The translations under genes were made by a program, and so were the position numbers. A stretch of DNA of 45,426 nt from Chiloscyllium plagiosum (Eukaryota): contig NC_057717.1 in the NCBI RefSeq assembly GCF_004010195.1, forward strand, positions 102,979,676 to 103,025,101, read 5' to 3'. Each line of letters opens with the position of its first letter. Positions within the stretch are counted from its first letter, which is position 1. The notes below the pieces were generated by a model. The model was given only the letters and a program-made list of their open reading frames with translations. It was not told the DNA's origin and made no database searches. Below are positions 1-45,426 of the stretch, one piece after another.

Positions 1-415
1 ACGATGTTTCCCCTTGTGGGAGAGACTAGACTACAGTCCACAAGTTAGAAACGAGGGCTCTCTCATTCAAGACAGGTGAGGCAAATTAGTTTTTTTCTCT
101 CTGAAAGTGTCATGGGACCATGGACTTCAATCCCCATTGAATATTTTTTATGGCTAGGTTAATAGATTCTTGACTGACAATAGAGTCAGGGTAAGCGTAG
201 AGTAATGGGATAGGGGAATTGGTCTGGGTAATATACTCTCTGGAGGGTCGATGTGGACTTGTTGGGCCAAATGGCCTATTTCCACGCTGCAGGGAGTCTA
301 CGAAATTCTATGAAATGAGAAAGCAGTGGGGTTGGAGCTGATATCAGATTAGCCTTGATCATTGTGAATGGTAAAGCAGGATGAATGGAACATCCCTGCT
401 CCTAATCCTAATGTT
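1..415 (+). mobile_element. CR1-type LINE 3' end, interrupted by an HE1 SINE 3' fragment (~205-300)
   Basis: 'gatgtttccccttgtgggagagactaga' and tail 'cctgctcctaatcctaatgtt' resemble other CR1 tails here; 205-300 matches the HE1 tail 'gtggacttgttgggccaaatggcctatttccac'. Confidence 0.65.
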
Positions 416-626
416 TATTGGAGGAGGGATTCTCATCCTTACAGTGGGCGGGGGTGTGGTTTGAAGTTTTTTGAGTTTGCAGAAACCACAGTTGAAAAGT
501 CTGGTTAAGCTTCAGTCATTGCCAATGAAGGCATTGGAAATATTAACGCGCAGGGACCAAAGGTTCTGGTCTTACCAATATTTGGTTGGGGGGAAATGTT
601 TTGGCCATTCATCAGATTGACAGTTT

Positions 627-1071
627 ATTTTTATTTCAAGAATATACTTTATTCATTAAAAAAACTTTGCATATACGCATAGTCACAAATGCAGTTCGGT
701 TCTGCACAGTAGCACATCAAGGATACAAATGAACATTAGAGTTTGACTCTAACCAAAGTCATCTCTTACACATGCAAGATTATATTTACATGCATTAAGA
801 CTTGAGGAGAGTCCGACAACTGAACAGACCCCCATTTACCTTCAGCAGGAAGACCTCAGACGACGGTCTTTCCCCACCATGCGTTGGTGGCAGCTGCCCC
901 AAGCTTTAATGTGTCCCTCAGCACATAGCCCTGGACGTTGGAATGTGACAGTCTGCAACACTCGGTCTGGAAGACCAAAAAGGTCCGGGCAGACCAAAGA
1001 GTGTCTTGCACTGAGGTGATGGTCCTCCAAGCACAGCCGATGTTTGTCTCGGTGTGCGTGCCAGGGAACAG
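627..1071 (-). mobile_element. Tx1-clade (L1 group) LINE 3' end: ORF2 C-terminus plus 3' UTR and A-rich tail
   Basis: Frame 1071->856 reads LFPGTHTETNIGCAWRTITSVQDTLWSARTFLVFQTECCRLSHSNVQGYVLRDTLKLGAAATNAWWGKTVV*; AATAAA and A-rich tail near 630-650 on the minus strand; 'acagttt' at 620-626 and 1068-1074 as a possible TSD. Confidence 0.8.
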
Positions 1072-1769
1072 TTTGACACTGGAAGGGTGGAGTGATGTAC
1101 TACGAGCTAGAACTCACTCTGAGCTGTGAGTTGAACCTGACCCATTTTCGCAAATGATACCGAGGACAATGTGCAAATGAAGAGTTGGCTGAGGACTGCA
1201 GAGATTGAGCCGAATCAGTGCATGGGGCTGTTAACCCTCCACATAGGCCACACTGAGCTTCTGCTGGTTTCTCCGAGCTGCTGGGCGGAAGGCAGTTTCC
1301 CTCCAGAGGTGCGTTTCATTGCCCTCCCCCTTCCTTCGGAAACTGGCAGCAACTATTAAACTATCCCGATGGGTCCAACCAAATGGCACCAAGATGGCAA
1401 GCCTTGATCTATGAGCAAGGGAGCAAGGTGGGAGATGCTAGTCCCCATTCTTCTTGCTTCTCTTGAAGAATTCCCAGTCCTGTTTTCAACAGAATCTCAG
1501 CTCATTATCAGTCACTGCTGCCAATGTGGTACAAGTCCTAATGGTAGCAATTACTATTTAGGCATGATATTTAAATTAACATCACAGTTTTTAGTCATTT
1601 CAACTGGTCATGAATATTCAACACATGAGACTTGGTGGCCGATCTTTTATCAACAATATTGATTCAGAGACACTTCAGGTATAGCAGAATTATCTCTTAA
1701 GTAATGGACAATGGTGCCTTTTCCTTTGTTTTGTGGTTTGTCATTTGTTGGAATCATAAAGTCATACAG

Positions 1770-2222
1770 TCCTTGTGTATATTTAGAACGGTGATAGGTA
1801 GACTCTTGATCAGTTGGGGAATCAAGGGTTATGGGGAAAGGGCAGGTAAGAGATGATTAGATTAGATTAGATTAGATTACGTTTTAGATTAGATTAGATT
1901 ACTTACAGTGTGGAAACAGGCCCTTCGGCCCAACAAGTCCACACCGACCCGCCGAAGCAGACCCATACATCTACATTTACCCCTTCACCTAACACTACGG
2001 GCAATTTCCCATGGCCAATTCACCTAACCTGCACATTTTTGGATTGTGGGAGGAAACCGGAGCACCCGGAGGAAACCCAAGCAGACACGGGGAGAATGTG
2101 CAAACTCCACACAGAGAGTCGCCTATGAGGAATATAAGATCAGGTGTGATCCTATCGAGTGGTGGAACAGGGTTAAGGAGTCAAACAGCCTACTCCTGTT
2201 CCCATTTCTTATGGTCTTGTAT
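1770..2222 (+). mobile_element. CR1 3' tail split by the HE1 insertion at 1855-2123
   Basis: 'gggaatcaagggttatggggaaagggcagg' before the SINE and 'cagcctactcctgttcccatttcttatggtctt' after it. Confidence 0.65.
1855..2123 (-). mobile_element. HE1-type V-SINE, 5'-truncated, with (TTAGA)n tail
   Basis: Core 'ggattgtgggaggaaaccggagcacccggaggaaaccc...ggagaatgtgcaaactccacacag'; gattag repeats at 1855-1900. Confidence 0.9.
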
Positions 2223-2299
2223 ATACCTAAAGGGCTTAACCTCATATAGAATTGTTACAGAGCAGATGGAGACCATTGGACCCATCTTGTCTGCACTAT

Positions 2300-2712
2300 T
2301 GAGTCATACAGGATGGAAACAGACCCTTCAGTCCAACTCATCCAGGCTAAACAAGTTTCCCACACTAAACTAGTCCCAGTGTTGGGCCATATCTCTCTAA
2401 ACCATTCCTATTCATGTTCCTATCTAAATGTCTTTTTAATGTTGTAACTGTACCTGCATCTACCACTTCCTCAGGAAGTTGACTGTACATACAAACCAAC
2501 CTCTAAGTGAAAATGTTGCCCCTTAGGCCTCTTTTAATTCTTTCTCGTCTCACTTAAATCCACACCCTTGAGTTTTGAACTCCTCTACCCTGAGGAAAAG
2601 ACCTTTACTATTCGTCTTATTTATGCCCCTCATGATTTTCCAAACCTCAATAATATTTCCCCTCAACCTCCTACGTTCCAGTGAAGGAAGTCTCAGTCTA
2701 TCCGCCCTTTCC
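2300..2712 (-). mobile_element. CR1/HER1 LINE 3' end
   Basis: 'gagtcatacaggatggaaacagacccttcagtccaactc' tail; colinear with 24383-24925 and the reverse complement of 37660-38280. Confidence 0.85.
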
Positions 2713-2723
2713 TCCACTGCATG

Positions 2724-3313
2724 TGTTATGGACCATCCAGACAGCCCCCCCTCCTCAAAAATACTTTAAGAAGATAACCTAGACCCTAACTTTATCTTAA
2801 TTTAAAGGTAGACGTGAGGTGAATGTTCCAGGTATGATGCAGCTGGTCAAACCACTCGGCTTTAAGCAAAACTGTATTTATTTAACCCTATAATTGAAAC
2901 ATGAAGAAAAGAAAGTGGAATTTAGAATAACTTCACGATTAGAAAGCTCAACCAACCTGACACAATAACTATTGCTAATCAACTGTTCCATTACAGTAAC
3001 ATCCCATAAACACATCCCTTGGCAAAAAAGGGAAATTCAAACATAGATTCTGACAGGCAGGAGAGAACAACATCCAGAGAGAGATTTCAGAGAAAGGCAG
3101 ATCCTTTATTGAAGCTGGCAACTCCCCTGGACCCACACATCTTTTGACTGCTACAACTAAGAAGAAACTAAAATTAAACCTGAACTGGGACAACTGGTCA
3201 CTCCTCTTCCATTGTTAAACTGTTTAACTCCCTAGACTCTTCGGTGCCTCTGCCTTTAAGGTCTCTTTTCAAAAAAAGTCAAGTACACTTTTTAAAGTGA
3301 CAGCATCGTCACA
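2724..3313 (-). mobile_element. Solo LTR, Gypsy/Ty3-like
   Basis: TG...CA termini (tgttatgg...cgtcaca); flanks catg/cgcg compatible with a CpG-decayed 4-bp TSD; AATAAA on the minus strand near 2880; second copy at 33086-33501. Confidence 0.75.
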
Positions 3314-3344
3314 CGCGTGAGACTGAAGGTGGGGATGGAGCAGC

Positions 3345-3515
3345 TCCCACTTTAGGACTTGAGTAGGTCGCTCTCAGGCCAATACTGGAGTGTAGCACTC
3401 CTTCAGTGCTACATTGTCAGAGGTTCCAACCTTGGAGTGAGGGACCGCTGAGCTGGAAGGTAGCCCGAACAGAAAAGATCCTCCCGAAGTCCAGAAACAT
3501 TTCCTCGCTCAACCA
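3345..3515 (+). mobile_element. Degenerate DeuSINE (SacSINE1-like) 5' part
   Basis: 'tcccactttaggacttgag...cagtgctacattgtcagagg...aaaagatcc' resembles 14320-14500. Confidence 0.4.
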
Positions 3516-3757
3516 TGAAGATAACACATAAGAACATAAGATGAGGGGCAGTCCCTGCAGACTGCTCTGGCTAATCGGTTTGTGACCTTGACTCCACTTT
3601 ATTGCCTACTTCCTACAACACGTAACTTCCTTGCAGGTGCAACATCCTTCTAACTCATTGTTGAGTATATTTAATGATGCTTATGTTGCTTATGTTCTGT
3701 TGTTAATTTTAAATCTGATAGATTTTTTTTGTTAAGCAAGGGTATAAAGGGATATAG

Positions 3758-3846
3758 CTGAAAATGTGCTGCTGGAAAAGCGCAGGTCAGGCAGCATCCA
3801 GGGAACAGGAGAATCGACGTTTCGGGCATAAGCCCTTCTTCAGGAA
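3758..3846 (-). mobile_element. PLE-derived short module, family A, hammerhead-bearing, inserted in a CR1 tail
   Basis: 'ctgaaaatgtgctgctggaaaagcgcaggtcaggcagcatcc...cttcaggaa' flanked by 'tataaagggatatag' at 3743-3757 and 3852-3866. Confidence 0.85.
3816..3843 (-). ncRNA. Minimal type I hammerhead ribozyme core (family A)
   Basis: Minus strand CTGAAGA-A-GGGC-TTAT-GCCC-GAAA-CG-TC: intact core boxes, 4-bp stem II, palindromic ACGT in place of helix III. Confidence 0.75.
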
Positions 3847-3903
3847 AGGGATATAAAGGGATATAGACCAAAGGTAGGTTTATGGATGTAGACCCCAGTT
3901 CAC

Positions 3904-4252
3904 GGGCGGCATGGTGGCTCACTGCTGCCTCACAGTGCCAGAGACCTGGGTTCGATTCCAGCCTCGGGCGACTGTCCGTGTGGAGTTCACACATTCTCCC
4001 TGTGTCTGCATTGGTTTCCTCCAGGTGCTCTGGTTTCCTCCCACAATCCAAAGATGTGCAGGTTAGGTGAACTGGCCATGCTAAATTGCCCATTGTGTTC
4101 AGGGATATGTAGGTTAGGTGCATTAATCAAGGGTTAATGTAGGATAATAGGGTAGGGGAATGGGTCTGCGTGGGTTAGTTTTCGGACAGTCGGTGTGGAC
4201 CTGTTAGGCTGAAGGGCCTGTTTCCACACTGTGGGGATTCTAGGGATTCTAA
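3904..4252 (+). mobile_element. HE1-type V-SINE, near full length
   Basis: tRNA-like head 'gggcggcatggtggctc', B box 'ggttcgattcc', central core, CR1-like tail ending 'gggattctagggattcta'. Confidence 0.9.
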
Positions 4253-4334
4253 AACCTGTCAGACAGACTCAAGAACCTGAATCTTGGATACTTTAACAAT
4301 TGCTCGACAGCTGTCCCTATTTTCTTATCAAACG

Positions 4335-4890
4335 AAATGTCCATAAAGTTGACCCTGCATTTCCTGTTGTGTTGTCATTTCAGCACCCCATCCTGTTCCC
4401 GGGCCAACATCACTGTCTCAGGCTTGATGCAGTGCTCCACTAAAGCTCAGCACAAGCTGGAGGAGCAGCATCTCATTTTCCGCTTGGGGACCCTGCATCC
4501 CCACGACTCAATACCTAGTCCAATAATTTTAAGGCCTCAGCACCTTCGCCATGTCCTTGCCCCAACCCCCACACACCAAGCCTTGTCGTCAGATGGGCTG
4601 TGACCAAAACAACCCATTGTCAGCCATCAGTGGTCTCCTTAGCAGATATTCATTCTCACAAGCTGACCTTTACCCATTCCCTTGTCTACCCAATTGTTGT
4701 TCTCTCTCTTTCAGGGCTGTATCTCCACCTAGCATTTATTCCCACCAACCCCACCCCACCTGCAGCAGATATACCAATCCATTCCCAGCTGCCATCAGTT
4801 CTGAAATGTTATGTCTGCTTTCTCTCTCCACAGATGCTGTGAGACATGTCTTGTTTTCCCAACAATTTCTGATACTGTTTGCAAATTGTC
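4335..4890 (+). mobile_element. Penelope-like element 3' end: GIY-YIG endonuclease C-terminus plus 3' UTR/pLTR (family C)
   Basis: ORF 4337-4603 contains CHFSTPSCSRANITVSGLMQCSTKAQHKLEEQHLIFRLGTLHP, typical of PLE endonuclease C-termini; 4610-4880 matches the reverse complement of 41410-41690. Confidence 0.8.
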
Positions 4891-4959
4891 AACCCATTGT
4901 AATCAGCACTCTGAATTCCCAAATCAAACACACAACGTAAATCATTGACACAGTTATGA

Positions 4960-5340
4960 GTCTCCTACTGGCACCACGCTTATTCCTGAGCTGTTGTGTA
5001 TCTGACAGAGTGGGATTATTTCCTTCAACTGAATGCGTTTTATTTAAAACCCTAAAGGCACTGTAATAAAAAGACCAAAATTAATAAGCTACAAGAGAAA
5101 TATTGCAATTCGTTAGTGATCAAATTAAACATTCCAGTGTGAGCACATTAATGTAACCTTTCATTGTGCTGACAGGTATTGATTGAATGTTGCATTTCCA
5201 GCACATCTATTTGAAAATTGATCTTTATTTGCTGAAACCACCCATTCTTCTGATAATTATCATATTTTTTTTCAACATGCAGAATAAACATTGATAGTGC
5301 AGGAAAATTCAACAAAGGAAAATGAAGAGAGGTAAGGTGA
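4960..5340. promoter_or_regulatory. Unique AT-rich island, candidate conserved non-coding element/enhancer
   Basis: No repeat similarity seen; TGACAG (x2), TGATTGAAT and several TAAT/ATTA cores. Confidence 0.3.
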
Positions 5341-5513
5341 GCAAACTTACATTGATGGGGGAAAGAAGATTTCTGAATATTTATGTTTTGGGTTTTGCTT
5401 CAATGCTAAAGCGGTCCATTAGAAATGGCCATTTCTCCTCCTCTCTACCTGTGGTGGAGTACGTCTGCACTGCTCTTTTTATACCATGGAAACAGACCCT
5501 TCAGTTCAACCAA

Positions 5514-5639
5514 GAGAGAGTGAGGACTGCAGATGCTGGAGATCAGAGTCGAGAGGGTGGCGCTGGAAAAGCATGGCCGGTCAGGCAGCATCCGAGGATA
5601 GGAAAGTCGATGTTTCGGGCACAGGCCCTTCATTAGGAA
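5514..5639 (-). mobile_element. PLE-derived module, family A, with mutated hammerhead core (CTAATGA)
   Basis: 'gagtgaggactgcagatgctggagatcagagtc...tcgatgtttcgggcacaggcccttcattaggaa'; 'ttcaacca' at 5505-5512 and 5644-5651. Confidence 0.8.
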
Positions 5640-5984
5640 GTCCTTCAACCAGTCTATGCCGTCCGTTAACAACCTGACAAGATTGCTGAAAGGTTCATTC
5701 ACCTTATAGCCATTGTCTGAATGCCTATGGTCGACACTGACCAACATAAGCATGGGAAAGGTTAGACAGTGCCAGCTGAGATTTGGCAGATGCCAATCAG
5801 TGCCAGCAGTACTCCGATCCCACTTGACATTCTGCTCCGGTCGCTGAGGGAAAATTGTGGGGAGGGAAGGCCGAACCAAACAGTTTGGCTCTCACCCAGT
5901 TAACCCCATCCCCTCCTCGGAAGACCAGCACCTCAACGAATGCCACTTCATCCTGTGAGTTCAAAGTCAAAACTGCGGCTTTAC

Positions 5985-6012
5985 CTTTCTGATTGCTTTG
6001 CAGAGAACGTGG
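5985..6012 (-). other. Candidate 28-nt microexon
   Basis: Minus strand: tctttttttttattctcatctccag|CCACGTTCTCTGCAAAGCAATCAGAAAG|gtaaag; all three frames open. Confidence 0.3.
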
Positions 6013-6584
6013 CTGGAGATGAGAATAAAAAAAAAGATCTGACAAAGAGCACTTGTGGAAATTGAAAGGACAATTGTTGGAGGTTTTTTTTTGAAAAGGC
6101 TAAAGCTGTAAATCAGTCTAGATTTAGCTCTGAAAGCATCACACACCATTTTGCCACTTAGGGCTGAGTGTGAACGAAAGTGCCAAGTAGAAAAATGATT
6201 TCACAACGGAAAGAATATTAAGCCACACAGTAAACATGCTGAGAATAACAAAATAACACTGGAGATGGATTATTATGACAGTATTTGGATGACCTTCAGG
6301 GCTAACTTGGCAATGTAAATAAATGTTCCTTCCGCTAAGCATCTTTTCGTGTCATCATGTTGTTTCTCCAATTGTCATCTAGGGTGGAAACTGAAGAAAA
6401 TTCAGTCAAGTTCATAATATTTATGGAGAACGGGCCACATTTCTGCCAGATCATTGCAAAGAATGGCGTCATGTTGTAACAGTTGAGTAAGTACGATTTC
6501 AGATGAAGAGCTGCTAAAATGAACAGGCAGGATCCGAACAACCAACCCGTGTCTTTTTTTTAATGGTCGGTAGACCAGAACTTT

Positions 6585-6790
6585 TTATTGCTGGAAAAAA
6601 CACATCTTGCGGAAGATTTTCAGTCATCAGGATGATTCACAAGAACGCTAATTCATGAGGAAAGCTGACATTTAGACTGTATGAGAGAAGAGTACTGCTT
6701 GGTTAAACAAGTGAACTCTGACTGGTCGAGGTGTCGCTGGGGAGAATGCTCCCATTAGTGGTGATTGTCAGTTAACTGCTGGTCTAAGTG
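6585..6790 (-). mobile_element. Probable old PLE terminal remnant with collapsed hammerhead
   Basis: Minus strand of 6612-6630 reads CTGATGA-CT-GAAA-ATCTTC (stem II lost); family assignment from recall only. Confidence 0.4.
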
Positions 6791-7119
6791 GGTTAGTACA
6801 AATGTTGGTTTTCCCTTTTAGGGGGTTGGTGTTTTTGCAAACTGTTCTGGTGTGTATGTCAAAATGCAATTATTCGCAGCCTTCTCATTATGATGACTGT
6901 CACCTTTTCCGTGCGGAAGCGGCAAATGTATTTGAGCTGTTTGTGCTGTTGATAATGAGGTAACAAAGAGATGCTTTTGAAATAGTGTCAGAGGGACACT
7001 CACTGCTAAAATCTACCATCCTGCACAGGAATGACCAGGTTTAGTCCAGCTGTGAGTGACAGTCCAGTTACTTAAAAGCAAAGCCACCTACAGTGCAAAC
7101 TTGGCAACATCACCATTGG

Positions 7120-7490
7120 CTTAAGAACATAGGACATAAGAACATAAGAACCAGGAGCAGGAGTAGGCCGTCTGGTCCCTCGAGCCCGCTCCGCCTTTCA
7201 ATAAGATCATGGCTAATCTTTTCATAGACTCAGCTCCACTTACCCACCCTCTCACCATAACCCTTAATTCCTTTACTGTTCAAAAATCTATCTCTGCCTT
7301 AAAAGCATTCAACGAGGAAGCCTCAACTGCTTCACAGGGCAGGGAATTCCACAGATTCACAACCCTCTGGGTGAAGACGTTCCTCCTCAGCTCTGTCCTA
7401 AATCTGCTCCCCCCCTTATTTTGAGGCTATGTCCTCTAGTTCTAGTTTTACCCTCCAGTGGAAACCACCTCCCTGCTTCTGTCTTAACCT
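7120..7490 (-). mobile_element. CR1 LINE 3' end with (AAGAACAT)n tail
   Basis: 'aagaacataggacataagaacataagaaccaggagcaggagtaggcc'; 'gaattccacagattcacaaccctctgggtgaag'. Confidence 0.85.
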
Positions 7491-7959
7491 CTATGAAATT
7501 GGAGAGAGTTAATCAGCCCAGATCAAACCTGACTAGTCACTCTCTATTTCCTGTTCTTTCTCTGAGAATGCATTCAACTGTTTATTGAACACAGTTACAC
7601 TGTCCAGGTTAGAAGATTTCCTAATACCAAGGAAATCTGTATTCTGTTTGGAAAAAGGCAAGCCTTCAGCCTTTCTGTGAGCTCCCAGCTTTAGAATTTA
7701 AAAACAAAATTGATGTTTGAAATCCTAGTTGTCATAAACGAACGATTCCCTTTAAGCATTTTGAGCAAAACATCAAACCTAACTCAGCTTTCCTAATTTT
7801 TCTTCATAATTTGATCCCTATAATTATCAATATCTATGACAAAAGACCTTGACAATGTCCATCTATGATCAGCTAGCCATAACAGAACAAGCACTCTGGA
7901 TGGACACTAAGCCCAGGCTTATGCAACGCACATAATTAACAAGTTATCCTTAAAAATAA

Positions 7960-8630
7960 ATAAGAACGAGGAGCAGGAGTAGGCCTGTATGTTTTCTTAA
8001 CAATCCTATCAACCTGGGTGGCAATTTTGAGGGATCTATGTGCATGGACACTGAGGTCTCTGCTCATCTACACTACCAAGAATCTTACCATTAGCCCAGT
8101 TCCTGTTGCTCCTTCCAAAGTGAATCACCTTACACTTTTCTGCATTAAACTCTATTTGCCACCTCTCAGCCCAGCTCTGCAGCTTATCTATGTCCCTCTG
8201 TAACCTGCAACATCCTTCAGCATTATCCACAACTCCACCGATCTTGGTGTCATTCCCAAATTTACTAACCCATCCTTCTATGCCCTCATCCAGGTCATTT
8301 ATAAAAATGACAAATAGCAGTGGCCCCAAAATAGATCCTTGTGGTAGACCATAGTAACGGAACTCCAGGATGAATATTTCCCATCAACCACCACCCTCTG
8401 TCTTCTTTCAGCTAGTCAATTTTCCAAACTGCTAAATCACCCTCAATCCCATGCCTCCGCACTTTGTTTAACAGCCTACAGTGGGGAACCTTACAAACAC
8501 CTAACTGAAATCCATATACACCACATCAACCACTTTACCCTCATCCATCTGTTTAGTCACCATCTCAAAGAACTCAATAAGGTTTGTGGGGCACGACCTT
8601 CACAAAACCGTGCTGACTATCCCTAATCCT
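7960..8630 (-). mobile_element. CR1 LINE ORF2 reverse-transcriptase fragment (decayed)
   Basis: ORF 8036-8329: GPLLFVIFINDLDEGIEGWVSKFGNDTKIGG...LQRDIDKLQSWAERWQIEFNAEKCKVIHFG; catalytic FADD mutated to FGND. Confidence 0.9.
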
Positions 8631-8759
8631 ACATTAGGATATGCCTACATTAAACCTTTCAGAAGCTCAGTTTGCGTTAATTGTTTCTGAAGAACTTCCC
8701 CAAAATTAGCCGAACTGGAGACAGCTTGGATTTTGTGGAAACTGGAAGAAAGAACAAGG

Positions 8760-9060
8760 AAACCATCTTGCATTTGTATAGTGCCTGTAACAACCCAAAA
8801 GGAGCATTTTCATGGGACAAAGTGTATGGAGCCCGCATGAGGGGACTGGGAAGTGAGTGAAAATTTGATCCCAGAAGCAGGTTTGATGGAGTGACTCACA
8901 GGAGGAGAGGGAGGCAGTGATGTTTCGGGAAAGAATCCCAAAGGCACTGCTACTGATGGGTGAATGGCAGCATCATAAAAGAAGTCAGAATCGGAAATGG
9001 TGTGCCGAGGATTTTTCAGAGCCATTGGACCGGAGAAGTTTGCAGAAGCTAAGTAATTTG
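8760..9060 (-). mobile_element. L2-type LINE 3' end, degenerate
   Basis: 'cttgcatttgtatagtgcct' is the reverse complement of the tail seen at 21049-21075 and 39365-39390. Confidence 0.55.
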
Positions 9061-9632
9061 GAAAATGCAGATGACTTTGAAATGTAACGGACTTGACTAT
9101 GTGCCATAGTGTTAGCTTTGAAAGAAAATCTCTCAATTGTACAGCCAACAAGATGAGACTTTAAAACATATTAATTTGAAGCAGACAGGTCTTCAATTTT
9201 CAGAAGCCAGACATTTGATTGAAGCAGATGACTTATTTTGTGATGTTTTCTGTTAATCAACAGCAAGGAGAGACTGCTTCCACTGGGTGTTTTGACAAGA
9301 TAACAATGTTGAACTGAAAACCAGGCAGTATTTGCAGGCTGGCAGGGTGAAGCTGGCTGATCTCAGCACACTGACTCACTTCAGATATGTCTGATGCCAA
9401 CCTATATTCATGAAGCAAATTTAACGTCGAGGAACAGCCATACGCACTTCAATGAGGCATAGCCGAAAATAAAACAAGAGGGAATATTGCACCGATGAGT
9501 TGGAAGTAGGTTGGAAAATATTATCTTGATTTATAGACTCACTAAGCTCACAGCTGAAACTACAGAAAGAGGAGGATCCAGAAAAATACTGCCAGTGGTG
9601 CATGTTAGACAATCCAGATTACTGATCAGCTG

Positions 9633-10250
9633 TAGAGTTATACAGCACTGCAACAGACCCTTCGGTCCAACTGGTCCTTGCCCACTATAATCCCAGACTA
9701 AACTTGTCCTGCCTGCGTGTGCTTGGCCCACGTCCTTCCAAACATTTCCTATTCATGTAATTATCTAAACGTCTTTTTAATGTTGTAACTGCACCCACAT
9801 ACACCACATCCTCTGGATGTTCATTCCACACACAAAACCACTCACTGTGTAAAACAATTGCCCCTTGTGTCTTTTTCAAATCTTTCTCGTCTCGTCTTAA
9901 AGACATGTCCCCTAATCTTGAAATCCCCCACCCAAGGGAAAAGACATCTGCCACTCGCCTTATCTAAACCCCCTCATTATTTTATAAACCTTGAGCAGGT
10001 CACCCCTCAACCTCCAACGCTCCAGTGAAAAATGTCCCAGCCTATCCCGCTTCTCCTAATAATTCAAACCCTCCATTCCTGCCACATCCTGGTAACTCTC
10101 TTCTGAACCTTTTTCACCTTAATAATAACCTTTCTCCAACAGGGAGACCAGAACTGGACACAGTACTCCAGAAGAGACCGCACCAATGTCTGTACCATCT
10201 CATCATGATGTCTCAACTCCCATACTCAAAGGTCTGAGCAATGAAGGCAT
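9633..10250 (-). mobile_element. CR1/HER1 LINE 3' portion
   Basis: 'tagagttatacagcactgcaacagacccttcggtccaac' tail; ORF 9685-9954 contains VWNEHPEDVV...TTLKRRLDNYMNRKCLEG; parallels 39930-40550. Confidence 0.9.
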
Positions 10251-10309
10251 CTGTCCTACAGCCCTGGTCTTTAAAATCTCATTCAAAGGAAGTGGACATT
10301 GTTGGCTAT

Positions 10310-10490
10310 GAACATATGAATTGGAAGCAGAAATAAACCAATCAGCCCTTCAAACCTATTCCGTCATTCAATAAAATCATGGATGATCTGTTTGTGTTCT
10401 GAATTCCACATTCCCATCAATTCTCAATAACCTGTGGTCCCCTTGTCTGATAACAATCTTTCTCTGCCTTTATTACCCATCTCCAATTGC
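10310..10490 (-). mobile_element. CR1 3' tail fragment
   Basis: 'gaacatatgaattggaagcagaaataaaccaatcagcccttcaaacctattccgtcattcaataaaatcatgg'. Confidence 0.6.
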
Positions 10491-10519
10491 CCAGATGAAA
10501 GTGCGGATGGTGAGCAGCC

Positions 10520-10700
10520 TTTTCGGTTAGCTTGGCTGACTGAGTAATGCCGACAGCGTGGGTTCAATTCCTGTGCCTAGGGTCCCACCTTCTCAACCTC
10601 TCCCCTTGCCTGAAGTGATCCTCAGGTTAAACTCACTACCAGTTTTCTGACTCCAATGAGAAAGCAATCCTTGGAGATGATGGTGACTTTATCTTTACCT
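10520..10700 (+). mobile_element. tRNA-derived SINE (third type) with (TTTACC)-like tail
   Basis: 'cggttagct' A-box remnant, B box 'gggttcaattcc', tail 'atggtgactttatctttacctt'. Confidence 0.6.
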
Positions 10701-10979
10701 TAGTTTTTCTCATTAATTGGCAGTACAAGACTTGAATAATGCTGCCTTTTTTCTTATCGGTGCCCCTGTTTGACCAGTTGGTTTATCTGCCAACAAATAT
10801 CTCCCATGGCCAGGTTCTTGTAGCTTGGAGGCCATAAGGCAACCAAGAGACCAACTCTCAGCTTAGTTGGGCTCTCCTGTTTCCTTGACATGTTCAACCC
10901 AATATTATGACCAATACCTCACCATGGTGTAAGCATCTTCATTGGCTGTCATGTGCTTTAGAATGTCATGAAGCCTTTG

Positions 10980-11222
10980 TTTATTCTCAGGTGGGAAGTA
11001 GGCATTGTTGGCTAGTCCAGCTTGTATTGTCCATCCTTGGTTTCCCTTGAGAAAGTGGCAGTGAGCTGCCTTCTTGAACTGCTTTACATCTACAATATCA
11101 TTAGGGAGGGAGTTCCAGGATTTTGACCCAGCGATAGTGGAGGAACGATGATATATTTCCAAGTCAGGATAATAAGTGCCCTGGAAAGAAAGTTACAAGG
11201 GGGCGGCTGTTCCCATGTATCT
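10980..11222 (-). mobile_element. CR1/L2-superclade LINE 3' end
   Basis: ORF 10905-11162 contains AGSKSWNSLPNDIV...QFKKAAHCHFLKGN; same family as 26320-26640. Confidence 0.75.
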
Positions 11223-11722
11223 NNNNNNNNNNNNNNNNNNNNNNNNNNNNNNNNNNNNNNNNNNNNNNNNNNNNNNNNNNNNNNNNNNNNNNNNNNNNNN
11301 NNNNNNNNNNNNNNNNNNNNNNNNNNNNNNNNNNNNNNNNNNNNNNNNNNNNNNNNNNNNNNNNNNNNNNNNNNNNNNNNNNNNNNNNNNNNNNNNNNNN
11401 NNNNNNNNNNNNNNNNNNNNNNNNNNNNNNNNNNNNNNNNNNNNNNNNNNNNNNNNNNNNNNNNNNNNNNNNNNNNNNNNNNNNNNNNNNNNNNNNNNNN
11501 NNNNNNNNNNNNNNNNNNNNNNNNNNNNNNNNNNNNNNNNNNNNNNNNNNNNNNNNNNNNNNNNNNNNNNNNNNNNNNNNNNNNNNNNNNNNNNNNNNNN
11601 NNNNNNNNNNNNNNNNNNNNNNNNNNNNNNNNNNNNNNNNNNNNNNNNNNNNNNNNNNNNNNNNNNNNNNNNNNNNNNNNNNNNNNNNNNNNNNNNNNNN
11701 NNNNNNNNNNNNNNNNNNNNNN
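11223..11722. other. Assembly gap (500 N)
   Basis: Exactly 500 Ns, a placeholder size; true length unknown. Confidence 0.99.
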
Positions 11723-11881
11723 AGTTCTGAGAGCGCTGCTCCTTCATCAGGTGACTATTTACCTAATGAAGGAGGAGCGCTCTGAAAGTCAGTGCTTCCA
11801 ATTAAACCTGTTGGACTATAACCTGGCATTGTGTGATTTTTAACTTTGTCCACCCCAGTCCAACGCCAGCACCTCCACATC
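11723..11881 (+). mobile_element. PLE-derived fold-back module, family B, two opposed hammerhead-like cores
   Basis: 'gagcgctgctccttcatcaggtg actattt acctaatgaaggaggagcgctctgaaag' then tail 'aattaaacctgttggactataacctgg...ccccagtccaacgccagcacctccacatc'. Confidence 0.8.
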
Positions 11882-11889
11882 TTGTCAAT

Positions 11890-12495
11890 GAAAGTAGACA
11901 GGCATGTGTTACAAGCAATAGAAATGCAGATGGTATAATGGCCTTCATTGCAAGCAGATTAGGGTTAAGAAGTCGGGTTGTCTAACTGCAGTGATACAGA
12001 ACCTTGTGACACCCCATCCAGAGTATTGCATTTTAATCTCCCAAGTTAAGAAAGGATATACTTGCCATGCAAGGAGTGCAATGGGGGTTCACTCAGCTGT
12101 TAGTGGAGATGGCCTATGAGGAGAAATTGGTTTGACTCACTGGAGTTTAAATGATGAGAGGGGGATCTGATTAAAACATATTAAATTTTAACAAGACAGG
12201 ACATAATGGACGCAGGGGGATGCAGTTTCTCTCCTGGTTGGAGAGTCTAGAACGGTCTCAGGATACGGGATAAGTAAGCATTTTTACACTCAGAGGCTAG
12301 TGAACATGTGGAATTGTCCTCACAGTAGGTTCTGGGACAAATCACTCAATGTACTCAAGAAAGAGAGATACATTTTTAAGGTATTAAGGGGTAGGGGAAG
12401 GAAACAGGACTGTAACATTGAGATAGAGGATCAACCATGATCATATTGAATGGTTTAGTAGGATCGAAGGGCTGAAAGGCCTCCCCCTGCAACTG
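11890..12495 (+). mobile_element. CR1 LINE 3' portion, degenerate
   Basis: 'ggccttcattgcaag...aagaaaggatatacttgcc...ggatcaaccatgatcatattgaatgg...gaagggctgaaaggcct'. Confidence 0.8.
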
Positions 12496-12946
12496 GTTTG
12501 GATTATCCGAATGTTGGATAAGGTAATGGTCATGAACTAGTTAATGTATTGGCAATGCTGGAGATCCGGGCAGTTTGATACTTAACACATCGACTGGATG
12601 GAGACCGGGGTAGCTTGTGGGAGGACGTATCCCAAAGCTCAAGTTGGCTGGAGTCTGGATGTTCTCCTGAAGGAGGCCCACATGTGCTACCTCACTCCTG
12701 CTAATGCAACCTGTGCGTCGTTACTGAGGTGCAATAAACCACATCTTATTAGCAAGGCCAAGACTTGCTTATGGTCCATCCTCCAACACAGACTACTGTC
12801 ACCATTGACCAGTATCAGAAGGTGGATTGGAGACTGCTGCCTACCCTGATCCCGAGCTTTCTGTGGTTGGTCTCCGAGGATCACATTGCTATTACAACAC
12901 TTTCAATTGCTCCCTAAAGGACTTCAGCTACTCCCAGACGTAGAGG

Positions 12947-13045
12947 TGCCTGATGAAGGAGCAGCGTTCCGAAAGCTTGTGATTTCAAATCAACCTGTTC
13001 GACTGTAACTTGGTGAGGGGGAGGGAGGTGTGTGACTTCTGACCT
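12947..13045 (+). mobile_element. PLE-derived module, family B
   Basis: 'tgcctgatgaaggagcagcgttccgaaagcttgtgatttcaaatcaacctgttcgactgtaacttggtg', colinear with 11761-11845. Confidence 0.75.
12950..12978 (+). ncRNA. Minimal hammerhead ribozyme core (family B)
   Basis: CTGATGA-A-GGAGC-AGC-GTTCC-GAAA-GC-TT; 5-bp stem II with one G-U; palindromic AGCT; flanks tgc/gtg can form a weak helix I. Confidence 0.7.
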
Positions 13046-13087
13046 ATTCCCAGACAACATTGGTTAGGCATGTTACAAAGGGCATGG

Positions 13088-13172
13088 AGTCGATAAATGA
13101 GGTGCTGGAAAAGGCACAGCAGGTCAGGCAGCATCTGAGGAGTAAGAGAGTTGACACAACACTTTATCAGGA
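13088..13172 (-). mobile_element. Degenerate family A PLE module
   Basis: 'gtgctggaaaaggcacagcaggtcaggcagcatctgaggag...tttatcagga'; core eroded. Confidence 0.7.
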
Positions 13173-13247
13173 CTCAAAAAGTATGGAGCCAAGAGACATC
13201 AAGATATAGTTCAGGCACAAGATGGAGCAGGCTCCAGGGGCTGAATT

Positions 13248-13553
13248 TTAGATTAGATGACCCTACAGTGCAGAAACAGGCCCTTCGGCCCAACAAGCCC
13301 ACACCGACCCTCCGAAGAGTAACCCACCCAGTCCCATTTCCCTCTCACTAATGCACCTAACACTATGGGCAACTTAGCATGGCCAATTCACCTGACCTGC
13401 ACATTTTTGGACTGTGGGAGGAAACAGGAGCAGCCGGAGAAAACCCACGCAGATACAGTGAGAATGTGCAAACTCCACACAGACAGTCACCCGAGGCTGG
13501 AATCGAACCTGGGACCCTGGTGCTGTGAGGCAGCAGTGCTAACCACTGAGCAA
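13248..13553 (-). mobile_element. HE1-type V-SINE
   Basis: 'ttagattagatgaccctacagtgcagaaacaggcccttcggccc...ggaatcgaacctgggaccctggtgctgtgaggcagcagtgctaaccactgagc'. Confidence 0.9.
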
Positions 13554-13999
13554 CCCTTTCTGTAGCAAACCACTTGATATTTAACTCTGACTTTTTAACA
13601 TCAGTTCAGAAATTCTTTAAGCCCGCCAGGTCAAAATATCTTCGGTCTTCCCTCTCTGTGTTCTGCAATAAAAAGTGATAATGTTCAGCAGCTTCTGAGG
13701 GGAGAGCGAGAGAGGTGGGGTTTACATTTCAGCTCAATGATCACAAATTGAAGCTCTAACTCTGGCTTCATCCTTGCTCCCTTCTTGGACCCTATCAAAT
13801 GCTTGCAACATTTTCCGTTCCCTCCTGCAATGCCATTAGGCACCAGCATTCTTTTTCGTCTTCCCAGGATTTGAAGAAATCGAAGTATTTAGCGTCATCC
13901 CGATCAACAGCAAGAAGTAAACTCGTTGAGCTAAACATCACATTTGATCGGAATCTGGCTGGTTTAAGATTGGGAAGTTGATGAGTAGGTTCGCAGGTC

Positions 14000-14300
14000 T
14001 AATTGAAGGATCGAGTTGGGCACATGAAAACAGTTTGAAGGGCTTTTCTTGGGGACAGTCTTTAATTGGTTTTATTTCAGACAATGCAAAGTGCACTCAC
14101 AACATACGTTATCCCATCTGTTTGTCATTTCGACTGTATATCAAAAAGAATGGTTTTCTATGGGTTGCAGCCAAGAACAATTTTAATTTGACATTGTTTT
14201 GAATTATTATGGAAAAACATCCCCTGCACAGAAACAGACATTAGTGAGTCAGGAGCATCAGTGTTTATCTGAGCTTCCTGCTCTCAATCTCCAGAGCAGA
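14000..14300. promoter_or_regulatory. Unique island, candidate enhancer/CNE
   Basis: TAATTG x2, TGACA/TGTCA, AP-1 TGAGTCA near 14245; no repeat match noticed. Confidence 0.3.
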
Positions 14301-14319
14301 CAAGCTCCCCTTTTGAGAG

Positions 14320-14715
14320 GGTAGCAGACTGACATTCTGAGACTCAAGACCCTGGTTCAAACTCCTCTCTGGAAATGAACATCATGGCTGACCGTCCATT
14401 GAGGGAGTACTACGTAGTCTGAGGTGCCATTCTTCAAATGAAACCCATCAAACCCCTGGCCCCATGAGTCCTCTTAAACTGTACAAGATTCCACAGCCAA
14501 TGTTTCTCCTGCCCACTTTTCCTAGCTGATAATTATCTCTTCAACATCATCACAGAAACAGATTATTTGGTCATTATCATATTTGTGGAGACTTGCCACA
14601 CACCTACGCTGCGTTTCCCAGGCTACAACAGCAACTACACGTTGAAAGGAAATTGATGGTTGTGAAGTGCTTTGTGATGCCCTGTGCTTGTGTAAGGTGC
14701 AACATAAATGCAATT
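14320..14715 (+). mobile_element. DeuSINE (SacSINE1/AmnSINE1-like), near full length
   Basis: B box 'ggttcaaactcc'; 'tgagggagtactacgtagtctgaggtgcc'; Deu-domain-like 'cagaaacagattatttggtcattatca'; L2-like tail 'aaggtgcaacataaatgcaa'. Confidence 0.75.
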
Positions 14716-14884
14716 CTCCACCCCCCTCCCGCCCCCTCCCCCACCCCGTGAATCGACAATTCCTGGCATGTTCAATGATTGTCAGAGGCAACCTGGATAC
14801 AGAGCCATTTCCCCAGGCTCAAAGTGTCAGTGTCAGAGCTAACAAAGCCAGTTTTAAAGCAATGTGTACAGAAGTTAGAGAGCT

Positions 14885-14982
14885 AAGCAGAAAATGCTAG
14901 AGAAACTCAGTAGGTCTGGCCGCATCCGTGAAGAGAGATACAGAGTTAGTGTTTTGAGTCAGGTATGGCGCTTTCTTCAGAA
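14885..14982 (-). mobile_element. Family C PLE terminal module, degenerate core
   Basis: 'cagaaaatgctagagaaactcagtaggtctggccgcatcc...cagagttagtgttttgagtc...ttcttcagaa'; minus strand CTGAAGA...AAAA. Confidence 0.65.
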
Positions 14983-15278
14983 ATGTTTAGCCCCTTCAAT
15001 TCTTCCAATCCATTCCCTCTGGGCTTCTTGTGATGTTGTACACCTCAATTAAATCTTCCCATCAGCAGTCTCTTTTCCAAGGCAATAATCTCAGCCTATG
15101 CAACCTTTTCTCATTTATTCTATCTGTCAGAATGCAGAAACACAGGGACTTCCCTCTATTTCTCTGTCTGGCACAACTGCAACATCTCTATAAGGCTCAT
15201 CATGACATGTTAGTCCTAATTTTGTCTTTTACTCCCCCAGTTAAAAAAGGAACCAAAATAAACACCCAAGGGAGTGTG

Positions 15279-16090
15279 CGTTATGATCAGCTGAGTTGGA
15301 GTACATCAACTCCTCTCTTTTTGAACTACTCTTGGTCAGTATCAATAAATATTGCTAGGTTTTTTTAAGCACACAGCTGTCACATTTCAGTTAAAATGTA
15401 ACACTAGTCAAAATTAAGGAGTTGATTTCAAGGTTTTCTTGAGTGAAGGAAAGAGGAATTTTATTACCTGCTAACACAGAGAAAAGCAACAAAGCATGAC
15501 ATCAAACACACCTGCACAAAGGCAGGTAGAAAGTTTAAAAAGAAGAATTTGTCTGGTACAGACAGGAAGAATAAAGGATATGCAGTTTAGAAGTCCTTAG
15601 AGTCCTGGAAGTGTTAGTTTGATGCGATGGTTTAATGATTGACTTGTATTCTCAGTGGAAGCAAAATCTGTAGGCATCTTTGAGTTCTTGATGAATGATC
15701 ATTTCCTTTCATTACCAAGCACTGCTTTTGTAAAGATGGAGAGAAAACAGAGAGAAAGAGTTCCTGTCCAGCTGTTACCAATCCAAATTTCTTTCTCATC
15801 CCTGCTGCTCAAAAGCAACTGCTGAAATAAGGTTCATTTGAGTATTTCAGTGTCTGGCCCCGTTGTCTTTCTAGGATACTCCACCACCATATCCAATATG
15901 TGCTGTTTATCAGGCACATGCAAATTGAAACAGGAGGTAGCAGTTTCTTCTTGCTTAACTTAGTGTGTGGCTCTGATCTCATCAAATAATGTAGTAGTTT
16001 CAGTTCAGATGGTTTTGTTCATTACTCATTGCTTTCCGGAGCATGACTCAATCTGTGGACAGGTGACTGCCCCTGCCATTTTAATCAGTG
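15279..16090. mobile_element. Possible old LTR (solo) remnant
   Basis: Starts 'cgttatga' like the LTR end at 2724 and has similar composition; right end and TSD not found. Confidence 0.25.
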
Positions 16091-16282
16091 TTGATCATGT
16101 TAAAGCTATTCTAGTCAGTGAAAGGTCTAAGGTATTTACAATCAGATGATGGAAGTGGAAAATCAATAGTCCATGGTTTACTAATACAAGACAAAAGGAA
16201 AAGAAGTATATGTTGATAGAACAAAATGAATTTGGACAGGTGGGGCCAATGAGGAATATAAACACTGGTTTGGACTCGTTGG

Positions 16283-16445
16283 TCCATAAGACCATAAGAC
16301 ATAGGAGTGGAAGTAAGGCCATTCAGCCCATCGAGTCCACTCCGCTATTCAATCATGGTTGATGGGCATTTCAACACCACTTACCCGCACTCTCCCCATA
16401 TCCCTTAATTCCTTGCTAGATTAAGAATTTACCAATCTCTGCCTT
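16283..16445 (-). mobile_element. CR1 3' tail with (CCATAAGA)n
   Basis: 'ccataagaccataagacataggagtggaagtaaggccattcagcccatcgag'. Confidence 0.8.
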
Positions 16446-16854
16446 TTGGACGAGGTGGCACAATACTGTAAATTCTGTCAAATATCAAACTCAACTTATG
16501 TTTTGCGTGGTCATAGATAGTTGTATGCCAAGAATGGAACATCCAGTTTCAACACTTAGTGAAACTATCTGAGACCAAATAGTTCTAGGAGAATTATCAT
16601 GGCAAAGCAAATCTTCAGAGACACAATCAGCTGAGGAAAGGCCTCAATTTTAAAGAGGAGAGATCAAAATAGAAAGAAGAGATAAGTGCTTTCAGTTCTT
16701 CAGCTGAGGTCGCTAGTTGACACAGTCATAAAACATCCCTGGTTCAATACCTAGTTTGAGATATTCCCTAGTCTAATCATGGTGTGGGGTTGTTTTAAAC
16801 TTGATGGTTAGGGAAGGCAGATTGACCGAGTTGCTGGTCAGAATCCATATGATC

Positions 16855-17223
16855 ATATGAGAAAATGAATCAGGAGCAGAATTATGTCATTTAACCCCTT
16901 AAACTTTCTCCGGCATTCAATAAGATCATGGTTGAGCTTATTGTAATCTCAAGTCTGCATCACTGCTTACCCTGATAACCTTTCACACTACCTCCCACCC
17001 TACTTTAAACCTATGTTCTCTAGTTCTGGACTCCCCCACCCCCAGAGAAAAGACATTGTCTATTTACCCTATCCATTTCTCTCATGATTTTATAAGATCA
17101 CCCCTCAGCCTCCGACACTCCAGGGAAAATAGCCCCAGCCTATTCAGCCTCTGCCTATAGCTCACCCCTTCTAAAACTGGCAACGTCCTTGTAAATTTTT
17201 TCTGAACCCTTTCAAGTTTCACA
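16855..17223 (-). mobile_element. CR1 fragments (tail 16855-17000; HER1-type piece 17003-17223)
   Basis: 'ctctagttctggactcccc...tccagggaaaatagccccagcctattcagcct...tgaaccctttcaagtttcaca'. Confidence 0.8.
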
Positions 17224-17565
17224 AGAGGTTCATAAAATCATGAGGGGCACTGATAGGGTGAACAGCCAAGGTCTTTTCTCCAGTGGTGAGGGAGTCCAAA
17301 ACTAGAGGACAGAGGTTTAAGGTGAGAGGGGAAAGATTTAAAAAGGACCTATGGGGCAACTTTTTCACACAGAGGGTGGTGCGTGTATGGAATGAGCTGC
17401 CAGAGGAAGTGGTGGAGGCTGGTACACATGCAACATTTAAGAGGCATCTGGATGGGTATACAAATAGGAAGGGTTTGGAGGGATATGGGCCAAGTGCTGG
17501 CAAGTGGGACTAGATTAATTTAGGATATCTGGCCGGCATGGAAGGGTTGGTCTATTTCAATGCTA
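17224..17565 (+). mobile_element. CR1/HER1 LINE 3' end
   Basis: ORF 17283-17513: ESKTRGQRFKVRGERFKKDLWGNFFTQRVVRVWNELPEEVVEAG...FKRHLDGY. Confidence 0.9.
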
Positions 17566-17915
17566 AAAGTCACACAACACCAGGTTGTAGTCCAACAGGT
17601 TTATTTGGAAGCACTAGCTTTTGGAGCGCTGCTCCTTCATCAGGTAACAGCGCTCTGAAAGTTAGTGCAGAGGAACCTCGATTATCCAAAGGGCACGGGC
17701 GGGGAGTAATTCACTCGGTTAATCGAATTCGGATAATAGAATGGCGGATAACATAGTTTAGCCGAGCATGGGGAACCTTGCGACCTTGCTGAATAATCCG
17801 ATGTTCAGATAATCAAATGCCAGATAATTGAGGCTCCTCTGTACTTCCAAAGAAACCTGTTAGACTGTGATTTTTAACTTTGTCCATCCCAGTCCAACAC
17901 TGGCTCCTCCATATC
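17566..17915. mobile_element. Family B PLE fold-back module, split by a MITE
   Basis: Left arm 'aaagtcacacaacaccaggttgtagtccaacagg...ccttcatcagg', right arm '...ctgaaagttagt[MITE]cttccaaagaaacctgttagact'; 'ttcaatgcta' at 17556-17565 and 17924-17933. Confidence 0.85.
17668..17841. mobile_element. Tc1/mariner(Tigger)-type MITE
   Basis: TIRs CAGAGGAACCTCGATTATC and revcomp CAGAGGAGCCTCAATTATC (17 of 19 match); TA on the right flank, TG on the left. Confidence 0.8.
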
Positions 17916-17944
17916 CTAGCGACTTCAATGCTATACAGCTCTTT

Positions 17945-17997
17945 GAACATTGGATTATCCAGCAAGCTTGCAAGGTCCCAATGCTCGGCTAAACTAT
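17945..17997 (-). mobile_element. Internal fragment of the same MITE, inverted
   Basis: 'gaacattggattatccagcaagcttgcaaggtcccaatgctcggctaaactat' is close to the reverse complement of 17753-17806. Confidence 0.75.
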
Positions 17998-18159
17998 CGC
18001 TGACTCTATGACCCAGGGTTCCACTATTCAGAACAAACTCCCTTGCCTTGTCAATCCTTAAAAATGCATCACCTCATACTTTTCAAGATTAAATTTTATT
18101 TGCCACTGTCTGACAAGCCAATCTGTATCAGTGTAGTTCACCTGTGGGGAGAAGGCAGG

Positions 18160-18660
18160 ACCTTTGTTTAATGTATACAACCAAAAAAAGCAATAAGCTG
18201 CAGGCCCTGGCTTTGTCCCTCATTTTCATGTTGCGAATCTTTAATGGATTTCTGTTGCAATATCTTTCCCTGTAATGGATTCTGAGAGATAACCAATCAA
18301 CATTTACCCAAAAGGACGCTTGAATTTTTTTAAAAAATGATTGCACAACACTGTATTTCTTGTAATCATTAGGAACTATCCTGATTCCAAATAAAAAAAG
18401 AAAAACTAATAAACTCAGGAGCATCTTCACTGCTGTCCACGATGTTTTCCCACAATGACATTTTAATGGTTTGCAAGCAAAATGGATATCCCTGGTATGA
18501 ATTTCATTTAGAATACAAATCAGACACTGACTGAGAGTTTTATTGTGAAAAAATGAGTCAATTGTCTTGGGGCAAAAAGATTTTCCCTTCTCCGTGTGGA
18601 GTGAAGTTAAATTAATAAAAATGCAAAAGGACTGACAAGATGTTATTGCAGTTCTCAAAT
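18160..18660. promoter_or_regulatory. Unique AT-rich island, candidate enhancer/CNE
   Basis: TAATGG x3, TAATCATTA, TTAATTAA, TGAGTCA, TGACA; no repeat match noticed. Confidence 0.35.
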
Positions 18661-19149
18661 GCTCTTGGCCTCATTCGAGTTCAGCTCCTTTGATGAGTAA
18701 CACTCAACATTCTGGTCTCTGGGGTCAATAGAATCCCCTAATAACTGCATCTCAAAGACAACAAACGAAAAATGAATGAGTTGGGACCACGAGCCTCATC
18801 AGAAAAAAAAATTGTCTTCTGATACCTACTCCCTAATAATGATGCCTGAATGTTTCAACTGAAGAGGTTACATCCGTATGTCCCACCACTGAGAGTATCA
18901 CTGTACTCACCACCAGCCACCCTCATGGAAGGTCAATGCATGCTGACAGCTGGGACAGTGCTTTACCTCTGATAGGCTTGACACAACTGGAAGCTAGTCC
19001 GTGTGTTGTGAGCCGGGGTGTGTTCACTCAAAGACGGCAGTCAGATTTTGTCTGGGTTTGAACTCTGTGCATCAAAGGGCCCACGTCCCGTAGGCTGAGC
19101 GAGCGTTGGTGGTACTGAGGTCGCATTGTATTGGTGGACCGCTTTTTAT

Positions 19150-19637
19150 TAATTCATCCATTTACAGGATGAGCGCATCGCTGGTTAGGAGAGCATTTAT
19201 TGGCCATCTCTAACTGTTGAGGAGTCAGCCACATTGGAGTGGGTCTGGAGTCGCATGTAGGCCAGACCAGATAAGGATTCAAGCAGCATTCAAAAAACGC
19301 CCGGATGGATACATGAATAGGAAGGGAACAGAGGCATACGGATCCTGTAAGTGAAGACAGTTTTAGCATGGAAGGGCAGAATGTGTCAGCACAGGCTTGG
19401 AGGGCTGAAGGGCCTGTTCCTGTGCTGGATTATTCTTTGGTAGTTTCCTTCCCTTGGTGAACCAAATGGGATTTTCCTGACAATTGTTCATTGTCATCAT
19501 TAGACTCTTAATTCCAGATTTTTTTTAAATTGAAATTCCATCATCTGCAACAGTTGGATTTGAACCCAGGTCTCCGGAATCTTAACTGGGTCACTGGTTT
19601 AATTGCCTGATGATATTACCACAAGGCCATTGCCTCT
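19150..19637 (-). mobile_element. tRNA-derived SINE 'type B' with nested CR1 tail (19279-19437, +)
   Basis: Reverse complement of 34865-35432; interrupted at 'gataaggat|...|gtagtttccttccc'. Confidence 0.8.
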
Positions 19638-19692
19638 GCTTGACTTGACATTTAGTCGAGGCCTTGTCTGGGTGGGTATTGGATCCTATCAT

Positions 19693-20010
19693 CGCACGAT
19701 GGCTCAATAGTTAGCACTGCTGCCTCACATAGTCAGGGACCCAGGTTCGATTCTAAATTCGGTCTGTGTGGAGTTTCCTCTGGGTTCTCTGATTTCGTCC
19801 CACAGTCAAAAGATGTGCAAGCTAGGTAGATTAGCCGTGGGAAATTGCCCATAGTGTCCAGGGATGTGCAGGCTAGATGGGTTAGCCATGGGAAATGCAG
19901 AGTTACAGAGATAAGGTAGGAGGCTGGATCTGGGTGGGATGCTCTTCAGAGAGTCAGTATGGACTTGAGGAGCCGAATGGCCTCTTTCCACACTGTAGGC
20001 ATTCTATAAT
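19693..20010 (+). mobile_element. HE1-type V-SINE (internal deletion)
   Basis: 'gcacgatggctcaatagttagcactgctgcctcac...ggttcgattc...ttccacactgtaggcattcta'. Confidence 0.85.
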
Positions 20011-20139
20011 CTGCTCATGGGATGTGGCCCCTGCTGGCTGAGTCAATGTTTGTTGCCCTGTGACGCAACCGAGCTCACTAGGGCCATTACAGAGGGCAAC
20101 CATACTTGTGTTGGTCTGGAGTCACACGTAGACTGGGAC

Positions 20140-20600
20140 ATAGAACTGTACAGGACAGGAACACACCAGTTGGCCCACAGTATTGTACTGAGTATGATGC
20201 CAAATTAAACTAATCACATCTGCCCTCCTTTTATCTAAATCCCTCTATACGTAGAGTCATAGAGATGTACAGCACGGAAACAGACCCGTCGGTCCAACTC
20301 ATCCGTGCCAACTAGATGTCCTAAATTAATCTAGACCCATTTCCCAGCATTTGGCCTATATTCCTCTGAACCCTTCCTATTCATATACCCATCAGTCCTT
20401 GCATATTCATGTGCTTATCTAAAAGTCCCTTAAACATCCCTATCATATCTGCCTCCACTAGCACCCTTGGCAATGTGTTCCAAACTCCTACCACTCTCTG
20501 TGTAAAAGGCTTGCCCCTCACATCTCCTTTGAACCTTGCCTCTCTCACCTTGACTGCATACCCCCCTAGTATTAGACATTTCAACTCTGGGAAGACCAGG
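20140..20600 (-). mobile_element. Nested CR1 3' ends
   Basis: ORF 20381-20638 contains VKVREARFKGDVRGKPFTQRVVGVWNTLP...FKGLLDKHMN; second tail 'tagagtcatagagatgtacagcacggaaac' near 20252. Confidence 0.85.
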
Positions 20601-20699
20601 TAAAGATTGAAATTTTTTTGTGAATAGGACAACTTCAATGACCTCTCCTGTCTCCTGCATGCAGAGCTCAGAGCTCACTGTGATCGCTGGTTTGGTTTC

Positions 20700-21075
20700 T
20701 GGTCTGGCAACACCTCAATAATGAAACACTTATCTTTATGTTCAAAATTCCTTCCCGGGCTGTCTCTGTAACCCACGCTGACTCTCGAACCTTCTGAAGT
20801 TGCTTCATTCCTCAAAATCCAGCCTCTTGCATGTTTGCAATTGTCATCACTCCAGCACTGGTGGCTGTATCATTAATAACAGAGACTCACACCTCTGGAA
20901 TTCCTTACTGAAACCTGTCCGACTCGCTTTCTCCTCTGTTCAAGGCACTGCTTAAAGCCTCATTCTTGTCATTGCTCCAAATATTTCTGACTCCTACTTG
21001 ATGTTAATTCCTGCAGTGCTGGATGGGGGAGAGGCGGTTACCATGCTGAAGGCACTACAGACATGCAAGTTGTTG
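20700..21075 (+). mobile_element. L2-type LINE 3' end, degenerate
   Basis: 'ctctggaattccttactgaaacct...ttcaaggcactgcttaaagcc' and tail 'aaggcactacagacatgcaagttgttg'. Confidence 0.6.
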
Positions 21076-21267
21076 CTCTGGGCAAAATCCCATCGTGTAC
21101 CACTGCAAAAAATAAAAACAGGTTCAAATGCTTTCCAGGAAACTTTGTTCCAAACGTTGATTTCCACAATTCACCAATGCACCTTGCAAGTTGAAATGCA
21201 GTTTCTACCACCAATGTTTTACGTTAGATTTAGAGAACTCTACAGCAGTGAAGGTCATTAAGTATAT

Positions 21268-21577
21268 AGTGTGTGTGAGTGTGTGTGCATGCGAGTGTGT
21301 GTGTTTGTGTTGAGTGAATGTGATTGTGTGTGTGTGAGTATGTGTCTTTATGAGAGAGAGAGTGTGTGTGTGTGAGTGTATACGCGTATGCGTGTGTGAG
21401 AGAGTGCGTGTGTGTGAGTGAATTTGATTGTGTGTGTGTGTGAGTGTGCGTGTGTGCGTGCGTGTGTGTGAAAGAATGTGCGTATGTGCGTGAGTGAATG
21501 TGATTGTGTGCGTGTGTTTGTGTGTGTGTGAGTGAATTTGATTGTGTATATGTGTGTGTGGGTGTGTGTGTGTGTGT
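21268..21577. repeat. Interrupted (TG)n/(CA)n microsatellite tract
   Basis: About 310 bp of TG-rich sequence with a recurring GAGTGAAT(G/T)TGATTG motif. Confidence 0.95.
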
Positions 21578-21849
21578 TAGCTCTTTACTGAGCTTTCCAG
21601 TTGGTTCCACAGCGCTGCTCTTTTCCTGTAGGCATCAAGTAAATAATTCATTCATTCTATTGAATCTGCTTTCACTGCCTTTTTATACTATTTCACATCA
21701 TAACTCATTGACGAAAACAAATTTCAACTCTGGTTACATACGAACGTATATTGGATCAGTTTCCAAGTTTGAATAACCGAAGGTCAGGAATATCCAGTGA
21801 CCATTCAAAGTGAAACACTGAGCTTATGACTGGCCAAAGGAACAATCTG

Positions 21850-22380
21850 AGCTAAGCAGGGGTGCATTTGGGATCTCCAGCAGGGCCAGGAGTGGAGGCA
21901 GGAGGGGCCTGACTCTTCCCTGGCTTTATTCCAGTCAGCTCCCATCTTCCCACAGGTCCCAGGGCCTGGGCTGGGGAGGGCTAACGTCAGGGCCCAGTAA
22001 GCAGGGCTCGAGTGCGCCCAGTGGGGTTCGGCTGTGCCTGGTTTGGGGATTGGGATGGGGCTGGGACAGGGGAAGCGATTTCTCCCTCTGCCCCAGTTCA
22101 GGGTGAATGGATGGGTCCTGTGCTGGGGTCAGCACTCCAATCCATACCTTTACCAGCCCCGCAAGACTGTGGTGGCTATGTTATGAAAGCTGGCCCTGAA
22201 ATGAAGATTCAAATGAGTAAGAGGGAGAGCACCTCCCTCCCCACCTCCCTCTCCATCCATCTCTCCCTCTCACTCTCTCTCTCTTGCTTCACCCCATCAC
22301 AGCCTATTACTGTTGGTGAGTTTTCAGAGCCCGCCGCTCGCCCTTCTTTGAGTAGCAGAACCACTCCATGCCAATGAAGG
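21850..22380. promoter_or_regulatory. GC-rich island with two G-quadruplex motifs, CRE-like site and TC-rich tract; possible promoter/regulatory region
   Basis: GGGcctGGGctGGGGaGGG at 21962-21980; GGGGattGGGatGGGGctGGGacaGGGG at 22045-22072; TAACGTCA at 21982; pyrimidine tract 22232-22290. Confidence 0.35.
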
Positions 22381-22726
22381 CATCCTAAAAAATCCCCAGG
22401 ATGGGCCCATTTCCCAAACCTTGGAAGATGGATCCAACATCTGCAAACATTCCTGACTTCTGCATCCTACGCCTGGAAAGGTGGGAGTCACAGAGAACAG
22501 TAGGCAACGGAAACTGGGATTTTGAACTTCCTAAACTATTTCTGTGAAAGTGCGTGACCGACAGGCATTCCATGAAATCCTGTTGCCCATCTTCCAAATA
22601 AAATATAATCTCTAATGAGCTGGATACATAAAGTCCTGGACTCATCACTTACACTGACGATGGAATAGAGTGCACAAATATAGCTTATCCTGAAGAAATT
22701 GCCCATATACATTTATAGATACGTAC

Positions 22727-22869
22727 CCACATTGGAGAAAGGCTGCAGTTTTCCACCTGGGATGATGATGAGTGATCTTTCAGCTCAATCTCACTCTCCA
22801 TTTTGAATAAAGTTGGAGGTGACTTGGAACTGGATCTATACCAGAGCATCAGCTGATCTGGTGTACACC
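22727..22869 (-). CDS. Candidate 143-nt coding exon of an unidentified host gene
   Basis: Acceptor ctcccattaccttcccgttgtccggtttcag|, donor TGG|gtacgt; open frame CTPDQLMLWYRSSSKSPPTLFKMESEIELKDHSSSSQVENCSLSPMW ending in phase 0; AAAATGG Kozak context at the second Met; unique sequence; protein not recognised. Confidence 0.4.
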
Positions 22870-23519
22870 CTGAAACCGGACAACGGGAAGGTAATGGGAG
22901 AGGCAAACAGCTGACAGAAGCGAGCAAGCAAAAGACATTGAGGGGCAAGACCTGAAGGGCAAAGGTCAGGTAGGAAGCCAAGTCAGATTGACGGCAGACT
23001 GCCCAATGAACAATTTAAGGGCGAAGATCCAAGAGGAGAAGAGGTTGAGGAGAACATAATGTTAGAGACGACAGAGAAACTAAAATGAGAAAAGATTAAG
23101 GATGGGGAGGCATCAGTAGAGATAGCATTAGATGGACACATTGGATTGAATGGTGGGGGGAGAGAGACAAATCAGGATATGAGAGGCACCAGGAAGCTAC
23201 AAAAGAAATCAGAAGAGGCACTCCTTATGTGTTTACAATGTACAGTCATTCTTTCTGAGTTGGTGAATTGCAGCATAAAACCAGAGGACCTGTTGTTTGA
23301 CCGAAGTAAATGATGTGCACAATTGGAAAATTAATACTTTATTAACTTCGTAAATACCACCAAGTAAATACTGCAGATAAATGAGAGCCAGTACATTTCA
23401 ATATCACTCGCTTGGGTCTGACTGTAGAGGATTTTCAGAACTATAGTATTTCAGGGATTCTTGCATTATTTGATAGAGCATTCAGAAAGTCTCAGGGATG
23501 AAGGTGACCTGCGAGGAAC

Positions 23520-23860
23520 AAGGGAAAGATCCTGTAGATGCTAGAGATCTGAGTAACCACAGAAATTGCTGAAGAAGCTCAGCAAGTCTGGTAGCCTCTG
23601 TGGAGAGAGAAACAGAGTTAGCATTTTGGGTCATTCTATTCTTTACAGTAGTAGCTGTTGCTGAAGATTGTACTGTTACCATTCACGCATCCTCAAGATT
23701 CATTTTTCGCTCCCAGTCCCCCGGCTTTCTCTTTGATCTTGGACTGTGATCTCCTTCTGTTATTTAATCTCTCCTGCCCTCCATCCAATCACCGATCCTC
23801 CTCCCTGTCCCCTGTCCTGCTTTCTCCAATTTGCTTTGAAACGATTGTATCTCTAAGTAC
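23520..23860. mobile_element. Degenerate PLE terminal/3' UTR remnants (family C-like)
   Basis: 'cagaaattgctgaagaagctcagcaagtctggtagcctctgtggagagagaaacagagttagc'; pyrimidine-rich UTR-like 23750-23860. Confidence 0.55.
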
Positions 23861-23864
23861 TTAG

Positions 23865-24300
23865 GCTTCACGAAAGCATTTGACAAGGTCCCTCGTGGTA
23901 GGCTGATCCAGGAGATGAAGTCACGTGGTGAGTTGGTAAGCTAGATTCTAAACTGGCTTGGGCAAAGAAGACAGAGGGTAGTTGCGAAGGGATGTTTTTC
24001 TGACTGGAGGTCACTGACCAGTGGTGTTCCTCATTGATCAGTGATAGGACCTCCATTGCTTGTAATATACATATAAATGACTTTTGGATGAAAATGTAGA
24101 TTGTCTGATTAGTAAGTTTGCAGATGACATAAAAATTGGTGGCATTATGGATAGTGAGGAAGGTTGTCAAAAGATACAAATCAGTCAGAAACTTGGGTGG
24201 AAAAAAAGCAGATGGAGGTTAATCTAGAGAAGTGTGAGGTGATGCATTTTAGAATGTCAAATGCAAGAGGAAAGTATCCAGTAAATGACAGGAACCTGAG
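23865..24300 (+). mobile_element. CR1 ORF2 RT fragment (decayed)
   Basis: 'aaagcatttgacaaggtccct' (KAFDKVP) and 'agtaagtttgcagatgac' (SKFADD); frameshifted. Confidence 0.85.
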
Positions 24301-24382
24301 GGGAGGCCATGTACACTAATATACTACTCCATTAGCTATACTGCCTAATATTAAACATGTTACTCCATCTACTTAGTCATGC

Positions 24383-24925
24383 AGTCATAGAGATGTACTG
24401 CATGGAAACAGACCCTTCAGTCCAACACCGACCAGTATCCCAACCCAATCTAGTCCCACCTGCCAGCATCTGGCCCATATCCCTCCAAACCCTTCCTATT
24501 CATATATCCATCCAAATGCCTCTTAAACGTTGCAATTGTACCAGCCTCCACCACTTCCTCTGGCAGCTCATTCCATACACGTACCACACTCTGCGTGAAA
24601 AAGTTGTCCCTTAGGTCTCTTTTATATCTTTCCCCTCTAACTCTAAACCTTTAAGGGCGGCACGGTGGCACAGTGGTTAGCACTGTTGCCTCACAGCGCC
24701 AGAGACCCGGGTTCAATTCCCTCTAGTTCTGGACTCCCTGACCCCAGGGAAAAGACTTTGCCTATTTACCCTATCCATGCCCCTCATAATTTTTTAAACC
24801 TCTATAAGGCCTCTGACGCTCCAGGGAAAACAGCCCCAATCTATTCAGTCTCTCCCTGTAGCTCAAACCCTCCAACCCTTGCAACATCCCTGTAAATCTT
24901 TTCTGAACCCTTTCAAGTTTCACAA
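24383..24925 (-). mobile_element. CR1/HER1 LINE 3' portion
   Basis: Near reverse complement of 37820-38280; tail 'agtcatagagatgtactgcatggaaacagaccc'. Confidence 0.9.
24655..24720 (+). mobile_element. Isolated HE1 SINE tRNA-like head inside the CR1
   Basis: 'gggcggcacggtggcacagtggttagcactgttgcctcacagcgccagagacccgggttcaattcc' with intact A and B boxes; CR1 resumes at 'ctctagttctgg'. Confidence 0.85.
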
Positions 24926-25329
24926 CAACGTGTTCCTCACTTTGAAGCCGACTGTCTCACACGCTATGAATACTTTACCTTTCTATCCATTCCCTATCTC
25001 CTCATATCCTACCTGACTAACTCTGCCCACACTGTACTATTTATGCCCAGTGATGTCTAGCTTCATGACATCATCGTAAAGTTTTCCCAATATTATGCAA
25101 ACTGATTTACAGTTGTCTGCTGTTTTTAAAAAAAATCTCCCTCTCTTTTTGAATGGGGTGGGGGGGGGGGGTTAAATTACCAGTTTTTCTATCTTCTCAG
25201 CTTTTAGCAGAATCTAAGGATTCCTAGAAGATTTTACCAGGGCATCCATTGTCTCTGAAGCTCTTTCATTTAGCATATCATTAGCACCTGCCTCACCTCC
25301 TTCTGCATCTCCATTACCAAGTGCTTACA

Positions 25330-25610
25330 GTGTTATGCAAAGGAGGTGGGTTCACTGGGGGAGCTCAACATGTAACAGGCTCTGCCTCTGTGTAATGGAT
25401 TAATCTCAACACAGACGAAAGCTTAATGCCAGTTGTCGTAATTGTTATACCAGCACCAATGTAGGTCTGATGAAAAATGCAGTGGTGGAAACCGTTTCTA
25501 GTCTCTCTAACCGTGCAAAAACCCAATGGATGGAAGCATTAATTCATGCAATTTAATAAGCAAACTGCTGAGGTGTCAGGACATTATGTCAAATTAAAAT
25601 ACGCGAGATG
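25330..25610. promoter_or_regulatory. Unique island, candidate enhancer/CNE
   Basis: TAATGGATTAATC, ATTAATTCATGCAAT, TTATGCAAA, TGTCA x2. Confidence 0.3.
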
Positions 25611-26182
25611 GATGTGGGAGTCTGGTACTCATGCAGAATCAGACTTGATTACAAAGCAGCTCCTGGCTCACCTGGGAGACCAAGATAACAACAAAAACAA
25701 AGGCTGTTGGTCTCTTCTGCTTGTGGTTTTTGATCATCTCACTGGCCATAAATGTTTCATAAATAAGACTGCTGTTGAATATTCTTGTATACCATTCTCT
25801 GCTATTAGCAGACTGTGATGATTCTGTTATAAAAAGGGTACAGGAAATGAGAGGTCAGGGATAAGTTATGGGAGTAACTTTCACATTTGAAAAAATAATG
25901 TTTGCTCAAGTCTATAAATGGCCATGGGTTGGAAGTCCGAACTATGCAGTTGTTTGGTCTCCGAGATATGACAAAAATAACAATAACAACTCATCTCCTC
26001 TAATGCAGCTTTAGCATATAACAGCCCTTGGTGCATTATATGAGAATTATTGAGACAGATTTGACACTTACTGAGCCGCACTCAAGGCTCAGTAAGCCCA
26101 GTCAAGGAGGTTGCCTTCTAGGTAGTTTCCTAAAGAATAAAAGAGAGGCAGAGAGAGTTAGACAGGGTGGTCTAAAGCTTAG

Positions 26183-26278
26183 AGTCAAAACGCGTGGGCC
26201 TGGAAAAGCACAGCAGGCCAGCCAGCATCCAAGGAGCAGGAGAATTGACGTTTCAGGCATAAGCCCTTCATCAGGAAA
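26183..26278 (-). mobile_element. PLE-derived module, family A, 96 bp, with 13-bp TSD
   Basis: 'gtctaaagcttag' at 26170-26182 and 26279-26291. Confidence 0.9.
26247..26274 (-). ncRNA. Minimal hammerhead ribozyme core (family A)
   Basis: Minus strand CTGATGA-A-GGGC-TTAT-GCCT-GAAA-CG-TC. Confidence 0.7.
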
Positions 26279-26319
26279 GTCTAAAGCTTAGGGGACCAGG
26301 CAGCTAAAGACACAACAGC

Positions 26320-26640
26320 CAAATTCACCAAGGCTCCTCAGATAGCACCTTCCAAATCCACCACCAATTCCATCTAGAAGGCAGCAGATACATGGGAGCA
26401 CCAACCCTTGCAAGTTCCCCTCCGAGCTAATCACCATGCTGACTTGAAAGTATCTCGGAGTTCCTTCAGTGTGGCTGGGACAAAGTCCTGGAATTCCCTC
26501 CTTAAGGAGCATAATGCGTCAACCTAAGTATACCAGAGTGTTTCCCCTAGGCAGTTCATCATCACCTCCTCAAGCCAAACTAGGAACTGGTACTAAATAC
26601 TGCCCCAGGCAGCAACACCCAAGTCCCACATAAAAAAATG
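26320..26640 (+). mobile_element. CR1/L2-superclade LINE 3' end
   Basis: 'cagcaccttccaaa'-like start, 'gttccttcagtgtggctgggacaaagtcctggaattccctcc'; same family as 10980-11222. Confidence 0.7.
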
Positions 26641-26729
26641 ATTCACTGCCATTTGTGTAAGATGTCTTGAATGTGTTTCCAACCTCTGAAACAGCAGTTC
26701 ACCTGGATAATTTTCTCTCATATGTTACC

Positions 26730-27190
26730 AGGCAGATTGTCTTTAGATTATATCCAACATAGAGACTAATCACTCTCAAACCGTTCCACTGGACTGGACA
26801 TGTTGCGAGGTATCTGACACTAGACTCCTGAAACAGCCACTCAACTCAGAACTGGATCAGAACAGGAGAAACCCAATGGAAATTCTTTACCCATGTTCCT
26901 CAAAGCCCCCCTGAAGAGTTGGAACATACCCTGCCTCCCTGGAGTCCCTGCCCTGCGACTGAGCAAGAGGACGAAGCTTCATTCGGGAATGCACAGAGAG
27001 ATTTCATCAGAAACGATCAGAGTCAGAGTGTGGGAGGGACCGCACAAGTTACCCATTTTCCCCACATCCCTGTGAGCACCACACTGCCTCACGCGTGGCA
27101 GTCTGCAGATTGAGCTTGGATTTGTCAGCCGTTTGAAACGGAGCAGAGACAAGTCACCCTCAATCCCCAGGGACCACCTAAGGCAAGCGA
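26730..27190 (+). mobile_element. RTE-clade LINE 3' end, degenerate
   Basis: 'cactggactggacatgttgcgagg...gacactagactcctgaaacag' reads as W-T-G-H-V-A-R...D-T-R-L-x-K-Q, resembling the RTE ORF C-terminal motif. Confidence 0.6.
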
Positions 27191-27349
27191 TGAGGTGAAG
27201 ATTTTATGTCAAACTCTGCAAATATGTGCCTCACACATGGGTAAATGTGAACAATTCACTCCTGCTCTGTAGAGTCACATCCAAGTCCTACAAAGGCATG
27301 GTACGCCCTCAAGAAGGTCCTAACAGGCTTCTGGATAAAGATGTTAATC

Positions 27350-27610
27350 CTTAGTCTATCTGTCTCTCAGGTGAAAGATTTCCACAGTATCCTGGCCAAT
27401 ATTTATCCCTCAAACAACACCACTGGAGGACATTGGCTGGTCATTTTTGCACTGGGCTTTGTAGAAACTTGCACTCCATGTTGACTCTTGTGTTTCCAAT
27501 TTACAGCAGGAACCACACATCAAAAGTACATCAGTTGGTGCAAATTGCCTTGGTCGGGGGAGTGGGGGTGGTTTGGTCATGAAAGGAGCTGAAAAAATAC
27601 AACTCTTTCT
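27350..27610 (+). mobile_element. DeuSINE (SacSINE1-like) central and 3' part
   Basis: 'tcctggccaatatttatccctcaa', 'ctggtcatt', 'tcaaaagtacatcagttgg', 'catgaaaggagct'. Confidence 0.65.
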
Positions 27611-27884
27611 TGTTTTGTTTGACAATTCACTGCTATCTGCATGTGTTTGAACATAGCTTTCATGCAAAGGCTAGGATCTGACAGTTCACTCCCACCTGGG
27701 ACTGCGAATGCCTTGTTGTGCACATTACCCATTCAATCTCTGCACTCGAACATTTAAAAATTCTTGAATTATATCCAGCTCAGGGAAACCAAGGTTATAT
27801 CAGAGCTTCGGGACAGGATAAACAAACTTACTTCTGACTGTGCAACATCTTATTTGGATTAGGCAACTGAACAAATAGAGAAAC

Positions 27885-27982
27885 CCTGACTTGGAGGGTC
27901 AGTTTGGATTTTGTATTCATGCCTCAAGAATGGTGACTTGACCCCACGACCTTCCAACTGAGAGGGAAGAGAGCTTTCCACT
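27885..27982 (-). mobile_element. DeuSINE 5' head fragment
   Basis: 'gacttgaccccacgaccttccaactgagagg' is the reverse complement of a tRNA-like head with B box. Confidence 0.5.
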
Positions 27983-27999
27983 CCAATGGATTTTTCTTT

Positions 28000-28170
28000 A
28001 GTTTGTCATGGGATCTGGGCATTACCGAGGAGGACAGCTCTTGTTGCCCATCCCTAGCTGCCTCACCACTGCATAGGCCAACTAAGAGCCAACCACATCG
28101 TTATGGGTCTGGAGTCACACATAGGCCAGATCAGGTCAGGATAGCAGATTCCCTTCTCTAAAGGGCACCA
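28000..28170 (-). mobile_element. SINE type B 3' half (5' half resumes ~28850-29000)
   Basis: 'gggtctggagtcacacataggccagatcaggtcaggatagcagattcccttctctaaaggg'. Confidence 0.7.
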
Positions 28171-28272
28171 GAGAACAAAGAACAAAAGAGAAGTCCAGCA
28201 CAGGAATAGGACCTTCGGCGCTCCATGCCTGTGCCGATCATCTTGCCCCAACTAAACTAAGAAACAAACCTT

Positions 28273-28572
28273 GGTGAGTTTTGAGAATATTTGTAGCTCA
28301 GGTTGAGGTTTTGGATGTAGGTTTGCTCGCTGAGCTGGAAGGTTCATTTCCAGACGTTTCGCTACCCTACTAGGTAACATCTTCAGTGGGCCTCAGGCAA
28401 AGCACTGCTGAAAATTCCTGCTTTTTATTTATATGTTTGGGTTTCTTTGGGTTGGTGATGCCATTTCCTGTGGTGATGTTTTTCCTGTGGTGAAACCACT
28501 TCCTGCTCCTTTTCTCAGGGAGTGGTAGATGGGGTCTAACTCGATGTGTTTGTTGTTAGACTTCTGGTTGGA
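28273..28572 (-). mobile_element. Penelope/Poseidon-like element 3' end (family E) with hammerhead
   Basis: ORF 28429-28638 contains SNQKSNNKHIELDPIYHSLRK, a PLE endonuclease C-terminus; 'aacaaacctt' at 28263 and 'aacaaaacctt' at 28572 as an imperfect TSD. Confidence 0.8.
28353..28386 (-). ncRNA. Minimal hammerhead ribozyme core (family E); best-formed copy
   Basis: Minus strand cca-CTGAAGA-T-GTTACC-TAGTAG-GGTAGC-GAAA-CG-TC-tgg: 6-bp stem II, 3-bp helix I (cca/tgg), GUC cleavage triplet. Confidence 0.8.
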
Positions 28573-29094
28573 ACAAAACCTTCTGCCCTTATTCTGGCCA
28601 TATCCCTCCATTCCCCACCCCCCCGTCCATGTAACCATCCAGATGCCTCTTAAATATTGCCAACATGCCTACTTCCAACACTTATTCTTGCAGTGTGTTT
28701 CAGGCTCCTACCATTCTCTGCGTGAAAACCTTCCCTCACACATTTCCCTTAAACCTTCCCACTCTCACCTTCAACCTGTGCCCCCCTGTCATTGAAACTT
28801 CAACCCTGGGAAAAAGCCTCAGAGCTCAGACTTAGTTTAACTGCAAACAATGATGGTTGGCATGGCATCATCACTGAGGCTAGCTTTATCTTCCAGCTTA
28901 TATTAGTTAAGTTTCAATCCCAAAAGCTACAAGGGTCTACCCCTGGTGCAGTATCCTGAACCTCTAGATTACTCAGTGGCATTTGTCACTACGTCACAGT
29001 CATATTCCTACACCTTTGGAACTGTGGGTTAACCCCCTTGCATTTTAGCCTCGTGTGGAATCTGAGTGGAGCTTTGATGAAGACAAGACAGTGA

Positions 29095-29240
29095 GAAAGA
29101 CAACACAGAGAACCTGTGAAACTCTCAGCAGGTCTCAGAGAGAGTTAAACCTTTGGGGAGATTGTGACCTTTCGTTGAACTGAAGTGCTAGCTCTGATTT
29201 CCCGTTTGCAGACTGAGTGTTTCTCAGCATTTTCTATCTG
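29095..29240. mobile_element. Degenerate family C-like fold-back PLE module
   Basis: 'aactctcagcaggtctcagagagagttaa' opposed to 'ctgagtgtttctcagcattttct'. Confidence 0.45.
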
Positions 29241-29249
29241 TCCCTGAGA

Positions 29250-29700
29250 TGTGCTTAATTTGCAATAATTTGCTTTTGTGTCAGACAATAAATACCTGGT
29301 CTTAATGACAGCTACAATAGGGAGCTGGTCTCTCTGATCACTGTGGAGCAGCCAACATTGAGTAACTTCTCTGCGCCAGCCAATGAGTCTGGGTAAATTC
29401 ATTAGTGGCCCTTTTATTTTGTGTATGTCCGTGGTGTGAATCTTTCTTGTTAGGAATCGTTTTTGTCAGACAATTTCTCTAACCGTGCCTCTAGACCATC
29501 ATGATTCATCAAGCCTCACCACTGTGCTTCAGGGTTACAGCGAACACTGTGCACAAAGCTTCAGCAGAAGATTAACTGTTCGGCTGCCCTTGAGGGAGAG
29601 CTTTCAATTGTTCATCAATCAAAGGCACAGTTCAGTCCACTCAGGAGAATTCAGCCATCTCTCCAAGAGCAGTGCCCTGAAGGGGATTGAGTTTATGTGT
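29250..29700. promoter_or_regulatory. Unique island, candidate enhancer/CNE
   Basis: TTAATTTGCAATAATTTGC, TAATGACAG, 'tgtcagacaat' twice, ATCAATCAAAG (Pbx plus TCF/LEF-like). Confidence 0.35.
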
Positions 29701-29961
29701 TAGTAGACGTCCCTTGCATCTTTTCAGTTGTTTCAAACTCATGTGCATTCTGACCACTGCACCCTCTGTCACCCATCCTCGCCAATCTCTGTATCTCTAG
29801 CATGGCTGAGCTCCTCCAATCTGAACACCTCACGCCTCTCTATTTTTCTCTCCCTGCTTTCAATATGTTCCATGAAACCAGGCTCTTTGACCAACCATTA
29901 TAGTCAAGATGGATGTTAGTTTGGTTTCAGACTGGAATTGCGTGTTTAGCCAGTCTGGATA

Positions 29962-30073
29962 AAGTTAAAAATCACACGATACCAGGTTATAGTTCAAACC
30001 AAATTGGACTATGACCTGGTCTTGTGTGGTTTTTAACATTGTCTACCCCAGTCCAACACTGGCATCTCCACAT
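29962..30073. mobile_element. Family B fold-back module lacking the hammerhead core
   Basis: 'aagttaaaaatcacacgataccaggttatagttcaa' opposed to 'ttggactatgacctggtcttgtgtggtttttaac'; 'ctggata' at 29955-29961 and 30079-30085. Confidence 0.8.
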
Positions 30074-30194
30074 CAATACTGGATAGTTTTCCATCTTATG
30101 TTAATTGTGCCTTATGTATTGTTTCAGTTCTTTCGTGGATTTGAGTGATGTCCCCTCCATGCGTTCCTGCCTGTTTTTTTTAAGTCGTGGCTTT

Positions 30195-30878
30195 GTAGGC
30201 CAGAATTTATTGGCCGTCCCGTGAGGGAAGCACAGTGGCTCAGTGGTTAGCACTGCTGCCTCACAGCGCCAGGGACCCATGTTCGATTCCAGCCTCAGGT
30301 AACTGTCTGTGTGGAGTTTGCACATTCTCCTCGTGTCTGTGTGGGTTTCCTCTGGGTGCTCCGGTTTCCTCTCACAGTCCAAAGATGTGCAGGTTAGGTA
30401 AATTGGCCATGTTAAATTGCCCACAGTGTTCAGGGATGTGTAGTTGGGTGTATTAGTCAGGAGTAAATATTGGGGAATGGGTTTGGGTAGGATACTCTTT
30501 GGAGGGTCAGTGTGGGCTTGTTGGGCCAAAGGGCCTATTTGCACACTGTAGGGAATCTAAGAGATGTAGGGATTCTAATTCCTAATTGCCCAGAGGACAG
30601 TTAGGAATCAACTTTATTGCTGTGATTCTGGAGTCACATGTAGGCCAGACCAGATAAGGATAGCAGCTTCTCTCCCGAAAGGGCATTAGTGACCCAGATG
30701 GAGTTTTTCCCCAAAACAACAAACAGTGATTTCATGGTCATCATTAGCTTCATAACTTTCATTGAATTCAAATTTCACCATCTGCCATGGTGAGATTTGA
30801 GCCCAGGTCCCCAGGACGTGATCTGAGTCTCTAGATTAATAGCCAAATGATAATACCACAAGGGTATTGTCTCCCCCT
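30195..30878 (-). mobile_element. SINE type B, interrupted by HE1
   Basis: 'tttattggccgtccc|HE1|cctaattgcccagagg...ctggagtcacatgtaggccagacc...taataccacaagggtattgtctcccc'. Confidence 0.8.
30228..30578 (+). mobile_element. HE1-type V-SINE, full length
   Basis: A box 'tggctcagtgg', B box 'gttcgattcc', core and tail 'cactgtagggaatctaa'. Confidence 0.9.
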
Positions 30879-31029
30879 CAACAGATAGATCTCTGAGGTC
30901 CATGTGTGTCAGTGACCTTCAAAACTAAAGTCAATGCATCCACACATCAATGAGCACACATTGGGCGTGGATAACATTTGTAATCCAGAATGTATGGTCC
31001 ATCCAATGAACCTTGACAAAGATAGTCAA

Positions 31030-31260
31030 GAGTCAACCATATTGCTGTTGGGCTGGAGTCACATGGAGACCAGACCAAGTAAGGATGGCAGTTTCCTTCC
31101 CTAAAGGACATTAGTGAACCATATAGTGTATTGCAACAATTCCTGGTTGATGTGGTTAGCTTTCAATTCTCAAATTATTTGTTAATTGAAGTTAAGTTCC
31201 ATCAATTGATCAGGTGGGATTTGAACCTGTGTTCCTACAGCGTCAGCCTCTGGATTATTG
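31030..31260 (-). mobile_element. SINE type B fragment
   Basis: 'ctggagtcacatggagaccagaccaagtaaggatggcagtttccttccctaaaggacattagtgaacc'. Confidence 0.75.
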
Positions 31261-31483
31261 GGTGTTGAAATGCAGAAACATCCTGCAAGTGGTTCGAGAT
31301 GTGATTTGAGGATGGTTAAAGATTGACACATGTTAGATGCCCATGTTGGTGGATGTGGGGTGCATGTGGTCAGTGTCCATGAACTATAGCCTGAGATGCT
31401 GGAGCTCAGCGTCCAGTATGGAGGTCGTTTGGAGCAAACAGTGAGTTGGAGTCAACAGATGGTGTCACCAGTCTCTTCATGTT

Positions 31484-31770
31484 GGCACGGTGACTCAGTG
31501 GTTAGCGATGCTGCCTCACAGCACCAGGGACCCAAGTTTGATTCCAGCCTCGGGCAACTGTCTGTGTGGAGTTTGCACATTCGCCCCATGTCTGTGTGGG
31601 TCTCCTCTGGCTGCTTTGGTTTCCTCCCACAGTCCCAAGATGTGCAGATTAGGTGGGTTGACCGTGCTAAATTGCCCATAGTGTTCAAGGATATACAGGT
31701 TAGGTGGATTAGCTGTGAGGACCACGGAGTTATGGGTCTGGGAAGGATCTTGATAGGCCGAAAGGCCTGC
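31484..31770 (+). mobile_element. HE1-type V-SINE
   Basis: 'ggcacggtgactcagtggttagcgatgctgcctcacagc...ttcctcccacagtcccaagatgtgcag'. Confidence 0.85.
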
Positions 31771-32064
31771 TTAGAGAAAGTAGAGATTCTACATCCAAAA
31801 TTTGCAACCTCTAACTAGGTCAATCTATTTGGTAAGGTAGGAAGCTGGACATTAGAGAGACAAATACTGCCAATAATAAGGCATTTAACAACTTCAATTC
31901 TTCTCAGCTGGCCACTCACCATTTGGCAAATGCGCAAAACGCACCATGAGTCACTGTCAAGATTGGGAAGGGTTTTATTGGACTTCTTACATAATTCTGT
32001 ACAAACCTCACCATGACCCGTGTCTCTGGGAGTCCCCCTATCATACTCTGTCCAAAAAGATTCA

Positions 32065-32750
32065 ATAAACAAAAAAGAACAAAGAAAATTTACAGCCCAG
32101 GAACAGGCCCTTCGGCCCTCCAAGCCTGCGCTGATCCAAATCCACTGTCTAAACCTACTGCCCAATTCCTAAGGATCTGTACCCCTCTGCTCCCCACCTA
32201 CTCGTGCATCTGTCCAGACGCACCTTAAATGAATCTACCGGGCCTGCCTCTACCACCTCTGCTGGCAACATGTTCCAGACACCTACCACCCTCTGTGTAA
32301 AGTACTTTCCCCATATCCTTTTGGTAATGTGGCGACCAGAACTGTACACAGTATTCTAAACACGGCCGAACCAAATTCTTGTACAATTTTAACATGACCT
32401 GCCAGCTCTTATACTCAATACCCCATCTGCTGAAGGCAAGCAGAGCATATGCCTTCTTGACCACTCTATCCACCTGTGCAGCCACCTTCAGGGTACAATG
32501 GACCTGAACTCCCAGATCTCTCTGCTCATCAACTTTTCCCAAGGCTCTTCCATTTGCAATATATTTCACTCCAGGATTAGACCTTCCAAAATGAATCACC
32601 TCACACTTGCCACTTCTGCCATCTGCCACTTCTCTGCCCAACTCTCCAGTCTATCTATATTCTCCTGTATTCTTTGACAGTCCCACCAATCTTCATGTCA
32701 TCTGCAAACTTACTGATCAGACCACGAATGCCGTCTTCCAGATCATTTAT
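32065..32750 (-). mobile_element. CR1 LINE 3' portion with internal deletions
   Basis: ORF 32225-32641: KCEVIHFGRSN...RDLGVQVH...LVRPCLEYCVQFWSPHY; tail 'aaagaacaaagaaaatttacagcccagg'. Confidence 0.9.
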
Positions 32751-33085
32751 GGAATCAAGATGAATGGTATTGAAGAGAAAAATTCAACTGAGCTTTTTGG
32801 CTGAGGTCAGGAGCTGAATGGATGTGTAAGTGTTTATTGGTCCTTGTTTGGAATGAATAAAATCCACTGTGTTTTTGAGAGTTTTCTTCATAAATTATTT
32901 ACCTGCTGTCTCAGCACCTTTCTATTCCCATCCTGCTTTCAAAGCACCTTGAGTTCTGAAGCATTGAATGAAAGATTGATTTAATGAACTCCCACATAAC
33001 TATTCTCACAAAACTCACACACCAGGAGTGTAAACATTGGCTCATAGTGAATGACTGAGATGGAGAGTGGCGACTGGGTCTAAAC

Positions 33086-33501
33086 TGCTATGGACCAGGC
33101 CAAACCCTCCTCAAAATATTTCAAGAAGGTAACCCAAACGCTCACTTTTTCTTATTTTAAAAGTAGGTGTGTAGTGAGTGTTCCAGGTGCGATGTACCTG
33201 GTCAAGCCACTCAGCTTTAGGCAAAACAGAATTTGTTTAAACCCTATAATTGAAACATGAACAATGAAAAGTGGAATTTGGAATAACTTCACTATTGGAA
33301 AACTTAACCAACCCGATATAGTATCTATTACTAATTAACTGTTCCAATATGGTCACATTTCATAAACACACCCCATGGCAAAAAGGTAAATCCAAGCACA
33401 GATTCCTACAGGCAGGAGGGAACAACATCTACAGAGGGATTTCAGAGATAAGCAGAGGAATCCTTTACTGAAGATTGCAACTCCCCTGGACTCACACATC
33501 T
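33086..33501 (-). mobile_element. Partial second copy of the LTR at 2724-3313
   Basis: Colinear from 'tgctatggacca' to 'ctcccctggactcacacatctt'; shares 'tttaaccctataattgaaacatgaa'. Confidence 0.85.
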
Positions 33502-33504
33502 TGT

Positions 33505-33735
33505 TATAAACCCTTCCACACATAAAGCTTTATCGATGTTTGGAACTCTCTTCTTTAAATAACAGAATCAGCTTTTCTATATTAAATCTGAGTAGAAAAA
33601 ATTGTGTTAAGTAATGACATTAAGGGAAATGGGCCAAAAGCATAGGATATGGAGTTAGGCCACAGATCAGCCACAAACATGTTAAATGGCAGAACAGCCT
33701 TTGAGGGACTGAAAGGCCTACTCCTGTGTCTATTT
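33505..33735 (+). mobile_element. CR1 3' tail
   Basis: 'tttggaactctctt...attaagggaaatgggccaaaagc...gaaaggcctactcctg'. Confidence 0.65.
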
Positions 33736-33737
33736 TT

Positions 33738-33986
33738 TTAGATTAGATTCCCTACAGTGTGGAAACAGGCCCTTTGGCCCAACCAGTCCACTCCCTCCGA
33801 AGAGTAACCCACCTAACACTATGGACAATTTAACATGGTCAATTCACCTGACGTGCACATCTTTGGACTGTGGGAGGAAACCCATGCAGACACGAGGAGA
33901 ACGTGCAAACTCTACACAGTTAGTCGCCCGAATCGAACCTGGGACCCCGGTGCTGTGATGCAGCAGTGCTAACCACTGAGCCACCA
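33738..33986 (-). mobile_element. HE1-type V-SINE (deleted)
   Basis: 'ttagattagattccctacagtgtggaaacaggccc...cagcagtgctaaccactgagccacc'. Confidence 0.9.
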
Positions 33987-34188
33987 TATCACTCCTATGC
34001 CACTATGTTCCTAGGCCTTTAACCCAATGTTAGGAATCTGAAGTTTTTGCCTCTCACCCAATTAAGTTTCCTGGAAAATTCTATCCGTGGCATCCATTAT
34101 TCAGCAGAATATCTTCACAAACGCTCTTTCAAATTCCAGGTTCTTCTAGGAATATACGGGAACCAAAGTTGGCTTTAATTGTCCACAA

Positions 34189-34406
34189 TTGAAAGGTGTG
34201 GTGCTGGAAAAGCACAGCCAGTCAGGCAGCATCTGAGGAGCAGGAGAGTCCTCATTTTGAGCATAAGCTCTTCACCAGGAATGATGAAGATCCCGTGCTT
34301 GAAATGTCGACTCTCCTGCTCCTCAGACACTGCCTGACCGGCTGTGCTTTTCCAGCATCACACTTGTCAACTCCGATCTCCAGCATCTGCAGTCCTCACT
34401 TTCTCC
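34189..34406. mobile_element. Family A PLE fold-back module with 15-bp TSD
   Basis: 'tttaattgtccacaa' 34174-34188 and 'tttaattgttcacaa' 34410-34424; arms 'gtgtggtgctggaaaagcacagcc' and 'ggctgtgcttttccagcatcacac'. Confidence 0.9.
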
Positions 34407-34977
34407 CAGTTTAATTGTTCACAAGTCAAACTGAGAATTGGTTTTCTAATATTCTCAATATGACAGAAATACCTGTATCCCCTTTGAAAGATTGCATCTG
34501 AATGATGTTAACCTTAATCTCAAAGTGCAATAGGAAACAGCAGCATCCATTTCTCAGGGAGGTGTGTTTCAACAGAATTGAATCAATTGGCAAGAAAATT
34601 CAAATCCTCTCACTGTTGGTTACTTAACATTTACTTCATTAGAATTCAGTTCAGTTGGTTCAATTGTCTGAGGACATGCTGTTAACTGAGAGACCTGGCT
34701 TTTTATCTTGAAGACAGAGTGTCAATGAAATGCAAGTCCAGTGAACACTCAAAAATGCATGTACTTGCAACAAAAGAAAGAAAGTTTTATCACCTTATGA
34801 TTTGTGTAAGCATCTAATAGCCAATCATGGAAATGTAGTGGATATTATAGTGTTAGATATACAGGGGAGGTGATGCCCTAGTGCTAATATCACTGGGCTA
34901 TTAATCCAGAGACTCAGGTAATGTTCTGAGGCCCAAGTTTGAATGCCAGCTTGGAAGATGGTGGAAATTGAATCCAA

Positions 34978-35184
34978 GACAAGATTAGAGTGGTGCTGGA
35001 AAAGGACAGCAGGTCAGACAGCATCCGAGGAGAAGGGATATTGACGTTTCAGGCAGGAGCCCTTCATCAGGAATTCTGAAATGTTGATTCTCCTGCTCCT
35101 CGGATGCTGCCTGACCTGCTGTGCTTTTCCAGCACCACTCTAATCTTGACTCTGATCTCCAGCATCTGCAGTTCTCACTTACAT
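34978..35184. mobile_element. Family A PLE fold-back module with perfect 14-bp TSD
   Basis: 'gaaattgaatccaa' at 34964-34977 and 35185-35198; arms 34980-35052 and 35076-35148 are reverse complements. Confidence 0.9.
35043..35070 (-). ncRNA. Minimal hammerhead ribozyme core (family A)
   Basis: Minus strand CTGATGA-A-GGGC-TCCT-GCCT-GAAA-CG-TC. Confidence 0.7.
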
Positions 35185-35479
35185 GAAATTGAATCCAATA
35201 ACAGTCTAGAGTTAACAGTCTAATAATGACCATGAATCCATCGTTAATTGTCACAAAAAGTCCATCTGGTTCACTAATTGTTTGCAGGGAAGAAAACTGC
35301 CATCTTTACCTGGTCTGGCCTACACGTGACTCCAGTCTCACAGCAATGTGCTTAATATTTAACCTCTCTCTGGGGTAATTAGGGATGGGTAATAGAAGCT
35401 GGCCTGACCAGTGATGCTCACATCCCATTAAAAAAAATACGGCAGCCACATTGTCCAGGACATTGTCCCACTAACAGAT

Positions 35480-35810
35480 ATCTAATAATGACCAGGTTGT
35501 CTGCTTTGGTGATGGTGTTTCAAGGATAAATGTTTCAGAGTCACTCCAGAGGCTGCCCTGCTATTCTTTGAAACAACAGGCAGCCAAACTTTCCAATATA
35601 TTTTTGAACTCGGAGCAGCAGCATTGAATGCATTGGCATGATTCTCGTCGTCATGAACAGAGATTCCCCCTGTGGCTGCTCAGGGAGTGTATGAGGGATG
35701 GAGTCATTTACACCCATCTGAGATAGCCAACTTTAATATCCGTTTGGAAAATCCACATTTCCAGGGATGCCAGTCCCTTCTCAGTGCTACATGAGGAGTG
35801 TAAACTTAGC
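35480..35810 (-). mobile_element. Degenerate DeuSINE
   Basis: 'taatgaccagg...tcaaggataaatg...ccctgctattctttgaaa...ctcagtgctac' mirrors 14400-14580. Confidence 0.45.
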
Positions 35811-35904
35811 TGATCTTGTCGTGCAGTATGTGTAGTGTCCCTACCTCCTGGCTGGAAGCTCTGGGTTCAAGTCCCCACACTCTCAGAGCTGGATGGCATG
35901 GACA

Positions 35905-36390
35905 TTGTGATTTTTGAGAAAATCTGTAGCTCAGATTGAGGTTAAGGCTCTAAGTTTGCTCGCTGAGCTGGAAGGTTTGTTTCAGACATTTCATCACCAT
36001 ACTAGGTAGTATCATCAGTGAGAGTCTCCGGTAAAGCCCAGGTGTTGTGTCCCACTTTCTATTTATGTACATTGGTCTATTGTGGTGGGTGATACCATTT
36101 CCGGCTCTTTTTCTCAGAGGTTGGTAAATAGGATCCAAATCAATATGTTTATTGATAGATTTCTGGTTTAAATGCTAATCAATAAACACATCGATTTGTA
36201 CCCTATTTACCAATAACTGAGAAAAAGAATCCGAAATGATATCACTCACTTTAAGAGGCCAAGACACATAAATAGAAAGAAAGACATACCACCAGTGCTT
36301 CACCAGAGGCTCATTGATGATGTTACCTAGCATGGTGACAAAATATATTAAAATGAACCTTCCAGCTCAGCAAGCAAACTTACAACCTGA
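35905..36390. mobile_element. Two opposed Poseidon-like PLE 3' ends (family E) forming a large inverted repeat
   Basis: Minus arm encodes DPIYQPLRKR (ORF 35950-36138); plus arm starts 'atcaataaacacatcgatttgtaccctatttaccaa'; both similar to 28273-28572. Confidence 0.85.
35985..36018 (-). ncRNA. Hammerhead-like core (family E), partly decayed
   Basis: Minus strand CTGATGA-T-ACTACC-TAGTAT-GGTGAT-GAAA-TG-TC; stem II imperfect, palindrome broken. Confidence 0.5.
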
Positions 36391-37021
36391 AAGTAATTAT
36401 CGATTTCTAAATTCTTTCAATACGCAGACGGCAGCTGGTAAGCTTCCCATCCAGCCAGAACAGCTTCCCCACATTAAAAGTCTCCACATGCAGGCTCATG
36501 TCGTGAGCAAGTGTCGCCATAATTTCTGATACGATTCCAAGGAGACCCTGGATTACGCACTGAAGTCCCGCTCCAGGGATCAGTCTACTGTTAAACACCT
36601 TGCAGATCTTCAAAGTCTCCCTTGTGCCTTGATCTTCTCAATGGGAATATTACTTGGGTTCAGTTTAACTAGAAGAGTGTGTCGTTGTGACATGACATCC
36701 TCTGACATTTACTCTGCTGACTTTGCAATGTAACACAGTCTGTTGTTCTGCTGATTGATCCTTCAGACTGACAGGACACTTTAAGTGCCAAGTCTAAATA
36801 TGCCTTTGCATATTTCAATGCCACATATAGCTCTTTAAGTTGCATTTATAGAATATGATCAAGTACTTCCATCCAAATTGCAGTTTACACTTCCTATCTT
36901 TCTTTGTTGGATGCAGCCTTGGTCTCAGCTGTCTACCATGCCTGTTTACAAATCAAACCTTCCTACATGCATCCTTATCACATCCCAAAGTCTCTGGAGA
37001 AGGGGTTATCCATGAATGACT

Positions 37022-37348
37022 GGGTGGCACAGTTGTCCAGTGGTTAGCACTGCTGCCTCACAGCACCAAGGACCTGATCCTCTGAAGAATATTCCACCCA
37101 GACCCAACACTGTCCCTGTAACCCAGCATTTCCCATGACTAACCCACCCAGTTTGTGCACTTTGGACAATTCAGCACGGCCAATGCCCTTAACCGGCACA
37201 TCTTTGGACTGTGGGAGGAAACCGGAGCACCTGGAGGAAACCCACACGGGGAGAATGTGTAAACTCGACACAGACTGTGGCCCAAGGCTGGAATCAAACC
37301 CGAGACGCTGTAAGGATGTAGCGCTAACCATTGAGCCACCGTGCCGCC
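37022..37348. mobile_element. HE1 head (+, 37022-37075) facing a near-complete HE1 (-, 37078-37348)
   Basis: 'gggtggcacagttgtccagtggttagcactgctgcctcacagc' and '...gctaaccattgagccaccgtgccgcc'. Confidence 0.85.
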
Positions 37349-37659
37349 AATTCTAATGAGAGGGGATTAATTAAAACAATGTCAGACATTAACTTAAAGA
37401 GATTGAGTTTTCCAATCACATCTGTGAAGAAATAGCTTGTGCATGAATTGTGTGATGAGCAGCTGATTGATTGTCACTTGCAATAATGTGTTTTCCCTGG
37501 GCCATTACAAACTTCCTTTTGGGGACCAGGGACATAGATTGAAGGTAAGGGGCAGGAGGTAAGAAAGAAATTTTTAGATGCTGGTGAAAATTTGGAACTC
37601 ACTGCCTGTAAGGGTGGCAGAGGCAGACACCAGCATAACATCGAAGAAATGGAGTCACA

Positions 37660-38430
37660 CAGGTGGGCAGGGGGGTGAAGAAGGCATTTGGTAAACTTGC
37701 CTTTATTGGTCAGATCACTGAGTATTTGGGAGTTGGAGATCACGTTGCAGCTGTATAGGACATTGGTTAGGCTATTTTTGGAATACCGCACACAATTCTG
37801 GTCTCTCTACTATAGGGAGGGTGTTGTGAAACTTGAAAGGGTTCAGAAAAGACTTACAAGGATGTTGCCAGGGTTGGACGATTTGAGTTATAGGGAGAGG
37901 CTGAACAGGCTGGGGCTGTTTTCCCTGGAGCGTCGGAGGCTGAGGGGTGACCGTATAGAGGTTTATAAAATCACGAGGGGCATGGATAGGGTGAATAGAC
38001 AAGGTATTTTCCGCAGGGTAGGGGAGTCCAAAACTAGAGGGTGAGAGGGACAAGATTTAAAAGGGACCTAAGGGGCAACTTTTTCACGCAGAGGGTGGTG
38101 CGTGTCTGGAATGAGGAAGTGATGGAGGCTGGTACAATTTAAAAGGCATCAGGATGGGTATATGAATAGGCGGGATATGGACTAAATGCTGACAATTGGG
38201 ACTAGACTAATGTCGGATATCTGGTTGGCATGGACGGGTTGGATCTAAGGGTCTGTTTCTGTGCTGTACATCTCCAATACTCTCAGCGTTAGATATGCAC
38301 TTGCAAGGCCAAGGCATCCAAGGCTATGGACCAAGTGTTGGGAAATGGAATGAGAATAGTTAACTGCCTGCTTTTGACCAGCTCTAACCCGATTGGCCGA
38401 AGGGCCTTTCTCTGCGCTGTGGCTCTGTAT
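37660..38430 (+). mobile_element. CR1/HER1 LINE 3' portion plus adjacent CR1 tail
   Basis: ORF 37688-38044: LQLYRTLVRLFLEYRTQFWS...LERVQKRLTRMLPGL...ERLNRLGLFSLERRRLRGDRIEVYKI. Confidence 0.9.
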
Positions 38431-38499
38431 GACATTCTGTTTCACCAGAACATCCATGGAGGTGATGTTGTGTGATTTTGTGCCACCTTTACCCAGAGC

Positions 38500-38657
38500 A
38501 AACAGCATCACAGCCCCCAGATTATCATGTGTCTTCTCTGTGGGCGCTGGACCTGCACAGATTAGTGGCAGCATTTCCTGCATTGTCATCCTCTGCAAAG
38601 CACCTTGGGCTGTTCTGATGACCTGAAAGGTGTTACGTAAATGTAAGTATTTTCTTT
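38500..38657 (+). mobile_element. DeuSINE 3' half
   Basis: 'cagattat...tgtgggcgctggacctgcacagattagtggcagcatttcctgcattg...aaagcaccttggg...gaaaggtgttacgtaaatgtaag'. Confidence 0.55.
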
Positions 38658-38853
38658 CGACGGAGGATATAACTCCATGAACAGGTGGTGAGAAGCAGGG
38701 CAGTTTATGAGCTTGGACAGTTGGGTGGAAATATTTCGAGAGTGTGGGAACCACCCATATTCTCTTGCGGTATTTCCAAATGAGTGAACTTGGAGCAGGG
38801 CTCTCAGCCTCTTTGTGAGTGACCTTGAACTATGTTGACTCAAAATATAAGAA

Positions 38854-38994
38854 CTGAAAATGTGTTGCCGGAAAAGCAGGGCTCATGCCTGAAACGTCGA
38901 TTCTCCTGCTCCTTGGATGCTGCCTGACCTGCTGCGCTTTTCCAGCCACACATTTTCAGCTCTGATTTCCAGCATCTGCAGTCCTCACTTTCTC
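38854..38994 (+). mobile_element. Family A module with short 5' inversion and perfect 15-bp TSD; hammerhead truncated
   Basis: 'ctcaaaatataagaa' at 38839-38853 and 38995-39009; 38854-38878 is inverted relative to 38935-38959; keeps GGGC-TCAT-GCCT-GAAACGTC but lacks CTGANGA. Confidence 0.9.
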
Positions 38995-39149
38995 CTCAAA
39001 ATATAAGAATTCAATTTACACCCAAGTGCTGTAATTGAAGATCTTGTCAGCCTGGTATTGATTCAGCGATGGTTACTTGTTGCTAGTTACTAGTTGAGAA
39101 ATGTATCTAGCCTCGCTATTGCTGTATTTTTGCTCAGCCTTACAAACCT

Positions 39150-39390
39150 CTGAGATCAAACAGCCCTGGTCCTCTTCGGAATCACTTTACTCCCTTTTGC
39201 TACAGCAACTGGTGGCTGTTCGTTTTTCCAAACTCTGGGTTCCCCTCACTCCACGTCCGCCTCTCTCTCTGTTTTCAAGACATGCCTTGGAACCTCTAAT
39301 TGGTTCAAGCGGCCAGGGCGTTAAAACAATTACACTCTCATGAGGACCTTTCGTTGAGATCTCTGGGTGCTATATAAATGCAGCTTGTTG
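39150..39390 (+). mobile_element. L2-type LINE 3' end, degenerate
   Basis: 'aactctgggttcccctc...cgcctctctctctgttttcaagacatgcctt'; tail 'gtgctatataaatgcagcttgttg'. Confidence 0.5.
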
Positions 39391-39559
39391 CTTCTTTGAC
39401 GTTTGCTGGACTTGTGATTGGACTGAGGTATGGGGGGTTGAAGGGGGAGGCAGACACTGATTAGATAGTGTGGTAAAAACACTTAGGGATGAGGGGAGAA
39501 TTGGGTGTTGGCTGGGTGTGGGGGTGAGGTGGGGTGAGCGTGAAGATGGACACAACTTC

Positions 39560-39790
39560 AGCCTTGGCTGCGTGGCACAGTTAAAATTAATTGCAGATCT
39601 AAGACGAGACAGCAGCGCTGGGCTGTAGTTCAGTCAGAAATGATGGATGAGAGATTGTGCGCAAATTGGTTAGCGTTATTGATCTTATTACAATGAGGTC
39701 TGTACTGAATAGAGATTAAGCAACTCGAGCCATACTGAACGAAACTTGTGACACGAGGAGTTTAAATTTAGAAGCTGTTTGTGCCAGTAC
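39560..39790. promoter_or_regulatory. Unique island, candidate enhancer/CNE
   Basis: AATTAATTGC, TGATGGAT, TATTGAT, ACAATG; several retained CpGs. Confidence 0.3.
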
Positions 39791-39929
39791 TTGACGGTTT
39801 CTGGGAGAAAGTATTCTTAATGAATATTACCCGCAGAGGGACCACAATAGGAAAGCAGCAAACAAACAGAGATTGCTGGAGAAAATTGACAGGTGGAGAG
39901 AGAAATGCTTTTAACATTTTGAGTCTAGT

Positions 39930-40552
39930 TATAGAGTCATAGAGTCACAGAGTCATACAGCACGGAACAGACACTTCGGTCGAACCAGTGCATGCTGAAC
40001 ATAATCCCAAACTAAACTAGTCCCACCTGCAATATCCCTCCAAACTTTTCCTATTCATGTACTTATCCAAATGTCCTTTAAACATTGTAACTGTACGTGC
40101 ATCCACCACTTCCTCTGGAAGATCATTCCACACACTAACCAGCCACTGTATTGAAAAAAATGCCTCTCATATCTTTTTTGAATCTCTCTCCTCTCACCTT
40201 AACTGTGTGCCCCTGGTCATGAAATCCCCCATTTTAGGGAAAAGACAATGACCATTAACTCTGTCCATACCCTTCATGATTTTATAAACTTCCATAAGAT
40301 CACCTCTCAACTTCCTACACCCCAGTTAAAAGATCCCAGCCTGTTCAGCCTCTCCTTCTAATTCAATCCTTCCATATCCAGCAACATCCAGGTAATTCTC
40401 TTCTGAACCTTCTCTAGTTTAATAATATTCTTTCTGTAACAGGGTGACACAGTACTCCAGAAGAGGCCTCACCAATGTCCTGTACAACCTCAATATGATG
40501 TCCCAACGCCTCTACTCTAAGGTCTGAGCAATAAAGACAAGTATGCTAAATG
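39930..40552 (-). mobile_element. CR1/HER1 LINE 3' portion (resumes at 40962-41010)
   Basis: Tail 'tagagtcatagagtcacagagtcatacagcacgg'; colinear with 9633-10250. Confidence 0.9.
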
Positions 40553-40961
40553 TTCAGCCTCCTGCTTATCGACCTTGGATTCTAGCAGCTGCAGTTTATT
40601 TGTCTCTAACTAAGTTTCTACCACTGTGAAGTCTCTTCAAGGCATGTCCACTTTGAAGAAGCTCTCTGCCTTGCTCAGACATGCACTCAGTGAGCCCCTT
40701 TCTCACTGCCACAGTGCTGTGACCTCTTAGCCCTCCAGCTCTTTGACTACACGATGAAAAAAATCCCACTACTACAGCACCTATCCCAACCTCACTAGCC
40801 CGCTTCCCCTCTCCCTTCCTCCCCCACCTCCCCTTTATCTGCAACTCCCCTTACACCCACCCGCCCCTAATCCTGAAGAAGGGTTAATACCCGAAATGTT
40901 GACTTCTCCACCTCCTGATGCTACTTGGCTTGCTGTGTTCTTCCAGCATCCTGCCTGTCTA
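40553..40961 (+). mobile_element. PLE-derived insertion (family D) inside CR1, with short terminal direct overlap
   Basis: Starts 'ttcagcctcctgcttatcgacc', ends 'ttccagcatcctgcctgtctacc'; C-rich UTR followed by a hammerhead core. Confidence 0.7.
40873..40900 (+). ncRNA. Minimal hammerhead ribozyme core (family D)
   Basis: CTGAAGA-A-GGGT-TAAT-ACCC-GAAA-TG-TT; stem II compensatory to family A (GGGT/ACCC vs GGGC/GCCC); palindrome likely CpG-decayed. Confidence 0.6.
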
Positions 40962-41404
40962 CCTTCTTAACCACCGTGACAACAAATTTCAAAGAATTAT
41001 GTACCTGAACTGACACAAGGCAGACTCTTCTAAAGCCCCCACTGTCCTTTGTTTTATTTAAGAAAGGGATGCATTAGTTTGTCACACAATACAGGCATGG
41101 GGTGTGCACACAGGATTTGAAAGCTGGTGGGGTAAGGAAATTACCTCTTAAGGTTTGTGGGAGGGAATGAAAAGAGGGGGAGCAGGGTAACATCTATCTC
41201 TTCATGTCACACCATTCTTTTCAAAATCCGGAATGTTTTATTATTGTCGTCCCCATAAGTAACATAGCAGCCACTCCTCTCCTCCTGGAGAACTGAATGT
41301 GACCCTAGAATACTTGCATTTGATGGCACAAAAGGGCACCTTTGATTTGGTGCTGATTGATAAAGGCCATCTGTGAATACAACAAGTACAGAAGGTTCAA
41401 CAGG

Positions 41405-41795
41405 ACCAAAAACAGGAATCGCTGGAAAAGCTCAGCGGGTCTGGCAGCATTTGTGCAGAGAAATCAGAGTTAATGTTTTGGGGTCCAGTGATCCATCCTC
41501 AGAACTGATGGTAGCTGGGAAAATGGTTTATAGACAGAAGATGGGGGGGGGGGGGGGGAAGGGGGTAAGGAGCAAACGATAGGTGGGGATAGGGCCCAAA
41601 GAGAGAGAGAACAGTTGGACAGATAAAGGATTGGGTAACGATCTGACTGGGAGGATGAATAGCTACTAATGGGGATTGTTAGTGGCTAATAATTGTTACT
41701 GTTATTTCAGAAATGTTAACACTGATTTCTCTCCAGAGATGCTGCCAGAAGTATTGAGCTTTTCCAGCAATTTCCGTTTTTTTTCTGATCTACAT
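41405..41795 (-). mobile_element. Family C PLE 3' UTR/pLTR with inverted terminal copy
   Basis: 41410-41480 opposed to 41710-41785; minus strand of 41472-41502 has CTGAGGA...AAAA-CA-TT (decayed core); body matches 4610-4800. Confidence 0.8.
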
Positions 41796-42089
41796 CGACA
41801 ATTTGTTCAGATTTTACTGAAGGTTAGAAGGGAATAGGATGATGGCTGTCAATTGATTAATTGATGTCTAGATGTACAAGGTGGGTAGAGCTGGGACTGG
41901 GTGTGTGAAAGCTGCTGGACTGGTGTTGTCAATATAATCTTTGCACCGAGCACATCTTTGATTAGAATCATGTAAGGCTCTGAGTTATGTGGGTTTGGTA
42001 AAATTTGTGGCAGAATTAGATGGGGAGCCCAGCGAGGCCTATATCAATTTTGGGAAAATCTCGCCCCATCTTTTGACAAGTGTCACACG

Positions 42090-42535
42090 TAGAAACATAG
42101 CAGACAGGAGCAGGAGGAAGGCCATTCGGCCCTTCAAGCCTGCTCTGCCGTTCATCACGATCACCCAACCCAATAGCCTAATCCTGCTTTCTCCGCATAA
42201 CCTTTGATCCCATTCTCCCCAAGTGCTATATCTAGCCGCCTCTTGAATACATTCAATGTTTTGGCGTCAACTCCTTCCTGTGGTAATGAATTCCACAGGC
42301 TCACCACTCTTTGGGTGAAGAAATGCCTCCTCAGCTCTGTCCTAAATAGTCCTCCCTGAATCCTCAGAGTGTAACCCCTGGTTCCACCCACCATTGGGAA
42401 TGTCCTCCCTGCATCTACCCTGTCTAGTCCTGTTAGAATTCTATATGTCTCTCTGAAATCTCCTCCTCACTCGTCTGAACTCGAGTGAAAACAATCCTAA
42501 CCTAGTCAATCCCTCCTCATGCGTCAGTCCCGCCA
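42090..42535 (-). mobile_element. CR1 LINE 3' end
   Basis: ORF 42161-42394: TRGYTLRIQGGLFRTELRRHFFTQRVVSLWNSLPQ...FKRRLDIAL...GIKGY. Confidence 0.9.
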
Positions 42536-42539
42536 AGGT

Positions 42540-42750
42540 GAGTTTGTTGCTAGGCAGCAGCTGCTAATTAGGAGGAGATTATTGCTTGTTAAACACCTTG
42601 TTAATGAGATGCCTTATTAATATTAATGTTAATACTCTTACCAAATCTGTTAGATGTTGTAAAATCCTGGGCTGGAAGTCTGATTGGGTATCTGCTGACT
42701 TCAGCTCACTACTGCCTACTAATGGCTTCCTTGTTACCTAGAACTGTACA
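42540..42750. promoter_or_regulatory. Unique island, candidate enhancer/CNE
   Basis: CAGCTG, CTAATTAG, TAAACA, TTAATG, ATTAATATTAAT palindrome. Confidence 0.3.
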
Positions 42751-42759
42751 GCTTAAAAT

Positions 42760-44205
42760 ATGTCCATATTGCAGAGGAGGAAGTGCTATGTGTCTTGAAA
42801 TGCATTAAAGTGGATAAATCCCCAGAACCTGATCAAGTGTACCCTAGAATACTGTGGAAAGCTAGAGAAGTGATTGCTGGACCCCTTGCTGAGGTATTTG
42901 TATCATCGATAGTCACAGGTGAGATGCTGGAAGACTGGAGGTTGGCAAACGTGGTGCCACTATTTAAGAAAGGTGGTAAGGAAAAGCCAGGGAATTATAG
43001 ACCAGTCAGCCTGACGTTGGTGGTGGTCAAGTTGTTGGAGGGAATCCTGAGAGACATGTACATGTATTTGGAAACGCAAGGACTGATTAGGGATAGTCAT
43101 CATGGCTTTGTGCGTGGGAAATCATGTCTCACAAACTTGGTTGAGTCTTCTGAAGAATTAACAAAGAGGATTGATGAGGGCAGAGTGTTCAATGTGATCT
43201 ATATGGACTTCAATAAGGTGTTTGACAAGGTTCCCCATGGGAGACTGGGTTAGTGAGGTTATATCTCATGGAATACAGGGAGAACTAGCCATTTGGATAC
43301 AGAACTGACTCGAAGGTAGAAGACAGACGGTGTTGATGGAAGGTTTTTTTTCAGACTGGAGGCCTGTGACCAGTGGAGTGCCACAAGGATTGATGCTGGG
43401 TCCACTACTTTTTGTCATTTATATAAATGATTTAAATGTGAATACAGGAGGTATAGTTAGTAAGTTTGCAAAACTGGAGGTGCAGTGGACAGCGAAGAAG
43501 GTTACCTCAGATTACAATGGGATCTTGACCAGATGGGCCAATGGGCTGAAGAGTGGCAAATGGAGTTTAATTTAGGTAAATGTGAGGTGCTGCATTTTGG
43601 GAGAGTAAATCTTAGCAGGACATAAACAGTTAATGGTAAGGTTCTAGGGAGTGTTGCTGAACAAAGAGACCTTGGAGTGCAGGTTCATAGCTCCTTGAAT
43701 GTAGAGTTGTAGATAGATAGGATAGTGAAGGAGGCATTTGGTATGCTTTCCTTTATTGGTCAGAGTATTGAGTACAGGAGTTGGCAGGTCATGTTGCAGC
43801 TGTACAGGACATTGGTTAGGCCACTGTTGGAATATTGTGTGCAATTCTGGTCTCCTTCCTATTGGAAGGATGTTGTGAAACTTGAAAGGGTTCAGAAAAG
43901 ATTTACAAGGGTTTTGCCAGGGTTGGACGATTTGAGCCATAGGGAGAGGTTGAAAAGGCTGGGGCTGTTTTCCCTGGAGCATCGGAGACTGAGGGGTGAT
44001 TTTATAGAGTTTATAAAATCATGAGGGGCATGGATAGGATAAATAGACATATCTTTTCCCTTGGGGGTTGGGGGTGGGGGGGCGTTTCCAAAACTAGAGG
44101 GCATAGGTATAGGGTGAGAGGGGAAAGATATAAAAGGGACCTAAGGGCAACTTTTTCACACAGAGAGTGGTACGTGTATGGAATGAGCTGACAGAGGAAG
44201 TGCTA
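42760..44205 (+). mobile_element. CR1/HER1 LINE ORF2 (RT domain to C-terminus), pseudogenised, ~1.45 kb
   Basis: [73 protein letters not shown]; stops and frameshifts; catalytic DD deleted (SKFAK). Confidence 0.95.
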
Positions 44206-44422
44206 GACCACAGTCCTGTCTACTCTCAGTCAGTGATCCCAGAACTGTCCCTCACACACAGTCCCATGCACAGTTCAGGGGACAGTCCTGCCCTGTACAG
44301 CTCAGGGAGTGGACTCCCTTCTGTCTGTAGGGCCAGCTTCATCAGGTAGGAGGATTGTGTCATGTCTGGAGGGTGCTTGTCGGTATCAGTCAGAGGTCTG
44401 GGAGTGAATATGGTCCTGGGGA

Positions 44423-44657
44423 CCATCCATCTATCCCTCCCTCCTTCCATCCCTCCTTCCTTCACTCCATCCATTCATCCATCCTTCCCTCCATCCATTC
44501 ATCCATCCTTCCCTCCATCACTCCCTCGATCCCTCCTTCCATTCATTCATCCCTCCATTCCTCCCTTTATCTCTTCATCCATTCATCCATCCCTCCACTC
44601 CTCCTTCCATCCTTCCATCTCCCCATCCATTCATTCTTCCATCCCTCCATCCTTCCA
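44423..44657. repeat. (TCCA/TCCC/TTCA)n pyrimidine-rich tetranucleotide tract
   Basis: About 235 bp with a single G on the plus strand. Confidence 0.95.
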
Positions 44658-45426
44658 CTGATGGGGTCCACTACAAGCTGCATTCCCTGCCATTCCTTGC
44701 TGTTCTCGAGCTGAGAAAGACACTGGAAAATGGCTGGGACAGTGTGCAGGGTGGATTATGCTCAGTGTCAGTTTGATTGGTGAAAGTACAATGGCCGTGT
44801 CTGCTGGACTTTAGGACATAGAAGGAACAAATACATAAAGCACGTGTTTCTAAACTCTGGTTCCATGTCATTTCCAAACATTTCTTAACACATATGCAGA
44901 GTAAACGTGCAGATGGTGAAATGTTCGTCAAAGGCAGATTGCAGGGTGCTACTGATGCTCTGTAAACTCACATTGACATCTCAGTGATGGGGAAGTTAGT
45001 GGCAATAACTTAAAAGGAGACAAATTCTGGTCAAAAGCTCCCCATTATTGGGGGAACTTGGAAGAGTGCTGTTGGACAGGGGAAACATTGCTGCATCATC
45101 AGTCAAGTATGATGATGGATGTGATGGAAAATGGAATAGCTGAGGTGAGTCTGCAATGGGAAGGGGGTCAGAGTACTGCAGGAATTCTCCCTTTTGGATG
45201 TAATGTGTCAATCACTCAGCCAGGGTGGCACCTTCACTGATTTGGTGCCCAAGCCGTGACCAGCCCCGTGGTGGAGCAGACGATGGAGCTGCTGAAGTTC
45301 TGGTTCCAAGGCTTGGAGCAGTCTTGGAGGGGAGGGGCCCTCCAGTGTAATCCAGGCACAGTGTGCCACCCCATCCTGGTGAGCTGGCCTCTGAATTATT
45401 GGATCAGTCAGTGAGGTGATGGGATA

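Follow-up and report, generated by a model that had tools for sequence, protein, structure and literature searches.

Short non-coding repeats with minimal hammerhead motifs in a Chiloscyllium plagiosum genomic window and their probable mobilisation by Penelope-like elements

In a window of Chiloscyllium plagiosum DNA (the whole stretch analysed, 45,426 nucleotides) we found 15 recognisable minimal hammerhead ribozyme (HHR) cores, along with truncated pieces, residing within 17 short repeat insertions spread over 44.9 kb (Table 1). The original prediction had spoken of a dense population of more than a dozen cores, and such a population is indeed present, hammerhead-bearing repeats making up about 5.8% of the window. 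What stands out is this high density together with a 5′ end at a defined point shortly before the ribozyme motif. Judged by their sequence, the cores qualify as true minimal type I hammerheads; dimer cleavage is predicted for transcripts of their source elements. Our preferred explanation, to which we assign a probability of roughly 0.8, is that the units are short non-coding retroposons that carry a hammerhead at the 5′ end and owe their insertion to the enzymes of Penelope-like elements (PLEs). Our verdict on the copies in the window is that they are neutral relics of such PLE-mobilised mini-retroposons.

Hammerhead cores and repeat families

The insertions belong to three mutually unrelated families (A, B and C) and to a fourth one (D), which is a sister of A by virtue of a common tail. 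At least five families had been proposed, a number that does not hold, the core at 40873 (GGGT/ACCC) being that of a diverged A copy. Sequence similarity among A, B and C is confined to the core, and all four families are built alike: CUGANGA is followed by a single unpaired nucleotide, helix II with its G-C closing pair, GAAA, a 4-nt palindrome and U-H. The extra unpaired nucleotide lies between A9 and 10.1 in every one of the 15 cores. The 10.1-11.1 pair is G-C in nine cores and G-U in four, while helix III is ACGT or AGCT in six, the remainder being mostly one CpG-type transition away. Helix I is short (2-4 bp), with flanks that differ by family (cca/tgg, ac/gt, agtt/aact, tc/ga). The earlier claims on the sequences of helix II, on ACGT or AGCT as helix III and on the helix I flanks cca/tgg, ac/gt and agtt/aact hold; moreover, the nucleotide after A9, the mostly G10.1-C11.1-type closure and the palindromic helix III place the cores, again as claimed, among the minimal type I hammerheads of the published PLE form.

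Only three cores fit the strict descriptor given below; the other 12 have at least one defect (for example, an A in place of G12 or G5, or a helix II or III that is disrupted). Most cores have been knocked out by CpG-type decay, and the copies are neutral, dead-on-arrival relics. The units themselves are non-coding and about 95-220 bp long, with the core sitting at the 5′ end; full-length A and B units begin just 4-10 nt 5′ of CUGA. Several copies had previously been overlooked: 38878-38994+ (5′-truncated), 35076-35184+, 13082-13168- (core-deleted) and the family D copies at 23545-23650 and 41711-41781.

Table 1. Repeat insertions in the window, with their cores, arms and flanking duplications
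Feature	Position	Strand	Details
Family A solo unit, 94 bp, short 3′ end	3758..3851	-	Intact hammerhead 3816-3843; 15-bp TSD 3743-3757 / 3852-3866
Family A solo unit, 131 bp, long 3′ end	5513..5643	-	Extension 5520-5548; decayed core 5609-5636 (CTAATGA; ACAT); weak 8-bp flanking repeat
Family B head-to-head pair	11723..11881	.	Left side cut by assembly gap (N run 11223-11722); partial core 11723-11751(-), decayed core 11763-11791(+)
Family B solo unit	12940..13047	+	Intact hammerhead 12950-12978 (GGAGC/GTTCC, AGCT, U17); weak 8-bp flanking repeat
Family A copy	13082..13168	-	Tail retained; core mostly gone
Family D unit, A-related tail	14885..14980	-	Decayed core: box 2 is AAAA, broken helix II
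Family B unit	17545..17667	-	Core 17615-17643, G12 to A; 23-nt inverted piece 17645-17667 adjoins 5′ end
Family D unit	23545..23650	-	Decayed core; 3′ part resembles extension
Family A solo unit, 96 bp, short 3′ end	26183..26278	-	Core 26247-26274, sole defect G10.1-U11.1 wobble; 13-bp TSD 26170-26182 / 26279-26291
Family C unit	28266..28468	-	Intact hammerhead 28353-28386; helix II 7 bp; helix I cca/tgg; AUG (A9-U-G10.1) opens 42-codon frame
Family A compound insertion	34189..34409	.	Inverted arm 34189-34281(-) to short site; direct arm 34282-34409(+) with extension; both cores decayed; 15-bp TSD, 1 mismatch, 34174-34188 / 34410-34424
Family A compound insertion	34978..35184	.	Inverted arm 34978-35075(-), core 35043-35070 (G-U closure), to short site; direct arm 35076-35184(+) 5′-truncated, with extension; 14-bp TSD 34964-34977 / 35185-35198
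Family C long inverted pair, centre near 36167	35907..36426	.	Cores 35985-36018(-) (broken helix II, ATGT) and 36314-36347(+) (TTGATGA, AAAA)
Family A compound insertion	38854..38994	+	24-nt inverted tail piece 38854-38877 from short site; direct copy 38878-38994 truncated within core, with extension; 15-bp TSD 38839-38853 / 38995-39009
Family A unit, diverged	40869..40965	+	Core 40873-40900: compensated helix II (GGGT/ACCC), helix III ATGT; no TSD found
Family D unit	41382..41506	-	Decayed core 41472-41502 (box 2 AAAA, ACAT); helix I agtt/aact
Family D tail, coreless	41711..41781	+	Inverted relative to the 41382-41506 unit, about 200 nt off

Could the core boxes be chance matches within ordinary repeats, unrelated to ribozymes? 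A loose pattern, CTGANGA-N6-30-GAAA, is matched 10 times, only about twice the mean of 100 shuffles (4.97 ± 2.20, largest 9), the matches falling on 8 distinct sites, and Rfam hammerhead models gave no match, even at E ≤ 10 on pieces of 81-101 nt; both results would fit chance. Seven of the eight sites are the exact cores named in the original prediction, all of them recovered (3816/3820, 12950, 26247/26251, 28353/28357, 35043/35047, 35985/35989 and 40873). The eighth, 25467-25491+, is a chance match, since helix II and repeat homology are both missing. As for the eight decayed cores proposed earlier, seven (5608, 11725-11790, 14948, 17615, 34250-34310, 36313 and 41472) turned out to be homologous decayed family copies, but the one near 6612 was rejected because it shows neither family similarity nor a stem. 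That these two sites (25467 and 6612) are truly chance also counts in favour of the chance reading. On the other hand, a descriptor search of the proposed type, run on the window and demanding CTGANGA, H, a stem (minimum 4 bp) closed by G..C, GAAA, a palindrome as helix III and then U-H, recovered three intact sites, whereas none of 500 dinucleotide shuffles gave a hit (mean 0.0, maximum 0). Moreover, the same eight-part architecture recurs in three unrelated families whose helix II sequences differ yet pair, and compensatory changes are present. The chance-match reading is close to refuted.

Within families, covariation is modest. Pairing in helix II of family A reaches 97%, both sides have changed in two of its pairs (G-C to A-U and C-G to U-A), and RNAalifold independently predicts this helix; helix I of the same family is paired in just 69% of cells. 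Covarying helices had been proposed, and these two helix II pairs uphold that proposal modestly, the family A covariation score being reached by only 4 of 500 shuffles. In family C, helix I is cca/tgg versus tca/tga. The catalytic boxes, expected to be conserved in excess of their flanks, score 0.93-0.96 versus 0.90 for tail columns 61-84, a box figure inflated by the fact that copies were partly detected via the boxes; they are not clearly more conserved than the tail.

Insertion signature and mode of mobilisation

Target-site duplications (TSDs) bound five of the seven family A insertions examined (exact repeats of 15, 13, 15 and 14 bp, and one of 15 bp with 1 mismatch); random anchors gave a repeat of at least 13 nt in 4 of 1000 trials. 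The 3′ ends of family A occupy two discrete sites, 34-39 nt apart, and a 29-nt extension motif, with four occurrences in the window, always lies immediately 3′ of an A tail. Each of the three compound units pairs a direct copy with one inverted head to head, the inverted arm reaching only the short site and the direct arm extending to the long one. PMC8557442 describes PLE insertions that have an inverted 5′-truncated copy alongside and, at just one of their ends, a tail of 30-40 bp; the account in PMC11167929 has both target strands cut as well as extended, with the stretch from one internal reverse transcriptase (RT) start site to the other forming the tail. The family A signature (TSDs, a one-end extension, an adjacent inverted copy) matches these PLE descriptions, and because of this match the PLE derivation put forward originally is supported for family A. 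For families B, C and D the PLE link is one of analogy only. Family B has just an 8-bp flanking repeat, a length that chance reaches in 9% of trials, and flank comparison of the window copies of C and D gave no convincing TSDs or paired 3′ ends.

The claim of PLE derivation finds no counterpart in coding sequence, as the window contains no PLE ORF: among 236 stop-to-stop frames of at least 60 aa, there were 0 GIY-YIG matches, and RVT_1 matched three frames at two loci. By their relatives, the RTs in the window (8039-8383- and 42723-43572+) are CR1-like. Reading frames of the units end after 18-42 codons. In family C the predicted cut site lies 28 nt after the A of the AUG formed by A9-U-G10.1, and a search with the 42-aa family C peptide yielded no PLE ORF, the sole match being an exonised copy in a shark gene model.

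The units might instead be SINE-like elements moved by a non-PLE RT, be it that of the dominant CR1-type LINEs or a different one, the hammerhead-like head being incidental and the inverted arms resulting from twin priming. The CR1-like RTs are the sole ones in the window, CR1 LINEs are described as dominant in shark genomes (PMC8455134), hammerhead-bearing SINE-like elements are known in schistosomes (review PMC6765202), and being short, non-coding, flanked by TSDs and defined at the 5′ end are SINE-like traits. However, the units show no similarity to the window CR1 copies, and a tRNA-like head, looked for in the units, was not found. Twin priming inverts an upstream, non-overlapping segment, whereas here the inverted arms run from the short site over the region of the direct arm, which, together with the two fixed 3′ ends, is the published PLE signature. 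Core details also agree with the PLE minimal HHR consensus as given in PMC4209133. All in all, we consider mobilisation by CR1 or another non-PLE RT unlikely.

If the units were inserted by the PLE machinery, published PLE work suggests how this might have happened. In transcripts of source elements, HHRs would dimerise via the ACGU/AGCU palindrome and, as dimers, cut after C17, U17 or A17, processing long or multimeric transcripts. cDNA synthesis would begin at two internal sites downstream of the HHR, and the PLE RT/GIY-YIG endonuclease would cut and extend both target strands; the two-site start and two-strand extension could together produce the optional tail, the inverted arm and the TSD. 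The inserted copies hold an uncut ribozyme and therefore derive from uncleaved RNA. PLEs have been reported from the elephant shark and whale shark genomes (PMC4350176, PMC8455134), which favours the PLE reading. Against it count the poor in vitro cleavage of published PLE minimal HHRs (PMC4209133) and the finding in PMC11167929 that cleavage is dispensable for in vitro insertion. Two points concerning the 5′ start also speak against the PLE reading: a start 4-10 nt before CUGA is not what random truncation of a long PLE from its 5′ side would give, and hammerhead cleavage is unable to yield it.

Comparison with known hammerhead-bearing elements

Hammerheads are already known as a PLE feature; the minimal type I hammerheads of PLEs are treated by Cervera and de la Pena (2014, PMC4209133) and reportedly by Lunse, Weinberg and Breaker. 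The cores described here resemble the PLE minimal HHRs presented in PMC4209133 in the order CUGANGA ... GAAA, the unpaired A or U after A9, a G-C-closed helix II of 4-7 bp, the 4-nt palindrome ACGU/AGCU as helix III, a cleavage site after U-H (predicted in our case) and a short helix I. Common to both are also many dispersed single units, opposite-strand pairs and several sequence families per genome. In contrast, helix I is 2-4 bp here, the low end of what has been published (most aligned rows have 3-6 bp), our copies are mostly decayed, and they flank no PLE ORF in the window. Cartilaginous fish appear neither in the main text of that paper nor in the examined portion of its supplementary alignment or a term search of its supplement.

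PAc, a Poseidon-type PLE of Anolis carolinensis (Frangieh et al. 2024, PMC11167929), resembles our units as interpreted here: it is described as having a hammerhead shortly upstream of two alternative cDNA starts, giving an optional 30-40 bp tail, as extending both target strands, and as possessing, like family C, an AUG overlapping the start of stem II. The PAc hammerhead is followed by a long RT-EN ORF, unlike the short frames in our units of 94-141 bp. The distance from the cut to the 3′ end is 58-64 and 96-101 nt here versus roughly 85-92 nt in PAc, a value derived from the figures of that paper.

Animal non-LTR retrozymes (Cervera & de la Pena 2020, PMC7229834; Li, Clavereau & Pollet, 2026 preprint) are likewise portrayed as non-autonomous, hammerhead-bearing and probably PLE-dependent, their vertebrate ribozymes being dimer-dependent. 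This raises the question of whether our units are solo monomers of such retrozymes, that is, of tandem hammerhead repeats spreading via small circular RNAs. Vertebrate retrozymes with dimer-acting type I hammerheads are described in PMC7229834, and a 2026 preprint (10.64898/2026.07.22.740005) reports that one cartilaginous fish has both retrozymes and PLEs, and traces retrozymes back to PLE pLTRs. Yet the window has no tandem arrays containing the core, our units, at 94-141 bp, fall below the 170-400 nt stated for retrozyme RNAs (PMC7229834), and the TSD-defined boundaries of family A lie 4-8 nt before CUGA and 58-101 nt past the predicted cut, not at the cleavage site, so that a retrozyme origin appears very improbable. 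Retrozymes form tandem arrays, arranged head to tail and processed into circular RNAs, whereas the units here stand solo or as head-to-head inverted pairs and, in five of the seven family A insertions examined, have a TSD of their own.

Minimal hammerhead cores and the repeats that carry them

The original prediction described a dense population of minimal hammerhead cores, composed of the boxes CTGANGA and GAAA on either side of helix II, followed by a 4-nt palindrome and U-H. In the window, whose 45,426 bases are interrupted by a single assembly gap (an N run at 11223-11722), the loose pattern CTGANGA-N6-30-GAAA has 10 matches at 8 distinct sites, versus 4.97 +/- 2.20 (maximum 9) in 100 shuffles. 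Seven of these eight sites are the exact cores that had been predicted, and all seven sit in repeat families; the remaining one, at 25467-25491 on the plus strand, has no stem between the boxes, lies outside any repeat and is a chance match. A strict descriptor modelled on the published minimal hammerhead proved far more discriminating. It demands CTGANGA, one H and a stem, 4 bp or longer, with G at its opening, C at its close and 3 nt or more in the loop, then GAAA, a 4-nt palindrome on A15.1 and U16.1, and H17. Three sites in the window match it (3816-3843 and 28353-28386 on the minus strand, 12950-12978 on the plus strand), and 500 dinucleotide-preserving shuffles yielded none (mean 0.0, maximum 0). 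Altogether we count 15 recognisable full cores, in keeping with the predicted figure of more than a dozen in 45 kb, plus truncated pieces (table). Seven of the eight decayed sites that had been listed proved genuinely homologous to these repeats, but the one near 6612 is not homologous to the repeat families and was rejected as a chance occurrence.

The Rfam hammerhead models (types I, II, III, HH9 and HH10) gave no match, whether the cut-off was the gathering score or E<=10, for the whole window as well as for pieces of 81-101 nt. This is expected, since these models call for full helices I and III, and the motif has no real helix III or closed helix I. Patterns for the family A core and the family A tail returned 0 matches in metagenome scans.

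All cores follow the type I order CUGANGA / helix II / GAAA, and each of the 15 has an unpaired nucleotide, A or U, between A9 and position 10.1. The 10.1-11.1 pair closing helix II is G-C in nine cores, G-U in four (a CpG-type change of C to T) and A-T in two. Helix III, with its palindromic positions 15.2-16.2, is ACGT or AGCT in 6/15 cores and in most others is one transition away (ATGT, ACAT); the nucleotide at position 17 is not G in 14/15. Helix I is 2-4 bp long (tc/ga, ac/gu(g), cca/ugg or agtt/aact). With their extra nucleotide after A9, G-C closure and palindromic helix III, the cores of the window resemble the minimal hammerheads of Penelope-like elements (PLEs) in PMC4209133, where these features emerged from searches of PLE repeats and the nucleotide between A9 and 10.1 is named. 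The consensus there is NNN CUGANGAH GNNNNN ... NNNNNC GAAAN-palindrome-NU H NNN, and the alignment also includes 2-bp helices I, from Drosophila virilis, Culex and Oikopleura.

Self-comparison of the window revealed that every core lies within a short repeat unit. Families A, B and C have no mutual similarity outside the core and are thus unrelated, while family D, with four loci and decayed cores, has its tail in common with A and is its sister. Three unrelated families and one sister replace the five or more families originally proposed; the copy at 40873, set apart for its GGGT/ACCC stem, is a diverged member of A. Together the 17 loci (eight insertions of A, three of B, two of C and the four of D) span about 2.6 kb, which is about 5.8% of the known 44.9 kb.

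Coordinates of the hammerhead-bearing repeats, of truncated core pieces and of example copies of a separate abundant repeat, with target-site duplications (TSD)
Feature	Coordinates	TSD	TSD flanks
Family A insertion	3758-3851	15 bp	3743-3757 / 3852-3866
Family A insertion	5513-5643		
Family A insertion	13082-13168		
Family A insertion	26183-26278	13 bp	26170-26182 / 26279-26291
Family A insertion	34189-34409	15 bp, 1 mismatch	34174-34188 / 34410-34424
Family A insertion	34978-35184	14 bp	34964-34977 / 35185-35198
Family A insertion	38854-38994	15 bp	38839-38853 / 38995-39009
Family A insertion	40869-40965		
Family B insertion	11723-11881		
Family B insertion	12940-13047		
Family B insertion	17545-17667		
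Family C insertion	28266-28468		
Family C insertion, long inverted pair	35907-36426		
Family D locus	14885-14980		
Family D locus	23545-23650		
Family D locus	41382-41506		
Family D locus	41711-41781		
Truncated core piece	38878		
Truncated core piece	35076		
Truncated core piece	13155		
Truncated core piece	17645-17667		
Truncated core piece	11723-11751		
Copy of ~300-bp repeat	30251-30559		
Copy of ~300-bp repeat	13261-13538		
Copy of ~300-bp repeat	31509-31711		
Copy of ~300-bp repeat	1905-2123		
Copy of ~300-bp repeat	37163-37348		
Copy of ~300-bp repeat	19773-20006		
Copy of ~300-bp repeat	33815-33968		

Pairing, conservation and decay of the cores

The claim that stem II differs between families yet pairs is borne out across A (GGGC/GCCC), B (GGAGC/GYUCC) and C (GUUACC(U)/(G)GGUAGC). 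The further claim of covarying helices has modest support. In family A, 97% of helix II cells are paired, as against at most 45% when the partner is slid, and RNAalifold independently gives the same helix. Both sides have changed in two of its four pairs: one went from G-C to A-U in the two arms at 34 kb, the other from C-G to U-A at 40873. The covariation score was reached by 4 of 500 shuffles. The weight placed on covariation was overstated. With about 30 pair-cells and a divergence of 15-20%, we roughly estimate that the two double changes lie little above what neutrality predicts. In helix I, 69% of the cells of family A are paired, and family C has one compensated pair. Within families, the pairing evidence for the cores comes from small samples (10, 3 and 3 copies) and is modest; the real weight for a ribozyme comes from the comparison between families together with the shuffle test of the strict descriptor.

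A similar qualification applies to the core boxes, described as fixed. Their majority fraction in the family A alignment is 0.93-0.96, compared with 0.62 for the 5' flank, but the tail reaches 0.82-0.90 and holds most of the invariant columns. Moreover, several copies were found via the boxes, so that box conservation is no evidence of special constraint. At least one defect is present in 12 of the 15 cores, mostly CpG-type transitions such as GCCCG to GCCTG (C11.1 to U) and ACGT to ATGT or ACAT. In five cores G12 has become A, which turns the second box from GAAA into AAAA; G5 is changed to A in two, and helix II is broken in several. The inserted copies decay neutrally, and three still fit the strict descriptor. 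In cofolding predictions, the family C monomer 28353-28386 folds hammerhead-like, and the predicted dimers fall outside the catalytic register.

Insertion anatomy and other elements in the window

The predicted derivation from PLEs gains, for family A, support from insertion anatomy that is stronger than the original prediction could know, but for families B, C and D it is unproven. Seven family A insertions were examined, and five of them lie between duplications of 13-15 bp; the insertion at 5513-5643 has an 8-bp flanking repeat only, and no duplication was found at the unit boundaries of 40869-40965. Around random anchors, direct repeats of at least 13 nt appeared in 4 of 1000 trials and those of at least 8 nt in 9%. 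Convincing duplications were likewise not found for the family C core at 28353 and the inverted pair at 36 kb, for family D at 14948, at 23 kb and in the pair at 41 kb, or for the family B copy at 17 kb. The alignment places the 3' ends of family A at two discrete points, a short one 58-64 nt and a long one 96-101 nt past the cut site. Between them lie 34-39 nt that include a 29-nt motif; the window has four copies of it, each directly 3' of a family A tail. In all three compound insertions, composed of an inverted and a direct arm, the short site is where the inverted arm ends, and the long site is where the direct arm does.

Published PLE insertions show a matching anatomy. Their insertions are highly 5'-truncated and often preceded by an inverted, 5'-truncated copy, with a tail of 30-40 bp that is often present at one end only (PMC8557442). 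A PLE protein from Anolis cuts the two target strands, extends each of them and starts reverse transcription at two internal sites, the tail being the sequence between them (PMC11167929). Minimal hammerheads have also been reported as pairs on opposite strands, 100-700 bp apart (PMC4209133). Since the tail at one end, the inverted arm and the target-site duplication of family A match the anatomy described in PMC8557442 and PMC11167929, we take family A to represent PLE-type insertion. The common ribozyme architecture and inverted arrangements suggest that families B, C and D were probably inserted in the same way.

Two other element classes were considered for the hammerhead units. Non-LTR retrozymes also carry hammerheads, but as tandem arrays; Tandem Repeats Finder detected no core-containing array, and the units are solo or inverted. 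As for tRNA-derived SINEs, ARAGORN predicted 0 tRNA genes, and the units begin with the ribozyme itself. An open reading frame with PLE reverse transcriptase and GIY-YIG domains, flanked by the long terminal repeat-like ends of PLEs (pLTRs), was not found in the window, and among its 236 stop-to-stop frames that reach 60 aa, none matched GIY-YIG. Three of these frames, at two loci, match RVT_1. They belong to broken remnants at 42723-44200(+), with the reverse transcriptase piece at 42723-43572(+), and at 8039-8383(-). Their relatives are eukaryotic fragments with 60-72% identity and, as the named ones, bird 'jockey-like' (CR1) proteins with 42-49%, with no shark among them, so these are relics of CR1-type LINEs and not PLE coding regions.

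Much of the remaining window consists of CR1-like LINEs and a tRNA-derived SINE-like repeat. The latter, about 300 bp long, is abundant (3852-4240 and at least 10 more copies; examples in the table) and separate from the hammerhead units. One of its ends resembles a tRNA-derived SINE head with a GGTTCGATTCC-like B box on the plus strand of 3852-4240, where ARAGORN reported no tRNA. A CCAT-rich microsatellite or minisatellite (44423-44657) lies directly downstream of the CR1-like remnant; the Diphtheria_R match of Pfam to a frame of this satellite is noise (16 bits versus a cut-off of 25). A long degenerate (GT)n tract occupies 21269-21577. The 500-N gap adjoins the head-to-head pair of family B, which fits a published remark that inverted and tandem structures of PLEs break short-read assemblies.

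Several regions gave sub-threshold microRNA-like matches in Rfam (36103-36231, 34232-34328 and 17608-17674; for example, MIR6135 with 35 bits versus a gathering score of 99). We reject the microRNA reading of these three, as they are long hairpins of head-to-head repeat pairs, which could pass for miRNA precursors. Outside the hammerhead families, a 70-nt hairpin at 29967-30036(+) matches mir-3045 with 35.2 bits (gathering score 90, E 0.00058).

Family C offers a further parallel with PLEs: A9, the unpaired U and G10.1 make an AUG that opens a 42-codon frame, 28255-28380(-), and the cut site lies 28 nt after the A of this AUG. The peptide is 71% identical, over 90% of its length, to a 207-aa gene model of Hemiscyllium ocellatum, retinitis pigmentosa 9 isoform X2. 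This was the single match for the single candidate and the only named relative of a repeat peptide encoded in the window. The gene model is not a PLE open reading frame; the similarity suggests that a copy of the family C repeat was taken into a predicted Hemiscyllium ocellatum exon. Together with the CR1-like and SINE-like repeats, the match is consistent with a shark, without being proof of one.

Proposed mechanism and comparison with known systems

How might such units arise? Transcription would come first, with full PLEs or non-autonomous derivatives acting as the source elements. A lone hammerhead, lacking helix III, would pair with a second copy through its ACGU or AGCU palindrome and be cut after position 17. 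Dimer cleavage is reportedly the subject of a paper by Lunse, Weinberg and Breaker. A dimer model is set out in PMC4209133 and in the review PMC6765202. The PLE protein would then nick both target strands and prime at the short or the long site downstream of the ribozyme; copying would run towards the RNA 5' end, and priming by the second strand may add an inverted copy. Because ribozyme and tail stand in one piece in every inserted unit, the templates were uncleaved RNAs. This agrees with PMC11167929, in which cleavage was dispensable: catalytic mutants left insertion in vitro unaffected, and no reads ended at the cut site. The tail block around GGATGCTGCCTGACC...GCTTTTCCAGC is conserved on a par with the catalytic boxes and may be the recognition site of the protein. 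An AC-rich stretch precedes the short end of family A; in Anolis, the start sites are part of a stem-loop that is also AC-rich (PMC11167929).

The 5' end calls for a separate account. Full-length family A units start 4-8 nt upstream of CUGA (with ends at 3851, 5643 and 26278), and the family B unit at 12950 starts 10 nt upstream. A fixed end is not what random 5' truncation yields, and the end left by hammerhead cleavage lies elsewhere. The source pLTR might be transcribed from this point, with reverse transcriptase initiating at the first copy of the start site and leaving solo pLTR-like units. The 94-141 bp 'ribozyme-first' units may form a distinct, very abundant class of mini-retroposons in cartilaginous fishes, made when a PLE reverse transcriptase starts at the 5'-proximal copy of its internal start site and the template RNA has its 5' end shortly before the hammerhead. 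This reading is tentative, and we would give it about three chances in ten. The tail and inverted-arm signature with exact duplications, on units of about 100 bp, offers a possible compact substrate for the choice of start site by PLE reverse transcriptase, and the units could help to explain the position of the ribozyme.

Minimal hammerheads in PLEs have been known since 2014 (PMC4209133), and PLEs have been described from the elephant shark and the whale shark (PMC4350176, PMC8455134). Cartilaginous fishes are absent from PMC4209133, as judged by words of its main text, terms of its supplement and part of its alignment, and a word search of the 2020 retrozyme paper (PMC7229834) gave no minimal hammerheads of these fishes. 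A 2026 preprint (10.64898/2026.07.22.740005), in its accessible part, scanned one Chondrichthyes genome with canonical and minimal type I models for tandem retrozymes only, and reports both retrozymes and PLEs there. A full-text literature search, repeat sequence strings included, found no description of these repeats or of minimal hammerheads in cartilaginous fishes. We are dealing with a known kind of element, correctly identified, in a little-described lineage.

Two points of the window deserve follow-up: the density of the units, and their clean tail and inverted-arm anatomy on a scale of about 100 bp. If the density holds genome-wide, it bears on shark repeat annotation, where such units are likely left unclassified and a gene model seems to have exonised one copy. 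The step from one window to a genome is an inference: were the window, with 3 intact cores and 17 insertions over its 45 kb, typical, the minimal hammerheads of a multi-gigabase genome would number on the order of 10^5 in intact form and up to about 10^6 in decayed form. Roughly 4,000 have been reported for coelacanth and 9,000 for Xenopus (PMC4209133); if true, the shark number would be far above both, and no ribozyme motif in a vertebrate genome would be richer in copies.
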